From positions 70,832 to 110,831 of the forward strand of contig SBGP01000043.1 in the NCBI GenBank assembly GCA_006226595.1: a stretch of 40,000 nucleotides of DNA, in the 5' to 3' direction. The notes under the pieces were generated by a model. The model saw only the letters and a list, made by a program, of their open reading frames with translations. It was not told the origin of the DNA and ran no database searches. The stretch is from Deltaproteobacteria bacterium. Lineage in GTDB: Bacteria > Myxococcota_A > UBA796 > GCA-2862545. Below, in pieces: positions 1-40,000 of the stretch. The translations under genes and the position numbers were made by a program. The number at the start of each line of letters is the position of its first letter. The stretch's first letter is position 1.

Positions 1-3000
1 AGAGCTTCCCGCCGGACTTGGCGGCGTTGCGCTGGCGGAGCGCGACCTCGCGGCGGATCGCGAGCACGCCGTTCGCGTAGCGCTCGACGACCTTGGCGTT
101 GACCTGGGTGCGCCCGAGGGCCGTGTAGGTGAGCAGCACCAGGTCGACCTCGCCGGCCTGGAGCCTGGTCCACTTCGCGGCGCGCTCGGCGGGCGTGTCG
201 GTCGTGCTGGAGGGCTGGCCCTTGCGGGGACCCGCCTGGATGGTGGTGGCCTTCGAGCCGATGACCTCGACGCGGAAGTCTGGCAACACGCGCTTCACGT
301 CCGCGTACCACTTCCACACGATGCTGTTCGGCACGACGATGACCGGGCGTCGGGCCCAGCCTGCCTGTCGGGCCGCGGCGACCGTGGCCAGCGCTGTGTA
401 GGTCTTGCCGACGCCCACATCGAAGGCGAGCAGGCCGCCGCGGTGGTGGAGCAGACGGCGGGCGGCCGCAGCCTGGTGTGCATGCAGCCGGATCGCCGAG
501 TCCTTCCAGCGGGCTACCGCCAGCGGCGCGTCCGAGAAGGCGGGAGCGACGTAGCCCCGGAAGGTGCGGTTGTAGAGGGTCTCGAGCTCGGTCTGGACCT
601 CCGGGTCCGCGTTGACCCATGCCCGGAAGTCCCGCGCCCACTCGGCGGCGACCTTCAGGCGCACGTCGTCGAGCTGTTCGTCCTTGCGCTTGCGGGGGCG
701 GAACAGGGTGCGGTCGTGGTTGAGCCAGCCCACGACGTTGCGGACGAGCTCGGGCGCACGGTCGCCGAGGTCCTCGTAGGCCACGCCGGCGACGTCCACC
801 AGCCCGTTGCGGCGCTCCAGCGTGTAGGCCTTGTGCCCGTAGCGGTGGACGCGCTGGCGGTAATGGTCGAGCCAGCGGCTCACGAGCCCGATTGGCAGCC
901 AGCCGTCGCGAGGCGAGAGCTCGCCGATCTCCTCGAAGGGCAGGGGACCGATGGCCTCGGTGAGGCGGGCGACGTTGCGGGCTGCCCGGGCGTCGCCGCG
1001 GTCGGCGACCACCTTGGCTCGGTCCAGCTTCGGCCAGAGCTCGCCGGACAGGTAGTCCTCGGGCGGGACGAGCGCGCCCTCGTCCTCGGCCCAGTCGTGC
1101 TGGTCGAGCAGCGTCTTGAGCAGGGCGCCGGTCTTTCCCTTGCCGCCGAGACGCTGGTGCTCGGCGACGAGGCTCGCCGGGGTGACTGCGTTTCCGGCGG
1201 CGTACAGGTCTCGCGCGAGTCCCTCGATGTCGTTGGGATCCCGTGCCTCCGGCAGCGTGGGTGCCAGCCGGAGCGCGGCGATGAGCTTCCCGGACCGTGT
1301 GAAGGCCGAGAGCATCCGTGCGGCCCCCGTGTCCCCGCGCTTGGCCAAGGCCTGGAGGTCCACATGTCCATGCGGGTTGCCGTGTGTCGCGTGCCAGCGG
1401 GTCAGGTCGGCGTGCAGCTCAGGCCAGGCAGTCGCCGCGCGCTGGTCCTCCGCGGCGAGCTCGGCGAGGTAGCGGTCGACGCGCAGTCCGAGAGCCTGGG
1501 CGCTGGCGAGCTCGGACGGCAGATCCCGGGGCGCGTTGGCGGCGGGGTTGTCGGTGGGCACCGAGCGGGCGACCCCGCGGCGTGTCTGGGCGGAGGCCAC
1601 GGGTGGCGGCACGTCCAGCGCGAAGCGGGCGGCGTCCAGGAGCAGCTTGCCCTTGAGTGAGACGCCCTGGACCTTCATGGAGGGATGCGGGTGTCCTCGA
1701 TGCACGACCTCCTGGCCCGTAGGCAGGAGGCTCATGCCCCAGCCGCCGAACTCCTGCGACAGGGCGGCCTTGAGCGCCTGGTCGTCGAGGCCGGTCTGGC
1801 GGCGATGGGCCCAGCGTGCTTCGGCGCCCGTGGTGTGGTGGCTGGCGCGGCGAACGGCCGCGCGAACCAGGCCCTCGGGCAGGTCGATTCGGCCGACGCT
1901 GACGCGTGCCTTGGCCTTGTACGCGGGTTCGGCGACGGTCTCGAGCGAACACGCCGAGCACATCGGGCGTTCGACAAGCGGCGGCAGCCCCGTGAACTCG
2001 CCCTCGACCTCGTAGCGCCAGCGGGCCGGCTTGGTGAGGTCGTCGTCCTCGCTGTCGCTGCCGATCTCGGTACCGAGGATGTGCTCGGGAAAGTCCTTGA
2101 AGAAGCGACCGTCGACGATGAACGCGTCCGCCTCTGGCACCGACTGCAGCGTGCCGCCGCGAGCCCGGAACACGACCAGGTCGGTGACGATGCGGGCACC
2201 CGGGAACAGGTCCGAGGGAAGCCGGTACGCCGCGGCAAGGTGGTGCTCGAGCAGGAGCTGTTCGCGCAGGGACTTCGCGCGCTGGGTGCGGGAGGTCAGG
2301 AACCCGGACGGCACGATGAACACGCCGAGTCCGTCCTTGTGGAGGAACTGTAGCGCCCGTCGAAGGAAGTACACGTACGCGCGCTTGTTCCGGTAGGTGC
2401 GGTCGGGGTCCTCGGTCATGGAGGCGCCGCGGCTGCCATAGGGCGGGTTCGCGAACACCAGCCCGTAGGTTCCCCGGGATGCCCCGAGGCGGGTCGCGAC
2501 GAAGCGCTCGAAGGGCATCGCGTGCGTGTGGACCTGGCCCCTAGCGCCGTAGAGCAGCCGGGTCATGATTGCCGACAGCTCGCTGTACTCGACGGCGTCC
2601 CAGCGCATCTGCTTCCAGGGCTGGCTCGCGCCGAGGAAGCGGCCGATGCCACAGCTCGGCTCCAGCGCCCGGACCATCCCGTCGGAGCCTCGCAGGCCGT
2701 CGAGAAGCGGCTCCAGCATGGCGGCGACGGCCTGCACGACCTTCGTCGGCGTGTAGAACTCGTGGATGAGCCCGCGGGCCTCGGGAACGGGGAAGTCCGC
2801 AGGCAGCTTGCCGCCCAGGGCCGTGAGTGAGAGCCCGCCCCAACCCGAGTACCGAGCCAGGATCTGCCGCTCGGCGGGAGACACCGAGCCGGCGTCGGCA
2901 CGGCGCTTGGCGGCGACCTCCATTGCGGCGAGGTTGGCCTGGGTGCGCTTCGCCGGCGTCCACAGGTCGGCTTCGACGAGCGCGTGAGCCTCGGAAGAGA

Positions 3001-3199
3001 CCTGCTGTCCCCCCTGGGCCTGCCGCTGGCGTTCCTGGATGCGGGGCAGGGCGTCGGCGAGCACCTGGAGCAGCTGCGGTCGATAGCGCTCCAGCCAGCC
3101 GTCGACGTACTGGGCGCTGAGCTCGGGCGGGCGGTTGGCTCGCATATGGCCCCCGATGACGTCCAGGAGGACTTCGGGCTTGGCTTGGGTCCGGCTCAC
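1..3199 (-). CDS. DNA N6-adenine methyltransferase / SNF2-type helicase fusion (DarB-like), N-terminal ~1066 aa; C-terminus lies beyond the window start
   Basis: The minus-strand frame is open from GTG 3199 to the window edge. It is absent from the ORF track because it has no stop in the window. GTG 3199 forms a GTGA overlap with the stop of the upstream gene at 3196-3198; an alternative ATG lies at 3145. My own translation shows SAM motif I 'ALEPSCGIGRFLGAS', motif IV 'LVFANPPYG' (NPPYG encoded at 2435-2449), 'DGLGVFIVPSGFLT', and further downstream helicase motif I 'LLAFDVGVGKTYTALATV' plus 'PVIVVPNSIVWKWYADV' (about 300-460). Confidence 0.85.
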   Translation of the reverse strand, partial: MSRTQAKPEVLLDVIGGHMRANRPPELSAQYVDGWLERYRPQLLQVLADALPRIQERQRQAQGGQQVSSEAHALVEADLWTPAKRTQANLAAMEVAAKRRADAGSVSPAERQILARYSGWGGLSLTALGGKLPADFPVPEARGLIHEFYTPTKVVQAVAAMLEPLLDGLRGSDGMVRALEPSCGIGRFLGASQPWKQMRWDAVEYSELSAIMTRLLYGARGQVHTHAMPFERFVATRLGASRGTYGLVFANPPYGSRGASMTEDPDRTYRNKRAYVYFLRRALQFLHKDGLGVFIVPSGFLTSRTQRAKSLREQLLLEHHLAAAYRLPSDLFPGARIVTDLVVFRARGGTLQSVPEADAFIVDGRFFKDFPEHILGTEIGSDSEDDDLTKPARWRYEVEGEFTGLPPLVERPMCSACSLETVAEPAYKAKARVSVGRIDLPEGLVRAAVRRASHHTTGAEARWAHRRQTGLDDQALKAALSQEFGGWGMSLLPTGQEVVHRGHPHPSMKVQGVSLKGKLLLDAARFALDVPPPVASAQTRRGVARSVPTDNPAANAPRDLPSELASAQALGLRVDRYLAELAAEDQRAATAWPELHADLTRWHATHGNPHGHVDLQALAKRGDTGAARMLSAFTRSGKLIAALRLAPTLPEARDPNDIEGLARDLYAAGNAVTPASLVAEHQRLGGKGKTGALLKTLLDQHDWAEDEGALVPPEDYLSGELWPKLDRAKVVADRGDARAARNVARLTEAIGPLPFEEIGELSPRDGWLPIGLVSRWLDHYRQRVHRYGHKAYTLERRNGLVDVAGVAYEDLGDRAPELVRNVVGWLNHDRTLFRPRKRKDEQLDDVRLKVAAEWARDFRAWVNADPEVQTELETLYNRTFRGYVAPAFSDAPLAVARWKDSAIRLHAHQAAAARRLLHHRGGLLAFDVGVGKTYTALATVAAARQAGWARRPVIVVPNSIVWKWYADVKRVLPDFRVEVIGSKATTIQAGPRKGQPSSTTDTPAERAAKWTRLQAGEVDLVLLTYTALGRTQVNAKVVERYANGVLAIRREVALRQRNAAKSGGKL

Positions 3200-4311
3200 G
3201 CCCCCTCCACCGCGGCGGCCACGGCCTGCTGGAACAGGGACAGCAGCTGCGCATCTGCCTGCGCGTTCGGGGTGTTGCCGCTCGGCGAGGACGTGGACGG
3301 CGACTGGCTAGAAGCCTGGGCCTTTGGCCTGCGGCTCTTCCGCTTCTTCGGCGCCGGCGCGCTCGACTCTGCGAGGCGCTGCTCGACGTGGGCGACGCCC
3401 TCGTACAGCCGCTTGGCCTTGCCGGACGACAGGGTCGCGGCGACCTCACCGACCTTGCCGATCAGCTCGCGGGCGACGTGGTGGTGGCCCTCGCCGACGC
3501 GGGAGGTTGCCTCGGACAGCAGGCGGCGAGCCCAGGTGTAGGCACTCTCTCCGCGCTCTCGCGGCATGGGCTCGTACGTGATCTCGGTCCCGCCACTGGA
3601 GGGCGTCGAGCGCTTCGACGGTCGCGAGCTCGTGCTCTCCCTCTCCCTCTCGAGGCGAGCGGCGAGACGGTCTTGTGCCGGGGCCGGTGTGCCGATGGGA
3701 TGGCTTGCGGCGTAGGTCGCGTCGTGGGCCGCCCGGCGATGGCTGTCCCGGAAGCTGCACGCCGTGCCGAGCATCGCCCGCGCACCCTGGATGCCCGCCT
3801 CGATGGCCGCAGAGAGAGAGGCGTAGCCCTCGCCGGACTCGTCGGCCTGGGTCGAGAACCACTTCGCCTCGCGCTCGAAGGCCCAGCTCCAGCCCATGCC
3901 TGGCTTCGAGGTGATGGTGAGCTTCCCGTAGGTCGACAGCTTGCGCCACAGCTCGACCACCGGCGCGCCGTCTCCCCACAGCAGGACTCCGGTCCACTGG
4001 CCACGCAGGGTCACCGGTCCCGCCTCCGGGCTGCCCATCAGGGCCTTGAAGCGCTCGAAGGTGGCGACCTCCGCGCCGGTGTCGACGGGTGCGTTCGGTG
4101 CCTCGAGGTCAGGGCCCGAGCAGGTCCACACATGGCTCGTGGCGCTCTTGCCGGTGGTGCGGTGGACGAGCATGCCCTCGCCGGTGTCGGCACGGAGGAC
4201 CATCGCGACTTCGCCGCCCTTCACCCGTCCCCAGGCGGTGAGCTGCGCGGGGTGGTCGCTGGTGCGGTTCGCGATGGAGAGGCGGATGCGGCGTGGCTTG
4301 GGGCTGGGCAT
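3196..4311 (-). CDS. hypothetical protein, 371 aa (mobile-element-like operon)
   Basis: Track ORF 3196..4905 trimmed to the internal ATG at 4311 ('MPSPKPRRIRLSIANRT...'). The discarded 198 N-terminal residues are R/P/G-rich and overlap the next gene in another frame. The ATG forms an ATGA overlap with the upstream stop. No recognisable domain. Confidence 0.6.
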   Translation of the reverse strand: MPSPKPRRIRLSIANRTSDHPAQLTAWGRVKGGEVAMVLRADTGEGMLVHRTTGKSATSHVWTCSGPDLEAPNAPVDTGAEVATFERFKALMGSPEAGPVTLRGQWTGVLLWGDGAPVVELWRKLSTYGKLTITSKPGMGWSWAFEREAKWFSTQADESGEGYASLSAAIEAGIQGARAMLGTACSFRDSHRRAAHDATYAASHPIGTPAPAQDRLAARLERERESTSSRPSKRSTPSSGGTEITYEPMPRERGESAYTWARRLLSEATSRVGEGHHHVARELIGKVGEVAATLSSGKAKRLYEGVAHVEQRLAESSAPAPKKRKSRRPKAQASSQSPSTSSPSGNTPNAQADAQLLSLFQQAVAAAVEGA

Positions 4312-4916
4312 CAGGACTCCTTGGCGAGGAAGAGGGGGACGAGGACGGCGGTGGCGGCCAGCGCGAGGCCACCGGCGACCCAGGCGCCCCACGAGGAGGA
4401 CTCGGGGCTCGACGCCGGGACGGGGAGGGTGGAGCCCGGCAGGGGCGCAGCACCCCGGTCGTGCAGGGCAATGCGCGCCTCGAGCTCGCGACGCTCGGTT
4501 TCTGCGCGCGTAAGCAGAGCACTCGCGTGGGTGTAGGAGACGATGGCCCACGCGATGGCGACCACCCCAACGGCGATGCCGGCGACCACGAGCAGCGGCG
4601 GCCCCGCGATGTCGACCGTGATGTCCTCGTCGTCTGCCACGATGCCGGCGGCGAGGGCCTGGTGCTCGGCGAGCAGGTTGAGCAGCCGGGACTGGTGTCC
4701 TGCCTGCTCCGCCGCTGGGAGCAGGGCGATGAGCGGGGGCAGCTGCTGGAGCACGGCGCGGGTCTTGCGATGCACCTCCATCCAGCGCTCGACGCGGGCC
4801 TCGAAGCGCTCCGGTTCCTCCTCGATGGACTCCGTGTAGCGGCCGAGTCCGCTCCGCAGGGCGGACTTCCAGGACTCCGGCCAGCTCGCGCGAATCGCGC
4901 TCCACGACGCGCTCAT
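4311..4916 (-). CDS. hypothetical membrane protein, 201 aa
   Basis: Track ORF 4311..5201 trimmed to 'MSASWSAIRASW...' (ATG 4916, ATGA overlap with the stop of 4913..5335). Two hydrophobic segments: 'PPLLVVAGIAVGVVAIAWAIVSY' and 'WGAWVAGGLALAATAVLVPLFL'. Confidence 0.6.
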   Translation of the reverse strand: MSASWSAIRASWPESWKSALRSGLGRYTESIEEEPERFEARVERWMEVHRKTRAVLQQLPPLIALLPAAEQAGHQSRLLNLLAEHQALAAGIVADDEDITVDIAGPPLLVVAGIAVGVVAIAWAIVSYTHASALLTRAETERRELEARIALHDRGAAPLPGSTLPVPASSPESSSWGAWVAGGLALAATAVLVPLFLAKES

Positions 4917-5335
4917 GCGAGCCGCCCGCAGCGGCAGGTGCCCTGGCAGCCGACGGTCGGCTCCGGCTCCTGGTGGTCGCGATGGAGCTTCAGGGCGGGC
5001 AGGCCGCCGCCCTTCTGCACGTACTGCTGGACGGCAGACACGAGCAGCGGCGTGAGTAGCAGGGGCAGGGCGCCGTACTCGCCCTCGTCGGGCACCTCGG
5101 TCACGACCCAGACGCCTGGACGGAGCGGTAGGGCCGCAGCGCGGTAGCCGTGCTTGGCCTGGAAGCGCACGTGGTCGGAGAGCTCGAGCGTGGGGCCCCA
5201 CTCGGAGCGAGGCTCGGCGAGCACGAGGTCGGTGGGCTGCTTGCGGCGAGCGCGCCGCAGTCGGCGGAGGGACTCGTGGTGACGGCGGCGACCGGGCGCA
5301 GGACGGCCGGGCCGCCGCGGAGGGCGGAAGGACAT
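4913..5335 (-). CDS. hypothetical protein, 140 aa, Arg-rich N-terminus
   Basis: Complete track ORF. The N-terminus 'MSFRPPRRPGRPAPGRRRHH' is basic, followed by an ordinary-looking globular part. The stop overlaps the downstream start. Confidence 0.5.
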   Translation of the reverse strand: MSFRPPRRPGRPAPGRRRHHESLRRLRRARRKQPTDLVLAEPRSEWGPTLELSDHVRFQAKHGYRAAALPLRPGVWVVTEVPDEGEYGALPLLLTPLLVSAVQQYVQKGGGLPALKLHRDHQEPEPTVGCQGTCRCGRLA

Positions 5336-5360
5336 GGGGCTCCTTTGCGGGTGAGGGGAG

Positions 5361-5834
5361 TCAGGCCGCCCAGCGGCGGCGGATGGCGGGGTCGATGGCC
5401 CCGTTCATGCCGAGCCGGGCGCTCGGGTCGTCGCGGAACCAGCGACCGCCGAGGCGGTAGCGGACGATGCAGTGGTAGAGGGCGGGGCCGAGGTCGCGGG
5501 TGGTGATCAGCACCTCGGCGCGGACGCGAGTGGGACGCAGCTGTCGTGCGAGCTCGAAGCCGGCATCACCGGGGCGCAGGGCCTTCCAGCCATGGGCCAG
5601 GATCTCTCCGGCCCGGGCGGCGGCCAGCCCGTCGCAGTCCTCGTGCCCCTGCTGGTACAGCGAGAGCACGTCGCACCAGACCTCGCCGCGCTCCCGCTGG
5701 TAGACGACCTTGGCGTCGTAGAGCAGCGGTAGGTCCGCGGTCGAGCGGTGGATGTTGGCGTTCTCGCGGGCGAGCCAGTTGAGCAGGCGCACGCTGGCGA
5801 GCTCGGAGAACGCGAGGCGGACGGTGACGTCCAT
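5361..5834 (-). CDS. hypothetical protein, 157 aa, possible transglutaminase-like Cys/His/Asp fold
   Basis: Tail of track ORF 5361..6845, trimmed to 'MDVTVRLAFSEL...' (ATG 5834), which is preceded by SD GAAGGAG. The ordered pattern 'GHEDCDGLAAARAGEI' ... 'LYHCIVRY' ... 'RDDPS' resembles a papain/transglutaminase-like triad. This is pattern recognition only. Confidence 0.55.
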   Translation of the reverse strand: MDVTVRLAFSELASVRLLNWLARENANIHRSTADLPLLYDAKVVYQRERGEVWCDVLSLYQQGHEDCDGLAAARAGEILAHGWKALRPGDAGFELARQLRPTRVRAEVLITTRDLGPALYHCIVRYRLGGRWFRDDPSARLGMNGAIDPAIRRRWAA

Positions 5835-5845
5835 CGAGGACTCCT

Positions 5846-6493
5846 TCACAGAGCGAGGTGGAAGGTGGCGCGGACCAACAGCGACGGAGAGCCCGCCGAC
5901 ACGACGACCGACTGGGCGGCGCCGACGGGCACGCCGGCGGAGGGCTGCTGGTCGAGGGGCGTGAGCGAGAGCACGCGACCGTAGGCGTCGAGCAGGCCGA
6001 GCACTGGTGGTGTGGGCGGGGCCGGGAGGCTTGGCAGGGTGAGGTCGCTTCTGGTCGAGCGTCGCCCCGGGGCCGGCGCGCCGAGATCGACGCGCACGGA
6101 CCGAGCGAAGGACGGCACGCCTACGGCGTAAGTCGACTTGCCGGGACCCAGAACGAGCGTCTGCATGTTGGCCGTGGGCGTCTCGCCGTCGCTCACCAGC
6201 ACCGAGACCGTGTTGGCCTCCGGGCTGCGATTGACGGCCAGGGCCCGTAACGATCGCGCGTAGACGCAGATCCGCGCGCTCCTGGCGACGGAGACGGTTG
6301 CCTCGGCTCCGGTGCCGCTTCCCGCCGACCAGCGCAGCTGCAGGTCGAAGGGGGCGGTGCCGAGGGCCTCGACGACGCGCCACTTGCCGCAGCGGTCCTC
6401 CCCGGCGAGCACGCGCTTGGGGGCGGGTGCGGTGCCGAGGGGGACGCCGGGCAGGGACAGCGTCTCCGCGCTGACCGAGAGCGAGCAGCTCAT
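5846..6493 (-). CDS. hypothetical protein, 215 aa
   Basis: Complete track ORF with non-degenerate, beta-rich looking composition. It sits 11 nt upstream of the next gene and is co-oriented in the operon. Confidence 0.55.
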   Translation of the reverse strand: MSCSLSVSAETLSLPGVPLGTAPAPKRVLAGEDRCGKWRVVEALGTAPFDLQLRWSAGSGTGAEATVSVARSARICVYARSLRALAVNRSPEANTVSVLVSDGETPTANMQTLVLGPGKSTYAVGVPSFARSVRVDLGAPAPGRRSTRSDLTLPSLPAPPTPPVLGLLDAYGRVLSLTPLDQQPSAGVPVGAAQSVVVSAGSPSLLVRATFHLAL

Positions 6494-6508
6494 CGCCTAC
6501 GCCCTCTG

Positions 6509-7237
6509 TCAGCAGTGGATGGGCTTGAGGCCGAGCAGGGTGACCGCGAAGTCGCCGCCGCTCGGGAGCTCCCCGTTCACGGTGATGTCGAGGCCCGCCT
6601 TGAGCGACTGACCCTTGAGCATGCCGCGCACGAAGCTGTTGCTGCTGAACACGGACACGTCGATGCCGTCGGCGTTCGCCCACACGACACGGTCCCCCAT
6701 GAAGATGGAGGTCACCTTGGCGCCAGCGACCGAGCCGACGAAGGTGATGTCTTCCGCCTTGAAGTCGTGCTGGAGGCGCAGCTTGACTGAGGCGGTGCCC
6801 TGGTCGGCCAGCGTGTCGCGACCGGCGAGCGCGGTCTTGCCCCACGCCTCGTGGTTCGTCGGGGGCGGCTCGAGCACCGGCGGGCGACGACGGGCCTGGC
6901 GCCGACCCTGGCGGGCCTGACGGCGCGCCTGGCGACGGGCCTTTCGCTGGCCTCGGGGAAGGCGTCGGCGGCCGAACTCGTCGACCTCCTCGTCCTCGTA
7001 GCCGAACTCGTCGTCGTACTCGTCGAGCTCGTCGTCGTAGCCGAACTCGTCATCGACGCTGTACTCGCCGGCGAAGTCGTCGTCGTACTCGTCGTCGTAG
7101 CCGGGGTCGCCGGCGAAGGAGGGCGTTCCGGCGAAACCGGCGCCGTCGCGGGTCAGGGTGTCCTCGTCGACGACGAGCTCGTGGGTGTCCGCATCGCGGA
7201 AGATCAGGGCGAGACCGAGGGGAATGAGCTTGCTCAT
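6509..7237 (-). CDS. hypothetical protein, 242 aa, with an acidic block followed by an Arg-rich block
   Basis: Complete track ORF. 'GYDDEYDDDFAGEYSVDDEFGYDDELDEYDDEFGYEDEEVDEF' is followed directly by 'GRRRLPRGQRKARRQARRQARQGRRQARRR', then a beta-rich C-terminal domain. Confidence 0.65.
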   Translation of the reverse strand: MSKLIPLGLALIFRDADTHELVVDEDTLTRDGAGFAGTPSFAGDPGYDDEYDDDFAGEYSVDDEFGYDDELDEYDDEFGYEDEEVDEFGRRRLPRGQRKARRQARRQARQGRRQARRRPPVLEPPPTNHEAWGKTALAGRDTLADQGTASVKLRLQHDFKAEDITFVGSVAGAKVTSIFMGDRVVWANADGIDVSVFSSNSFVRGMLKGQSLKAGLDITVNGELPSGGDFAVTLLGLKPIHC

Positions 7238-7289
7238 GGACTCCTAGGGAAGGGTGGCCAGGCGACCTGGCGCGTGGTGAAGACGGGGC

Positions 7290-7871
7290 TCAGTCGCGGC
7301 GCGGACGCCGGCGACCGGGGGAGGGACGGGGACCGCGGGCGCTCGGCGTGAGCTTCACCTCGCGGGTGTGCAGCGCCGGGTCGAGGTCGAGCTCCGGTAG
7401 GGCGTAGGGCGGCTGCGGGTGCCCCTGGACCGCGGGCGTCAGCGTCTGAGCGTCGCGCTTGGCGCGCCAGGTCTCGCCGGCCTTGCGGCTCCAGCTGCCG
7501 ATCTGCGACAGGAGCACGCCGGACGAGGTCGCGACCACGTCCTTGGCGTAGCCCTTGTCGAACAGCGCCATGCCGAGGCCCGCGAGCGTGCCTCCCGCGC
7601 CGATGACGGTGCGGACGGCGGCGAGCTTGCCCTGGTGCTGGGGCTTGAGGAAGCCCTCGGCGAAGTCCGAGACCGCGAGGGTGGTTGCGGTCTCGGCGGT
7701 GGAGAGCGCGAGGCGGCCGGCGCAAGCAGCGTTGTCCTTGGCCTTGGCTGCGGTGGCCTTGGCCCGGTCCAGCGAGCGCAGGCCTTGCTCGAAGAGCTGC
7801 TTCTGCTGCTTGGTGAGCTTGTGGGCGCTGTCGGGTGCGAGCAGCGCCTCGAAGGGGGATTTGGACGGCAT
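7290..7871 (-). CDS. hypothetical protein, 193 aa (first gene of the operon)
   Basis: Complete track ORF. The ATG is preceded by 'CAGGAGG' 8 nt upstream on the minus strand. A 188-bp non-coding region lies upstream. Confidence 0.6.
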   Translation of the reverse strand: MPSKSPFEALLAPDSAHKLTKQQKQLFEQGLRSLDRAKATAAKAKDNAACAGRLALSTAETATTLAVSDFAEGFLKPQHQGKLAAVRTVIGAGGTLAGLGMALFDKGYAKDVVATSSGVLLSQIGSWSRKAGETWRAKRDAQTLTPAVQGHPQPPYALPELDLDPALHTREVKLTPSARGPRPSPGRRRPRRD

Positions 7872-8059
7872 CGTCGTGGACCTCCTGGGAAGGGGCGGCG
7901 CGGTGAGCGACGCCGGGGTGGCAGGTGGTCTGAAGATGCGCCGTCAGGGGCGGTGGCTCAATCGAGGTTCGGTGTACCTCGGTCGACAGGACATGGGGGT
8001 GTCGTGGAACGTGAGGGGCCACCCGCCGAGTTGGCTGTCTCGGTGTACCCCCCGGCGAT

Positions 8060-9394
8060 CTACTGGGAGGTGCACTCGACCGAAAGCGCGAAGTTCCCAG
8101 CTGCGCCGTTCTTGCCATCTACGATCACTTGAAAGGTCCGTCCGGTGGTTCCGCCTATGACGGTCACCTCTTGGATGTCGGTGCCGACTTGGTCATAGGC
8201 GTCACAAGTGATCTGGGAACTGGACGTGCATCGGTCCGTCGTCGTGAGGACCCTGAGGGCCAGGTCGGCGCATGGGTGCTCCAGGGTCACGGATGCGGTC
8301 GTGTTGGCAGGGACCCAGAGTTCGTAGACTCGCTCAGGAGCCTCAAATGTGTCCGTCCAGGTATCACTGCCTCGACAAAACATGCTGTCATAGTCGTTGC
8401 CGTCGAACGAAGTCGAACCCCCGATGGTGGTCGCCAGCGCCAATGTGCCGCAGGCTAGTTGGCCGGTCAGGCAGGTCGAGCCCCCCCAGCCGGGGTTCGG
8501 GGTTGGGTTCGCGGGGGCGCACTGCTGAGGAGTGCCGCTCGACCACGCTGCGGCCGGAGCGCCACCGTCGCACGGGGACGTGGTGGGAGGCTCGCATCCC
8601 TCGATGCCGGGCACTTCGTATGCGCCGTCACCGTCACAGTCCGGGTACCAAGTGACCCAGGCATCCTCGCCGACGTCCCCGTCGCAGTCCGCATCGTAGC
8701 CGTCACACACGTCTGGAGTGGAATTCCCCGGAAAGCACGCCGCGCCACAGGTGCTCGGAGCATCGTCACAGTCGAGTCCTCCGCTTGCTGTGCTGGCATG
8801 TTGGTCCGCATCGGCGTCGACACCATCGAGGCCATCACAGTTCTGGTCCGTGGCGTCGCCGACTGTGTCGGTAGCGGACGGGTTGATGCCGGGCACGCTG
8901 TCGTTGCAGTCGTCGCCTCCGCTTGCCTCGCTGGCGTGAGAGTCCCGGTCGAGGTCCGTGCCGTCGATTCCGTCGCAGTTCTGATCGATGGCGTCGCCGA
9001 CGATGTCTGTTGCAGCCGGATTGAGTGCTGGGAGGGAATCGTCGCAGTCTCCCTGGTTCTCCGTGTAGCCGTCGTTGTCGTCGTCAGTGTCTGGGGAGCC
9101 TACAATCCCCGTGTCGGTGTCGGTGTCGGTGTCGGTGTCCGAATCGGTGTCGGTGTCCGAATCGGTGTCGGTGTCCGAATCGGTGTCGGTGTCCGAATCG
9201 GTGTCGGTGTCCGTATCCGTGTCACCTTCCGCGGAGCAGGCGGAGGCACCCTCGCAGTCGGGGTCGTCGCAATCGAACAGCCCGTCCGCATCGTTGTCGG
9301 CGTCGTCTGTGCACTCTCCAGGCTCATCGCCCTCGAGTTCACTTGGTCCACATCCGATGGCGAGCAGGAACAGCAGGGGTACGCAACGCATCAT
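8060..9394 (-). CDS. secreted lipoprotein with MopE-like Cys-rich putative metal-binding repeats, a TD/SD repeat and a C-terminal beta-sandwich (PPC-like) domain
   Basis: Signal peptide and lipobox 'MMRCVPLLFLLAIGCG'. The module 'DCDDS.P..NP.ATD.VGDA.DQNCDG.DG' occurs twice clearly, with a third, more divergent copy. The repeat reads 'TDTDTDTDSDTDTDSDTDTDSDTDTDSDTDTDTDTDT'. The C-terminus is 'YELWVPANTTASVTLEHPCADLALRVL...FQVIVDGKNGAAGNFALSVEC'. Confidence 0.85.
   Translation of the reverse strand: MMRCVPLLFLLAIGCGPSELEGDEPGECTDDADNDADGLFDCDDPDCEGASACSAEGDTDTDTDTDSDTDTDSDTDTDSDTDTDSDTDTDTDTDTGIVGSPDTDDDNDGYTENQGDCDDSLPALNPAATDIVGDAIDQNCDGIDGTDLDRDSHASEASGGDDCNDSVPGINPSATDTVGDATDQNCDGLDGVDADADQHASTASGGLDCDDAPSTCGAACFPGNSTPDVCDGYDADCDGDVGEDAWVTWYPDCDGDGAYEVPGIEGCEPPTTSPCDGGAPAAAWSSGTPQQCAPANPTPNPGWGGSTCLTGQLACGTLALATTIGGSTSFDGNDYDSMFCRGSDTWTDTFEAPERVYELWVPANTTASVTLEHPCADLALRVLTTTDRCTSSSQITCDAYDQVGTDIQEVTVIGGTTGRTFQVIVDGKNGAAGNFALSVECTSQ
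9111..9223. repeat. Tandem repeat inside the lipoprotein gene: 6-bp GTGTCG/GTATCC-type units organised as about 4 copies of an 18-bp unit 'gtgtccgaatcggtgtcg'
   Basis: Read directly from the sequence at 9111-9223. It encodes the (TD)n/(SD)n tract on the minus strand. Confidence 0.9.
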
Positions 9395-9450
9395 CTCTGG
9401 CTCCGGCGATGGCAGGGGATCAGTCTACCAGCCAACCTCAAGCTTTCGCA

Positions 9451-9531
9451 GCTGTACCCCCACGCGTGCCGAAGGACCCTCGGCGCTGTACCCGGGAGCG
9501 GTGTACCCCTTGCTCGAGTCTCGGGTACACC
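9451..9531. promoter_or_regulatory. Cluster of G[C/G]TGTACCC motifs upstream of the lipoprotein gene, including a perfect 9-bp inverted repeat
   Basis: GCTGTACCC occurs at 9451-9459 and 9485-9493. GGTGTACCC at 9500-9508 faces GGGTACACC at 9523-9531, with a 14-nt spacer that contains CTCGAG. The cluster lies 57-137 bp upstream of ATG 9394 on the minus strand. The sequence pattern is certain; the function is not. Confidence 0.4.
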
Positions 9532-9571
9532 TCGACAGAATGCGGTTCGACGGCGATCGGATGGAGTGTGG

Positions 9572-9913
9572 CTCCGCGGGGTACGCCCAGCGGGGGCGTA
9601 CGGAGCGCGTGGGAGGATCCGGCGAGTCCTCTCCACCGCTATCCAGCGGCCCGTATCCAGCGAGAACGCCCTCGGCAGCGTCATCCTGGGGTCCAGCGGA
9701 TAGCGGGATAGGAGCGCCTGCTCTGTTGCGCACCTGAGGCGTGCGTGACACCCCACCTCATGCCGGCTTGAAGGAACAGGTCTGCCTGAGTGGAGGTCGG
9801 GTAGTCCTATCTTCCTATCCATCTCCGCCGTTGAGCTCGTTCGGAGGGGCGTCTTCGATGGATAGGAGCGAATGGAGAGGGGCAAGGTGCTCCTCTCCAC
9901 TGCTATCCGAGCG
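9572..9913. repeat. Structured non-coding region: a GC hairpin plus two imperfect palindromes built from one ~20-nt half-site (TCCT[C/A]TCC..GCTATCC)
   Basis: Hairpin: CTCC 9572-9575 and GTACGCC 9581-9587 pair with GGCGTACGGAG 9595-9605. Half-site copies: A 9627-9649 'tcctctccaccgctatccagcgg'; C 9693-9715 (inverted) 'ccagcggatagcgggataggagc'; D 9858-9880 (inverted) 'gatggataggagcgaatggagagg'; B 9891-9913 'tcctctccactgctatccgagcg'. Further CTATCC cores lie at 9806-9820. The ORFs over this region translate to low-complexity junk. Confidence 0.6.
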
Positions 9914-10021
9914 TCCACGGCTCGCGCGTCGATGACCTCGATGAACACAGCATCATCGGCTCATTGTGGTTCGGCTGTGCCCCCCGGGCGACAATGGAGG
10001 TGCGACGACTAAAGGGGAGGT

Positions 10022-11041
10022 TTGCACCCAGACGACCGTTTCCGCTTCGAGGGACTCGACAAGCTGCAGGAGGACTTCCTCCAGCTCGACCTCGCCGAGG
10101 TCGACTACATACGCATCTACGAGCGGGACGACAGCAAGAGCGACTCGGCCTGCGAGCGCTTCAACTTCCATCCCAGCCAGCTGCACCTCGACGAGGAAGA
10201 GGCGGCGGAGATGGACCTGTCCATCGAGGACTACGCGGACGCGTTCTTCCCGAGCTTCGTCGCTTCGGTCCAGGAGCACGCCCGCGGCGGCAAGGCGAAA
10301 ATGCGGGTTCGGGCCTGCTGCCCGAAGGGCGTGGGTAGCGTGTGGACGCGCACCGTCACCTGCATCGACACGCTCGCCGACAGAGCCATCGTCATGCCGC
10401 CGCCGGTCGAGCCCGAGCCAGACCGCGACGAGCCGGAGGTCGGCGCGCTCACGGTGCCGCCGCCGGACCGCTCCGAGGAGGCCGAGGGCTTCTACTGGGT
10501 CGAGCTCGCGTACCGGAAGCTGATCGACCGGCAGCTCACCGCGACCGGCCGGCTCACCCAGCTGTACGACAACATCATCGTCCGGCTGGACAAGCGGCTC
10601 GACAAGTCCGAGGACCAGAACGAGAAGGTGATCACGGCGCTGCTCGACTACCGCGCCCTGGAAGCGGAGCGGGCCTTCGAGCACGCGGCGACCGAGGGCC
10701 GTGACGAGCTCGCTGCCCAGGTCGCGCACTCCGCGCTGGAGCAGATCGGCGGCGCCGCGCGCATGTACATGGCGGCGCAGACGGGGACGTCGCCCGAGCT
10801 CTTGGACCTGGTCGAGCTGGTCGGCCAGCACCCGAAGCTCGTCGAGACGTTGAAGCAGCCGGCGGTGCGAGAGCTGCTCCGCGACCCCGAGACCGTCGAG
10901 ATGATCTCGGTGCTCATCGAGCACACGGCCCAGGCCAGGGCGGCCGAGGCCGCGCAGCCCGCCGAGCCGACTTCCTCCGAAGGCCCGTCCGCCGACGGAC
11001 CGACCGACACCTCCGAGCCACCGGCCGGAGGCCCTCTCTAG
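10022..11041 (+). CDS. hypothetical protein, 339 aa (acidic, helical C-terminal half)
   Basis: Complete track ORF with a TTG start just after 'AAAGGGGAGG'. The spacing is short, so the start is uncertain. Composition is ordinary and no domain is recognised. Confidence 0.6.
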   Translation: MHPDDRFRFEGLDKLQEDFLQLDLAEVDYIRIYERDDSKSDSACERFNFHPSQLHLDEEEAAEMDLSIEDYADAFFPSFVASVQEHARGGKAKMRVRACCPKGVGSVWTRTVTCIDTLADRAIVMPPPVEPEPDRDEPEVGALTVPPPDRSEEAEGFYWVELAYRKLIDRQLTATGRLTQLYDNIIVRLDKRLDKSEDQNEKVITALLDYRALEAERAFEHAATEGRDELAAQVAHSALEQIGGAARMYMAAQTGTSPELLDLVELVGQHPKLVETLKQPAVRELLRDPETVEMISVLIEHTAQARAAEAAQPAEPTSSEGPSADGPTDTSEPPAGGPL

Positions 11042-11122
11042 GCGACCCGCCTCATCGGGCCACCGTGAGGGCGGCCCTCCACCCGAACTGCGTCGCATCC
11101 GCGGCGCGGAAAGGAGACTCGT

Positions 11123-11506
11123 ATGTCCAAGTCTCAGCGCCCTGGTGCGCTCACTCCCAGCCAGCAGGCCTCCGTCTTCTACGGCGATGCCTTCGATGTC
11201 CACGACGAGCAGGCCCGCGACCTGTCCGCCGGCGAGTGGTTCGAGAGCCACGCCTCGGACCAGCGCTTCGTGCTCGCTCACCTGCTGTTCCTGATGATCT
11301 TCGTCCTCGAGGGCATCCGACGGGTGCTCCTCGACCTGCGCGACCGTGCCGATGACGTCGTCACGCTGCTCGAGGTCGGGGAGGCCGCGAGCGAGCCCGA
11401 GGTGGACGAGCTGCCCGAGGAGGCCGTGGTCCCGCTGCCCGTCGAGCCCACGCCGGATGCCGACAACCGCGAGCCCGAGGGCGAGGACGACGGAGGTGCG
11501 GCATGA
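11123..11506 (+). CDS. hypothetical protein, 127 aa, with one hydrophobic segment and an acidic tail
   Basis: The ATG is preceded by 'GGAAAGGAGACTCGT'. Contains 'FVLAHLLFLMIFVLEGI'. The stop overlaps the next start. Confidence 0.6.
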   Translation: MSKSQRPGALTPSQQASVFYGDAFDVHDEQARDLSAGEWFESHASDQRFVLAHLLFLMIFVLEGIRRVLLDLRDRADDVVTLLEVGEAASEPEVDELPEEAVVPLPVEPTPDADNREPEGEDDGGAA

Positions 11507-11922
11507 GCCTGCGCTTCGAGCTCGCCGTCGAGCGACTGACCGCGAACCCGCTGTTCTTCACGATGCTGAAGGTGCCGCTCGGCAAGGTGCTGGAGCCCTG
11601 GCTCGAGGGAGGACCGACCCTCCAGGGCAAGGTGACCAGCTACCGACTCGTGCTCGAGGACGGGGAGGTGATGGCGCTCGACTTCGGGCCGCTCAGCCGC
11701 GTGCAGCTGGAGGTGGACGACGGCGAGGTGCTGGTGACGGTGCCGCGTGTGTTGGGGCCTTCGCTGCGGGCTGCGCTCGGGGCGGCGGAGCTGGTGCGCG
11801 GCACCGTGCGGTCGGTGACCTATGCGCCGCGGTGGCGGGCGGGCTCGACTGCTCTCCTGCCAACCAGTGGGTTGGGCGTGGCAGTCCGACTGACGCTGCT
11901 TGGGGCAGGTGGCGCATCATGA
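11503..11922 (+). CDS. hypothetical protein, 139 aa
   Basis: Complete track ORF with an ATGA overlap to the upstream gene. Confidence 0.55.
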   Translation: MSLRFELAVERLTANPLFFTMLKVPLGKVLEPWLEGGPTLQGKVTSYRLVLEDGEVMALDFGPLSRVQLEVDDGEVLVTVPRVLGPSLRAALGAAELVRGTVRSVTYAPRWRAGSTALLPTSGLGVAVRLTLLGAGGAS

Positions 11923-11971
11923 GACTGGGCCTTGAAGTCCTTGGCTCGCGGTGGGCGGGCGCAGGGTTTGG

Positions 11972-12463
11972 TCACCTGGGAGTACTTCTGCCCAGTCCAT
12001 GCCTCGACGGCGGGGGACGCTCGTCATCGTGCGGGCGGGGGAGTGGTTTCGGGGCTGACCTTGGCTTGGGGGCCCGTGCCGCCGCGATCGCCTCGCCGAG
12101 GCCGTCAGCTTTCCAGCGGTAGGTTCGACGAGACCGCCCAGAACCGACAACTGCGACGAGGTCCGGGCGGCGTTCATGGGCCTTCGATGCAACTTCGTCG
12201 AGCACGCCCCGGTCGACCCCGAGCACAGCTGCGGCCTCGAGCGTGGTCATCCACGACTTGGTGGGGCCGTGCAGCGCCTGGAGCACGTCTCCCCACACGA
12301 CGAACTCCTGCTCCCCCAGTCTGCGGACGAGCGAATGGTCATCCAAGAAGCATCGGATTGATTCTGCGTCCACGCCCAGCAGAAGGCTGACTTCCGAAGT
12401 GGTCACTGGGGCAGCGACTCCAAGTAGGAGTCGGGCCTCAAGCGTCGTCGTGGGAAGGTCCAT
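11972..12463 (-). CDS. DNA-binding protein with three tandem excisionase/MerR-like helix-turn-helix repeats, 163 aa
   Basis: Three internal repeats: 'TTTLEARLLLGV', 'TTSEVSLLLGVDAESIRCFL' and 'WMTTLEAAAVLGVDRGVLDEV'. The C-terminal tail is basic and Pro-rich. Confidence 0.6.
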   Translation of the reverse strand: MDLPTTTLEARLLLGVAAPVTTSEVSLLLGVDAESIRCFLDDHSLVRRLGEQEFVVWGDVLQALHGPTKSWMTTLEAAAVLGVDRGVLDEVASKAHERRPDLVAVVGSGRSRRTYRWKADGLGEAIAAARAPKPRSAPKPLPRPHDDERPPPSRHGLGRSTPR

Positions 12464-12478
12464 TGCGTCTCCTTCGAA

Positions 12479-12811
12479 TCAGAACGCGGTGGTCTTTGGG
12501 AACCGGATCTGCGGGGCTACACGACGGGTCTTCGACATCGCACCATCAGCTACGGCCGCCGCCAGGTCTCCTGCAATCACTCGTCCGCTTCCTCGTCGTG
12601 AGCGTCCCGGATGGTGGATGAGGCCACGTTCCTGGAGCCATTGCGTGCCCTCCGTGTCGCCCATGTTGAGCTCCCTCAGAGCCTCAGTCACCGTCAGCAC
12701 GTTGGCGGGTCCGAGTATCCTCGTGCGACGGGCGAGAAGCCGATTCAGTGTCCGGACCTCGGCGGTGAGAGCGGCTAGCTGCTCGACCAGCGAGAGCAGT
12801 GCAGTGACCAA
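12479..12811 (-). CDS. small putative DNA-binding (Xis/HTH-like) protein, 110 aa
   Basis: C-terminal part of track ORF 12479..13168. Its N-terminal 119 aa are S/T-rich junk that largely overlaps the EEP gene. Trimmed to the in-frame TTG at 12811, preceded by GGAGG. Contains the coiled segment 'LVEQLAALTAEVRTLNRLL' and 'NVLTVTEALRELNMGDTEGTQWLQERGLI'. Confidence 0.45.
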   Translation of the reverse strand: MVTALLSLVEQLAALTAEVRTLNRLLARRTRILGPANVLTVTEALRELNMGDTEGTQWLQERGLIHHPGRSRRGSGRVIAGDLAAAVADGAMSKTRRVAPQIRFPKTTAF

Positions 12812-12887
12812 AGGGCCTCCTCGGCGGGTACAGCATGATGTCCGTCGCGGTGTTGATCCTTTCTGCCGGCGACGGAGAGGGCCCGAG

Positions 12888-13532
12888 CTACTGCCGTTGG
12901 CGCTCGATGTCGATGACGATGGGACAGTGGTCCAGATTGTGGTGCTCGAAGAACTCCGTACGGTACTCGGCACGCACAACCCGCACAGCTCCCCGGATGA
13001 GGGCGTGGTCGATGTTCGAGCCCTCTTTGCTCCCGCGATTGAGGTAGCTGGGACCGCCTTCCGGGGTGACGAGGCTCCATCCCTCCAACCGTTGCCGGTC
13101 TCGCGGCTGGTTTCTGGAGGGGTCGATGTTGAGATCCCCGATGGCGACGTCGCCGTCCAGACGCTCACGCAACGCCGCCCAGTACCGAGTCCAGTCCTTG
13201 CCCTTGTAGTAGGGGGCGCGGAGTCCCGTAATCACTAGGCCGTTCCACTCCACGGATAAGAAGCCGGCGAGGGCGCAGGTATCGGGAACCGGGAGCAGCG
13301 CCGGGCGCGGGAACGGGCGCGAGCCGGATAGCGCAATCACCTGGTTGTTGAAGTAGCCTCGCCGGTACTCAATCTGCGGGCTGCACAGCGTGTGCCGCCA
13401 ACGAGCCTCGAGAGCGCTCCGGTACTCCCTGGTGTCGACGTACTCGGTCAGGAAGAAGAGGTCGCAGCCTAGGTTGGCGATGTCGTCGAGTAGCCGCTCC
13501 GCTACGGCTCGACGTCTGACCTGGTGCCCCAC
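12888..13532 (-). CDS. endonuclease/exonuclease/phosphatase (EEP) family protein, 214 aa; true start may be upstream
   Basis: EEP hallmarks in order: 'DLFFLTEY', 'VAIGDLNIDPS', 'GSNIDHALIRG' and 'DHCPIVIDI'. The frame stays open upstream ('LEVNVHRIGALNV') with the usual N-terminal beta-strand but without ATG/GTG/TTG, so the start is uncertain. Confidence 0.75.
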   Translation of the reverse strand: MGHQVRRRAVAERLLDDIANLGCDLFFLTEYVDTREYRSALEARWRHTLCSPQIEYRRGYFNNQVIALSGSRPFPRPALLPVPDTCALAGFLSVEWNGLVITGLRAPYYKGKDWTRYWAALRERLDGDVAIGDLNIDPSRNQPRDRQRLEGWSLVTPEGGPSYLNRGSKEGSNIDHALIRGAVRVVRAEYRTEFFEHHNLDHCPIVIDIERQRQ

Positions 13533-13584
13533 GTTGAGGGCACCGATGCGATGGACGTTGACTTCCAGGAACTCTCCCAGCGCC

Positions 13585-13872
13585 CTATCGCCGATGCGGG
13601 TGCATACGGGTCTGGGTGCTTTCGTTGAGCGCGAGCCATGGCTCGCCGCGGATCATGCGGATCTGGATGTCATATCCGTCGCCGTCGTCACGCTCTCGGA
13701 CGCTACCCTGCGCGGCGAGCTCGGACATCGGGAGTCGGAAGCTGCCGACGGCACGAACATTCCCGGATGCGTCGCGGTAGCTGAGCTCAAGGTCGAGGAC
13801 CTCGTCTCGTACACGAGTCGCGAAGTACCGGTCGGGCGCACCTCCCTTCGCGTTGATGGTCCAACGTCGCAT
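13585..13872 (-). CDS. hypothetical protein, 95 aa
   Basis: Track ORF 13585..13959 trimmed to 'MRRWTINAKGG...' (ATG 13872), preceded by GAAGGAG. It lies 11 nt downstream of the queC-like stop. Confidence 0.5.
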   Translation of the reverse strand: MRRWTINAKGGAPDRYFATRVRDEVLDLELSYRDASGNVRAVGSFRLPMSELAAQGSVRERDDGDGYDIQIRMIRGEPWLALNESTQTRMHPHRR

Positions 13873-13883
13873 CTGGCACTCCT

Positions 13884-14573
13884 TCACGCTTGGAAGGGCA
13901 ACTCTACCGTCGGGTGCCGGTCGGCGTACTCGCGAATGCCCTCGTTGCGAAGCAAGCACGCGGGACAGGAACGACAGCCCGCATGGGGAATGCCCTCGTA
14001 GCAGGTGATGGTCCGGTCGAGCAGGTACTCGAGCACTCCGTGCTCCGCCGCCAACTCGAGTGTGTCCACCTTGGTCATCGCCACCACAGGTGTGCGAATC
14101 TCAAACTCCGAGTCCCCGAAGTCCATGCGCAGAATCTGCTGCATCAGGTCCATGTACGCTCGCGAGCAGTCCCGGTACCCAGAGTTCGCGCTCTCGATTT
14201 CGATCACGCCCATGTAGATGCAGTGCGCGCCGAGGTGGTTGGCGTGGATGCCCGCGACACGAGCCATGAGGCCGTTTCGGCCCTGCACGAGTGTGTTCGG
14301 TGGAGAGCCGAGGGCGTGCTGGATGGCGATGCTCGAGTCCGTCAACGCGTTGACCGTGACCTCCGCCAGGCAGGTGATCGGAACGACCGTGTGGTCGACT
14401 CCCCACTTCTCGCAAATCTCCTGCGCTCGTTGGAGCTCGACGCTGTGCCGCTGCCCGTACCTGAACGACATGGAGAGGACGTGTTCGGCTCCGAACTCTC
14501 GGATGGCCACAGCGAGGCAGATCGAGGAGTCCATGCCTCCCGAGTGAACGACGACTGCGTGCTTCGGGGTCAT
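13884..14573 (-). CDS. queC: divergent QueC-family PP-loop ATPase (7-cyano-7-deazaguanine synthase paralog), 229 aa
   Basis: Track ORF trimmed to 'MTPKHAVVVHSGGMDSS' (SGGxDS PP-loop). Also 'FRYGQRH', 'GYRDCS' and the C-terminal Zn cluster 'CYEGIPHAGCRSCPACLLR'. It differs from the second copy at otherwise conserved stretches, for example 'LVQGRNGLM' against 'YVPARNTVF'. Confidence 0.85.
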   Translation of the reverse strand: MTPKHAVVVHSGGMDSSICLAVAIREFGAEHVLSMSFRYGQRHSVELQRAQEICEKWGVDHTVVPITCLAEVTVNALTDSSIAIQHALGSPPNTLVQGRNGLMARVAGIHANHLGAHCIYMGVIEIESANSGYRDCSRAYMDLMQQILRMDFGDSEFEIRTPVVAMTKVDTLELAAEHGVLEYLLDRTITCYEGIPHAGCRSCPACLLRNEGIREYADRHPTVELPFQA

Positions 14574-14592
14574 GACAGCTTCCACGATGGAG

Positions 14593-15750
14593 CTACTGTG
14601 CCGGTGAGGGCGAGACACCGCGCTGAGCGCCCCAGCGGAGGAAGCCCTCCGGGTCGCCCTGCACCGCGGCGAGCAACTCCGCGGGGATGACCCCTGCACG
14701 GAGCTTCACCACGACCGGATCCTGCCCGAGCACCTCGGCTGCCCGCTCGAGCGTGTCCACGCTCAGCGGCTTGGCGCCGCTCTCCACTCGAGAGAGGTAC
14801 GAGTTTCCGATCGCGAGGCGGTCGGCCATCTCGCTCTGGCTGATATTGCGAGCCAGGCGCTGGGCCTTCAGCCAGGTGCCGAAGTCCTCGGCTTCCTTGG
14901 TGGGCGAGGTCTGCAGGGCCAAGCGGCCCTGGGCGTCGTCAGCGTCTTCCGCCGACCAGCTCAGGGCGGCAAAGGCCGAGTGATTGTGGATGGACTCAAA
15001 GTTCTCGGCGGCCACGTGGACCTCGTGTACGCCCTCGAGCTTGCGAACCGCGGTCACCACATCGCGGACAAGGTCCTCGACGAACTTTGGGTTCTCGTAG
15101 GCCTTCTCGGTGACCCACTTTTCGTCCTCTCGCTTGAGCAGCGCATAGAGCGGCGAGGAGCCGCAGGCTTCGACCGCCTCGACCACGTCCTCGATCCACA
15201 CGAGCTGGCGTGACCGGAGCTTCACCTGGATCAGGCTTCGCTGGTTGTGGGCACCGTACTCGCTGATGGACTTCGAGCACGGGCAGAGGCTCTTTACCGG
15301 AACGGTGACCCGGAGTTCGAAGTCCTCCACAGGCCCCCGTCGGGAAGCCTTGAAGCCGCAGTGGTACTCCATCAGCGAGCGTGCCCGGCTCACGGGAGCC
15401 TCCTTCTCGATGAAGTAGGGGAACGTCATCTCGATGAACGCGTCGTCGGCCTCCAGCTCGCGCTGGACCTGGGCGAGAATCCCGCCGATGTTCCGGATGG
15501 TGAGTTCGCCGCGCACCTGATTGAGGATCTGGACGAAGCGACTCATGTGCGTGCCCTTCTGATCCGCCGGGAGGCCCACGCACATCTCGATCTGGGCCAC
15601 CGTGCCCTGCATCTGGTTCTGCTTGTCCATGACCTGGATGGGGTAGGACAGGCCGCGGATGCCGACGCGCTCGATGGCGATTCCGCGCTCGTCTGACTCG
15701 CTCGCGTGGTCGGGAAGGTCAGCGAAGAGGTTCAGGGACTCGGACATCAT
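14593..15750 (-). CDS. folE2: GTP cyclohydrolase FolE2 (type IB) fused to a C-terminal XRE/Cro-type HTH domain, 385 aa
   Basis: Start at the ATGATG at 15750, overlapping the queE stop. FolE2 body: 'GIRGLSYPI', 'KGTHMSRF', 'SLCPCSKSISEYGAHNQRS', 'ENFESIHNHSAFA'. The C-terminal 96 aa (14593-14883) contain 'FGTWLKAQRLARNISQSEMADRLAIGNSYLSRVESGAKPLSVDTLERAAEVLG'. Confidence 0.9.
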   Translation of the reverse strand: MMSESLNLFADLPDHASESDERGIAIERVGIRGLSYPIQVMDKQNQMQGTVAQIEMCVGLPADQKGTHMSRFVQILNQVRGELTIRNIGGILAQVQRELEADDAFIEMTFPYFIEKEAPVSRARSLMEYHCGFKASRRGPVEDFELRVTVPVKSLCPCSKSISEYGAHNQRSLIQVKLRSRQLVWIEDVVEAVEACGSSPLYALLKREDEKWVTEKAYENPKFVEDLVRDVVTAVRKLEGVHEVHVAAENFESIHNHSAFAALSWSAEDADDAQGRLALQTSPTKEAEDFGTWLKAQRLARNISQSEMADRLAIGNSYLSRVESGAKPLSVDTLERAAEVLGQDPVVVKLRAGVIPAELLAAVQGDPEGFLRWGAQRGVSPSPAQ

Positions 15751-16388
15751 GGGATCCCGATGAGCTTGTGGGTCTGAAGGGACAGGCGCCATTTGGGATT
15801 GGCCAGGCAGTAGCGGGTGGCGGCTTCGATGTTGGCCGCGGTCCGTCCTTTGGCGTCCATGGGCTGCAGGAAGAAGTGCTCGAAATCGAGGTGCTCGAAG
15901 TCAGTGGGGCTAAGCTCGGGCTGAGGGTAGACGAGCTTCAGTTCGTGGCCCTCGGTCTGGACGATCTCGGAGCGAGGCTTCGGGCTCACGCAAATCCAGT
16001 CCACGCCGGCAGGAACCTTACCGGTCCCGTTGGTCTCCAGGCCGACTTCGATTCCGGCGGCGTGGCAGGCGTCGACGAGTTTCTTGTCCAGTTGGAGCGT
16101 GGGTTCACCGCCCGTGAACACCACGTAGGGGACGCCCCCGCTGCACTCCTCGTCCCAGCAGCGACGAAGGTGATGTGCGAGTTCCGCGGCATCGCGGAAC
16201 TTCCCGCCGCCCGGGCCGTTCGTGCCCACGAAATCCGTGTCACAGAAGCGACAGGCTGCGGTGCTGCGATCCTCCTCGCGACCGCTCCACAAGTTGCAGC
16301 CCGCGAAGCGGCAGAAGACCGCGGCTCGGCCCGCGTGGCCACCCTCACCTTGGAGCGTCAGGTAGACCTCTTTGACCGCGTACGCCAT
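15747..16388 (-). CDS. queE: 7-carboxy-7-deazaguanine synthase QueE (radical SAM), 213 aa
   Basis: 'EVYLTLQGEG', the cluster motif C-x14-C-x2-C ('CNLWSGREEDRSTAACRFC'), 'VVFTGGEPTLQ' and the C-terminal 'RLSLQTHKLIGIP'. Confidence 0.93.
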   Translation of the reverse strand: MAYAVKEVYLTLQGEGGHAGRAAVFCRFAGCNLWSGREEDRSTAACRFCDTDFVGTNGPGGGKFRDAAELAHHLRRCWDEECSGGVPYVVFTGGEPTLQLDKKLVDACHAAGIEVGLETNGTGKVPAGVDWICVSPKPRSEIVQTEGHELKLVYPQPELSPTDFEHLDFEHFFLQPMDAKGRTAANIEAATRYCLANPKWRLSLQTHKLIGIP

Positions 16389-16391
16389 CGG

Positions 16392-17087
16392 CTATGCCAC
16401 CGAGACGTAGCGAGTTGGGTCTGCCATACCGACTTCCTCGAAGCCATCGCGTCGGAGAATGCACGCATCGCACGTCCCACAAGCCACCCCGTCGGACGAC
16501 GGCGCGTAACAGGAGTGGGTGAGCTGGTAGGGGACACGGAGCTCGCGGCCGATGGCGATGATCTCGGCCTTGGTCTTGTCGATCAGGGGTGCATGCACGC
16601 GGATGTGCTGCCCCTCGACGCCGGGCTTGATGGCGAGGTTGGCCATGGCCTCGAAGGCATGGATGTACTCGGGGCGGCAGTCGGGGTAGCCGGCGTAGTC
16701 GAGCGCGTTGACGCCGATGAAGAGGTCGGAGGCCTCGTAGACCTCCGCCACGCCAAGCGCGTACGACAGGAAAACCGTGTTTCGGGCGGGCACGTAGGTG
16801 ACCGGAATCTGGCTCGTCATCTGTTCGAGCGTGCGCGACTTCGGCACGTCGATGTTGTCCGTGAGGGCGGAGCCGCCGATTTGCCGGAACATGCCCACGT
16901 CGAAGATGAGGTGCTCGACGACGTTGTAGTGCTGGGCGATCGCCATGGCGGCTTCGAGCTCGACCCGGTGGCGCTGGTCGTAGTTGTACGACACGACGAC
17001 CGGCTCAAAACCCTGGTCAATGGCCATCGCCAGGCAGGTGGCGGAATCGAGTCCACCGCTGAGCAGGATCACCGCACGCTTCCCCAT
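16392..17087 (-). CDS. queC: 7-cyano-7-deazaguanine synthase QueC (canonical-looking copy), 231 aa
   Basis: Trimmed to '[19 protein letters not shown]'. Also 'YNYDQRH', '[12 protein letters not shown]', 'GYPDCRPE' and the Zn site '[21 protein letters not shown]'. Confidence 0.93.
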
Positions 17088-17172
17088 GTCGACCTCCGAA
17101 GTGGCTTGGGGTATACCGGCGTTGCCCGGTCGAGTCAACGGCCATTTTCCCTGTCAGGTCAACGGAGAGAAC
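17088..17172. promoter_or_regulatory. Divergent queC / queD control region with a direct repeat GTCAACGG x2
   Basis: An 85-bp gap separates divergent starts at 17087 (-) and 17173 (+). GTCAACGG occurs at 17134-17141 and 17158-17165, 24 bp apart. The second copy abuts the queD SD (GGAGAG). No promoter hexamers could be assigned confidently. Confidence 0.35.
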
Positions 17173-17601
17173 ATGGTCACCGTCACCCGCCGCCTCGAGT
17201 GGGACGCCATGCACCGCATCCCGCTGCACGAGAGCAAGTGCAGGGCCTTTCACGGTCATCGCTACGTGGCCGAGATCACCTGTGTGGCGCCTCAGCTGGA
17301 CGAGCTCGGCCGCGTGGTGGACTTCGGGGTCATCAAGTCGCTGGTGGGGACCTGGATCGACGACCACTGGGACCACACTGCCATTCTGATGAGTGGCGAC
17401 CCGGAGGCGACGCCGATCGCCGAGGCCAACGAGCGACTGGGGAGGCCGGTCTACTGGATGAAGGCTCACCCCACCGCGGAGAACATCGTCAGCGAGCTCG
17501 CGGGGGTCGCGCAGCGTCTGCTTGACCCCACGGGGGTGACAGTCGTTCGGATTCGACTGTGGGAGACGCCCAACGGGTCGTCCGAATGGACCCTTGGGTG
17601 A
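17173..17601 (+). CDS. queD: 6-carboxy-5,6,7,8-tetrahydropterin synthase QueD, 142 aa
   Basis: Track ORF 16984..17601 trimmed to 'MVTVTRRLEWDAMHRIP'. Zn/catalytic motif 'CRAFHGHRY', 'VVDFGVIK', 'DHWDHTAIL' and 'RLWETPN'. Confidence 0.92.
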   Translation: MVTVTRRLEWDAMHRIPLHESKCRAFHGHRYVAEITCVAPQLDELGRVVDFGVIKSLVGTWIDDHWDHTAILMSGDPEATPIAEANERLGRPVYWMKAHPTAENIVSELAGVAQRLLDPTGVTVVRIRLWETPNGSSEWTLG

Positions 17602-17678
17602 GTGCTCGGCGCCGGTCTCCATGAAGAGATGCTGCGGGTCGCTGGTTGTGCTTGGTAGCATCGCGGTCTGGAGACCCG

Positions 17679-19040
17679 ATGACCTCGAACCTTGAACTCG
17701 TTGAAGCGCTTCGCGTTTGCTGCGCTGGTGCACTGCCATCACTCGTGCGATCCGTCGAGGACGTGCATGACCTTGCGGTTTGGGGCATGGCACATCCTGA
17801 CCCGGAGGTAGCTCGCGATGCTGCGAGCTTGGCGGGATGGTTCGCCTCCGTGTCTCGGGTTGAAGCGGCGCTTCGCGAACTCGTGGCGGAGACCCTGGAC
17901 TCGCAGGTGTTGGTGGCCGCCAACGTCTCACTCGGCGAGTTTTCGGACCTCGACACGGTCGAACTTGCTGCGGCGATTGAAGACCGGGTCGACGTTGCCG
18001 CGCGTGCTGTGTGGACCACCCTCGCCTGGCACGATGAGTACGTGGACGACGCAGTGGCCATCGTGAGTGAATGGGGTGCCGTGGAGGAGTTGGCGAAGCT
18101 CGCCTGGGACTGCGGCGAGCGGGCGGAGCGCGCTGCCCCTTTGCTCGCGCGCAGGCAGGAACCGGAGGCTCTGGAGGCGCTTGAGTGCGTCCTCGACGGG
18201 GGAGACTACGCGGCTCTCTACGCACTGCGAGATGGACTCGCGCTGCGCGAAGACCCGCGTTCGATCGGGATCCTGCTCACTACCTGGGACTCAATGGTTC
18301 GGGGGGACGAGTGTGGAGCTGACTGCGCGGAAGAGGCCACTGCGCTCGTGTTGTCCCTCGGTTCGACAGCCGAGGGGCGCGATGAACTGGTCCGAGCCGC
18401 GGAAGTTTCGTCGACTGCTGTACTGGCTAGGAGTTTTCTTGCCGCGCTCGAGGGGACACCAGACACACTCGCGGAGTTTCGCTCAGAACTCGAAGGCGAG
18501 GATCCCGATCTCTATCCGGGCGCTGCGCTCCTCGAAGGCCGTGAACTGTACTGCTCACAGCTCTCGGGGCCGGACCTGCTTGAGCAGCGGCAGCCGGCGT
18601 GGTGGAGCCTTGGGAAGCGGGCCGAAGGCGACATCTCCCCCATCCCGTCGGTCCAGATCACAAAGGCCGCCTGGCGATGGCTTGAACCCGTCCAGGAGGA
18701 CCAGGAAGTCAGCGAATGGGTTGACGCGCCAGAGATCGCGACCCTCGGAGAGTTTGCCGTGCGATGGGTCGGCGCCCTACAGGACCGTGCCATCGAGAAG
18801 TTCGTGATCGAGGGCCGTGAGCAGATCGACTACATCGAGCCCATCCGCGACGCGTGGCGCGAGCTCGACTTTCCGAAGGGGGTGTTTGAGGCCTCGCCTG
18901 GTCAAGTGGACCCGGCATGGGCCCGGGCGCTCTGGCGAGCCAGCCGCATCCTTCCGGGCGATCCAGAGTGGTGGCTCGCCTGGCTGGTCTGGACCCTCTC
19001 CGAACCACACAGCGCCGTAGATTCTCGCTTGGGCGACTGA
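17679..19040 (+). CDS. hypothetical acidic protein, 453 aa (464 aa if the TTG at 17646 is used)
   Basis: Track ORF 17646..19040. The ATG at 17679 is preceded by GGAGA. The protein is helical, Leu/Ala/Glu-rich and Trp-rich at the C-terminus ('PEWWLAWLVWTL'). No recognisable domain. It lies 77 nt downstream of queD on the same strand. Confidence 0.6.
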   Translation: MTSNLELVEALRVCCAGALPSLVRSVEDVHDLAVWGMAHPDPEVARDAASLAGWFASVSRVEAALRELVAETLDSQVLVAANVSLGEFSDLDTVELAAAIEDRVDVAARAVWTTLAWHDEYVDDAVAIVSEWGAVEELAKLAWDCGERAERAAPLLARRQEPEALEALECVLDGGDYAALYALRDGLALREDPRSIGILLTTWDSMVRGDECGADCAEEATALVLSLGSTAEGRDELVRAAEVSSTAVLARSFLAALEGTPDTLAEFRSELEGEDPDLYPGAALLEGRELYCSQLSGPDLLEQRQPAWWSLGKRAEGDISPIPSVQITKAAWRWLEPVQEDQEVSEWVDAPEIATLGEFAVRWVGALQDRAIEKFVIEGREQIDYIEPIRDAWRELDFPKGVFEASPGQVDPAWARALWRASRILPGDPEWWLAWLVWTLSEPHSAVDSRLGD

Positions 19041-19062
19041 CTGCTTCTCCACCGCAGGACAG

Positions 19063-20163
19063 TCAGGTGTTCGCCTGATCCCGCACCCACCGTTGATACT
19101 GGCGAGTCAGGTGGTTCGCGAGGAGGTTTACGTCCTGGCTGGTGTTCTGCACGTCATCCCAGCGTCGCTTCACATCTCCACCGAAGTCCCAGTAGCCCTC
19201 GTTCCAGCGACAGTGAGGCTTGATCCCGGCCAAGTGGGTGGTGAAGTCCTCTTCGGTCGGCCAGCGGTCCCGGAACCCATCGGAGATGGCGTCCATCAGG
19301 AAGCCGAGGGTGACCACACCGGCGCCGTGAAGCAGACGGGACTGGCGCGGCTTCAGATCCCAAAGCTCCGGCCACGTGCGACGGACAGCCGACCAGTACC
19401 CAAACAGGACTTGCTGCATCACCGTCTGGGCCTGGTCCGTTTCAAGCAGGCGGATGCGGTACAGGACGCCGTCCGACAGGCTGTTCTCGAGGAAGCGCAG
19501 GATCGAGTTGTCCTTGATCTTGGCGCCCGGGTTCGTGGCCGTGGAGATGGCCTGGTACAGCGGGGAGTCTTCCCGATGGTTGAGGACCTCGAGGATCGAA
19601 GCGGGCAACTTCCGCTTGTCGAGGTGGCTCGGCATCCGGGCGTCGACGCCCGGGAGAAGCTCGTAGATGAGGTTCTTCGGTAGCGGCTTGGTCGAGTTCA
19701 CCAGCATGAACTGCTCTCGGGCTTCCGAGTCCGACTCGGCGACGAAGCCGATCGCGAACATCGGGAAAGTCTCGACCCTGGCCTCGCGAATCGCGGCGAT
19801 CCGCTGCTGCCCATCCACGATCCAGCCCACCTTGTCCTCGGGGTCGACCGGGACCTTCAGGACGCCATGGGTACTTGCGCCATCCGCAGAGCTACCGGTG
19901 GGTTCGAAGCGCACTCGGGAATCGAAGGCTAGCACCAGGGCGTTCGGCACCATGGGCTCCTCACTCTCCACGTACGCTCGGATCTCCGCGATGTGCTTGC
20001 GCACCTCGGGCCGCTGGTAGCCGAGCAAGCGTCCGTCCTCGTCTCGGGACACTCGGGAGACCGAGGCGAAGGTGGGAATCGACTTCGCGTCTACGCCGAA
20101 GGCGTAGATGGTCTTGCCGGGGCTCTGGCTCAACGCCAGGGCGGGGATGTCCAAGACAGTCAT
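19063..20163 (-). CDS. dpdB: DGQHR-domain (DndB/DpdB-like, ParB-fold) protein, copy 1, 366 aa
   Basis: Trimmed to 'MTVLDIPALAL...' (ATG 20163, ATGA overlap with the dpdA stop). Motifs: 'SVSRVSRDEDGRLLGYQRPEVRKHI', 'GWIVDGQQRIAAI', 'FMLVNSTKPL', 'YWSAVRRTWPELWDLKPRQSRLLHGAG'. Confidence 0.8.
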   Translation of the reverse strand: MTVLDIPALALSQSPGKTIYAFGVDAKSIPTFASVSRVSRDEDGRLLGYQRPEVRKHIAEIRAYVESEEPMVPNALVLAFDSRVRFEPTGSSADGASTHGVLKVPVDPEDKVGWIVDGQQRIAAIREARVETFPMFAIGFVAESDSEAREQFMLVNSTKPLPKNLIYELLPGVDARMPSHLDKRKLPASILEVLNHREDSPLYQAISTATNPGAKIKDNSILRFLENSLSDGVLYRIRLLETDQAQTVMQQVLFGYWSAVRRTWPELWDLKPRQSRLLHGAGVVTLGFLMDAISDGFRDRWPTEEDFTTHLAGIKPHCRWNEGYWDFGGDVKRRWDDVQNTSQDVNLLANHLTRQYQRWVRDQANT

Positions 20164-21431
20164 GTGGAGCTTTCCTCGAGTGCGGAACGGTGTGCGTGTA
20201 GCACTTGTTGGGTGTGCCAGAGGTTGTGGAAGCCTCGGCGGCGGTTCCTGTTGGCGCCGCGGAAGACGATGACGTCGATGCCGAGGTCGCGGCAGACCGC
20301 ACACGGGCAGTTCTCCCAGGGACGGTCGGTGAGGGTCCGGCGGATGCGGTCCCACCTGGACGCTCCGCCGTACAACTCCTCGTAGGCCTGGAGATGCCCA
20401 AGGGCCTCGTCGACGCTGGTCGTGCCCTCACCTACGCCCTTCACGGCGTCCTGGCACGCGCGTTCTTTCCTGAACGCCTCCTGCTGGTTGACGGCGCCGC
20501 TGCGGATGGCTCGAAGCAACTTCGAATACTTGTCGGCCTGCGGGATGCGGACGGCGGTGTAGTGGCCGAGGGGGTCGGAGGAGTAGTAGTTGTTGCGGGC
20601 ATCCTTGAAGGCCTGGCGCATCGGAGAGGCGCTGTCCAGGCTCACCACACCAGCTCGCGTGTACGCCTGGAAGTTCTCCAAGCGGGTGATGCCGAACAAG
20701 TGGAGGCGCAGTCGACCTTGGGTGACGCCCCGGACTGCCTCCAGTACCTCCAGGATCTGGTCGGTCTTCAACGGGACCAGACCCCCGAGAGCCACGTAGT
20801 CGTAGCCCATGGCGATCAGCTGCTCGACCGCGCGCGAATAGGAGCGCGGCGACCAGCCCTGGGCAATTCCAACCGGCTGGAAGTCATAGTTGCCGGCTCG
20901 GACCTTCCGCAGAAACTCGGCGGCGAGCGTGAGCGTCAGGTCGAATCGCTGCTGGAACTCGGGAGGAACGGCGTTGCCGAGCAGCCCTGGTTCATCGAGC
21001 TCTGGACTATAGGCGCCAATCATGTGGTCGACGGACACGCCGTGCGTGAACTGGCCTGCTTCGTAGAAGTCGATCACCTCGTCCACCGAGTAGGGTGGCT
21101 CCGGTAGATCTCGGTAGTTGAAGGCACCGCAGTCGCCGAGCAAAGGCCAGTCTGCGGGCTCGAACTCGGGTTGCGTCGGGAAGCGCAGGAACCGACGCGC
21201 GCCGTTCCTCATGAAGCGTAGGCGTTGGGCCTGGGTGTAGCGGCCTTGGACGCCGTCCATGTCGAGCAGGAACTTGCTGACCAGGAGGCCGTCGTACGGA
21301 CGCTCCGGCGCCATGAGCTCGTGCGCATACACGTCGTCCCGCTGCGGGATGCGGTCCCGGGGCGAGGTTTCGGTCTCGAAGTCGAAGCGAGGGTCGACGA
21401 GGTCGAGTGCGTCAGCGTAGAAAAACCGCAT
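20160..21431 (-). CDS. dpdA: DpdA, TGT-fold DNA 7-deazaguanine (preQ0) transglycosylase, 423 aa
   Basis: TIM-barrel TGT-like features: 'YDYVALGGLVP', 'LHLFGITR', 'VSLDSASP' and the Zn knuckle 'CPCAVCRDLG...NRRRGFHNLW'. It sits between DGQHR genes next to preQ0 biosynthesis genes. Confidence 0.85.
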   Translation of the reverse strand: MRFFYADALDLVDPRFDFETETSPRDRIPQRDDVYAHELMAPERPYDGLLVSKFLLDMDGVQGRYTQAQRLRFMRNGARRFLRFPTQPEFEPADWPLLGDCGAFNYRDLPEPPYSVDEVIDFYEAGQFTHGVSVDHMIGAYSPELDEPGLLGNAVPPEFQQRFDLTLTLAAEFLRKVRAGNYDFQPVGIAQGWSPRSYSRAVEQLIAMGYDYVALGGLVPLKTDQILEVLEAVRGVTQGRLRLHLFGITRLENFQAYTRAGVVSLDSASPMRQAFKDARNNYYSSDPLGHYTAVRIPQADKYSKLLRAIRSGAVNQQEAFRKERACQDAVKGVGEGTTSVDEALGHLQAYEELYGGASRWDRIRRTLTDRPWENCPCAVCRDLGIDVIVFRGANRNRRRGFHNLWHTQQVLHAHRSALEESST

Positions 21432-22552
21432 CAGGACCGGTGAAGCGCCAGCGTGTACTCGCGCATGAGGTGGTTGGTGAGAAGCCGGACGCTCTTAGGC
21501 GTGTTCTCGATTTCCTTCCAGTGAAGATCGCCCAGACCCTCCCAATGCCCCGAAGTCCACCGGCAGAGGGGTGCAACTCGGGCGACTTCGACGAGGGCGT
21601 GCTCGTAGAGACCCTCAGAGGATGGGTTTGCGCGGCCCATCACCTGGTCCATCAGTCCACCCAGGGCCTTGATGCCAGCGCCGTGCATCAGCCGGCTGCG
21701 CGTGGGCTTTAGCCCCCATGCTTCGGGGAAGGTGTCCCGGACAGCGGACCAATAGGCGATGAGCAGCGCAGTGACGGCCTCCGTGTCCGTTTCCCCCGTC
21801 GCCATGTTTCGGAATGGAAAGAGGCAGCCGCCAGGCTTGGTGAGCCGTTCCTTGATCATGTCCACCACGGCGGTGTCGTTGACGACAGCGTCCTTGCTGT
21901 TCCGCGCGGAAGGCCGAGCGATGAGGCCCTTGAACGGGCTCTCGGGGTGGCGGTTCAGCAGGTCGCAGATGGCCGACGGCAGTTTCCTCACCGACAAGCG
22001 CCGGGGCAGGTCCGTGTCCACATTCGGGAGCAGTTCGGTAATCAGCCGACGGGGCAGGGGACGCGTGTTGTTCACGCGAAGGAACTGGTCTCGCTGCGTC
22101 GCGAGGTCTCCTCCCATGAAGGCGACCACAGGGATGGGGAGGTCGGATGACTTCGTGCGCGAGAGGGCGATTGCGCGCTGCTGTCCATCCACGATCCACC
22201 CGGGCGGGCTGCTGGTGTCCGGAACGGAAATGTCGATCACGCCGCTGATCGCCAGCCCGTCGTCCGTCATCGGGCCTCGGGACTTCCGGAACGAGAGCCC
22301 CCATTCGAACGCGAGGATGATGGCGTTCGGAAATAGGACCTGGCCGGAGTCGACGTAGTCCTGAATGTCCTGGATGTGCTGACGAACCTCGTCGCGCTGG
22401 TAGCCGATGAGCTCGCCATCGTCGTCGCGACTCACCCGCGAGATGGACGCCACCTTCAGCAGCTCGTGCGGTGCGAGAGCGAAGACGTACACCGGGTGCT
22501 CATCGTGCTGCTTGAACTGCAGCGCGCGTCGCGAGATCTCGATGGGCTTCAT
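21431..22552 (-). CDS. dpdB: DGQHR-domain (DndB/DpdB-like) protein, copy 2, 373 aa
   Basis: Trimmed to 'MKPIEISRRALQF...' (ATG 22552, ATGA overlap upstream; the stop shares 1 nt with the dpdA ATG). Motifs: 'SISRVSRDDDGELIGYQRDEVRQHI', 'GWIVDGQQRAIAL', 'FLRVNNTRPL', 'YWSAVRDTFPEAWGLKPTRSRLMHGAG'. It aligns by eye with copy 1 along the whole length. Confidence 0.8.
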   Translation of the reverse strand: MKPIEISRRALQFKQHDEHPVYVFALAPHELLKVASISRVSRDDDGELIGYQRDEVRQHIQDIQDYVDSGQVLFPNAIILAFEWGLSFRKSRGPMTDDGLAISGVIDISVPDTSSPPGWIVDGQQRAIALSRTKSSDLPIPVVAFMGGDLATQRDQFLRVNNTRPLPRRLITELLPNVDTDLPRRLSVRKLPSAICDLLNRHPESPFKGLIARPSARNSKDAVVNDTAVVDMIKERLTKPGGCLFPFRNMATGETDTEAVTALLIAYWSAVRDTFPEAWGLKPTRSRLMHGAGIKALGGLMDQVMGRANPSSEGLYEHALVEVARVAPLCRWTSGHWEGLGDLHWKEIENTPKSVRLLTNHLMREYTLALHRS

Positions 22553-23529
22553 TCCTGGTCCCCTTGAATACGTCGGAACAGCCGGCCGAACTTCTTCTGC
22601 TCGTACGCAAAGCCGGCGTCGCGAAACTGCCGAAGAGCCGCGCTCGCGGACGTCGGTGGCGTTTCGCTCGCCAGGGCCTCTCGCACCCAGTTCTCCACCT
22701 GCCACTCATGCTGCCGGAGCCGCTTCGGGTAGGTGGTCGCGGGTGCTTCCTCCAAGACGTCGGCCATGACCTGTCGGCAGCGGCCCGGCGTGAGGTCCGC
22801 CGGCGTCGCGGCCTGCTCCATCACGCGAGCTAGAGCCCGAACGGTCAGCTGTCCGGTTGGACCGCCAAGCACGCTTCGCATCCTTCCCTCGAGTGGGACG
22901 GCGGACGTGCCGAGGGCATCGATGGCTTCGGTGTCGGTGGTGAACACCGAAAGTGCTCTGGCTCCCAACTGCGCTTGCAGGACCTGCAGATCCGGCAAGA
23001 CGACGCGGAGGTACTCGCCAGGGAGGGCGACGACGATTCGGTCGTCGTCTTCTGCCAATCCGCGGAGTGCATCGCGTCCGCCGATCATCTTCCACCAGGC
23101 GAGCCGTCCCGAGTGACCGCCGGGCCCGTCCCCCCCGGGGACGGTGTCCGAGTGTCCCGGGTTGAAGGTCGCGGCATAGGCGGGCACGGCATCCGTGAAC
23201 TCCCGCAGCCCTACACCCGCGCTTGCGACCCAAGCGCGGACCGGCAGATGCGTGTCGTGAACCATCTGGCGCGCGACGGACCAGTATCCGCCCTTGTACA
23301 GGCGGCTGATCTTCACGCGGTCGTCCGCCGCGTTGAGTTCATCGAGCCAGGAGAGCGCGGCGATGTGTGGCAGCAAGTGCTTGTGCTGACGAACCCGTAG
23401 TTGCTTCTTGGGTACGAGCGTCTTGGACGCCGTGCACGCGAGCACGCAATGGACCACTGATTCCCCCCGGGGCCTGCTTGTACAACGGGTCGAGCTCGCA
23501 CGCAAGAAAGTGCAGCACATCATGCTCAT
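22549..23529 (-). CDS. first gene of the modification operon; DpdC-position protein of unknown fold (326 aa; likely 302 aa from GTG 23457)
   Basis: Complete track ORF. The first 24 aa ('MSMMCCTFLRASSTRCTSRPRGES') look non-native, and GTG 23457 follows 'GGGGGGAA'. The core begins 'VVHCVLACTASKT'. Assignment to DpdC rests on operon position only. Confidence 0.55.
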   Translation of the reverse strand: MSMMCCTFLRASSTRCTSRPRGESVVHCVLACTASKTLVPKKQLRVRQHKHLLPHIAALSWLDELNAADDRVKISRLYKGGYWSVARQMVHDTHLPVRAWVASAGVGLREFTDAVPAYAATFNPGHSDTVPGGDGPGGHSGRLAWWKMIGGRDALRGLAEDDDRIVVALPGEYLRVVLPDLQVLQAQLGARALSVFTTDTEAIDALGTSAVPLEGRMRSVLGGPTGQLTVRALARVMEQAATPADLTPGRCRQVMADVLEEAPATTYPKRLRQHEWQVENWVREALASETPPTSASAALRQFRDAGFAYEQKKFGRLFRRIQGDQE

Positions 23530-23719
23530 GTGGGTCTGCAGTTATGTGTTCACGCGTCTCCGTAAATCGCTGAGCCCGCAATCCGCAGTGGTCCGCAGTT
23601 GAAAGGCCGCCGGAGGTCTATGTAGAACTCCCCCCAGGGTTGAGGGGACGAGATGGCTGTGCTCGCGCGCCGACATCGCTTCTGGTGGGTTCCGTTCCGC
23701 CGGCTGAGCAGGTGTTCTA
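23530..23719. promoter_or_regulatory. Divergent control region between the modification (-) and helicase/ATPase (+) operons, with tandem TCCGCAGT repeats
   Basis: This 190-bp gap looks like one of the more AT-rich stretches of the island by eye. 'aTCCGCAGTggTCCGCAGTtg' lies at 23581-23600, with a third partial copy 'TCTGCAGTT' at 23535-23543. A candidate -35 'TTGAAA' at 23599-23604 follows immediately. A candidate minus-strand 'TTTACG-16-TAACTG' lies near 23540-23567. Confidence 0.4.
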
Positions 23720-26700
23720 TTGGCACCTAAGTTCGTGATTGGCCGGAAGGGCGGGTGGGGTCCTGGGAGATTGCTGTCACGGGATGGTCCGAACATCACC
23801 GTCGAACACTTCGTGAAGCCCGCCTCCTCTGGTCAGGTCAGGAAGGTCGTCCGGAGAGTGTCTGACGCCGTCCAGTGGACGCCAACGGTTCGCACTCGCC
23901 TGTACTTCGAGGACAAAGCCGGCCGTTGGCACGTTGGCTTGTTCCGCTGGGTGGACGACTTCACTGGCGACTACGTGTTGCAGGTTCCTGGCCAGGAGTT
24001 CATCCAGGTGGATCCACGCCGCATTCACGTACGGTGGAGGGGGGCCAGGGCAAATCCGCGTACAAACCTTGGTAACCACTTCTTGGAGTCGCCCCTCTAC
24101 CACAATGCCCGCCGGCGTCTGGTTCGTGCTTTGGGCGAGCAGAGGGCACGGGCTGGCGGCATGACCGGGCTGTTGTCCGCCTCTGTCGAGTTGTACCCCC
24201 ACCAAGTCGAAGTGGTCCGCCGTGTGCTGCAGGACCCCGTGCTTCGCTACCTCCTCGCCGATGAGGTTGGTCTGGGCAAGACCATCGAGGCCGGGGCCAT
24301 CATTCGCCAATACCACTTGGACCGGAGCCGAACGATCAGTCGCTCACACACCATCGCCATCGTCGTCCCTCCAGCGCTAACGCACCAATGGCGACACGAG
24401 TTGGCGACCCGCTTTCAACTCGACCCGCGCGTGACTCCTGGTCTACGACTCCTGGATTTCGAGGATGTCGAGAACGGAGAGCTGCCTGATAGCGTAGGTC
24501 TTTTGGTAGTCGATGAGGCCCACCATGTCGCTCGGCCGAAACCTCGTGCTGGGAGCGCTTCGGCCCTGATCCAGGAGGCGGCGCTCAGCGCGCCGTCGTT
24601 GCTGCTCCTCTCCGCCACCCCGGCCCTGCACAACGAGGCCGCATTCCTGACCATGCTGCACATGCTGGATCCCACGATGTACGACGTCTCGGATGTAGAA
24701 GGGTTCCAGGAGCGACTTCGATCTCGCACCGAACTCGCAGAGGCGTTCTCGGACTTCCACGAGGGGGCTGACCCCGATGAGCTGGAGGAGGTCTCGGCGC
24801 TGTTTCGGGAGATGTTTCCGGCAGATACCCGTCTCGCGAACCTGCTCGACCAGGTAGACGACGCCGTCGAGGGGGCTATCGACGTGAACGAGGCTGCTCG
24901 CGGGGCCGTGCGGGCCGCGCGAGTCCACATTGGAGAGACGTACCGGCTCCATCGACGTGTCTTGCGGAATCGGCGCGGCGGTGCGAGCGTGGAGTACCCC
25001 GTACGCGGCCGAAGTGGCCTGACCGTCGTCAGGTATGTTTCTTCGGCGGAAATTGAACTCGACTCCATCCTCGAAAACTGGCGGCTCGACGCGCTCGTCA
25101 GGTGTGCCTCTGGGGACCGCCGCGTGTACGCGGACGCCTACCTGCGGTTGCTGCAGGCGCGGCTTGAGGGTGACAGCGCGCTCGCCGAGGCGGCCTCCGA
25201 GGTCTCTGGGGGCCTTCCGTCGATGGCTCACCTGTCGGCGGAACTGAGGGAACAGGCCCTGGAACTCTCGGCCTCTCGGGACCGCGTTCTCGCGTTTCTC
25301 GACTGGCTGCGTGAACGCGAACACGGACCCTGCCGAATCGTTGTGTTCGCTGACGAGACGCCTGGTCTTGCCGAGGACTTTCATGGGAAGACCGGCTTTA
25401 GTCTGTTCAGACTCCACGGTCGGATGAGTCGTGTCGCCATTCGGGATGTCATCCAGTCCTTCGAGGCCACGGAACGCTCGGTCCTTCTGTGCGACGAGGC
25501 GGGGGAGGAGGGCGTAAACCTCCAGTTTGCCGATCATCTCGTCCACTGGAACTTGCCCGCCTCACCCAATCGCATCGAGCAGCGGATGGGCCGACTTGAC
25601 CGCCACAACGATCGCGACCGGCCCGCGGTGCCCGTGACGGCGTTTCTGCCGAGTGACGCGGATGCATCTCTGCCGGGCGCCTGGCTGGAGTGGCTCGACG
25701 GTGCCCTCTGCGTGTTCGACCGGTCTGCCTCGTCGCTGCAGTTCTTCCTCGATGGATTGATGCCGGATGTCTGCAACCAGTTCTTCGATGACGGTCCGGA
25801 CGGCGTACGAGTGCGTCTGAAGGGGGATAGGCAGAGCATCGACCTCGAACGGCGGACAATCGCCCGTCACCAGAATCTGGACGCGATCGAGGCCTCGATG
25901 TCCCCCGCTCAACAGATTCTGGACAGGGTTCGCGAGGCGGAAGTGGAATGGCGACAACTTCAGGAGGACGTCGAGGAGTGGGTGGTGCGGACCCTGCAGG
26001 CAAGGAGGGAGACTGATGGCCGACGCGCTGGGTCTCCCGTGAGATACCAGTTTCCTCGGGAGAGCCATGTTCCGAAAACTGACCTGGGCACCTACTTTTC
26101 GGGTTGCCTGTCCGTAGAGGATGAGCATCTGCGGACCACTCCCGTGACGGCGTGGATGACCTTCGACCGCGGCTGTGCGGTCGCCTCCGGGACGACGATT
26201 GCCAGGCCTGGATCCGACTTCCTGGAGAGTCTGACGGCCTACCTCGACTGGGATGATCGGGGCACGGCCTACGCGATGCTTCGCTTCCGGCCCGGCGTCG
26301 AGAAGTTGGAGCCCCCCCCCGTCGTATTCCGATTTGACTTCGTCGTGAGCGGACAAGCACGCACGGCTGCCGACGTGGTGGAGTACCGGCTGGCGAGAAA
26401 GGCGGTGGAGCGCCGCATGGACGAGCTGTTCCCGCCGCTCGTGCATACGGTGTGGATTGATCAGGGGGGACGTGTCGTCGCGGACGAACGCCTGCTCGCC
26501 GTTTTGAGAGAGGAGTTTAGGAAGCGGCGAAGAGTCGATACCGTGGGGTGGGACTTCGACCTCGGTAACCTCTGGAGCGTAGACGACCGAGAGCCCCGGG
26601 CGGCTGTACCTCGAAGGCACCAGAAACTGGTGAAGCCAGAGCGACGTCGACGTGTGAAGGAGATGGCTGCTGCGTGGGGCGCCCGAGGTCCGGTCTCCGA

Positions 26701-27007
26701 ATACTTTCTTTCCGATGACTGGGACGAGCTTTGTCTCGCCGTGCGCAACCAGGCGCAGGAGGCTCTCCGCGAACAACTTCGGCTCGCCGAGCGGTGCGAG
26801 ACGTTGGCAGGACGTGCGCAGGAGAGGGCGCGGACCAACCAGCAGCAACTCGAGATGCGTGCCGAGTTGGACGGCGCCGACCACATCCAGGCCGAAATCC
26901 GCACTCAAGCCGCGCTGTATGCTGCCTTGGTGGAGGGCGTTCGTAACCCCTCTGTTCGTCTCGATGCCGTCGGCGTCTTCTTCTTGACGGGGACGCCGCT
27001 GCCATGA
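23720..27007 (+). CDS. dpdE: SNF2/RapA-like helicase, 1095 aa (DpdE-type)
   Basis: TTG start. Motif I 'LLADEVGLGKTIEAG', II 'LLVVDEAHHV', III 'LLLLSATPALHN', C-terminal helicase lobe 'LLCDEAGEEGVNLQFADHLVHWNLPASPNRIEQRMGRLDRH'. It is the first gene of the operon divergent from dpdC/B/A. Confidence 0.8.
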   Translation: MAPKFVIGRKGGWGPGRLLSRDGPNITVEHFVKPASSGQVRKVVRRVSDAVQWTPTVRTRLYFEDKAGRWHVGLFRWVDDFTGDYVLQVPGQEFIQVDPRRIHVRWRGARANPRTNLGNHFLESPLYHNARRRLVRALGEQRARAGGMTGLLSASVELYPHQVEVVRRVLQDPVLRYLLADEVGLGKTIEAGAIIRQYHLDRSRTISRSHTIAIVVPPALTHQWRHELATRFQLDPRVTPGLRLLDFEDVENGELPDSVGLLVVDEAHHVARPKPRAGSASALIQEAALSAPSLLLLSATPALHNEAAFLTMLHMLDPTMYDVSDVEGFQERLRSRTELAEAFSDFHEGADPDELEEVSALFREMFPADTRLANLLDQVDDAVEGAIDVNEAARGAVRAARVHIGETYRLHRRVLRNRRGGASVEYPVRGRSGLTVVRYVSSAEIELDSILENWRLDALVRCASGDRRVYADAYLRLLQARLEGDSALAEAASEVSGGLPSMAHLSAELREQALELSASRDRVLAFLDWLREREHGPCRIVVFADETPGLAEDFHGKTGFSLFRLHGRMSRVAIRDVIQSFEATERSVLLCDEAGEEGVNLQFADHLVHWNLPASPNRIEQRMGRLDRHNDRDRPAVPVTAFLPSDADASLPGAWLEWLDGALCVFDRSASSLQFFLDGLMPDVCNQFFDDGPDGVRVRLKGDRQSIDLERRTIARHQNLDAIEASMSPAQQILDRVREAEVEWRQLQEDVEEWVVRTLQARRETDGRRAGSPVRYQFPRESHVPKTDLGTYFSGCLSVEDEHLRTTPVTAWMTFDRGCAVASGTTIARPGSDFLESLTAYLDWDDRGTAYAMLRFRPGVEKLEPPPVVFRFDFVVSGQARTAADVVEYRLARKAVERRMDELFPPLVHTVWIDQGGRVVADERLLAVLREEFRKRRRVDTVGWDFDLGNLWSVDDREPRAAVPRRHQKLVKPERRRRVKEMAAAWGARGPVSEYFLSDDWDELCLAVRNQAQEALREQLRLAERCETLAGRAQERARTNQQQLEMRAELDGADHIQAEIRTQAALYAALVEGVRNPSVRLDAVGVFFLTGTPLP

Positions 27008-29526
27008 GTCCACTGGGATACGACGACGTTCGGGCTGTACTCCGTGGCGATACGGATGCCATCCTGCCTCCGATTGATGGGCGGCCGCCGACCGCCAGCG
27101 AGCGCCTTATCCACGCAATCGAGTCACTCGGCTCTGCCGAGGAGAGCGTCGGGCCATTCGATTTGGCGCAGCTCGTGCGGCAGGTCCTCCTCAAGGAAGG
27201 GCATGAGCGAGGCGTGGACCTCTCGCTCACGGTGCCACTCGGGCCTCCGTGGCCGACTCCGGAGCAATGGCGTGCGGCGTCCTGCGTACCCGTCCACAGC
27301 ACGGCCTGGTGTGAGGTGCGAGCGAAGCCCTGGGCGCCTGACTGGCTGTCGGACGCCCCATTCCTCGACGCCGTCAGGGAAGTTCCTCGCCGAAACGAGA
27401 GCAGGAGTGTGCCCTCCGACCCCGCGTTGTCAGAACTGTTCGGGGAGCAGTACAGCCACTATCAGGGCGAGGGCCAGCGAGCGGTTGTGCACGCGGCCTT
27501 CTTCTGCGCCCCTGGCTCGACGCTTCTCGGAATGCTCCCCACGGGGACCGGGAAGAGTCTCGTGTTCCAACTCGCGAGCGCCGTCCACACCGAGCACGGG
27601 GGGACCGTCGTCGTGGTGGTGCCCACCACGTCGCTTGCCGTCGACCAGGAGCGCGCGCTGCGGGAGGTCACTCGGTCAATGCCTGGCACATGGCCGGACG
27701 ACTTTGCATACTTCCACGATCTGGAGCCGGAGAGGCGATCCGATCTTAGACGTCGCATCCGGTCCGGGACCCAGCGTGTGGTCTTTACGTCGCCGGAAAG
27801 CCTCGTGAACAGTCTACGGCCCGCCCTGTACGACGCTGCTGGCGCCGGTTTGCTCCCGTACTTCGTGGTGGACGAGGCTCACGTCGCGGCAGGATGGGGC
27901 ACTGAGTTTCGCCCCCAGTTCCAGGCAATGGCGGGCCTCCGCGCTGGACTTCTTGAGGCATGCCCGGCAGAGCAGAGGCTTCGAACACTTCTTCTCACGG
28001 CAACGTTGGGCAGCGATGGCTTCGACCTCTTGCGCGACCTGTTTCGCGGCGCGGGTCGGTTTGACGTGATCTCGGGTCTACACCTGCGTCCAGAACCGAC
28101 GTATTGGTTCCACCACTCACCCGATGACTCGCACCGGAGCCGGGTTGTCGAGGCTTGCCGTCACCTCCCACGGCCTTTCGTACTCTACACTTCGCTGAAG
28201 AACCCCGGTCACTCCTCGGGGAGCCTGTCGGCGCGGGAGTGGTATGGCATTCTCGGCGATGCCGGCATCCGTCGCGTCCGGGTCGTGGACGGCGACACCT
28301 CTCGGTCGGACCGCGAAGCCGTCATCGAAGCCTGGCGGTCTGGCGAGGTGGACGGCGTAATCGCGACGAGTTCATTCGGACTCGGCGTTGATTTGGCGAA
28401 TGTTCGCGCTGTACTCCACGCCTGTGTTCCTGAGACCGTCGATCGCTACTACCAAGAGGTTGGAAGGGGGGGCAGAGATGGGAAGGCGTCGGCGTCCCTG
28501 GTCGTGTGGAGGGATTCAGACGTTTCCGTCGCCGAGGGACTCAACCGGCAGAAAGTCATCGGCGCCAAGAAGGGGGCGAAGCACTGGCACCAGCTGTGGA
28601 CGGAACGCAGGAGCGTGGGTGAGGGCGCATGGGCTCTCAATCTTTCGACCGTAATGCCCTGGCTGCAGGAGGACAGTCCGGAAAACCGACAGTGGAACGT
28701 GCGCACGCTGACCCTGCTGGCTCGCGCCCGCATGATCCGCCTAGTCGACCGTCCGCCGGACCGCGAGGACCCCGTGGATGACGACGATCAGCGAGTTCCG
28801 ATACTCGTTGTCCAGACCGTGGCGGCCCCGTCCGACTTGGCTGACCCGGGGTTCTGGGCGCGCCCTGGCGGCGGGATTATACGCGCTAGGGAGCGGATCC
28901 ACGCTGCCACCAAGCAGAGCCTGGCGTGGATGATGGAGCTGCTCAACGGCAATGCTGAAGTCGGCTCGGTGCTCCAGGCGGCCTTCGAACTGCCGGGCCA
29001 GCCACCGCCAGTGCACGTGTGTGCTGGGTGTCCGCGATGCCGCAGCCAGGGCCACCCGGCCAGACAGTACACGCTGCCCGAACCCCATCCATTGCGAGAC
29101 CCCTGGCCGCGGTTGGACGACGCGCGCTTCGACGGTGGTCCCTCGTTGGTGTTCTACCAGCCTGGCAGCAGGCTCGAATCTAGGCGCCTGCGTTCAGTGA
29201 TTCAGGACCTTGTGACTCTGGGGTTCGCGGATCTCACGCTACCGGCGGACCTCTGGATGGACAGGGAGTTGCGTGGACTGTGGCGTCGTGCCCCAGCTCG
29301 TTTCGTGGTCCGGCGCACACACGTAGACCAGGACACGGTCGCTCTCCCGCGGGTGACCGTTTGGCCCAACGAGGTCGACCGTGACCTTCGGCAGCTCCTG
29401 CTTCCCGCGGTCGACCCTCATTTGGTGTTTCTTCCGGAGGACACGCCGGATCCAGCGAATCCACGTCGCCTACTGCGGGAGGTTCGTCAGCATCAAACGC
29501 TCATCGCCTTGAAGGAGTCGCTCTGA
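27004..29526 (+). CDS. dpdF: RecQ-like DEAH helicase, 840 aa (DpdF-type)
   Basis: ATGA overlap with the upstream stop. 'MLPTGTGKSLVFQL', 'FVVDEAHVAAGWGTEFRPQF', 'LLLTATL', 'VIATSSFGLGVDLANVRAVLH', 'YYQEVGRGGRDG'. A Cys cluster 'CAGCPRC' lies in the C-terminal part. Confidence 0.8.
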   Translation: MSPLGYDDVRAVLRGDTDAILPPIDGRPPTASERLIHAIESLGSAEESVGPFDLAQLVRQVLLKEGHERGVDLSLTVPLGPPWPTPEQWRAASCVPVHSTAWCEVRAKPWAPDWLSDAPFLDAVREVPRRNESRSVPSDPALSELFGEQYSHYQGEGQRAVVHAAFFCAPGSTLLGMLPTGTGKSLVFQLASAVHTEHGGTVVVVVPTTSLAVDQERALREVTRSMPGTWPDDFAYFHDLEPERRSDLRRRIRSGTQRVVFTSPESLVNSLRPALYDAAGAGLLPYFVVDEAHVAAGWGTEFRPQFQAMAGLRAGLLEACPAEQRLRTLLLTATLGSDGFDLLRDLFRGAGRFDVISGLHLRPEPTYWFHHSPDDSHRSRVVEACRHLPRPFVLYTSLKNPGHSSGSLSAREWYGILGDAGIRRVRVVDGDTSRSDREAVIEAWRSGEVDGVIATSSFGLGVDLANVRAVLHACVPETVDRYYQEVGRGGRDGKASASLVVWRDSDVSVAEGLNRQKVIGAKKGAKHWHQLWTERRSVGEGAWALNLSTVMPWLQEDSPENRQWNVRTLTLLARARMIRLVDRPPDREDPVDDDDQRVPILVVQTVAAPSDLADPGFWARPGGGIIRARERIHAATKQSLAWMMELLNGNAEVGSVLQAAFELPGQPPPVHVCAGCPRCRSQGHPARQYTLPEPHPLRDPWPRLDDARFDGGPSLVFYQPGSRLESRRLRSVIQDLVTLGFADLTLPADLWMDRELRGLWRRAPARFVVRRTHVDQDTVALPRVTVWPNEVDRDLRQLLLPAVDPHLVFLPEDTPDPANPRRLLREVRQHQTLIALKESL

Positions 29527-30437
29527 TGACCATGCTTAACTCCGCGAGTGACGGCCACCCTGTGGTGTGGCGCTCCATGGTCTGGACGCTTGCGTCGGCT
29601 GCAGACGGGACGATGCCCAGCAGTCAGCTTGAGGCATTGATGGCGCCCCGGACGGTTCAGCTTCGGGAAGAAGGCAAGTTCTTCCGCACGTCCCTGCTGA
29701 GGGCGTCAGAACTCGGTGTTCTCGAGGAACAGGGTGCCAGTGTGGGGCTCTCTTCTGGGTACGCGTCCCTACAGCCAGGTGACGTTCGGGCCTTCAGGAT
29801 CCGCATGCGTCGAGCGGTGCTCGAACCGCAGAATGCCGAGCCGCTGTTTGGTGAGGGAGACCAGGGTGGGGTTTCCGCCGATCTCGTGCGTGCCCTCGCA
29901 TGGTTCCTCGCGGTGGATGGGCTGCCTGGTGTCGGGCACAACGCTGTGGACAGGAGGTTGGGCGAAACCATGTTGGACGGCCAGCTTCACACGCCGCAGG
30001 GACAGGTCCGGTGGAATGCCTTCCGGGAGTGGGCGACCCTCCTCGGGTTCGTGTGGGAAGCCGGAAGTGGTCGTGTGAAGGCGGTGGTGGCCGACCCCAC
30101 GGTCGCCATTCACGATGAACTCGCGGACATCTTCGGCGATCAGACCGTAGTGAGCCAGGCGGAGTTTCGGGACTCCTTGGCGCGACGGCTCTCGGTCCTC
30201 GATGGTGGACGCTACCGCATCCAGATGGAAGCGTCGATGAAAGCCGATGCAGTGGAACGCCAGCACGTACGTCAGTTTTCCGCCTCAACCGCGAGAGCGC
30301 TCCGCCGCCTACGCGCGATCGGGGCTCTGCGATGGGACCGTCGCTCGGACATAGATCTCGCATTCTTTGGAGCTCCAGGAGCTTCAGGGTCCGAGAGTGC
30401 ATCCCACTTCATCCGTGGTGAGGCTCTCGATGCGTGA
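29526..30437 (+). CDS. hypothetical protein, 303 aa (DpdG position)
   Basis: Complete track ORF. The start shares 1 nt with the upstream stop (TGATG). No motif recognised. Confidence 0.6.
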   Translation: MTMLNSASDGHPVVWRSMVWTLASAADGTMPSSQLEALMAPRTVQLREEGKFFRTSLLRASELGVLEEQGASVGLSSGYASLQPGDVRAFRIRMRRAVLEPQNAEPLFGEGDQGGVSADLVRALAWFLAVDGLPGVGHNAVDRRLGETMLDGQLHTPQGQVRWNAFREWATLLGFVWEAGSGRVKAVVADPTVAIHDELADIFGDQTVVSQAEFRDSLARRLSVLDGGRYRIQMEASMKADAVERQHVRQFSASTARALRRLRAIGALRWDRRSDIDLAFFGAPGASGSESASHFIRGEALDA

Positions 30438-33400
30438 GTTGCAGCGCTATTGGCCCGAGCGCGTCCAGGGCACATCGATCATCAACGCGGATGCGGACGT
30501 GATCCAGGAGCCTTCTGTGGTCCTGGCTACGCATCAGGAGGTGACTCTTCTCAAGCAGTCCGTCGACCTGGTGGCGGGTGACGGAGCCCAGGGCGTGGAG
30601 GTCTCAGAGGAGGAGTTCCTGGACTACTTCCTCCAAGACTGTGACAACGCCAACATGCTCGCACCCATCACGGGTAGGTCGGGGTGTGGAAAGTCACACT
30701 TCATCGTCTGGCTCGAGGCTCGGCTTCTTCGGCGTGACGATGCGGACCGAAGGCACATCATACGGATCCCCAAGGGCGCCAGCTTTCGGTCGGTGATTCG
30801 GCGCATCTTGGCCGATCTGCGCGGTGACGCGTACACGGAGCTTCATGAGCGGGTCAAACGTGCGGGGAACTCGCTGACGACCAAGGCGGCGCGAGAATGG
30901 GTCGTTGCCGGTGTCAACATCGCCCTCGACAATATCCACGCGGACCTGACGGGAGCGCTCGAGCGCTACGCGGAGGTTCAGCGTACAGACGAAGTGAAAG
31001 CGCGGATTAGGGATCTTCAACAGCGACTCCGGCATGCGACGGGCCTGCAGGCATTGTTGTCCGACAATCTGTTCAAGCGAGATCACTTCTTCGCCGAAGG
31101 CCAGGCGATTGATCGCATCGCGGTGCGTATCGTGCACGGCAAGAAGCGCTCGGCGGATCCGATTGAGTTCCAAGTAGCGGCAGAGGATTTCGTCCTTCCT
31201 GAGGAGCTCGAGCGGCTGGTCAGCACGTCCGCCGGTGCGCCTGCGCAGGCGTATTATCAGTGGCTGATGGGCGAGACCCAGCGGAATCGCGACAAGCGCG
31301 CTCTTGCGGCCCAGGTGATGAATCAAGCACTCGACCTTGCCATTCCCCGGGTATTGCAGCTCGGCGACAACGAGCTCAATGAAGTCCTAAGGGCGATTCG
31401 AGAGCAGCTCGAGGAAGAGGGACGTGAGTTGGTGTTCCTCGCCGAGGATTTCTCTGTGCTGGCGGGTATCCAGGGGGCCCTGCTCGACGCCATGACCGTA
31501 CCGCGTGGCGGCGCCGGCAGACCTTTGTGCGTGATGCGCACGGCCTTGGCGGTGACCGACGGCTACATCAGTGAGCGGGACACCATTGCCACCCGGGCTC
31601 GATTTCAGTTTCGCATGCCCGAAAGGGTGGTCGACCAAGAGACGATTGTCGATTTCGTTGCGGAGTACTTGAACGCGGAGCGGCATGGGACAGTTGACCT
31701 GAACGCATGGTACCGCGAGCAGGCGGATGGACCATCGTCTCCCCTGCTGCCACCACTCGAGATAGTCGACTTGGATCGCGAGTACCTGGATGCCTTCGGC
31801 TATTCGACCCGGGGGATCCCGCTCTTCCCGCTCAGCCGAACGGCGATTCGAGAAATTCTGAGGGTGAAGCTGCGGACCGAGGGGGGCGGGCTCGTCTTTC
31901 ACCCGCGCACCATCGTGAACCATGTGCTCATCGAGGTGTTCAAGAACCACGCGCGAAGCTTTGCGCATGGTCAGTTTCCGCCGGCTGCGTTCGAGTTGTA
32001 CAAGGAAAGGCCACTCGACTCGATGGCGCCCTTGCTGACCTCCCAAGTAATGCGGCTGGCGCCTACTCACTCCGATGGTCAGCGCTGGCTCGTCCTTCTC
32101 CGGTTCTGGGGAGGGGCACCTATCGACATGACCGAGGCCCGTTCCCTGAATGCTCGGGTGTACGAAGCCTTCGGGCTCCCGGTGCTCCCGGGTACAGCGG
32201 TCAACCAGGTCGGACCGGGAACCTCAGCGGCAGAGGGGTCGGGCAGGCGTTCTGCCGAAGTTTTGATGCCGATATCAGGGCCTTCAGTGGATGCGCCAAC
32301 CCCCGGAACTGGCTCAAGTCCAGGGGCGGGTCTGAGCCCGGGACCGAGTCCGAGTCCGAGTCCTGGGGCGGGTCACAGCCCGGGGCCGAGTCCGAGTCCT
32401 GGGGCGGGTCAGAGCCCGAGGCCGAGTCCGGGAGCGGCACCGCGTCCGGGCGCCGGTTCGACGCCCACCCCGGGAGCGGGGCCAGGGCAGGGGGGCACCC
32501 CCGCTGAACCCATTCAGCAGTGGGACAGGGTTCTCACGGAGTGGCGGAATGGGGCGATGTTGCCGACGGAACAAGCGAATTTACTTCGGACTTGGGTCCT
32601 CGGTCTCGTGCTGCGCCACGTGGATTGGGAGGCTGAGGGACTGCGGCAGCCGGTCGCCAGCCTGGGCGCGCAGAAGAAGGTGTGGCTTGGCGAGGCAGCT
32701 GCGGGAGGAATCGCCGAAGGGGCCTGCCATATCCGCGTAGGGGGGTTGGAGGTGGACACGGACGCCGACCGTCATGGCCTTCACCTCGCCCTGCAGGGGC
32801 TGGTTCGGTTCGAGTTGGGTGGATGGCGGTTCGATTTCGAGAACGCGGATGTCTTGTACGAGCACCTCATGGCTCGCCTAGCGACCTGGCATGCGCAGTT
32901 CGTCGAATGGTATCGGGCTAGCTGCCCCGACCTAGTTGTCGCAGAGGTCAAATTGCTTTCTGCTCTAGCGGTCATCGAGCGCGGTTCCATGATGACCCTT
33001 GAGGACGTTGGCGATCTGTTCGAACGTCACCGTTCGAACGCGGGGGGGCCTGTCGCGTGGCGCGACCTGCATCACGCTCTCGACTTCGAGCGCGCCAGTC
33101 GCATCGATCTACTGCTCGGATTGGTGGGGATTTTTCAGGGAGGGCATGTGGATGCGCGGCAGAACCAGCAACTGCTCGCTCTGGACGGGTGGCGCATCCT
33201 TTGTGCCATGGAGGGCCTGGAACCGTCAGTGTGTCCGGAGATTTCCGGGCTCTCCAAGAACAAGACGTACCAGAGAAACACCGAAGAGGCAGCCAGGGAG
33301 GTGGCCAAGCGTTGGACTCATGCGCTGGCCGCGCAGCGATCCTGGCTCCGCATGCAATCGGAGCGAGTGCTGACGTCCATTCCGGCGGATGCTGGCTCCC

Positions 33401-33774
33401 TGCACGTGAAGCTTCAGAATGTGCTCGAGATCGCTCGTGAGCGAGGACTCGGACTCGAGCCTCAGAGGCAACTCAAACGAGCCCTAGAGGCCGTTGAAGG
33501 TGACGACCTGGCGGAAGCGAGAGGCCGCCTTGCGGCAGTTTCGGGCCGACCGGCGGAGATACCCCCATACGAACTCGCCCGGGCTTCGACCCCAGCTGTG
33601 GTGAAGCTCGTGGCGCTTCTAGACGCGGCATCCTCTCTCATGGATGCTGTGGAGCCCCTTTTGGACGTCGCATCCCACGTCGGTGGAAGCGCTGCTGAGG
33701 CGTACCGGCGGGAGGTCGACGGCCTGCTCGGTGCTTTCGTCGAGTGGACGGCCCCTGAGTTGGGGGCCAGATGA
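30430..33774 (+). CDS. large P-loop NTPase, 1114 aa, with an internal Pro/Gly/Ser linker (DpdH position)
   Basis: Track ORF 30367.. trimmed to 'MRELQRYWPE' (ATG 30430, 8-nt overlap with the upstream stop). Walker A 'ITGRSGCGKSHFIVWL'. Walker-B-like 'ELVFLAEDFSVL'. The linker 'PGTGSSPGAGLSPGPSPSPSPGAGHSPGPSPSPGAGQSPRPSPGAAPRPGAGSTPTPGAGPGQGG' is followed by a ~400-aa helical C-terminal region. Confidence 0.7.
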   Translation: MRELQRYWPERVQGTSIINADADVIQEPSVVLATHQEVTLLKQSVDLVAGDGAQGVEVSEEEFLDYFLQDCDNANMLAPITGRSGCGKSHFIVWLEARLLRRDDADRRHIIRIPKGASFRSVIRRILADLRGDAYTELHERVKRAGNSLTTKAAREWVVAGVNIALDNIHADLTGALERYAEVQRTDEVKARIRDLQQRLRHATGLQALLSDNLFKRDHFFAEGQAIDRIAVRIVHGKKRSADPIEFQVAAEDFVLPEELERLVSTSAGAPAQAYYQWLMGETQRNRDKRALAAQVMNQALDLAIPRVLQLGDNELNEVLRAIREQLEEEGRELVFLAEDFSVLAGIQGALLDAMTVPRGGAGRPLCVMRTALAVTDGYISERDTIATRARFQFRMPERVVDQETIVDFVAEYLNAERHGTVDLNAWYREQADGPSSPLLPPLEIVDLDREYLDAFGYSTRGIPLFPLSRTAIREILRVKLRTEGGGLVFHPRTIVNHVLIEVFKNHARSFAHGQFPPAAFELYKERPLDSMAPLLTSQVMRLAPTHSDGQRWLVLLRFWGGAPIDMTEARSLNARVYEAFGLPVLPGTAVNQVGPGTSAAEGSGRRSAEVLMPISGPSVDAPTPGTGSSPGAGLSPGPSPSPSPGAGHSPGPSPSPGAGQSPRPSPGAAPRPGAGSTPTPGAGPGQGGTPAEPIQQWDRVLTEWRNGAMLPTEQANLLRTWVLGLVLRHVDWEAEGLRQPVASLGAQKKVWLGEAAAGGIAEGACHIRVGGLEVDTDADRHGLHLALQGLVRFELGGWRFDFENADVLYEHLMARLATWHAQFVEWYRASCPDLVVAEVKLLSALAVIERGSMMTLEDVGDLFERHRSNAGGPVAWRDLHHALDFERASRIDLLLGLVGIFQGGHVDARQNQQLLALDGWRILCAMEGLEPSVCPEISGLSKNKTYQRNTEEAAREVAKRWTHALAAQRSWLRMQSERVLTSIPADAGSLHVKLQNVLEIARERGLGLEPQRQLKRALEAVEGDDLAEARGRLAAVSGRPAEIPPYELARASTPAVVKLVALLDAASSLMDAVEPLLDVASHVGGSAAEAYRREVDGLLGAFVEWTAPELGAR
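32296..32500. repeat. Low-complexity coding repeat (about 36-bp imperfect unit 'tggggcgggtca[c/g]agcccg[g/a]ggccgagtccgagtcc', about 3 copies at 32322-32432)
   Basis: Read directly from the sequence. It encodes the PG/SP linker of the P-loop protein. Confidence 0.8.
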
Positions 33775-34496
33775 ACATCGTCGAGCGAGCCGAAAGAATC
33801 GAGCGGCTCAACAGGCACAGGACCGATCAGGAAGTGCTGTCCACCCGGTTGGGTGCCGTTCAGGGACATTGGAACACAGTCGCCGAAGACTTGGGCGAAC
33901 TGCAACGCCAGCTGGATGGGCTAGCGTTGCTGGCTCGCGAGGGCGTGTTGGTACGTGAGCTCCCGCTTTCGCTGGCGGACGCTCAAGGCCGTTGCAGGAT
34001 TCTTCGCGAGCAGGTGGCTCACGATAGCGAACTGACGCTTGAGGGTCGTGCATTCAAGGCTGTGGCGGATGCCGTGAGGCAGGCACACACTGATCTCGAG
34101 GCATACGCCACTTCGGAGTGGGCGGACTTTGTTCGGCAATCCGCGCCGCCAATGCGCGCGGCGGAGGTCGAGGCGGATCGCGATCACGTCGATCCGGTCC
34201 GAAGGAAGTGCGCGCGCGAGCTTCACGGGGCTCTTCTAGCCTACGAGGGGCTTGCCGCCCGCGTGCCCTCCTCCGAAGTTCGCTTCCGGGAATTCGAGAC
34301 CGCGCGTGCTTCCGTCGACCCACCGCTCCAGGCCTTCCGGAGTGCGTCCGACTTGCCCGCCGATGTCGAGGCGTTCTTCCAGAAGGCGAACAGTACAAGT
34401 GGGGCCTTGCTTTCCGATCTCACGCCAAAGGTCAGCAAATGGCTTGTGGACAACGGTCGCGAGGACCTCTTCCGAATCCGAGCGACCAATGACTGA
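33771..34496 (+). CDS. hypothetical helical protein, 241 aa (DpdI position)
   Basis: Complete track ORF with an ATGA overlap upstream. Coiled-coil-like composition. Confidence 0.6.
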   Translation: MNIVERAERIERLNRHRTDQEVLSTRLGAVQGHWNTVAEDLGELQRQLDGLALLAREGVLVRELPLSLADAQGRCRILREQVAHDSELTLEGRAFKAVADAVRQAHTDLEAYATSEWADFVRQSAPPMRAAEVEADRDHVDPVRRKCARELHGALLAYEGLAARVPSSEVRFREFETARASVDPPLQAFRSASDLPADVEAFFQKANSTSGALLSDLTPKVSKWLVDNGREDLFRIRATND

Positions 34497-37400
34497 GTCA
34501 ATCGATGTCGATCTGGCTGTGCTGACCGGCTTCCTCGACCTCGTCGAGCACCACGAGCGCCAACTCCTCTCTTGGGGCGTCATCGAGGGTGCGCACAGCC
34601 GGGACGAGTTGGAGGGCCTGGCCTCTGAGCACCTCGTCAGGTGCGGTCTGGAGGAGGACATTGACCCAGAGGACCTCGTCCACGAACTCGTTCATCGGAG
34701 GATGCTCTACGAGCCTGCGGAAGGGAGGTTGCGTTCGCGTGCGGCAGAGTCCGTTCGGCTATTCGCCTCGTTGCGGCGTATGTTCCCAAAGCATCGGACA
34801 ACGCCAGGGGCTTGGAGGGCGGCGCCGCCTCTGGTCGCCGACTTCCGATTTGCCTCACAGCCGCGTCGGTACCCCGAACGGCGAATTCCTTCCGAACGCG
34901 TGCTTTCCGACCTCGAACTCGATGACGATGTGCGGCGGATCCTCGCGGAGTTGCTGGCACGCGGACCAGGGTACAGGTTCGCCGGTTTCCAGGTTGATGC
35001 GATCCGACAGATCCTCTCCGATCTTTCGTCGGGGCGTGACCGAGGTGACGTCATCTGCGCCGGGACCGGTAGTGGAAAGACGCTCGCGTTCTACCTCCCC
35101 GTCCTGGCCCACATCGGTGCGACCATCACAGCCGAGCGATTCGCTCGGGCCATTGCGGTTTATCCAAGAAATGAGCTCCTCAAGGATCAGTTCTCGGAGA
35201 CCTGGGCCGAGGCCCGCCGATTGGACACACTATTGAGGGAGCGCGGGTCGCGCCCGCTCGTGATCGGCGCCTATTTTGGGCAGACCCCGGAAGCTGTGGG
35301 GAGCCTGTCGGGCAAGCAGTCATGGCGGCGTTCGAGAGACGGCTGGGTGTGTCCATACTTCCGTTGTCCTACTGAGGGGTGTACCGGTGACATGTGCTGG
35401 TCGTCCGATGACGCCAAAGCAAACCGACATCGGTTGGTTTGTTCGCGCTGTGACACGGAGACCCCAGAGGGGCTGCTTGTTCTGACACGAGAGCAGATGC
35501 GAGCAACTCCGCCTGACGTGTTGTTCGCCACCACGGAAATCCTCAATCGTTCGATGAGCGACGACCGCGCCGGTCGAGTCTTTGGAATGTTCGGGGCCCC
35601 AGCTCCAGACGTTCTTCTATTGGACGAGGTCCATACCTACGCTGGCATACACGGGGCACAGGTGGCCTATCTGTTGCGTCGCTGGCGTCACGCGCTTGGT
35701 GCGCCGGTCACCTTCGTTGGTCTGTCGGCCACGTTGCGTCAGGCACCGCGGTTCTTCGCCCAGTTGACCGGGGTGGACGAGAGCGCGGTGACGCTTCTTC
35801 AGGCATCGGAACAGGACATGGTGGAGGAGGGGAGCGAGTACCAGCTTGTATTGCGGGGAGAGCCAGCGTCGGGAGTCAGTCTTGCCTCAACCACGCTGCA
35901 GACGGCCATGCTGCTACGCCGTATTCTGGAGCCCAGCCAGAATCCGTTCTGCCCGGAATTGTTCGGCTCCAAGGTCTTCCTGTTCACGGACGACCTCGAC
36001 GTGACGAACCGTCTGTTCTTCGACCTCCAGGATGCCGAGGGGCGCAACCACTTTGGGCGGCCGGATCCAGCTGCGACCGGGCCGCTGGCAGCTCTCCGTG
36101 CGAAAGGCGATGACCCCCGGGAACGGCACGAGCGGGGGCGCAACGGTCAGTGGTGGGGCCTATGCGAGGAGATCGGCCATGACTTGGGACCTTCCGGGCG
36201 CTTGGATGTCGGTCGCACGTCATCGCAAGACGCCGGTGTCGGGCCTGACTCCGACGTCATCGTCGCCACCGCCTCACTAGAAGTCGGCTACAACGACCCC
36301 GAGGTCGGCGCTGTACTTCAGCACAAGGCTCCGCGAGACGCGGCGCAGTTCCTTCAGCGCAAGGGGCGCGCTGGGCGACGGCGCTCCATGCGACCTTGGA
36401 CCGTGGTGGTGCTATCTGATCATGGCCGCGACCGCGCGGCCTACGAGCAATACGAGAGCCTGTTCGATCCGGCCCTGGAAGAGCGGACGCTGCCGCTCGC
36501 GAACCGGCATGTTCTAAGGATCCAGGCGGGGTACACCTTCCTCGACTGGGTTGCGCGTCGTTCAGAAATCAGCCTTCCAGGCTCGGTATGGCGGGATCTC
36601 GCGGGACCTCCGACCGTCCACCAATCCGGTCACGTTGCGGCAGGCAAGGAGAGGCAGCGCGAGGAGTTGGCCCTTCTGGAGCGCCTCCTCGCAGATTCAG
36701 TCCTCCGTGACGAACTCGCCGCCTACGTCGGCGCGGCTCTGGGGCTCGAGCCGGATGAGGTCGTGCCTCTCCTTTGGCTGCCGCCGAGGTCACTTCTCCT
36801 CGCCATGATCCCGACCGTTCGCCGACGTCTCGATACCGCGTGGAGGCGGCTTGCTGACGGGGGTGAAGAACCGGGTGGGGACTACCAAATTCGATACAAC
36901 CCTGCGCCGGATTTCGTTCCCGCCAGCCTATTTGGAGAGCTCCAACTCCCAGAGGTGACCATTGAGACCCCAGCCGCCATTCGCGGCGAGGACCCTGAAC
37001 ACTTCACCATGCCATTGCGGCAGGCGTTGTCGACCTTTGCGCCAGGTTCGGTCAGCTTCAGGTTCACCATCAAACACGCCTACGCCTGGCATTGGATAGC
37101 ACCTCCAGACCCAAGCTTGTCGACGTCACAAGACTTGGATCTAGAACCCATCCTGATGGGGCACACGGAGTTGGGCTCCTTCGCTTGGTCCGACGAGAGG
37201 GGTGACGAGTACCAAGTTCGCTGCATCCGTCCATGGGGACTGCGAGTCACGAAGGTGCCTCGCCAGCAGATTCATCAGTCCTCGAACAGCTCTTTGGTCT
37301 GGCACACCGAAGTCCTTCCGCGTTCTCTCCCGGACGCACATTCACCTCCGCGAGGAACAGAGTGGGCGGGCCTTGTCCGCGATGTCCGGTTTCACACGCA

Positions 37401-39018
37401 CGCAGAGAATCGGAGTGTCGAGATTCGCCGTTTCTCCACGGCAGCAGAAGCTGATCTGCTCGGTATGGACGGAACGCGGAGGACCCCGACGGTCAACTTC
37501 ACCGATAGTCGGGGTAGCCCTTTGGCGCTCGGGTTCACTGGTGCGGTCGACGCTGTTTGCATCAGCGTGGACGTTGGAGCCCTGTCGAAGCTAGCCACCG
37601 ATTGGACAGCCTCGCCGGCGGCCGCTTCCCTGCGTCGCAGGTTGTACCTTCAACGCGTACAGGAGAGCCAGGCGCTTGGACCCTGCGGCTCCTTTGTGCG
37701 CACGCACCTCTCCCAAGTGTACTTCGCAGCCCTGACGGAGCGCGCCAAGATTGATGCCACGGGACTCGCGGATGCCCAGAACGGTCTGCGAGGCGGGAAC
37801 GTCGGCAGTGCTCTTTGGCGAGTCGCCCAGGAGCTCTTTGCCTCCGATACCGCGAGCACGGCGGATGCTCGTCGCGCACTGGTCGACTTGGCGGACTTGT
37901 TGCGGCAGCCGCGAGTGCAGGATGGGTTGGCGGTGGCGGCCGAGGTTCTCTGGTCCACTCCGGACCCGATTGACACTCGGCACTTCGTGGAAGACGTGTT
38001 GATCGCCACGCTGGGTAGCGCATTCCTAGAGGCTGGTCTGAGGCTTTGTCCTGAGTTCGCGGCCGGGGATTTGATCCTGGATCTCGATGCTGGACCCACT
38101 CGTCGCGGCGAGCTCGAAGGAGTCGCCGAAGTCTGGCTCACCGAGGGTACGCTCGGTGGCGGCGGCGTCGTGGAGGAGTTGGCCCGCCGCTTCGCGAACG
38201 ACCCTCGCCGATTTTTCGCTCTGGCCGCGAGGGCTCTGTCCCCTGGCGAGGATGAACTCACGGATGGAGAGCTTCGGCGGATTCTCGAGCTCGCAGGTAC
38301 GGACACTGTCCTCGCAGACGGCTTGAAGGGAGTACGGGCCGCATCGAATCACAATTCGACGAGAACGGCTCTGGGAGTTGTCCGGGACCGGCTGGCTGAT
38401 GCAGACATCTCGACGTCCCATGCCGTCATGTCGGCGCTGAATCGCCGGCTGCTCAGGCCCGGGAGTTCAGCGAACACGGACGCGTTGTGTCGTGATTTGC
38501 TCTCCGAATGGCAGAGTCTGGAGGAGCGCTGGGGCGTAGAGGTGGACGTTCGCACCTGGTCCCATCTCTGTCGGCTGGATGGGCGCGTCGATGTCGCGTT
38601 GCCAGGAGCCGTACCGGCAGATGGCCTCCCTCTTTGGCGGGCAGACGTCGTTCAGAGTCTTCTCTGGCCAACGGGCGGTGTGGTCAGGGGGCGGCCGCTG
38701 ATGTCTTGGAACCCCTACGCCGAGCTCCCGGCGGCGGAACCACTCCTCCTTCGTCCGTGGTTCGACGCCGCCCACCCGGCGATTAAAGCCGGGGCACTGG
38801 AGGCCGTGACACGGGTGCGGCTGCGATTGGCAGAGACTGGTATCGCTCGGGTGACGGCGCCGGTTCGCGAGGGTGATGGGCTAGGCAAGATCATTCGAGA
38901 GGTCTGCACGACGCCGGTGGATTGCGGCTTCTTGCAGGTCTGGCCGGTGCTCTCCGGTCTGACCCGTGCGGGTGCTGAGCTGGTGGCCGAGTTCGAGCTC
39001 CAGGAGGTGGCGCTGTGA
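34489..39018 (+). CDS. dpdJ: large DEVH-box superfamily-2 helicase, 1509 aa, with an inserted Zn-ribbon and a long C-terminal extension (DpdJ-type)
   Basis: Track ORF 34252.. trimmed to 'MTESIDVDLAVL' (ATG 34489, 8-nt overlap with the upstream stop). Motif I 'VICAGTGSGKTLAFYLPVL', II 'VLLLDEVHTYAG', III 'VGLSATL', V/VI 'VATASLEVGYNDPEVGAVLQH...FLQRKGRAGRR'. Cys4-type insert 'CPYFRCPTEGCTGDMCW...LVCSRCDTE' at about 35344-35460. Confidence 0.8.
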   Translation: MTESIDVDLAVLTGFLDLVEHHERQLLSWGVIEGAHSRDELEGLASEHLVRCGLEEDIDPEDLVHELVHRRMLYEPAEGRLRSRAAESVRLFASLRRMFPKHRTTPGAWRAAPPLVADFRFASQPRRYPERRIPSERVLSDLELDDDVRRILAELLARGPGYRFAGFQVDAIRQILSDLSSGRDRGDVICAGTGSGKTLAFYLPVLAHIGATITAERFARAIAVYPRNELLKDQFSETWAEARRLDTLLRERGSRPLVIGAYFGQTPEAVGSLSGKQSWRRSRDGWVCPYFRCPTEGCTGDMCWSSDDAKANRHRLVCSRCDTETPEGLLVLTREQMRATPPDVLFATTEILNRSMSDDRAGRVFGMFGAPAPDVLLLDEVHTYAGIHGAQVAYLLRRWRHALGAPVTFVGLSATLRQAPRFFAQLTGVDESAVTLLQASEQDMVEEGSEYQLVLRGEPASGVSLASTTLQTAMLLRRILEPSQNPFCPELFGSKVFLFTDDLDVTNRLFFDLQDAEGRNHFGRPDPAATGPLAALRAKGDDPRERHERGRNGQWWGLCEEIGHDLGPSGRLDVGRTSSQDAGVGPDSDVIVATASLEVGYNDPEVGAVLQHKAPRDAAQFLQRKGRAGRRRSMRPWTVVVLSDHGRDRAAYEQYESLFDPALEERTLPLANRHVLRIQAGYTFLDWVARRSEISLPGSVWRDLAGPPTVHQSGHVAAGKERQREELALLERLLADSVLRDELAAYVGAALGLEPDEVVPLLWLPPRSLLLAMIPTVRRRLDTAWRRLADGGEEPGGDYQIRYNPAPDFVPASLFGELQLPEVTIETPAAIRGEDPEHFTMPLRQALSTFAPGSVSFRFTIKHAYAWHWIAPPDPSLSTSQDLDLEPILMGHTELGSFAWSDERGDEYQVRCIRPWGLRVTKVPRQQIHQSSNSSLVWHTEVLPRSLPDAHSPPRGTEWAGLVRDVRFHTHAENRSVEIRRFSTAAEADLLGMDGTRRTPTVNFTDSRGSPLALGFTGAVDAVCISVDVGALSKLATDWTASPAAASLRRRLYLQRVQESQALGPCGSFVRTHLSQVYFAALTERAKIDATGLADAQNGLRGGNVGSALWRVAQELFASDTASTADARRALVDLADLLRQPRVQDGLAVAAEVLWSTPDPIDTRHFVEDVLIATLGSAFLEAGLRLCPEFAAGDLILDLDAGPTRRGELEGVAEVWLTEGTLGGGGVVEELARRFANDPRRFFALAARALSPGEDELTDGELRRILELAGTDTVLADGLKGVRAASNHNSTRTALGVVRDRLADADISTSHAVMSALNRRLLRPGSSANTDALCRDLLSEWQSLEERWGVEVDVRTWSHLCRLDGRVDVALPGAVPADGLPLWRADVVQSLLWPTGGVVRGRPLMSWNPYAELPAAEPLLLRPWFDAAHPAIKAGALEAVTRVRLRLAETGIARVTAPVREGDGLGKIIREVCTTPVDCGFLQVWPVLSGLTRAGAELVAEFELQEVAL

Positions 39019-39512
39019 TTCAACAGTTCTCCCTTTCCTCGGGCGCCGAACGTCGCCGCGCGATGCACATGCTGCAATCCTTGCTGGTGGCTGAACTCCT
39101 CGGCACACCAGACGCACTCTTCCTTGCGCTGACAAGTTGGGAGGAGGCGGTGGTGGTCGATAACACCCATGGGGGCTTCTCCACGCTCTGTCCCGACTGG
39201 CCGAGAGGTCCGGTCAGGTTGTCGGCCATCGTGCTGCAGTTTCTACGTCGGGGTCGGGAGGTTCACATCCTCGGACCTGTTGCCGACGCGCCGTTCGTCG
39301 ACCGGCTCCGGCGGGAGGTGGAGCGACTCGGGCTCGATGGCCTTCACTGCCGAGACGTCACCTCGACCGAGAGCGCCATTTGTTCTGCCAGGTTCTCCCT
39401 GGACGGAGATGTGGAGTCGCTGCTTTCTGGTGCTGCTGACGGACGGGTGCGTTTTCAAGCGGATCCCAGCTTGGCGGATGTGAGATGTCGCAACCTCCGG
39501 GAGGCCGAATGA
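39015..39512 (+). CDS. hypothetical protein, 165 aa (DpdK position; no HKD motif seen)
   Basis: Complete track ORF. GTG start in a GTGA overlap with the helicase stop. Confidence 0.5.
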   Translation: MIQQFSLSSGAERRRAMHMLQSLLVAELLGTPDALFLALTSWEEAVVVDNTHGGFSTLCPDWPRGPVRLSAIVLQFLRRGREVHILGPVADAPFVDRLRREVERLGLDGLHCRDVTSTESAICSARFSLDGDVESLLSGAADGRVRFQADPSLADVRCRNLREAE

Positions 39513-40000
39513 GCACGGTGCTTGGCGCGGTGTTCTTCGGTCCGGGCAACCATGCGGCGGGCCATCCGAAGTTGGGCGCGTCGGATTGGCGTGCGGCTTG
39601 CGACCATGTTGGCAGTCACACTGTGGTCCTGCCTCGGGTACACGACAGCGGCGATGTCAGCTGGTATGTGCTCGCGCCTGACGATGTGCACTTCGATGAG
39701 GCTCGTGAGACGGTCACCGCTTTCCTGGGGCACAGCTACTCAGAGTTTCGGGGAGAGGCCGCCGAGCCCGATTCGGCTGATCCCATCGACATCGCCGTGG
39801 ATGAAGCTGCTGGCGGTAGGTGGTTCAGGGTCGCTGTCAGGCAGCAGGACATCGACTCCTCCATTCGGGCCGTGTCCCTGTTGAAAGGATTGCTCGCGGC
39901 TCAGCCGCGAAGGGGACAGGCTCTGCCTCGTCCCATCGGTCGGATGCTTCGCGACATCGAGATGGCTCTTGGAGTGGGACGGTTCGACGAGGCCACGCGT
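39509..40000 (+). CDS. hypothetical protein, N-terminal 164 aa; continues beyond the window end
   Basis: ATG 39509 forms an ATGA overlap with the upstream stop. My translation 'MSTVLGAVFFGPGNHAAGHPKLGASDWRAACDHVGSHTVVLPRVHDSGDVSWYVLAPDD...' stays open to position 40000. It is not in the track because it has no stop. Confidence 0.55.
   Translation, partial: MSTVLGAVFFGPGNHAAGHPKLGASDWRAACDHVGSHTVVLPRVHDSGDVSWYVLAPDDVHFDEARETVTAFLGHSYSEFRGEAAEPDSADPIDIAVDEAAGGRWFRVAVRQQDIDSSIRAVSLLKGLLAAQPRRGQALPRPIGRMLRDIEMALGVGRFDEATR

Follow-up and report, generated by a model that had tools for sequence, protein, structure and literature searches.

A probable complete Dpd 7-deazaguanine DNA restriction-modification system with its own precursor supply on an acquired island of an uncultured deltaproteobacterium

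The region studied here, followed from a 40,000-nucleotide stretch of DNA (the window) onto its source contig, very likely holds a complete copy of the already-described Dpd 7-deazaguanine DNA restriction-modification system, equipped with its own precursor supply and carried on an acquired island of ~35 kb. Sequence models assign island genes to all 11 Dpd families (DpdA-K), and a predicted preQ0 pathway lies in the same island. The first-pass annotation had recognized a Dpd-type modification/restriction island, and curated family models support this, with the genes where they had been placed and matches far beyond chance. DpdA, two DpdB, DpdE, DpdF, DpdG, DpdH and DpdJ scored above their NCBIfam cut-offs, as did the full-length DpdD of the source contig, and the DpdI and DpdK models were matched below cut-off by two of the four proteins previously listed as orphans. 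The roles of DpdA, DpdB, DpdC and DpdD-K have been described (PMC10164549, PMC5699537), and the activities ascribed below to island proteins are those expected from the established biochemistry of their families.

The island was delimited on the GC profile of the source contig (0.62–0.65 inside versus 0.70–0.72 outside), which places its limits near 12.0 kb and 47.26 kb when the window numbering is extended along the contig, rather than at the 13,884 and 40,000 first proposed. Its left edge is the GC transition at a 163-aa ORF (11972..12463, minus strand), and its right edge is the 3' end of a UvrD-type helicase gene. We regard the island as horizontally acquired; its boundaries, like the family membership, catalytic-motif status, gene order, coupling and paralog clades reported here, were read directly from the sequence. 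The source genome is an NCBI metagenome-assembled genome (MAG) of an uncultured deltaproteobacterium. A further methylase-SNF2 gene lies ~9 kb to the left, and defence systems commonly cluster.

The modification genes lie on the minus strand, where a dpdC-position gene, two DGQHR proteins and a TGT-fold DpdA had been proposed; these proved to be DpdC (by PADLOC), two DpdB and DpdA (by NCBIfam). DpdA (20160..21431), the predicted DNA-guanine transglycosylase for preQ0 insertion, scored 504 bits against NF041059 (cut-off 200) and retains both the catalytic Asp pair (GDCGAF, motif at aa 99; SLDS, motif at aa 264) and the CxCxxC Zn site (catalytic roles of DpdA residues, PMC10164549). Grouping with tRNA-modifying TGTs had been raised as a possible objection, but the protein reached only 21 bits on the general tRNA-TGT model and 16 bits on another, and it matches the solved DNA-guanine transglycosylase PDB 7UI4 (E=2.5e-110). 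DpdB and DpdC flank it, and a full DpdD-K operon lies opposite. These features argue against the notion, to which we give almost no credence, that the cluster is a tRNA queuosine/archaeosine pathway or a deazapurine secondary-metabolite cluster standing beside helicases by chance, even though preQ0 genes are common to tRNA and antibiotic pathways and a Myxococcales MAG (L032) carries the same queD / queC-queE-folE2HTH cassette in housekeeping surroundings. No queF or tRNA-tgt family model matched among the island proteins scanned, and the island has no queA, queG or arcS. A tRNA or secondary-metabolite identity is effectively refuted by the family scores.

In the Dpd system that we favour, DpdA would exchange selected guanines in host DNA for preQ0 in a reaction requiring ATP hydrolysis by ParB-like DpdB. 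The two ParB/DndB-like DpdB partners flank DpdA: a 'downstream' copy (19063..20163, minus; NF041060 440 bits, cut-off 300; PADLOC 2e-137), placed by tree and motifs, and an 'upstream' copy between dpdC and dpdA (21431..22552, minus; 411 bits, cut-off 300). DpdB and QueC had been reported as duplicated; two copies of each are indeed present, but both pairs are old paralogs, with pairwise identity of 39% for DpdB and 29% for QueC, and neither arose by recent duplication. In the DpdB tree, the downstream clade takes in every single-copy system sampled, and the upstream clade is common to eight two-copy loci with a full-length, stop-free upstream copy (L002, L004, L007, L010, L011, L016, L019, L023); a tblastn map found the upstream copy in L009, L024 and L025 as well. 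Both clades are conserved across Bacillota, Alcaligenaceae, Planctomycetota, Actinomycetota and the source MAG, and in each the core motifs are retained alongside invariant residues peculiar to that clade. We infer that the two proteins act together, possibly as a heterodimeric clamp that would replace the Salmonella-type DpdB homodimer; a stable DpdA-DpdB complex was not found by SEC (PMC10164549).

DpdC (22549..23520, minus) was recognized over its full length by PADLOC (PDLC02817, E=1.3e-46), had no Pfam or NCBIfam match, and is 26–34% identical to its positional equivalents in most related loci. Its expected reaction is hydrolysis of the preQ0 nitrile in DNA to an amide, yielding dADG. The divergent dpdC and dpdE genes are separated by 199 bp (23521..23719), the presumed control region for both operons; a promoter scan found no consensus σ70 match in it.

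All four enzymes of the preQ0 pathway that had been proposed (FolE2, QueD, QueE and QueC) were matched by family models, and together they would convert GTP to preQ0 within the island's own complement. [quoted passage not shown] The HTH domain reported on FolE2 was confirmed as a C-terminal XRE-type domain (PF02649 + PF01381, HTH_3), and the fusion recurs in 120/120 best homologs. QueC-2 (13884..14573, minus; TIGR00364 171 bits, cut-off 150; PF06508 183 bits) is a divergent 7-cyano-7-deazaguanine synthase that retains the Zn-binding cysteines and has a 60% identical ortholog in L034. Divergent from this queC-queE-folE2-queC string, the plus strand carries the gene for QueD, 6-carboxytetrahydropterin synthase (17173..17601; PF01242 86 bits, cut-off 22; TIGR03367 63 bits, under the cut-off of 89; 82% identical to L036 QueD), and that of an acidic protein. 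The 85-bp queC/queD spacer (17088..17172) contains CCGTTGAC twice, one copy of which fits TTGACT-17 nt-TATACC oriented toward queC-1; a generic promoter scan of the spacer gave nothing.

The extra 453-aa acidic protein described after queD (17679..19040, plus; net charge -49) is present. Its structure model (pLDDT 68) predicts a HEAT/ARM-like α-solenoid whose C-terminus forms a small conserved α/β domain, and its fold matches are generic repeat proteins only. It had no family matches in NCBIfam, Pfam or PADLOC, only four relatives were found among 1.84 billion representatives, and the best of these has no dpd context; we regard it as a near-ORFan and not as a conserved Dpd component. The EEP nuclease and HTH genes said to continue the preQ0 operon were also recovered on the minus strand, the former above cut-off and the latter weakly. 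The 214-aa EEP-fold (endonuclease/exonuclease/phosphatase) protein (12888..13532) scored 30.5 bits on PF03372 (cut-off 24.5), with no NCBIfam or PADLOC match and no tblastn match in 28 related loci, and the 163-aa ORF at the left island edge, last of the string, matched HTH_17 (PF12728) at E=0.002, under cut-off. The remaining gene calls are a 110-aa ORF (12479..12811, minus), with no Pfam or PADLOC match, and a 95-aa ORF (13585..13872, minus), with no matches in the family searches.

The opposite strand carries the restriction operon, in the order dpdE-F-G-H-I-J-K-D. It had been described as a divergent, translationally coupled operon of eight genes; divergence and coupling hold, every junction in both dpd operons overlapping by 1–8 nt, but the operon has at least 10 genes and runs past the window with DpdD, a NERD/PD-(D/E)xK protein and the UvrD-type helicase. 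The helicase and ATPase proteins DpdE, DpdF, DpdH and DpdJ, for which failure against the DpdE-K models had been considered, all exceed the curated cut-offs. They comprise the SNF2/BrxHII-like helicase DpdE (23720..27007; NF041062 810 bits, cut-off 500; PADLOC 1e-198; motifs I, II, III and VI intact), the RecQ-like SF2 helicase DpdF (27004..29526; NF041063 763 bits, cut-off 550; PADLOC 3e-204; motifs intact), the BrxC-like P-loop ATPase DpdH (30430..33774; NF041065 529 bits, cut-off 450; PADLOC 1e-90; Walker A GRSGCGKS intact), and the 1509-aa YprA-family DEVH helicase DpdJ (34489..39018; NF041067 1631 bits, cut-off 800; PADLOC E=0; helicase motifs intact).

Four further proteins had been called orphans, yet all are assigned to Dpd families. 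DpdG (29526..30437) exceeds its cut-off (NF041064 171 bits, cut-off 80; PF28110 precomputed on the contig). A probable DpdI (33771..34496) is named from its place in the operon, its size and a profile match that is weak but full-length: 31 bits on NF041066, well under the cut-off of 150, at E=2e-7 and collinear over 216/239 model positions, with no PADLOC match and a pairwise E=0.008 to its positional equivalent in L034. The third is DpdK. The last, at 39522-39884, had been read in the wrong frame (GC2 > GC1); the true gene is dpdD, which starts at 39509, overlapping the dpdK stop, and of which the window holds the N-terminal 164 codons (39509..40000; fragment NF041061 E=2e-26). On the source contig, the full DpdD has 721 aa (NF041061 478 bits, cut-off 300; PADLOC 5e-72). 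DpdD and a PLD-type DpdK had been thought unassignable; both are present, one mis-framed and the other degenerate. The operon, which encodes accessory proteins besides a BrxC-like ATPase and three SF2 helicases that are all intact, would recognise and restrict unmarked DNA.

DpdK (39015..39512, plus) is a PLD-like protein of 165 aa (NF041068 53 bits, under the cut-off of 100, E=4e-14; PADLOC 3e-13) that reads H-C-R…C-S-A-R in place of the expected HxK…GSxN. Relatives in L006, L011 and L023 have HxK…GSMNFT, and in the closest relatives, P0006 (58% identity) and L004, the motif is wholly lost. Neither the catalytic Lys nor the catalytic Asn remains, so DpdK is probably not what cleaves DNA in this island, and the restriction half may be compromised or follow another mechanism. 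The motif loss and the sub-threshold score, together with the existence of dpd islands without a restriction operon (Myxococcota included), could be taken to mean that modification works while the restriction operon, with a dead DpdK, is en route to decay, the island serving mainly as an epigenetic or anti-restriction mark. We consider this unlikely: none of the eight other restriction genes is truncated, the motifs of the helicases and the ATPase are undamaged, the coupled overlaps are kept and frameshifts are absent, unlike a decaying operon. Conservation of the degenerate DpdK at 58% in a relative suggests a retained non-catalytic role, and the Dpd nuclease has never been assigned experimentally (PMC5699537, PMC10164549).

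Under the preferred reading of a complete Dpd system, candidate effectors replacing or aiding DpdK are encoded by two genes just past the window, inside the same low-GC block. One encodes a 1110-aa protein with an N-terminal NERD domain and a C-terminal Fe-S PD-(D/E)xK domain, whose CxxCx5C cysteine pattern is like that of AddB; it had no PDB or NCBIfam sequence match. The other encodes the 766-aa UvrD-type helicase, whose best solved relative is AddA (3U44, 1.8e-30) and whose best NCBIfam matches are RecB and AddA. Membership in AddAB was rejected: all scores fall far short of the family cut-offs, no nuclease domain is present in the helicase and the partner carries NERD. No relative of either gene adjoins another of the dpd loci retrieved, so one operon is all that ties the pair to Dpd. 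It is only a little short of an even chance that they form an independent AddAB-like defence/repair module, sharing island and transcript and unlinked to DpdK decay; the related L004 operon ends at DpdD, the helicase resembles generic GajB/RecB/AddA helicases, and the clustering habit of defence systems, with the methylase-SNF2 gene nearby, would fit. Against this, the NERD gene begins on the final base of the dpdD stop codon (L030 position 12660), the pair shares the low-GC block whose edge is the helicase 3' end, and, according to a YprA survey (10.1101/2025.09.15.676423), a PD-(D/E)xK nuclease occasionally stands in for the PLD nuclease in Dpd-related BRIGADE systems.

Compared with the Dpd system of Salmonella enterica serovar Montevideo (dpdA-dpdK; Thiaville 2016, Yuan 2018 and Gedara 2023, per PMC5699537 and PMC10164549), the island has the same 11 families, the DpdA catalytic Asp pair and Zn site, a modification operon (A, B, C) divergent from the restriction operon (D-K), and a horizontally acquired setting. 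It differs in restriction gene order (E-F-G-H-I-J-K-D here, D-K there; J-K-D also occurs in L004, L005, L006, L011 and L023), in two DpdB paralogs flanking DpdA where Salmonella has one, in the complete in-island preQ0 pathway with a second QueC and the FolE2-HTH fusion, in the degenerate DpdK motif, and in the additional acidic α-solenoid, EEP, NERD/PD-(D/E)xK and UvrD genes. DISARM, BREX and Druantia have homologous parts, DpdJ being a YprA-family helicase like DrmA and DruE, DpdE BrxHII/DrmD-like, and DpdH/I BrxC-like (affinities to BrxHII, BrxC and YprA, 10.1101/2025.09.15.676423). However, Dpd marks self DNA not by methylation but by swapping in a 7-deazaguanine base with a TGT-fold enzyme, and no PglX/DrmM methylase lies inside the island. 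Phage 7-deazaguanine systems (phage 9g, Pseudomonas phage iggy) also combine a DpdA-family transglycosylase with preQ0 genes, but they modify a large fraction of G as anti-restriction and are without DpdB/C and the DpdD-K operon.

Close parallels are other two-DpdB islands (such as Amycolatopsis taiwanensis L011, Saccharothrix obliqua L010, an Alcaligenaceae MAG, L004, and metagenome scaffolds L034/L035), which share the order dpdC - dpdB (upstream clade) - dpdA - dpdB (downstream clade) with preQ0 genes alongside. Their DpdB and DpdA are only 46–58% identical to those of the source island, none has the acidic protein, EEP gene or NERD/UvrD pair, and L011, like L023, has a canonical HxK DpdK. 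L034/L035 has the same composite layout, with 51–70% identity for QueC-2, QueE, QueD, FolE2-HTH, DpdB-1, DpdA and DpdB-2 and more distant QueC-1-like (40%) and DpdC (32%) genes; FolE2-HTH is found in L034 too, together with both QueC types. The literature already records additional dpdB copies and preQ0 genes in dpd islands, the former counted in the GATOR-GC survey (n=801). It likewise records dpd islands in Myxococcota, where DNA deazaguanine modification had been put forward as worth confirming, and we found dpd islands in a Myxococcales MAG and a Nannocystis MAG. The unusual features first taken as non-canonical are present, but most have counterparts elsewhere: double DpdB, in-island preQ0 genes, FolE2-HTH and a second QueC are all found in further Dpd islands, and the non-canonical angle is therefore weaker than presented. 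Specific to this locus or sub-lineage are the decayed DpdK motif, the acidic near-ORFan and the NERD/PD-(D/E)xK giant with its RecB/AddA-like helicase; the island as a whole represents a recurring Dpd subtype, whose DpdA lies between two DpdB paralogs that diverged long ago.

To our knowledge, no restriction-modification system larger than Dpd has been described. The island in this window, which a first-pass annotation had called a complete, non-canonical Dpd 7-deazaguanine DNA modification and restriction island, is real, and its interpretation was correct. As a complete representative of this known, well-modelled defence system, it belongs to a recurrent subtype with two DpdB proteins. The high GC content of the window (~72% at the left end, ~64% from roughly 12 kb onward) left raw open reading frame (ORF) lists crowded with many spurious frames. 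Genes were called by codon-position GC, and later compared with gene calls on Logan contig SRR8389942_872, which matched the window with 0 mismatches over 32 kb. The left island edge lies at a GC shift at about 12.0–12.25 kb. On the right, beyond the window end on this public contig, GC was 0.60–0.64 across the last two island genes and 0.70–0.72 directly past the 3' end of the second, with one mixed GC window (~0.67) straddling the boundary. The GC shifts on both sides therefore delimit an acquired island of ~35 kb, from window position 12.0 kb to window-equivalent 47.26 kb. No tRNA or integrase was found at the island edges, and no att-type direct repeat of at least 11 nt was common to both. 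Left of the island, a separate low-GC patch (7750–10250, 0.61–0.67), split from it by ~2 kb of host-like 0.70 GC DNA, carries a minus-strand ORF (8060–9394) for a 444-aa protein bearing putative metal-binding motifs of the MopE type. Another minus-strand ORF (2–3307), ~9 kb left of the island in host-like 72% GC DNA, encodes at least 1102 aa and extends past the left window end; with an Eco57I/N6-adenine methylase domain (aa 276–381) and a SNF2/ResIII helicase domain (aa 939–1073), it looks like a separate restriction-modification or defence-type fusion gene.

The modification module is a minus-strand operon, dpdC-dpdB-dpdA-dpdB, running from 23520 down to 19063. The TGT-fold protein scored 504 bits against the DpdA model NF041059 (cut-off 200) versus 21 bits against tgt_general (tRNA TGT models, 21 and 16 bits), and matched 7UI4, a DNA-guanine transglycosylase with a solved structure, at E=2.5e-110; these scores bear out its reading as DpdA and not a tRNA TGT. 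Alignment to 7UI4 placed both catalytic Asp residues, at the positions described for the Salmonella enzyme (PMC10164549), in the conserved GDCGAF and S-L-D-S motifs of the window protein; the CxCxxC zinc site is also retained. The gene in the dpdC position had no Pfam (DUF6884 included) or NCBIfam match, and was recognised as DpdC, as proposed from its position, by a full-length match to the PADLOC DpdC models (E=1.3e-46).

Two DpdB proteins, both with the DGQQR motif, flank dpdA: an upstream copy between dpdC and dpdA (411 bits) and a downstream copy (440 bits; NCBIfam cut-off 300). All window proteins were mapped onto 28 loci from species-representative genomes retrieved with DpdA, among which the best DpdA identity was 50%, which places the source genome outside this set. 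The dpdC-dpdB-dpdA-dpdB order recurs in Bacillota, Alcaligenaceae, Dehalococcoidia, Planctomycetota and several Actinomycetota, and each window DpdB is ~50% identical to its positional counterpart in other loci versus 39% to its neighbour. A neighbour-joining tree of 30 DpdB sequences split cleanly into two clades, one comprising the downstream copies together with all single-copy systems sampled, and the other the remaining sequences, encoded between dpdC and dpdA. Recent duplication is ruled out by the 39% identity and the two conserved clades. Nor is decay of one copy supported, since both clades keep the core ParB/DndB-type motifs; each also has private invariant residues. The two proteins are thus an ancient pair of paralogs, both maintained, and did not arise by local duplication. 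The doubling of the DGQHR protein and of QueC had been counted correctly in the first-pass annotation, with two copies of each present, but it is less unusual than proposed, as both doublings recur in other islands and consist of old paralogs. In the GATOR-GC survey, dpdB was the dpd gene most often multiplied (n=801 extra copies), preQ0 genes occurred in many dpd islands, and six windows were from Myxococcota. Because Salmonella DpdB has been described as a ParB-like homodimer, we infer by analogy that the two clades may act together, possibly as a heterodimer.

The preQ0 pathway is complete within the island, as first annotated (FolE2, QueD, QueE and QueC). A minus-strand string begins with queC-1 (16392–17087) and continues through queE and folE2-HTH to queC-2 (13884–14573), while queD (17173–17601) is the first of a short plus-strand pair. 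FolE2 (272 bits, NCBIfam cut-off 215), QueE (339, 240) and both QueC proteins (204 and 171, 150) scored above cut-off; QueD was identified by PF01242 (86 bits, cut-off 22) and scored 63 bits against TIGR03367, under its cut-off of 89. The QueC copies are 29% identical, which rules out recent duplication. The HTH domain on FolE2 had been listed among the departures from the textbook cluster, a view that did not survive comparison: among the best 120 homologs (56–71% identity), all 120 share the fusion, one of them in a housekeeping context. Close homologs were found in Myxococcales and Polyangiaceae MAGs; together with the MopE-motif protein of the left flank, they are consistent with a Myxococcota-like host but fall short of proof. 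In the Myxococcales MAG (GCA_002731825.1; locus L032, 6099–9143), a queD/queC-queE-folE2HTH cassette sits amid the housekeeping genes aroB, aroQ and efp, and the island preQ0 cassette is therefore a lineage-typical unit captured by dpd islands, or the reverse. A metagenomic island (L034/L035) resembles the window in having both QueC types, FolE2-HTH and DpdC-DpdB-DpdA-DpdB, with 51–70% identity for QueC-2, QueE, QueD, FolE2-HTH, DpdB-1, DpdA and DpdB-2; it differs in its QueC-1-like gene (40%) and DpdC (32%). In the Polyangiaceae MAG (GCA_016933275.1; locus L036), a queD/queC-queE-folE2HTH cassette is directly followed by a gene (11213–13294) whose 693-aa product joins DUF6884 (DpdC-like) to a TGT/DpdA-like domain that shares 38% identity with window DpdA. 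Genes for a DUF87/HerA-type ATPase and a UvrD helicase come next, and no DpdB was detected. The fusion is a hybrid derived from Dpd and may be related to BREX-related capture systems (PMC12839542).

Within the window, CCGTTGAC occurs just twice, both times in the 85-bp spacer between queC-1 and queD (17088–17172) and 24 nt apart; one copy fits TTGACT-17 nt-TATACC facing queC-1. A scan for σ70 promoters in the divergent regions returned nothing, and Rfam gave no match to any RNA, riboswitches included, in the preQ0 module. Most simply, the CCGTTGAC pair would represent a -35 element. GTTGAC/GTCAAC repeats are also present in the corresponding spacers of L032 and L034, and such repeats may be simple -35 boxes or else serve as an operator bound by the HTH domain of FolE2.

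The second gene of the plus-strand pair (17679–19040) encodes the acidic 453-aa protein (net charge -49) that had been noted as an extra after queD; it is indeed present, and is specific to this locus or its sub-lineage. A word-seeded search for relatives found nothing, and an exhaustive HMMER search of 1.84 billion representative proteins found four, none in a dpd context (0/4); the sole full-length relative adjoins a periplasmic-binding-protein gene. A moderate-confidence AF2 model (pLDDT 68) predicts a HEAT/ARM-like solenoid with a small conserved C-terminal domain, and gave only generic HEAT/ARM fold matches. A role as a new Dpd component was rejected given so few relatives, none near dpd genes, and a generic fold, and the protein was treated as a passenger. 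Conservation among the four relatives is confined to the C-terminal ~100 residues (353–450), a small domain without a family model whose invariant residues are ATLG…VR…G…D…P…F…G.V.P.WA.AL…E.WL.WL…S.P. Past queC-2, the minus-strand string continues with a 95-aa ORF, an EEP-fold gene, and ORFs of 110 and 163 aa, ending at 11972; the EEP gene and these small ORFs had no counterpart in the 28 mapped loci.

The plus-strand restriction operon starts at 23720, with a 199-bp spacer to the divergent dpdC operon. Its gene order is E-F-G-H-I-J-K-D, of which J-K-D is also seen in several related loci, and all junctions in both dpd operons overlap, by 1, 4 or 8 nt. The helicases and ATPases matched the expected NCBIfam models above cut-off: DpdE (810 bits, cut-off 500), DpdF (763, 550), DpdH (529, 450) and DpdJ (1631, 800), as did DpdG (171, 80). 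The three helicases retain motifs I, II, III and VI, and DpdH its Walker A motif. Putative DpdI scored 31 bits (cut-off 150), was collinear across the whole model and matched no other NCBIfam Dpd model; it had no PADLOC match and nothing significant in a PDB sequence search, and it was assigned largely from its size and its place between dpdH and dpdJ. The operon had been described as eight translationally coupled genes. The coupling stands, with overlaps at every junction, but the eighth gene, taken as an orphan, was misframed, and the operon continues beyond the window. ORF 39522–39884 has a non-coding codon-position pattern (GC2 above GC1) and was rejected as a wrong frame. A frame open from 39509 to the window end overlaps the dpdK stop as ATGA, and encodes the N-terminus of DpdD (NCBIfam E=2e-26; PADLOC 8e-24), a protein previously thought not assignable. 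Full-length DpdD on the public contig, only partly inside the window, is 721 aa and scored 478 bits (cut-off 300). All eleven Dpd families are therefore represented, DpdI putatively, with DpdI and DpdK below cut-off.

Family-level knowledge from the literature (including PMC5699537, PMC10164549 and 10.1101/2025.09.15.676423) suggests how these modules would work together. The in-island pathway would convert GTP to preQ0, DpdA would replace guanine in DNA by preQ0 while DpdB hydrolyses ATP, DpdC would convert preQ0 in DNA to dADG, and DpdD-K would restrict unmodified DNA. The restriction mechanism and the cutting protein are still unassigned in the literature (PMC5699537, PMC10164549).

A PLD-type DpdK could not be assigned in the first-pass annotation. 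A homolog is present, matching its own NCBIfam model and no other (53 bits, cut-off 100; E=4e-14; PADLOC E=3e-13), but the catalytic motif has decayed: the window protein reads H-C-R … C-S-A-R-F, with the catalytic Lys and Asn replaced. Three actinomycete homologs (L006, L011 from Amycolatopsis taiwanensis, and L023) carry the canonical PLD signature, H-x-K … G-S-M-N-F-T. Even the histidine is gone from the two proteins nearest to it, one metagenomic (58% identity) and the other the Alcaligenaceae homolog. Motif loss explains both the sub-threshold score and the earlier failure to recognise a PLD protein. By descent, window DpdK is a member of the family, though probably not an active PLD, and the motif pattern suggests that in this sub-lineage the cutting is not done by DpdK.

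The operon extends past DpdD into two further genes (window-equivalent 41674–47264; L030 12660–18250 on the public contig), outside the window and in the same low-GC island. The first encodes a 1110-aa protein, beginning at the final base of the dpdD stop codon, with an N-terminal NERD domain and a C-terminal PD-(D/E)xK domain that has an AddB-like CxxCx5C cysteine pattern; its only Pfam matches were NERD and a marginal PDDEXK_1, and it had no PADLOC, NCBIfam or PDB sequence match. The next, overlapping gene encodes a 766-aa UvrD-family helicase without a nuclease domain, for which AddA is the best solved relative; RecB and AddA were the best NCBIfam matches, far below cut-offs (addA_Gpos, 181 bits versus 708). 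Identification of the pair as AddAB was rejected because family thresholds were missed, the helicase lacks a nuclease domain and its partner has no NCBIfam match. None of the dpd loci retrieved adjoins such a pair, and a search of metagenome contigs found no relatives of the NERD protein or DpdD, so no case of NERD/UvrD genes after DpdD was found elsewhere. From this single operon, we propose that the appended pair may provide, or assist in, the cleavage activity lost by DpdK. We rate as more likely that the two genes form an independent module that happens to be co-located, although its translational coupling to dpdD and its position within the same low-GC island speak against independence. 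A fuller scheme, in which DpdK is non-catalytic, cleavage has passed to a recruited NERD/Fe-S PD-(D/E)xK and RecB/AddA-like pair, and an obligate heterodimeric DpdB acts as a ParB-like clamp that loads DpdA, seems to us improbable; if true, replacement of DpdK by the effector pair together with the DpdB clamp would define a mechanistically distinct Dpd subtype.

The view of what Dpd is remains unchanged by this island. It is a clear example of the two-DpdB subtype, which has been counted in surveys, whereas published biochemistry used the single, homodimeric DpdB of Salmonella. It is also a complete modification and restriction island in a deltaproteobacterial (Myxococcota-like) MAG, unlike the few Myxococcota islands in the survey, which were grouped with those without a restriction operon. 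The DpdK motif, the acidic protein, the EEP gene with its small ORFs, and the NERD/helicase pair are specific to the locus or sub-lineage, and only two of them, the decayed motif of DpdK and the NERD/PD-(D/E)xK-helicase pair coupled to the operon, could lead to anything new. Together these make the island a natural experiment: a full, apparently intact Dpd system whose PLD protein has lost its catalytic residues, with another nuclease-helicase pair on the same transcript.

Follow-up and report, generated by a model that had tools for sequence, protein, structure and literature searches.

A second, tightly conserved QueC lineage beside canonical QueC in the preQ0 supply module of a Dpd island

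Results and Discussion

Anatomy of the island and of its preQ0 supply module

The window, by which we mean the whole stretch of 40,000 nt that was analysed, holds a complete Dpd island (dpdC-B-A-B together with dpdE-J), and two queC genes, here called queC1 and queC2, are located in its preQ0 supply module. On the minus strand lie a second copy of dpdB (19063..20355; NF041060, 440 bits), dpdA, coding for the DNA 7-deazaguanine transglycosylase (20160..21431; NF041059, 504 bits with a cut-off of 200), the first copy of dpdB (21431..22705; NF041060, 411 bits) and dpdC (22549..23529). The latter gene had zero matches in Pfam or NCBIfam profiles and was recognised by the PADLOC DpdC model PDLC02817 (E 1.3e-46). 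The restriction half is encoded on the plus strand (23720..39018) and comprises dpdE (NF041062, 810 bits), dpdF (NF041063, 763 bits), dpdG (NF041064, 171 bits), dpdH (NF041065, 529 bits), dpdI (NF041066, 31 bits) and dpdJ (NF041067, 1631 bits). The matches for DpdE, F, G, H and J exceed their cut-offs; that for DpdI is weak.

In the Salmonella system DpdA and DpdB insert preQ0 into DNA, where DpdC converts it to dADG (PMC10164549, PMC5699537). All of dpdA, dpdB, dpdC and dpdE-J known from the Dpd system of Salmonella enterica serovar Montevideo (dpdA-K) are recognised in the window. However, the Salmonella island depends on the que genes of its host, whereas the island described here has its own preQ0 pathway, a FolE2-HTH fusion, two dpdB copies and two QueC genes.

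For this supply module an earlier note, made from the sequence alone, had proposed an operon queC-queE-folE2-queC' with two full-length queC genes. Gene content and order are as proposed, and both queC reading frames were confirmed to be intact on the minus strand. The gene queC1 (16392..17087, minus strand) encodes 231 aa from an ATG and matches the canonical 7-cyano-7-deazaguanine (preQ0) synthase (PF06508, 251 bits; TIGR00364, 204 bits). It is followed by queE (15747..16388, minus strand; 213 aa), coding for a 7-carboxy-7-deazaguanine synthase of the Cx14CxxC type (TIGR04508, 339 bits with a cut-off of 240), and by folE2 (14593..15792, minus strand; 399 aa; NF010200, 272 bits), for which an alternative ATG at 15750 gives an overlap with the queE stop codon. 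What had been missed in folE2 is a C-terminal HTH of the XRE type (HTH_3, residues 308-359), fused to the FolE2 domain (PF02649, 297 bits, residues 26-275) and kept in every related island that we have seen. The last gene, queC2 (13884..14573, minus strand), encodes 229 aa (PF06508, 183 bits; TIGR00364, 171 bits) and belongs to what we here call type 2 QueC. Judged by the gap of only 19 nt to the folE2 stop codon and by a ribosome-binding site, GGAAG, 6 nt upstream of the gene, queC2 is predicted to be co-transcribed with queC1-queE-folE2. Its GC3 is as high as that of the neighbouring genes.

The same supply module includes a queD gene on the opposite strand, which was absent from the earlier description. 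This gene (17173..17601, plus strand; PF01242, 86 bits) is divergent from queC1, codes for a 6-carboxy-tetrahydropterin synthase and is 71-88% identical to the queD genes of related islands; the assignment to the plus strand is backed by the GC3 frame signal. Elsewhere in the source genome no further queC was found, hence QueC1 and QueC2 represent its only QueC genes. A search of this genome for queF was likewise negative, and it has two bacterial-type tgt genes.

QueC1 is canonical, QueC2 represents a separate lineage

QueC1 is 62-66% identical to the housekeeping QueCs of Myxococcota, Pirellula and Desulfonema, and its motifs, including SGGLDS, YxQxHxxE, VPxRN and YPDC, are intact. The last three of these are canonical motifs of QueC (Libby et al. 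2026, PMC13329287). The zinc site is equivalent to that of QueC2 but has a 9-residue spacer. By these features QueC1 is a mainstream QueC, predicted to act as an ordinary preQ0 synthase.

The two proteins had been estimated to share about a third of their residues, which agrees with 29% identity over 233 columns in BLASTP (E 8e-24). Other Dpd islands, Chlamydiota and Coxiella-like genomes contain homologs of QueC2 with 54-72% identity. Within this type-2 lineage the median identity is approximately 62%, compared to approximately 32% between type 2 and canonical QueC. Its signature consists of HSGGMDSS, V-x-GRN and E-x-A-NSGYRDC, which in QueC2 read HSGGMDSS, VQGRN and ESANSGYRDC, and 55 columns are invariant across 37 type-2 sequences; catalytic positions belong to them, as do those of the ATP loop and of the zinc site. 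In the lineage tree (FastTree, SH-like supports) the support for the exact type-2 node becomes weak once degenerate representatives are included. QueC2 is a member of a separate, tightly conserved QueC lineage: the divergence of the second copy pointed out in the earlier note is real, and it reflects neither a recent duplication nor an ordinary close paralog.

QueC has been treated as one uniform family. A survey from 2026 placed 91% of the sequences in a single canonical cluster (PMC13329287). Type 2 is a sharply defined sub-lineage with invariant changes of its own in the pocket, for which no description was found in the searchable literature.

Conserved and altered residues of QueC2

The canonical QueC (EC 6.3.4.20; PF06508 'cluster 1' of Libby et al. 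2026, with the enzymes of E. coli and B. subtilis) and QueC2 have the same length and, by sequence, the same fold, and both are linked to queD, queE and folE2. QueC1 as well as QueC2 pass the TIGR00364 equivalog cut-off of 150.3. QueC2 aligns end to end with the QueC structures from B. subtilis (PDB 3BL5, E 8e-41) and Pectobacterium (E 2e-36). The SGGxDS loop of the ATP-pyrophosphatase is present as SGGMDS, YGQRHSVE is intact, and the zinc site C191-Y192...C200-x2-C203-x2-C206, of the form C(x)8CxxCxxC, has the essential Tyr directly behind its first Cys. In addition to the four zinc cysteines, Y35, Q37, H39, E42, R99, N100, Y131, D133, C134, K165 and Y189 are retained. Among the residues kept are all four whose mutation abolishes Q formation in the case of E. 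coli QueC (PMC13329287).

Besides the low overall identity of approximately 32%, and besides usually accompanying a canonical QueC as an additional copy, type 2 differs from canonical QueC by the invariant changes F8H, Q12M, F103M, L104A, D127E plus a 2-residue insertion, Y/F128N and P132R. VPxRN has become VQGRN and YPDC has become YRDC in QueC2, with both prolines replaced throughout the lineage. F103M, D127E with the insertion, and P132R (E. coli numbering) fall in two loops adjoining the substrate pocket; in RoyL, the residue matching D127 has been modelled as a contact to CDG-AMP. In the comparison of active-site residues suggested in the earlier note, the loops beside the pocket are remodelled and all residues known to be essential for preQ0 formation are kept.

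No special relation to phage QueC variants or QatC

[quoted passage not shown] A likeness of QueC2 to the Gat-QueC step had been suspected and is not borne out, as QueC2 has no special relation to either of the two. Its identity to QueC* is 26% (67 bits), which is no better than for QueC1 or E. coli QueC, and in the tree QueC* does not belong to the type-2 clade. Against the QueC domain of the 9g protein QueC2 scores 50 bits, and unlike Gat-QueC, QueC2 consists of the QueC domain only (229 aa), without an N-terminal class-II glutamine amidotransferase domain. The phage proteins have motif changes of their own (YGSNH/FPDC and YGCRA/YPDN). Type-2 QueC was not found in phages, where the identities stay below 40% in GenBank phages and at 31% or less in IMG/VR. 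From the low identities and the lack of specific relatedness we reject a phage origin of QueC2 or a kinship to these proteins.

RoyL-type deazapurine amide synthetases and Cap9/QatC share the adenylating core and couple adenylated CDG to amines or to protein N-termini. Both RoyL and Cap9 retain the canonical pocket residues. The partners of these enzymes (ATP-grasp or TauD for RoyL; QatA/B/D; CBASS) are missing from the context of QueC2, and neither qatABD nor CBASS genes were found in the window. The QatC models of NCBIfam and PADLOC did not match QueC2, and QueC1 reached only 37 bits with a cut-off of 280.

Distribution of type 2 and its partners

Bacteria with small genomes and some of the Dpd defence islands keep type 2 in addition to canonical QueC. 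In the sample of related Dpd islands approximately 40% contain it, as an optional add-on usually placed after queD. In islands other than the present one it follows queD or queE, and in four islands it comes directly after queD. A canonical QueC is present as well in each of the five genomes or contigs with a QueC2-carrying Dpd island for which this could be judged. In one such island (L060) the canonical partner comes from another QueC lineage (39% identity to QueC1) and QueC2 is conserved (61%), a pattern suggestive of selection to keep the pair. The canonical copy stands alone in many islands and genomes; there is not a single island with QueC2 alone. Sister islands with a DpdA 60-77% identical lack QueC2 and are otherwise the same, hence QueC2 does not define the modification, and an obligatory role of it in the Dpd system is rejected.

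In Chlamydiota, type 2 is a chromosomal second QueC whose presence tracks that of the preQ0 pathway. Canonical QueC is also held by 23 of the 24 type-2 carriers of this phylum, and both copies are kept although the genomes measure only 1.4-3.3 Mb. In the Coxiella-like family, nine of twelve carriers likewise have a canonical copy. Conversely, type 2 is the only detectable QueC in three genomes which keep queE, two of them Coxiella-like (G004, G505) and one from the Chlamydiota (G079). These are metagenome bins in which canonical queC is absent at the queE locus and anywhere detectable, with an unassembled copy being possible. G004 and G079 have kept queD and queF, too. This constellation argues that type 2 may be able to make preQ0 by itself. 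Two genomes, G498 and G479, contain the type-2 gene as a pseudogene.

The gene neighbourhoods vary by lineage and include MsbA/accA, chorismate lyase, an epimerase or none of these; no conserved partner gene across the type-2 lineages was found. In Chlamydiota the type-2 gene overlaps the gene of an MsbA-like ABC exporter. In 31 metagenome loci its coupled neighbour is an NAD-dependent sugar epimerase/dehydratase, and genes for GT2, GT9, GT4 and UDP-glucose dehydrogenase lie nearby.

A second preQ0 synthase or a specialised helper

We give about even chances to the reading that QueC2 is a catalytically intact preQ0 synthase of a second lineage, whose activity, like the reason for keeping both copies, is deduced from sequence and context. 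It is based on the equivalog cut-off passed, the essential residues kept, the end-to-end alignment with QueC structures, the predicted co-transcription with queC1-queE-folE2 and the place next to queD or queE in other islands, the genomes with type 2 only, the sister islands lacking QueC2 and the presence of DpdC. In this reading the window holds a horizontally acquired Dpd island with a preQ0 pathway of its own, consisting of folE2-HTH, queD, queE and queC. QueC2 would most likely catalyse the same two ATP-dependent steps as QueC, from CDG to ADG and from there to preQ0. It would raise the throughput of the slow final step that supplies DpdA, and its kinetics or regulation may be different. 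The proposal in the earlier note that QueC2 might release ADG, act on a DNA-bound base or make another derivative finds no support, given the essential residues and the TIGR00364 match. As a source of dADG in the island it is not needed either, because DpdC, the known route to dADG (PMC10164549), is already present; a replacement of missing DpdC by QueC2 is rejected for the same reason. Closely related islands, moreover, work without QueC2.

Counted against a second synthase were the changes in the pocket loops, the pairing in all five Dpd cases which could be judged, the island L060 and the fact that the type-2-only genomes are bins. Simple redundancy would furthermore let one expect that one copy is often lost, but 23 of 24 carriers in Chlamydiota and nine of twelve in the Coxiella-like family keep a canonical QueC as well. 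Even if it does no more than supply additional preQ0, type 2 offers a clean natural experiment on which QueC residues can vary, and it marks a sub-type of Dpd islands.

Less probable, but to be taken seriously, is that QueC2 is a non-redundant helper which needs canonical QueC, either as a specialist for a half-reaction (CDG to ADG, which is then released, or ADG to preQ0) or as a ligase that attaches adenylated CDG to some nucleophile in place of ammonia. The ADG-releasing enzyme of the earlier note falls under this reading. The near-obligatory pairing in all three groups points in this direction, as do the many canonical-only islands and genomes as opposed to no QueC2-only island, the strong conservation of type 2 and its invariant Arg for Pro of YPDC along with D127E and the insertion. 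Precedents for a conserved core with a changed outcome exist in RoyL (amino-acid amides of CDG), Cap9/QatC (protein deazaguanylation), QueC* and Gat-QueC. Against it speak the three type-2-only genomes and their queE (in two cases also queD and queF), and type 2 has neither a conserved partner gene across lineages nor a special similarity to QueC*, Gat-QueC or QatC. Moreover, dADG is already explained by DpdC, and QueC2 is dispensable in sister islands. Rather tentatively, one may go further and regard type 2 in general as a functionally distinct accessory 7-deazaguanine enzyme (for example one devoted to ADG synthesis, one turning ADG into the nitrile, or a CDG ligase with another nucleophile) that would depend on canonical QueC for its work and would alter or tune which 7-deazaguanine is put into DNA (Dpd) or into tRNA (Chlamydiota, Coxiella-like). 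A product or half-reaction of its own, if true, would extend by one step a pathway that is regarded as complete, and could explain how cells control the balance of 7-deazaguanine amide and nitrile in DNA and tRNA.

It is improbable that QueC2-type enzymes amidate another carboxylic acid, be it an uronic acid of an LPS sugar or CPH4, the pterin acid of QueD, and that some of them were drawn into Dpd islands. The epimerase coupling in the 31 metagenome loci with their glycosyltransferase and UDP-glucose dehydrogenase neighbours, the overlap with the MsbA-like exporter gene in Chlamydiota and the position immediately after queD in four islands could be read in this way. But neighbourhoods that differ by lineage are best explained as synteny by descent, all residues handling 7-deazaguanine and ATP in canonical QueC are invariant in type 2, its presence in Chlamydiota follows the preQ0 pathway, and in Dpd islands QueC2 lies directly among que genes. 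From the variable contexts and the lack of a conserved partner, a role as sugar or LPS amidotransferase was downgraded.

Finally, B. subtilis QueC has been described as a homodimer (PMC5699537), so that a mixed dimer is conceivable, and type-2 pseudogenes occur in two genomes, but that QueC2 is an inactive or degenerating copy, for instance a regulatory or structural partner of QueC1, is very hard to believe in view of its intact frame, its GC3 matching that of the neighbouring genes and the invariant ATP loop, zinc site and catalytic residues of the lineage.

Two QueC proteins in one preQ0 supply module

The complete preQ0 supply module of the window extends from 13884 to 17601. On the reverse strand it comprises queC1 (16392–17087; Pfam and TIGR00364), queE (15747–16388; TIGR04508, 339 bits), a folE2 gene fused to an XRE-type HTH domain (14593–15792; profile search) and queC2 (13884–14573; Pfam and TIGR00364), while queD is divergently transcribed from the forward strand (17173–17601; PF01242, 86 bits). 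The reading frames of the module are backed by GC3 frame analysis. As queC2 starts 19 nt past the folE2-HTH stop and has a ribosome-binding site (GGAAG), it should be part of the folE2-HTH transcript. FolE2-HTH is probably the regulator of the module. All related Dpd islands observed (L010, L013, L060, L100, L101, L102 and L183–L186) keep the fusion to a C-terminal XRE-type HTH, at 57–60% identity.

The two divergent QueC paralogs claimed in an earlier note are indeed there: both are intact and full length, and they are 29% identical (E 8e-24). QueC1 scores 251 bits and QueC2 183 bits against the Pfam QueC model; with the NCBI equivalog TIGR00364 the scores are 204 and 171 bits, both above the cut-off of 150.3. 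QueC1 is a mainstream QueC with relatives in the thousands, showing 62–66% identity to housekeeping QueCs of Myxococcota, Planctomycetes and Desulfobacteria. The search with QueC2 gave a smaller set of 1422 proteins (best 60–72% identity), and only 34 of 1.8 billion cluster representatives reach E 1e-30 with it.

Besides these two, the 7.2-Mb genome contains no further PF06508 gene, and queF was not found in it. The island is therefore the sole source of preQ0, and this preQ0 is not en route to queuosine. The genome does have two full-length bacterial-type tgt genes (C25:119892–120941 and C81:106487–107512; 499 and 489 bits). Two tgt genes without queF may reflect either salvage of a queuosine precursor or the origin of one of them from the 2.7% contamination.

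The Dpd island

The genes from 19063 to 39018 constitute a Dpd 7-deazaguanine DNA modification and restriction island. Its reverse-strand part consists of a second dpdB (19063–20355) and dpdB (21431–22705), both found by profile search, dpdA (20160–21431; NF041059, 504 bits) and dpdC (22549–23529; PADLOC, E 1e-46); dpdE, F, G, H, I and J follow on the forward strand (23720–39018; profile search). DpdC has no Pfam or NCBIfam match and is recognised by the PADLOC models alone, so that annotation pipelines would label it hypothetical. The GC content of the window, high overall, is about 72% up to position 8000 and about 64% thereafter, which fits an acquired island.

A 453-aa ORF 3' of queD (17679–19040, forward strand) matches nothing in Pfam, NCBIfam or PADLOC; it takes the position held by queC2 in the metagenome islands L013, L183, L010 and L019, in none of which tblastn found a counterpart of it. 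Downstream of queC2 lies a gene of the endonuclease/exonuclease/phosphatase family (12888–13532, reverse strand; PF03372, E 4e-7), with a small orphan ORF (13585–13959) in between. Neither was found in other islands.

Both QueCs occur in the same supply module also in the metagenome islands L013, L183 and L060. L013 is arranged as dpdB-dpdA-dpdB, folE2HTH-queE-queC and then divergent queD-queC2; L183 has the same layout (DpdA 74% identical), and L060 has folE2HTH-queC and then divergent queD-queE-queC2. The canonical partner in L060 shows only 39% identity to QueC1, the QueC2 counterpart 61% to QueC2. On the truncated contigs L010 and L019 queD-queC2 is seen, and a different contig of the L010 genome encodes a canonical QueC. 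Canonical QueC alone is found in the sister islands L100, L102, L184 and the contig of P0411 (DpdA 60–77% identical), in L101 and L185, each cut at one end, and in L186, with queC and folE2HTH only. The latter, a contig of an alphaproteobacterial MAG (5999–12341), has no queD or queE nearby and is flanked by two phage-type integrase genes. QueC2 thus accompanies the module as an optional extra in about 40% of the islands in this small set, and it was never seen as the sole QueC of an island.

A second lineage of QueC

In a tree of 164–166 QueC-family sequences, QueC2 and its relatives (type 2; signature HSGGMDSS / V-x-GRN / E-x-A-NSGYRDC) form one group, joined by a few deeper relatives, apart from the clade of QueC1, E. 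coli QueC and the canonical partners. Supports on the path to the type-2 group, from FastTree only, are 0.76–0.97, but the exact node is weak. Members of the lineage share a median identity of 62% with each other and of 32% with canonical QueC, and 55 columns are invariant in an alignment of 37 members. Residues at least 90% conserved in the lineage and at most 10% in canonical QueC were considered type-2-specific (E. coli numbering). They include F8H, Q12M, T15S, F95L, F103M, L104A, D127E followed by a two-residue insertion, Y/F128N and A207N; the Arg of P132R is invariant in the lineage and occurs in 0% of canonical QueCs. The changes fall in two loops, VPxRN-F and D127/YPDC, which have been placed at the ATP/substrate pocket (PMC13329287); in the homolog RoyL the counterpart of position 127, Asp132, is a modelled contact of adenylated CDG. 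The PP-loop, Y35, Q37, H39, E42, R99, N100, Y131, D133, C134, K165, Y189 and the four zinc cysteines are kept. As far as can be judged from the alignment, type 2 retains everything known to matter for QueC function.

The likeness to phage product-switching QueCs suggested earlier was not borne out as kinship. Against QueC2, the QueC domain of Gat-QueC from phage 9g reaches 50 bits, and CP220 QueC* 67 bits (26% identity); neither is nearer to QueC2 than to other QueCs, their motif changes differ from those of QueC2, and the tree places neither within the type-2 clade. QueC2 has no match to the QatC models. The parallel is therefore one of analogy only.

A full-text literature search found no paper setting this lineage apart or naming two QueCs in Dpd islands. 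A 2026 survey of PF06508 puts 91% of the family into a single cluster of canonical QueC and is silent on Dpd (PMC13329287).

Distribution on chromosomes

Type-2 genes were found in 24 of 151 sampled Chlamydiota (46–66% identical), 23 of which also have a canonical-type QueC; 126 of the 151 have neither gene. In a Coxiella-like family 12 genomes carry an intact type-2 gene, 9 of them together with the canonical one, and 34 further genomes are canonical-only. The genomes of both groups are mostly bins and may be incomplete. Two Coxiella-like genomes hold type-2 pseudogenes (G498:C3:424023–424697 and G479:C1:920898–921561; pieces of 33–61% identity, several stop codons), thus the gene can be lost. 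In these chromosomes the canonical copy lies 3' of queE (L016, L018), and queF with a single tgt indicates an ordinary queuosine pathway. Type 2 occurs in one of 400 sampled Gammaproteobacteria, in none but the window's genome among 301 sampled from its own phylum, and was not found in phages.

Function of QueC2

Four genomes (G004, G505, G474 and G079) have a type-2 gene without detectable canonical QueC; they are bins, so that this absence is not proof. However, G004, G505 and G079 keep queE, and the slot 3' of it, where relatives carry canonical queC, is taken by other genes; G004 and G079 keep queD and queF as well. With this gap in synteny a genuine loss is likely, and it implies that preQ0 can be supplied by the type-2 enzyme on its own. 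QueC2 would be a preQ0 synthase of a second lineage in a reading to which we give about an even chance. An ordinary function is backed by the essential residues, the equivalog cut-off, the type-2-only genomes, the dispensability of QueC2 in sister islands and the presence of DpdC, through which dADG is known to be made (PMC10164549).

That QueC2 has a specialised role at the CDG/ADG/preQ0 node is a possibility we hold only tentatively. It would agree with the retention of both copies in small genomes and in every judgeable island-bearing genome, with asymmetric losses (canonical-only common, type-2-only rare), with the replaced canonical partner in L060 and with invariant changes in the pocket loops.

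That QueC2 acts on a different carboxylate substrate appears improbable. No que or dpd genes are near type 2 in 77 of 80 metagenome loci (exceptions L019, L060 and L097, the last with only a weak DpdF-like match, 22%). In a low-GC lineage a NAD-dependent sugar epimerase/dehydratase gene lies directly upstream on the same strand in 31 loci (L027:4525–5499 and 30 others, including L028, L034–L036 and L043), and GT2, GT9 and a conserved 154-aa ORF without Pfam match adjoin the type-2 gene. GT2, GT9 and GT4 glycosyltransferases and UDP-glucose dehydrogenase recur as neighbours, and so do, in Chlamydiota, an MsbA-like exporter and accA. Such neighbours suggested a sugar-acid amidotransferase, an idea that was downgraded as the context varies by lineage (for instance, chorismate lyase, or no partner); the neighbourhoods are hence read as inherited gene order and not as a functional operon. 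A non-catalytic copy is very hard to believe, as the residues whose exchange inactivates E. coli QueC (Y35A, R99A, Y131A, Y189A; PMC13329287) are all kept. A small share of the probability is assigned to none of these readings.

Some canonical partners deviate at signature positions, such as FHGRN and YVDC in Parachlamydiaceae (L017) or TPGRN and FPDC in L060 (8163–8813); the Y131F variant of E. coli QueC retains only part of its activity. Such departures are no general trait: intact motifs are seen in the partners of the window, of L013 and of Waddliaceae.

Follow-up and report, generated by a model that had tools for sequence, protein, structure and literature searches.

The gene at positions 14593-15750 of the window, the 40 kb stretch of DNA analyzed here, encodes a genuine fusion of GTP cyclohydrolase IB (FolE2), which opens the 7-deazaguanine (preQ0) pathway, with an XRE-type helix-turn-helix (HTH) domain, as the earlier note had proposed from the sequence alone; the evidence consists of Pfam matches, a continuous ORF and the same architecture in homologues. 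We consider it probable (roughly 60%) that the product is bifunctional, an enzyme that is also an autorepressor and that governs preQ0 supply through its own promoter. On the comparative sequence evidence given below, that promoter, and not the restriction genes, is most likely the target. Our literature searches turned up no publication describing such a fusion. The present database annotation of these proteins is 'GTP cyclohydrolase I FolE2' only, which leaves the regulatory half invisible in databases.

Architecture and ancestry of the fusion protein

The gene and the parts of its product are as follows.
14593-15750, minus strand: folE2-HTH gene, 385 aa plus stop, third in the operon queC1-queE-folE2HTH-queC2
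14959-15717, minus strand: GTP cyclohydrolase IB (FolE2) domain, residues 12-264 (Pfam, NCBIfam, PDB matches, Foldseek)
14884-14958, minus strand: linker, residues 265-289, about 25 aa (alignment and pLDDT dip)
14623-14883, minus strand: XRE/Cro-C1-type HTH module, residues 290-376 (Pfam, AF2, Foldseek)

In the ORF list, a single uninterrupted frame (14593-15792, minus strand) covers the gene, and translation probably begins at the ATGATG at 15750/15747, where the start and the queE stop overlap (ATGA). No stop or frameshift occurs at 14880-14960, where the earlier note had considered that two genes might be separated, and the frame is open throughout. Both strings quoted in that note, ESIHNHSAFA and ISQSEMADRLAIGNSYLSRVESG, are present in the translation, but the extension that follows ESIHNHSAFA is 124 aa long and not ~96 aa. 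FolE2 proteins of solved structure (2r5r, 8g6c and 3d2o) have their C-terminus a few residues past an ESIHNHSAFA-type motif. An artefact of sequencing, assembly or gene calling is scarcely credible, and was rejected, given the continuous ORF and the occurrence of the same architecture in at least 120 homologue clusters and dozens of independent contigs.

Judging from alignments and models, the FolE2 domain is complete and apparently catalytically competent. It matches Pfam GCHY-1/FolE2 (PF02649) over residues 12-261 (E=1.6e-88; 297 bits, cutoff 25) and the NCBIfam FolE2 equivalog NF010200 (272.3 bits, cutoff 215), and the PDB sequence matches range from 1e-76 to 6e-66. FolE2 is a homotetramer in which the roles of individual residues have been described, and in the Burkholderia pseudomallei enzyme the metal ligands are Cys154, His166 and Glu208 (PMC11573665). 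Alignment to these and to C156 and R205 of the same protein (PMC11573665) placed the catalytic residues of the fusion: the metal ligands Cys156, His168 and Glu210 are intact, as are Cys158 and Arg207, and all five are invariant among 32 aligned fusions. The AF2 model, of the monomer, has a pLDDT of 89 for the whole protein and above 90 across most of the FolE2 domain, which has the bimodular T-fold and compares with 8g8v, 8g6c, 3d2o and 2r5r at target-normalised TM-scores of 0.92–0.94 (rmsd 1.7–2.1 Å; Foldseek).

The linker shows little conservation and varies in length in the fusion alignment, and pLDDT falls to 57–76 within it; the pTM of the full-length model is 0.67, at which the mutual arrangement of the two domains is undefined. 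Beyond it, the HTH module comprises a five-helix core and two conserved extra helices (LRAGV.P..LL...Q.DPEGFL.W), and a model of the module by itself has seven helices and a pLDDT of 95.5. Pfam HTH_3 (PF01381) matches residues 294-345 (E=5e-11; 42.9 bits, cutoff 23), HTH_31 (PF13560) matches at E=1e-10 (42.1 bits, cutoff 27), and matches were also obtained to the RamB HTH of NCBIfam (6.5e-7) and the PADLOC 'Control_protein' model (4e-6). The nearest structures found by Foldseek are ClgR (3f51), C.BclI (2b5a), C.AhdI (1y7y) and SinR (3zkc). The module superposes on the SinR-DNA complex, P22 c2, 434 Cro and C.AhdI at 1.2–3.5 Å, and its core on DNA-bound SinR and P22 c2 at 1.2–1.4 Å. Invariant or nearly so are F290, G291, W293 and R298, the Gln that opens helix 2, and the L-S-R-x-E of helix 3; set against a freely varying linker, this pattern of conservation fits a role in DNA binding. 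A word-index search with the C-terminal 100 aa alone gave nothing usable, while an exhaustive HMMER search with the module returned fusions, fusion fragments and a few apparently stand-alone proteins, so the module is not strictly dependent on the enzyme.

The search for this domain architecture across genomes, which the earlier note had suggested, found FolE2 plus HTH (PF02649 with PF01381/PF13560) in all of the best 120 homologue clusters (made at 90% identity; 56–71% identical to the query), drawn from NCBI, JGI, ENA and Logan assemblies. The same continuous ORF is present at ~26 genome loci and ~17 metagenome loci, and no version split into two separate genes turned up among the homologues. 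A neighbor-joining tree of the FolE2 domain groups the 28 fusions in one clade that reaches down to ~50% identity and includes one secondary loss; L023, the sole member without an HTH, terminates after the linker, and the next gene is unrelated. A single clade of this depth with one loss argues for long-term selection for the fusion, and the tree, built from sequence comparison, shows a single origin followed by long retention. The fusion is widespread among uncultured Myxococcota-like bacteria.

Tandem palindromes at the promoters of fused genes

Comparative analysis of the regions upstream of fusion operons revealed a 16-bp palindrome, TTG(C/A)C-N6-G(G/T)CAA, that is usually present as two copies exactly 23 bp apart (start-to-start), with the pair overlapping or adjoining the -35 element of the fusion gene's own promoter. 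Motif discovery was unbiased, in that every inverted repeat of 5-mers with spacers of 0–12 was enumerated, and the top-ranked repeat was TTGCC-N6-GGCAA (9 of 19 lineage groups); the everted GGCAA-N7-TTGCC ties for top rank because two sites stand in tandem. Against the 9 groups observed, the maximum in 200 dinucleotide shuffles was 6, and random real windows reached 9 in one of 200 draws. With at most one mismatch, the motif occurs 13 times in 7 kb of upstream sequence and 20 times in 503 kb elsewhere, a 46-fold concentration that is seen for spacer 6 only.

Ten metagenome loci were left out of PWM building, and in nine of them a site scoring at least 10 lies directly upstream of the fusion operon (background, 0.15 sites per kb), in most cases as two sites exactly 23 bp apart. 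Of the site pairs in 148 fetched loci (1.62 Mb), mostly of unfused FolE2, 19 have the 23 bp spacing, and every one of these is upstream of a fusion operon. The five pairs at 24 bp all represent one orthologous place, other distances from 16 to 40 bp yielded at most one pair each, and no site pair was found beside an unfused FolE2 gene in this set. At many loci the proximal site provides a TTGAC or TTGCC -35 that is followed 16–18 nt on by a TAnnnn -10, which is, as read from the sequences, the geometry of promoter occlusion. L084 has a perfect pair at 23 bp, TTGACAGTTCGGTCAA-tcatggc-TTGACGTTATCGTCAA (N7 between), and a perfect tandem pair is also present in L064; a good site is lacking in some fused lineages (L006, L080 and the L020/L025 group).

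The left arm equals the -35 consensus, and part of the conservation of the motif is therefore merely promoter conservation. However, the arms remain conserved within lineages in which the spacer between them varies. There is also a trend in helix 3, where F or Y tends to precede L-S-R/K if the operator arms are GTCAA/GACAA, and GGCAA arms accompany Pro-containing helices; as evidence, this covariation of recognition helix and operator was set aside as suggestive only, with L003, L017 and L084 as exceptions. The contig of the closest relative, P0002 (71% identity), begins inside queE, which makes a promoter comparison with it impossible. From the co-occurrence of the motif with the fused genes, we infer that it is recognized by the fused HTH.

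In the window, the gene lies in an operon that has a control region in common with a divergent queD.
17173-17601, plus strand: queD (PTPS family; Pfam), divergent, sharing an 85-bp control region with the queC1 operon
16392-17087, minus strand: queC1, first gene of the operon (Pfam QueC, 7e-75; NCBIfam TIGR00364, 204 bits)
15747-16388, minus strand: queE, radical SAM enzyme (Pfam; orthologues in L001, L006, L064 and L068)
13884-14573, minus strand: queC2, last gene of the operon, a second QueC paralogue (Pfam, NCBIfam; orthologues in L001 and L068 are 61% identical)

The control region contains two candidate sites and a putative promoter.
17146-17162, no strand: promoter-distal operator-like site, TTTCC-CTGTCAG-GTCAA in an N7 reading (pattern searches; direct repeat D1)
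17122-17138, no strand: promoter-proximal operator-like site, TTGCC-CGGTCGA-GTCAA (sequence reading, pattern search)
17110-17138, minus strand: putative sigma-70-type promoter of queC1-queE-folE2HTH-queC2 (read from the sequence)

The putative promoter consists of TTGACT (17138-17133), a 17 nt spacer and TATACC (17115-17110), and a GGAGG ribosome-binding site lies at 17097-17093, before queC1. A strict sigma-70 consensus scan of 13400-17400 called no promoter, so these elements are a reading by eye. The proximal site overlaps the putative -35 and spacer; its own spacer exceeds the N6 consensus by 1 bp, and it fails the N6 PWM. Read with N6, the distal site is TTCCC-TGTCAG-GTCAA (17147-17162) and its PWM score of 10.0 is the second-best in the 40 kb window, yet below every training site; it matches the position of the conserved distal site at other loci. 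The two are 24 bp apart, compared to the conserved 23 bp. Over the whole window the pattern count is at chance level, and only location is informative. We regard the two as a weaker version of the conserved pair (TTKCC-N7-GTCAA twice) and as putative operators.

Both overlap a repeat at 17134-17165 that had been flagged in the earlier note as a possible operator. The second operator suggested there, at 23581-23600, did not hold up: the PWM gives at most 0.3 anywhere in 23500-23720, compared to 10.0 at 17147, neither the PWM nor either of the two pattern searches found an operator-like site in 23530-23719, and the sequence was rejected as a FolE2-HTH site for want of any resemblance to the conserved palindrome. 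GTCCGCAGT-like words, which this repeat represents, number 16 in the window where 17 are expected by chance. It is an unexplained local repeat. An Rfam scan of the window and of six related loci was negative for riboswitches, preQ1 ones included; RNA-based control was dropped from consideration, and no alternative known regulator is visible.

Genomic settings, proposed mechanism and rival explanations

The window carries a complete Dpd island, dpdA-K (NCBIfam, PADLOC), but dpdA or dpdB lies within 10 kb of the fusion at only 2 of ~26 genome loci. Other fusions are found among housekeeping genes, or only beside queD, queC or queE; outside Dpd islands, the gene may stand by itself, have queD next to it in divergent orientation, or belong to a queC-queE-folE2 operon, and at many loci queD diverges from the fusion gene or from its operon. 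Clustering of the neighbors at non-dpd loci gave heterogeneous housekeeping genes (epimerase, FabH-like, acyl-CoA ligase, XseA) and no further conserved partner gene. Co-occurrence with dpdA/dpdB does not, then, identify the fusion as a component of the Dpd system, and it is a preQ0-supply gene that some Dpd islands carry. In a few islands (L001/L070, L002, L066/L067 and L069), the fusion gene is followed on its own strand, across gaps of 65–90 bp, by dpdC-dpdB-dpdA-dpdB, and in L001, L002, L066 and L069 these genes could be co-transcribed with it. In the window, the dpd modification genes form a transcription unit of their own, and dpdE-K, the restriction side, are 8 kb from the fusion and behind another promoter region. 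The link to restriction-modification (R-M) drawn in the earlier note has only partial support, most fusions being outside Dpd islands. With no site at 23581-23600 and a fusion that is not specific to Dpd or R-M systems, the accompanying idea, that the protein keeps restriction from outrunning modification, finds no direct support in the window.

The mechanism we propose is that of a 'trigger enzyme', a competent GTP cyclohydrolase IB bearing a C-terminal XRE HTH on a flexible linker. Since FolE2, which makes dihydroneopterin triphosphate from GTP, is a homotetramer, the holoenzyme should carry four HTH modules, enough for two DNA-binding dimers, and these would bind the two tandem 16-bp palindromes placed 23 bp apart start-to-start. 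The proximal palindrome lies across the -35 element and spacer of the promoter that drives the enzyme gene, in a control region that a divergent queD often shares. Binding would repress folE2 together with co-transcribed or divergent genes (queD, queC, queE), and the outcome would be negative autoregulation of entry into the preQ0/7-deazaguanine pathway. In the window, the predicted target is the 85-bp queD/queC1 control region with its sites at 17122-17138 and 17146-17162, so that the fusion would set the preQ0 supply to the Dpd machinery and not act on dpd genes directly. Judged by sequence and structure only, a catalytic and a DNA-binding domain occur in one polypeptide, and candidate operators are present at folE2 and queD, queC and queE promoters. 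We infer that the HTH has the motif as its target and represses when bound there; occupation of the FolE2 domain by substrate, product or metal would modulate this binding. A bolder version, which we hold to be doubtful, is that the tetramer is an allosteric sensor that switches tandem-operator binding on or off through its tethered HTH modules, the four HTHs being repositioned when the active sites are occupied by GTP, dihydroneopterin triphosphate, an end product of the 7-deazaguanine pathway or the catalytic metal.

It is unlikely that the fused HTH serves as an R-M controller that regulates dpd operons for modification, restriction or both, much as the earlier note had supposed, for example from the divergent dpdC/dpdE region (23530-23719). 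Such a role would suit the position of the fusion inside a complete Dpd island, the structural nearness of the module to C.BclI, C.AhdI and C.Esp1396I with its 'Control_protein' match, and those islands (L001/L070, L002, L066/L067 and L069) where an operator-bearing promoter could drive dpdC-dpdB-dpdA-dpdB. However, the C-protein likeness is generic to the XRE fold, with ClgR and SinR matching equally well, the dpdC/dpdE region is without an operator-like site, and the dpd modification operon of the window is transcribed separately. Most fused genes are near no dpd gene, which argues that the fusion did not evolve for dpd control.

Rather improbable, too, is the idea that the palindrome belongs to some other, unlinked regulator or is a pure promoter feature (tandem -35 boxes), with the HTH binding elsewhere. 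A -35 box is an insufficient explanation for a palindrome that ranks first among all inverted repeats and keeps its right arm at a fixed N6. The arms also persist where the spacers between them vary within lineages, and the motif pair is present beside fused genes only and never beside the unfused FolE2 genes fetched. Even so, TTGAC and TTGCC do resemble a -35, the sites of the window itself match poorly, and the analysis covered ~10 kb either side of each gene, a view in which distant targets are invisible. That the module does not bind DNA at all, and is instead an oligomerisation, protein-interaction or regulatory tail (one that recruits QueD or QueE, for instance, or controls access to the active site), we consider very unlikely. 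HTH domains sometimes serve protein contacts, the two extra helices (LRAGV.P...DPEGFL.W) are conserved with no role assigned to them, and a pTM of 0.67 leaves the domain arrangement undefined, but the DNA-contact positions (first Gln of helix 2, S-R-x-E of helix 3) are kept, the core superposes closely on DNA-bound SinR and P22 c2, and a non-binding tail leaves the fusion-specific palindrome unexplained.

Comparison with known systems

Over the N-terminal 264 residues, the fusion shares 45–50% identity with canonical FolE2 (N. gonorrhoeae 3D2O, B. pseudomallei 8G6C and N. europaea 2R5R; Foldseek alignments), as well as the bimodular T-fold, metal ligands and catalytic motifs. Canonical FolE2 ends just past ESIHNHSAYA, whereas the fusion runs 124 aa further, through the linker and the XRE HTH. 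While folE2 genes are typically reported as Zur-regulated, the predicted regulator of the fused gene is the enzyme itself.

ClgR of Corynebacterium glutamicum (3F51) and the actinobacterial XRE protein 5WOQ are the best matches in structure and sequence that span both the HTH core and the C-terminal helical extension, but they are stand-alone proteins of ~100 aa, ~27% identical to the module, with other operators and regulons. The C proteins C.AhdI, C.BclI and C.Esp1396I have the same XRE five-helix fold as the module (target-normalised TM-score 0.7–0.8). They bind as two dimers at a pair of neighboring palindromes in front of the gene that encodes them, and C.Esp1396I has been solved as a tetramer on natural operator DNA (entry 3clc). 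This two-palindrome logic is analogous in layout to the 16-bp pairs at 23 bp found here, though the motif itself appears to differ. Unlike the C proteins, which are small, stand-alone and co-transcribed with a restriction gene, the fusion has its HTH joined to a 264-aa biosynthetic enzyme and its site at a preQ0-supply promoter, and most homologues are outside defence islands; it has in common with them a similar layout of two upstream palindromes, and not the small stand-alone HTH that controls a restriction gene. XRE-cupin proteins such as PsdR and PuuR, and also RamB, are alike in pairing an XRE HTH with a metabolite-binding domain and in controlling adjacent metabolic genes, but they carry the HTH at the N-terminus, joined to a sensor without catalytic function, whereas the fusion has it at the C-terminus, behind an enzyme that is apparently active.

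The control known for the queuosine/preQ0 pathway is exerted by preQ1 riboswitches, and our literature searches found no description of a dedicated protein regulator. These riboswitches are functional analogues, giving feedback on preQ0/preQ1 genes of the queCDEF type, but they are RNA-based and sense preQ1. If the allosteric sensor were real, no protein before it would have been known to give feedback control of 7-deazaguanine (queuosine/preQ0) biosynthesis, a task in which it would replace preQ1 riboswitches in Myxococcota-like bacteria, and in islands where dpdC-dpdB-dpdA-dpdB follow the fusion, the expression of DNA modification would be tied to precursor availability. An enzyme with its own repressor domain would also offer a direct way of studying how GTP is allotted to 7-deazaguanine synthesis by cells and by Dpd defence islands.

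Parallels in logic are BirA, PutA and NadR, trigger enzymes or bifunctional enzyme-repressors, a small set that a GTP cyclohydrolase with its own repressor domain would enlarge. As in these proteins, a pathway enzyme and a DNA-binding domain are combined in one chain, with repression of the own pathway predicted here, but they are not homologous to the fusion and differ from it in enzyme, pathway and HTH class; the HTH of the fusion is C-terminal and of XRE type. Its predicted operator, TTG(C/A)C-N6-G(G/T)CAA twice at 23 bp, would fit a FolE2 tetramer carrying two HTH dimers.

The fused gene in its island

The window holds a complete Dpd (7-deazaguanine DNA modification/restriction) island at a G+C content of 65.9% over 40 kb. 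Within it, the gene for GTP cyclohydrolase IB (FolE2) fused to an XRE-type helix-turn-helix (HTH) module comes third in a tightly packed operon.

Genes and control region of the island (window coordinates)
12888-13532 (-), Exo_endo_phos-family nuclease/phosphatase gene, just downstream of the preQ0 operon
13585-13959 (-), 124-aa ORF without family match, overlapping the 3' end of queC2
17087 down to 13884 (-), queC1-queE-folE2HTH-queC2 operon
13884-14573 (-), queC2
14593-15750 (-), folE2HTH, 385 aa
16392-17087 (-), queC1
17088-17172, 85-bp control region between the queC1 operon and the divergent queD
17646-19040 (+), 464-aa ORF with coding-like codon bias, between queD and dpdB
19066-23529 (-), dpdC-dpdB-dpdA-dpdB
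19063-20355 (-) and 21431-22705 (-), DpdB (DGQHR/DndB-like) paralogues flanking dpdA
from 23720 (+), dpdE-F-G-H-I-J-K

The ORF list contains a single open frame spanning 14593-15792 (-); the stop or frameshift that might have split the fused gene in two was looked for, and none is present in the frame. Its probable start is the ATGATG at 15750/15747, overlapping the TGA of the preceding queE. Pfam detects a full-length GCHY-1 (FolE2) domain at residues 12-261 (E=1.6e-88) and, each above its curated cutoff, HTH_3 and HTH_31 at residues 290-347 (E ~1e-10), and with the NCBIfam FolE2 equivalog model the protein reaches 272 bits, above the cutoff of 215. The alignment with the solved FolE2 structures 2r5r, 8g6c and 3d2o spans residues 6-264, and those proteins stop within a few residues of the ESIHNHSAYA motif; the 124 residues beyond that motif, estimated at about 96 in the earlier note, are therefore an addition. 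A homologue search covered a database of 5.8 billion clusters, and in each of the best 120 matches, from which architecture was read, the identical domain pair occurs at 56–71% identity. The same continuous fusion ORF is present in about 26 genome-derived and about 17 metagenome contigs, confirming the fusion that the earlier note had proposed.

FolE2 is a homotetramer, and in the Burkholderia pseudomallei enzyme the metal is ligated by Cys154, His166 and Glu208, with Cys156 and Arg205 as neighbouring conserved residues (PMC11573665). The counterparts of all five are invariant in an alignment of 32 fusions (C156, H168, E210, C158 and R207 in the window protein). An AF2 model of the whole protein (pLDDT 89) superposes on solved FolE2 structures with target-normalised TM-scores of 0.92–0.94. 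Since these residues are invariant and the model matches FolE2 structures, the enzyme half looks fully functional. A linker variable in both sequence and length (residues 265-289) leads to the HTH module (residues 290-376), which has seven helices (pLDDT 95.5 modelled alone), a five-helix XRE core plus two extra conserved helices (LRAGV.P..LL...Q.DPEGFL.W). Its DNA-contact residues, like the catalytic ones, are intact; positions conserved across the 32 fusions include F-G-x-W-L at helix 1, the Gln opening helix 2, and the L-S-R-x-E of the recognition helix. The closest structures are ClgR, the restriction-modification controller (C) proteins C.BclI, C.AhdI and C.Esp1396I, SinR (its DNA-binding domain) and an XRE protein from a mycobacterium, resemblances that reflect ordinary XRE-family similarity.

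Several other features of the island were noted. QueC2 is only about 30–35% identical to QueC1, yet has 54–61% identical orthologues in three related Dpd islands (L001, L002 and L068), and is therefore a conserved island component. The dpdB-dpdA-dpdB order recurs in L001, L002, L066, L069 and L071. The ORF at 17646-19040 matches nothing in Pfam, NCBIfam or PADLOC, and none of the 148 fetched loci encodes a homologue. The window contains no tRNA or tmRNA gene. In L001, a tmRNA (ssrA) gene lies at 19200-19561, about 3.5 kb past the dpd modification genes, and ssrA genes are often reported as integration sites for genomic islands.

Distribution and history of the fusion

When FolE2 domains from 64 loci are placed in a neighbour-joining tree, all 28 fused genes group in a single clade; the fusion therefore arose once and has been retained down to about 50% identity. 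The FolE2 of one locus (L023, 571-1400) falls inside this clade but has a stop after the linker, followed by a glycosyltransferase-like gene; here the HTH module has been lost secondarily. With the module alone as query, an exhaustive HMMER search returned mainly fusions and fusion fragments, along with a small number of short, possibly stand-alone proteins. In two of the short proteins (P0139 and P0154), the module follows what appears to be a degraded FolE2 C-terminus whose ESIHNH motif is no longer intact, and these may be fusions that decayed into stand-alone regulators.

The carriers are all metagenome-assembled genomes, mostly labelled Myxococcota, Nannocystaceae, Polyangiaceae, Bradymonadia or the generic 'proteobacterium'. 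The fusion is not tied to Dpd islands: dpdA/dpdB occur within the 10-kb flanks of only two (L001 and L002) of about 26 genome loci, and the further Dpd-linked fusions (L066/L067, L069 and L071) still leave these a minority. Elsewhere, only a divergent queD adjoins the fused gene (L007-L010, L012), or a queD | queC-queE-folE2HTH cluster stands without dpd genes (L064), and the remaining loci have unrelated housekeeping neighbours.

A tandem palindrome upstream of fused genes

Inspection of upstream regions suggested a 16-bp palindrome, TTG(C/A)C-N6-G(G/T)CAA, which was then tested without a presupposed pattern by scanning all 1024 5-mers as inverted repeats (spacers 0–12, at most one mismatch), with lineage groups counted instead of loci. 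The top inverted repeat was TTGCC-N6-GGCAA, in 9 of 19 lineage groups, tied with the everted GGCAA-N7-TTGCC that reflects two tandem sites. No pattern exceeded 6 groups in 200 dinucleotide shuffles, and 9 groups were reached once in 200 sets of random real windows. The 7 kb of upstream sequence contain TTGCC-N6-GGCAA 13 times, against 20 times in 503 kb elsewhere, an excess confined to the 6-nt spacer. A symmetrised position weight matrix (PWM) built from 18 sites was applied to metagenome loci left out of its construction; it found site pairs at exactly 23 bp directly upstream of the fusion gene or operon in L068, L072, L073, L075/L076, L082 and L084, single sites in L071 and L077, and none upstream of the fusion in L080.

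A census of pair distances covered 148 fetched loci (1.62 Mb), mostly unfused folE2 neighbourhoods. All 19 pairs at 23 bp were upstream of a fusion operon, the five pairs at 24 bp represent one orthologous place in a single lineage, other distances from 16 to 40 bp gave at most one pair each, and no pair lay beside an unfused folE2. In many loci the promoter-proximal site opens with TTGAC or TTGCC, doubling as a putative -35 element, with a TAnnnn -10 element 16–18 nt on; within lineages the arms are kept while the spacers drift. The tandem palindrome is statistically robust, sits over the promoter and, in these loci, is confined to fused genes.

On the strand of the queC1 operon, the window's control region reads ccgTTGACCTGACAGGGAAaatggccgTTGACTCGACCGGGCAAcgccggTATACC...GGAGGtcgacATG. 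It contains TTGACT-17-TATACC, a plausible promoter of this operon that a strict consensus scan did not call, and a 20-nt direct repeat in two copies 24 bp apart. These operator-like sites overlap positions 17134-17165, where the earlier note had seen a possible operator. The distal copy (17147-17162) is the second-best PWM match in the 40 kb (score 10.0). The best, TTGTCGCAGAGGTCAA at 32936-32951 (14.7), lies within the dpdH coding sequence and is probably a chance match. Both copies can also be read as TTKCC-N7-GTCAA and are the only perfect matches to it in the window, a circular search that informs only on the absence of a further copy. The window therefore keeps the conserved layout at the corresponding position, albeit weakened or expanded by 1 bp.

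The second possible operator of the earlier note, at 23581-23600, fared differently: it holds a local cluster of GTCYGCAGT words that PWM and pattern searches find to have no similarity to the palindrome. A 66-bp stretch (23534-23599) of the divergent dpdC|dpdE control region carries three such words (starts 23534, 23581 and 23591), and the arms TAGAACTCC/GGTGTTCTA of an inverted repeat occupy 23623-23631 and 23711-23719. These repeats are unrelated to the FolE2-HTH palindrome and could serve another regulator of the dpd operons. Between the fused gene and dpdC in two related islands is an AACTAC-N(23-24)-GTAGTT inverted repeat with T-rich sequence after it (L001, 11129-11164; L070, 7129-7164; L002, 2681-2715). 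Whether transcription of the fused gene extends into the modification genes would depend on this element, which could be a terminator, attenuator or operator.

A possible trigger enzyme and its known counterparts

The simplest account is that of a trigger enzyme, in which an active FolE2 tetramer would bring its four tethered HTH modules to the two adjacent palindromes at its own promoter. We infer that the fused HTH binds the tandem palindrome, that the tetramer bridges both copies and that binding represses transcription, which would affect folE2 together with queD, queC and queE. Within this island, the flow of preQ0 to DpdA/B/C would be controlled by the fusion; modulation of DNA binding by ligand or metal occupancy of the enzyme is a speculative step. 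No riboswitch was found in the window or in six related loci. The earlier note had suggested that the fusion could couple pathway flux to transcription of the modification or restriction operons, and one part of this survives: in islands such as L001, L002, L066 and L069 the modification genes lie behind the fused gene on its strand and may share its regulation.

Full-text searches of about 8 million papers and preprints found neither a FolE2-HTH fusion described nor any protein regulator for preQ0 synthesis, and source databases label the fusion proteins solely as 'GTP cyclohydrolase I FolE2'. Although real and widespread, the fusion is undescribed in this literature, and a precise operator can now be predicted for it; the mechanism class, that of enzyme-repressor fusions, is familiar, and we infer its functional steps here. 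Both halves are bona fide family members, the enzyme half of FolE2 and the C-terminal half of the XRE HTH family. In its working mode, combining enzyme and predicted repressor, the fusion can be likened to BirA, PutA and NadR, although it is not a member of that group. The tandem palindromes described here resemble the operator layout of C proteins, which bind a pair of neighbouring palindromes ahead of the gene that encodes them, but the fusion does not belong to the C proteins.

Follow-up and report, generated by a model that had tools for sequence, protein, structure and literature searches.

Why should a Dpd island encode two DpdB proteins, when the system characterised biochemically has only one? 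The question is raised by a 40,000-nucleotide stretch of contig SBGP01000043.1 from a Deltaproteobacteria bacterium (hereafter, the window), where a dpdB gene lies on each side of dpdA. The characterised system, that of Salmonella enterica serovar Montevideo, consists of dpdC-dpdA-dpdB and dpdD-K and, as the original prediction stated, has a single DpdB (Gedara et al., NAR 2023, PMC10164549). This DpdB, a homodimeric ParB-like ATPase, must hydrolyse ATP for DpdA to work (PMC10164549).

Gene order and identity of the two DpdB proteins

The modification operon occupies the minus strand in the order dpdC, dpdB2, dpdA, dpdB1 (Table 1), with successive stop/start overlaps of 4, 1 and 4 nt. Open reading frame coordinates and junction sequences agree with the predicted location of the two dpdB genes on either side of dpdA: stop and start have 1 nt in common at the dpdB2/dpdA junction (TGATG), and 4 nt at the dpdA/dpdB1 junction (ATGA). 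ATGA is also found at the dpdC-like/dpdB2 junction, an overlap that the original prediction did not mention. The restriction-side genes (23720..39512) lie on the plus strand and diverge from the modification operon. The window DpdA matches the Salmonella DNA-guanine transglycosylase (PDB 7UI4) with an E-value of 2.5e-110.

Seven Dpd families (A, B, E, F, G, H and J) exceed their NCBIfam cut-offs, while C and K are recognised by PADLOC only; the dpdC-like protein had no match in profile searches of NCBIfam or Pfam. Among the preQ0 supply genes (13884..17601) there is a QueC match to TIGR00364 at 171 bits, and the second queC, like queE, was assigned by its translation and by tblastn matches to the corresponding genes of other dpd loci. 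Profile searches detected no DpdD in the window. A 464-aa open reading frame in the dpdD position was considered as a divergent DpdD and rejected, as it has no family match and no similarity to Enterobacter DpdD.

Table 1. Genes of the Dpd island, in window coordinates
Gene	Position	Strand	Length	Assignment
queC-like	13884-14573	-		preQ0 supply
folE2 with C-terminal HTH	14593-15792	-		NCBIfam FolE2 272 bits
queE	15747-16388	-		translation and tblastn matches to other dpd loci
queC	16392-17138	-		preQ0 supply
queD	about 17173-17601	+		TIGR03367 62.6 bits, below the 89.25 cut-off
dpdB1 (downstream DpdB)	19063..20163	-	366 aa	NF041060 441.3 bits; PADLOC DpdB 1.7e-137
dpdA (DNA-guanine transglycosylase)	20160..21431	-	423 aa	NF041059 504 bits, cut-off 200
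dpdB2 (upstream DpdB paralog)	21431..22552	-	373 aa	NF041060 411.6 bits; PADLOC DpdB 3.5e-136
dpdC-like	22549..23529	-	326 aa	PADLOC DpdC PDLC02817 1e-46, PDLC02818 4e-38
dpdE	23720-27007	+		NCBIfam DpdE 810 bits, above cut-off
dpdF	27004-29526	+		NCBIfam DpdF 763 bits, above cut-off
dpdG	29526-30437	+		NCBIfam DpdG 171 bits, above cut-off
dpdH	30367-33774	+		NCBIfam DpdH 529 bits, above cut-off
weak dpdI-like	33771-34496	+		DpdI 31 bits, cut-off 150
dpdJ	about 34500-39018	+		NCBIfam DpdJ 1631 bits, above cut-off
dpdK	39015-39512	+		PADLOC DpdK 2.6e-13

DpdB is defined in NCBIfam by the equivalog NF041060, a profile of 352 positions with a cut-off of 300 bits. Both window proteins cover profile positions 2-352 and exceed the cut-off, which bears out their assignment as DpdB-family DGQHR proteins; B2 also matches the NCBIfam family TIGR03187 at 203 bits. 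Each gene adjoins dpdA with an overlap, in a cluster with dpdC and dpdE-K. In BLASTP, B2 and B1 align over their full length with 141/362 identities (39%, E 1e-86), a likeness far above chance, and the description of the pair as strongly diverged paralogs is apt. All of the common stretches quoted in the original prediction are present in the alignment (SRVSRD.DG.L.GYQR.EVR.HI, GWIVDGQQR, VN.T.PL, YWSAVR.T.PE.W.LKP..SRL.HGAG and CRW..G.W). AlphaFold2 models have a pLDDT of 91.4 for B1 and 82.8 for B2; a sequence search of the PDB found no solved DpdB structure.

Both copies do read DGQQR, at residues 117-121 of B1 and 122-126 of B2. However, this is not the deviation it had been taken for. Salmonella DpdB is described as having this same DGQQR (PMC10164549), and the motif is at least 90% conserved in all three groups of a comparison of 129 DpdB sequences, namely B1 from single-copy loci, B1 from paired loci, and B2.

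Origin and distribution of the pair

The adjacency of the two genes, taken alone, would fit a tandem duplication that is recent and specific to the lineage of this genome. The orthologues of each copy in other phyla are nevertheless 50-81% identical to it, compared with 39% between B1 and B2. A phylogeny with DGQHR outgroups places the upstream copies and the downstream copies in two reciprocally monophyletic sister clades (bootstrap values of 82 for B2, 95 for B1 and 99 for B1+B2, out of 100). All 51 upstream copies, the window B2 among them, fall into one clade, and the best 120 matches of each window DpdB all classify to the clade of the query. Recent duplication is therefore ruled out with near certainty, above all by the cross-phylum orthologues. 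Judged from the tree, B1 and B2 are ancient sister paralogs, which is the answer to the choice between recent and ancient duplication that the original prediction had posed.

Every DpdB that occurs as a single copy, those of Enterobacterales loci among them, belongs to the B1 clade, as do all orphan DpdBs. At least 14 architecture changes are seen on the DpdA tree, and B2 has been lost at least 14 times. B1 is unchanged at all clade-defining positions, and together with the repeated clean loss of B2 this shows that B1 works alone.

Of at least 586 species-level dpdA loci, the best 80, whose DpdA is closest to that of the window, were surveyed for the arrangement; 75 of these were evaluable. 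The order B2-A-B1 is found in 47 of the 75 loci and A-B1 only in 27. B2-A-B1 is thus the commonest form among the related loci sampled, with the caveat that its share (63%) is biased upward by the choice of the closest 80, the published survey implying about one third. In 2335 islands, this 2025 survey counts 801 extra dpdB copies (PMC12235509). Two dpdB copies are also present on 9 of 17 dpdA plasmids, which PGAP annotates as dpdB-dpdA-dpdB with both products named DpdB. Clusters with two DGQHR genes are therefore routine, an outcome that the original prediction had itself named as a refutation. The layout that had been proposed as a new variant is a common one, which public resources have already annotated and counted.

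Within these best 80 loci, B2 was never without B1. Nor was B2 found anywhere but immediately upstream of dpdA, whereas some B1-type genes stand alone. In 40 of 50 loci, the B2 stop and the dpdA start have 4 or 1 nt in common. No pattern was seen across loci between B2 and the presence or absence of DpdD or DpdE.

Gene fusions were also encountered. A genuine A::B1 fusion protein exists. An apparent B2::DpdA fusion (P0263) was rejected as Rosetta-stone evidence, since DndB fragments lie on both flanks of the gene in its contig, a pattern expected from frameshift errors.

Conservation and possible role of B2

All motifs that B2 shares with B1 are retained. Across the same 129 sequences, 58 alignment columns, including the NTPase motifs, are at least 90% conserved in single B1, paired B1 and B2 alike. 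VDGQQR, GYQR, H57/59 and PN73-74/75-76 reach this level in each group, and both window proteins have them. The mean pairwise distances are 0.67 (B2), 0.68 (B1), 0.71 (DpdA) and 1.41 (DpdC). Intact shared motifs and a constraint on B2 equal to that on B1 rule out a pseudogene, and neither window copy is in decay; B2 is predicted to be catalytically intact.

A functionally redundant duplicate of B1, kept for gene dosage only or slowly decaying, would be in keeping with the frequent loss of B2. Two loci (L015 and L039), where the B2 match is shortened and ends about 80 nt short of dpdA, may mark ongoing decay. Redundancy is nonetheless improbable, and largely refuted by the conservation data, because redundant copies do not persist in this way: identity between the B1 and B2 clades is only about 38%, but the B2 clade, which spans many phyla, has an internal identity of 56% and is at least as conserved as B1. 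Many columns at least 90% conserved are specific to B2, and its position and overlaps are fixed.

The tentatively favoured explanation, to which somewhat less than an even chance is given, is that the window holds an ordinary Dpd island with a C-B2-A-B1 operon, in which B2 is an accessory ParB-like ATPase subunit, likely to form a heterodimer with B1 that replaces the B1 homodimer. The adjacent folE2, queD, queE and queC genes would make preQ0, which DpdA would exchange for guanine in DNA; the resulting dPreQ0 would then be hydrated by DpdC to dADG. The DpdC of the studied system turns preQ0-DNA into ADG-DNA, and both dADG and dPreQ0 have been experimentally validated in Kineococcus radiotolerans (DpdA ABS05840). 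The four genes of the operon are probably translationally coupled. B1 is the counterpart, by position and clade, of the single DpdB in the C-A-B clusters of Enterobacterales. The B1/B2 clamp on DNA would take the place of a B1/B1 homodimer, and B2 would increase the affinity for DNA or adjust loading and the choice of targets. B2 would be so dispensable that it was lost repeatedly, the Enterobacterales type being one reduced form.

The heteromeric partner envisaged in the original prediction is plausible. The other option raised there, a clean split between ATPase and DNA-recognition roles, is disfavoured by the NTPase motifs that both copies keep. Operon coupling need not mean stable assembly, since Salmonella DpdA and DpdB form no stable complex in size-exclusion chromatography (PMC10164549).

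That B1 works alone argues against an obligate heterodimer, and an independent function of B2 fits equally well. B2 might then act by itself as a homodimer, either as a DndB-like, nucleotide-responsive DNA-binding regulator of the level or sites of modification, or as a second loader that gives DpdA or DpdC other targets. This is somewhat less likely than the heterodimer. It would explain the 14 or more losses without change in the clade-defining residues of B1. B2 is more basic than paired B1 (+1.9 compared with -2.7 in the N-domain, and +6.5 compared with +3.6 in the C-domain), and it has its own conserved substitutions within shared motifs (L154 to R159, T208 to R213 and R126 to S131). The related DndB is, moreover, described as a regulator (PMC5699537; PMC12707154). 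An independent B2 is harder to reconcile with its restriction to loci that have both B1 and dpdA, with the conserved tight coupling to dpdA, and with the retention of every NTPase motif residue, as in catalytic B1. The co-variation of distances also points to B1: after removal of the shared signal, the partial correlations, given without a significance test and from distances that are not independent, are 0.39 for B2-B1, 0.23 for B2-A, 0.20 for B2-C and 0.53 for B1-A, the strongest residual correlation of B2 being with B1.

It is tempting to take the heterodimer further. Ancestrally, and in the majority of systems, the DpdB ATPase may be the B1/B2 pair and not a homodimer of the Salmonella type. 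The pair would then act as an asymmetric ParB-like clamp, a heterodimer whose basic B2 subunit provides DNA loading or target selection for DpdA. This proposal is put forward as a conceivable one, with the balance of probability against it. If it is true, the model system in use to date has been reduced from the two-B form, and one-B and two-B systems would differ in the density or specificity of modification. Such an asymmetric pair would help to tell apart the roles of DpdB in ATP binding, DNA loading and DpdA activation. As an example, the window is typical and adds nothing unusual. The interest is confined to the role of B2, a second, strictly conserved DpdB that is present in most of the related clusters sampled and has apparently been characterised by nobody.

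Comparison with known systems

To our knowledge, all mechanistic work on Dpd modification uses the Salmonella system, and the single-DpdB form is the sole form with biochemistry. Salmonella has the same DpdA, DpdC and DpdE-K families as the window and the same DGQQR motif, but lacks the extra B2 between dpdC and dpdA. The window differs further in having preQ0 biosynthesis genes within the island and an undetectable DpdD. B1 has the position of the single Enterobacterales DpdB, downstream of dpdA with a 4-nt overlap, and belongs to its clade; this likeness rests on Enterobacterales loci, the Salmonella DpdB sequence itself having been left out of the comparison. A proposed model sees DpdB as a nucleotide-gated homodimer (PMC10164549).

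Among the closest counterparts in layout are two plasmids, from Methylobacterium sp. XJLW (NZ_CP017427.1) and Caulobacter sp. S6 (NZ_CP073079.1). Both have (C-)B2-A-B1 as in the window, the same 1-nt TGATG junction between B2 and dpdA, adjacent queE, queD and queC, and two copies that PGAP calls DpdB; the Caulobacter plasmid also has the 4-nt A/B1 overlap. They differ from the window by sequence divergence only (46-47% identity for B2, 37-39% for B1). A literature search found no functional study of such dpdB-dpdA-dpdB clusters.

Related proteins are DndB (TIGR03233/PF14072), which belongs to the phosphorothioation system, and SspE, both of which have a DGQHR-type ParB-like N-terminal domain in common with DpdB. 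Both B1 and B2 match Pfam DndB. Against the DndB equivalog TIGR03233 (cut-off 328 bits), B1 falls far short at 24.3 bits and B2 gives no match, and there are no dnd genes near the window DpdBs. DndB is a regulator by description, whereas DpdB is an ATPase that the modifying enzyme requires. The SspE nuclease motif is reported to be absent from DpdB (PMC10164549). The top fold matches of both AlphaFold2 models are the ParB/Noc/PadC CTPase clamps (5k5d, 6sdk, 6ryk and 7nfu), although these matches are weak (best E 0.04, TM at most 0.35). A GxxRxxA-type motif, G-Q-Q-R-x-x-A in both DpdBs, is common to the two groups. DpdB differs from ParB, Noc and PadC in its nucleotide, which is ATP and not CTP, and in its C-terminal domain.

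The modification operon and its island

Two paralogous dpdB genes flank dpdA in the window. The ORF table and the junction sequences bear out the predicted coordinates, lengths and overlaps: dpdC, dpdB2 (the copy upstream of dpdA), dpdA and dpdB1 (the downstream copy) are co-directional, and stop and start codons overlap by 1 nt (TGATG) between dpdB2 and dpdA and by 4 nt (ATGA) between dpdA and dpdB1. A further 4-nt overlap (ATGA), between dpdC and dpdB2, had been overlooked in the original prediction. The middle gene, which matches the structure of the Salmonella DNA-guanine transglycosylase (7UI4), is DpdA. Both flanking proteins align end to end with the DpdB equivalog profile NF041060 and exceed its curated cut-off of 300 bits (200 for the DpdA profile, NF041059). 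B2 and B1 share 39% identity across 362 residues (BLASTP, E 1e-86), and all of the shared stretches originally quoted are present in this alignment.

On one side of the operon are folE2, queE, two queC-like genes and queD; on the other, divergently transcribed, are dpdE, F, G, H, a weak dpdI, J and K. The cluster is located in an island, since G+C falls from about 72% in positions 1-8000 to about 64% in 8000-40000; this step may mark the boundary of a region gained by horizontal transfer. Neither a tRNA gene nor a recognisable integrase was found within the window. A recognisable dpdD is also absent from the window. In two comparison loci, L001 (an Enterobacter plasmid) and L085, dpdD has the place and orientation that a 464-aa ORF takes up here; this ORF is unlike Enterobacter DpdD, lacks a Pfam, NCBIfam or PADLOC match, and has a tblastn match in none of 84 comparison loci.

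Features of the window and of comparison loci (L numbers)
Feature	Position	Strand	Remarks
dpdC-like gene, 326 aa	23529..22549	-	ORF table; PADLOC DpdC models at 1e-46
dpdB2, 373 aa	22552..21431	-	NF041060 412 bits; PADLOC DpdB ~1e-136
dpdA, 423 aa	21431..20160	-	NF041059 504 bits; 7UI4 match E 2.5e-110
dpdB1, 366 aa	20163..19063	-	NF041060 441 bits; PADLOC DpdB ~1e-136
464-aa ORF	17646-19040	+	convergent to dpdB1
queC-like genes, two	13884-14699 and 16392-17138	-	both inside island
folE2 (GTP cyclohydrolase)	14593-15792	-	C-terminal helix-turn-helix region, residues ~305-359
L087, B1-type gene	4995-6562		no dpdA nearby
L088, B1-type gene	4959-6065		no dpdA nearby
L089, B1-type gene	4977-6122		no dpdA nearby
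L064, third DpdB-like gene	2756-3820	-	convergent
L015, short B2	6882-7919
L039, short B2	6885-7919
L085, A::B1 fusion	3976-6378
L086, apparent B2::DpdA fusion (P0263)	4579-8122
L004, extended DpdA	753-2849

Two clades of DpdB

In a neighbour-joining tree, 133 DpdB sequences divide exactly into 51 upstream and 82 downstream copies. When five further DGQHR proteins serve as outgroups, each group is monophyletic and sister to the other (bootstrap 82/100 for B2, 95/100 for B1 and 99/100 for B1 plus B2). Among the 133 sequences, identity is 54-56% inside the clades and 38% across them, while same-locus pairs share 31 to 42%; all 120 best database matches of each window DpdB fall in its own clade. 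Paralogy, which the original prediction had left as either recent or ancient, is ancient by the 39% identity of the window pair and the sister clades. The duplication is old, and a recent one, contradicted by both conservation and phylogeny, is extremely improbable.

Every single-copy DpdB belongs to the B1 clade, including those of Enterobacterales loci with the C-A-B gene order studied in Salmonella. B1 is the counterpart of the DpdB type that has been characterised; B2 is an additional copy, lost repeatedly. One-copy and two-copy states are interspersed on a DpdA tree, and at least 14 changes are needed; since B2 is monophyletic, these are most simply losses. At L015 and L039 the B2 frame stops about 80 nt short of dpdA and the match is shortened, possibly reflecting decay in progress.

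Three DpdB-annotated genes without a dpdA neighbour, from Variovorax, Nonomuraea and Euzebya plasmids, are in the B1 clade too. In the Variovorax plasmids the neighbours of the gene are a type I-E cas operon and a gene for a DUF6884 (DpdC-like) protein; in the Euzebya plasmid it lies beside genes for an AAA ATPase and a DNA cytosine methyltransferase; in the Nonomuraea plasmid it stands on its own. The third DpdB-like gene of L064 is as far from B1 as it is from B2.

Neither copy is degenerate. Fifty-eight columns, including G-Y-Q-R, His57/59, P-N and V-D-G-Q-Q-R-x-x-A, are at least 90% conserved across single B1, paired B1 and B2, which identifies the two as intact diverged paralogs rather than a gene and a decaying pseudogene. 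Mean pairwise distance is 0.67 for B2, 0.68 for B1, 0.71 for DpdA and 1.41 for DpdC; constraint on B2 is thus similar to that on B1 and DpdA, and far above that on DpdC. Functional redundancy of B2 is contradicted by this conservation and by the phylogeny, and is improbable. The conserved signature of B2 comprises L154 to R159 within the F-x-x-V-N-x-T-x-P-L motif, as well as T208 to R213, T210 to S215, R126 to S131 and D344 to H354. B2 is also systematically the more basic of the two: net charge is +1.9 in the B2 N-domain versus -2.7 in paired B1, and +6.5 versus +3.6 in the C-domain.

Frequency of the two-copy order

A scan of one genome per GTDB species, made with an alignment of 45 DpdA sequences (representatives of 50%-identity clusters), found at least 586 stretches encoding a DpdA relative. 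The best 80 of these loci, from Myxococcota, Actinomycetota, Acidobacteriota, Planctomycetota, Gemmatimonadota, Cyanobacteria, Verrucomicrobiota, Enterobacterales and others, were compared by tblastn with the window proteins. Both copies flank dpdA in 47 of the 80, 27 have dpdA and the downstream copy only, one lacks dpdB, and five are cut by a contig end. The 63% two-copy share (47 of the 75 evaluable loci) is biased upward because these loci are the closest to the window DpdA. Gene order in the best 80 is invariably C-B2-A-B1 or C-A-B1, and an upstream copy without a downstream one was found in none of them. Of 50 loci that carry B2, 34 show a 4-nt overlap of the B2 stop with the dpdA start and 6 a 1-nt overlap. 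Two DpdB genes are present on 9 of the 17 dpdA plasmids in an independent set of annotated sequences. For example, PGAP annotates dpdB-dpdA-dpdB in plasmids of Methylobacterium sp. XJLW and Caulobacter sp. S6, both with the 1-nt TGATG junction joining B2 to dpdA; dpdA and B1 overlap by 4 nt in the Caulobacter plasmid as well and, given PGAP's B1 start, in that of Methylobacterium.

Within 8-kb flanks of the loci L005-L084, queC, queE and folE2 accompany B2-A-B1 in 28/37, 29/37 and 21/37 cases, and A-B1 in 6/20, 4/20 and 5/20; these are raw counts that ignore phylogeny. With that reservation, two-copy clusters appear more complete and self-sufficient, and one-copy clusters reduced.

A possible role for B2 and the Salmonella system

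Natural DpdA::DpdB fusions of 753-804 aa (P0253, P0260, P0266, P0303 and P0321) include several representatives with mutual identity below 50%, and the fused DpdB is always B1-type. An NCBI assembly confirms one of them, whose cluster lacks B2. At L085 the order is folE2, dpdC, HTH, A::B1 and dpdD, with no B2. An apparent B2::DpdA fusion (P0263) was rejected: separately called DndB fragments lie on either side in the ENA contig, which suggests frameshift errors. Many DpdA representatives (P0247, P0249, P0262, P0273; L004), including the 698-aa protein of Allocoleopsis PCC 7113, carry an N-terminal extension of 280-480 residues without an NCBIfam match. In L004, a nearby DndB-annotated gene on the opposite strand replaces DpdB.

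Salmonella DpdB is a homodimeric ATPase, and the exchange of guanine for preQ0 in DNA by DpdA needs ATP hydrolysis; DpdC acts in a subsequent step, independently of DpdA and DpdB, and size-exclusion chromatography shows no stable A-B complex (PMC10164549). The facts bearing on B2 are that all NTPase motifs are kept, B1 is always present, the gene is translationally coupled to dpdA, basicity is higher than in B1, and B2 co-varies with B1. With shared signal removed, the B2 distance matrix gives a partial r of 0.39 for B1, 0.23 for DpdA and 0.20 for DpdC, and the value between B1 and DpdA is 0.53; the B1-DpdA link is independently supported by the natural fusions. The most economical model, which we put slightly short of an even chance, is that a B1/B2 heterodimer would form a ParB-like clamp in place of B1/B1. 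The same co-variation and constant presence of B1 have to be set against its main rival, a B2 homodimer acting independently as a DndB-like regulator or second loader. Many clean losses of B2 without compensating change in B1, whose clade-defining residues are the same with or without B2, favour this rival, which we regard as somewhat less probable than the heterodimer.

The experimentally studied system has, as the original prediction stated, only one DpdB (PMC10164549). The DGQQR motif is no deviation, as it had been taken to be, because it is described for Salmonella DpdB too (PMC10164549). The original prediction was also wrong on novelty: dpd clusters routinely carry two DGQHR genes, and the arrangement is the common form of a known system, annotated by PGAP and counted in a published survey, which mentions in passing 801 extra dpdB copies among 2335 islands, a figure that implies about one third (PMC12235509). 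The gene order will not surprise a Dpd specialist. The division into B1 and B2 clades, the placement of the studied DpdB type in B1 and the repeated loss of B2 may be unpublished, and B2, as an unstudied second subunit, is a reasonable experimental lead.
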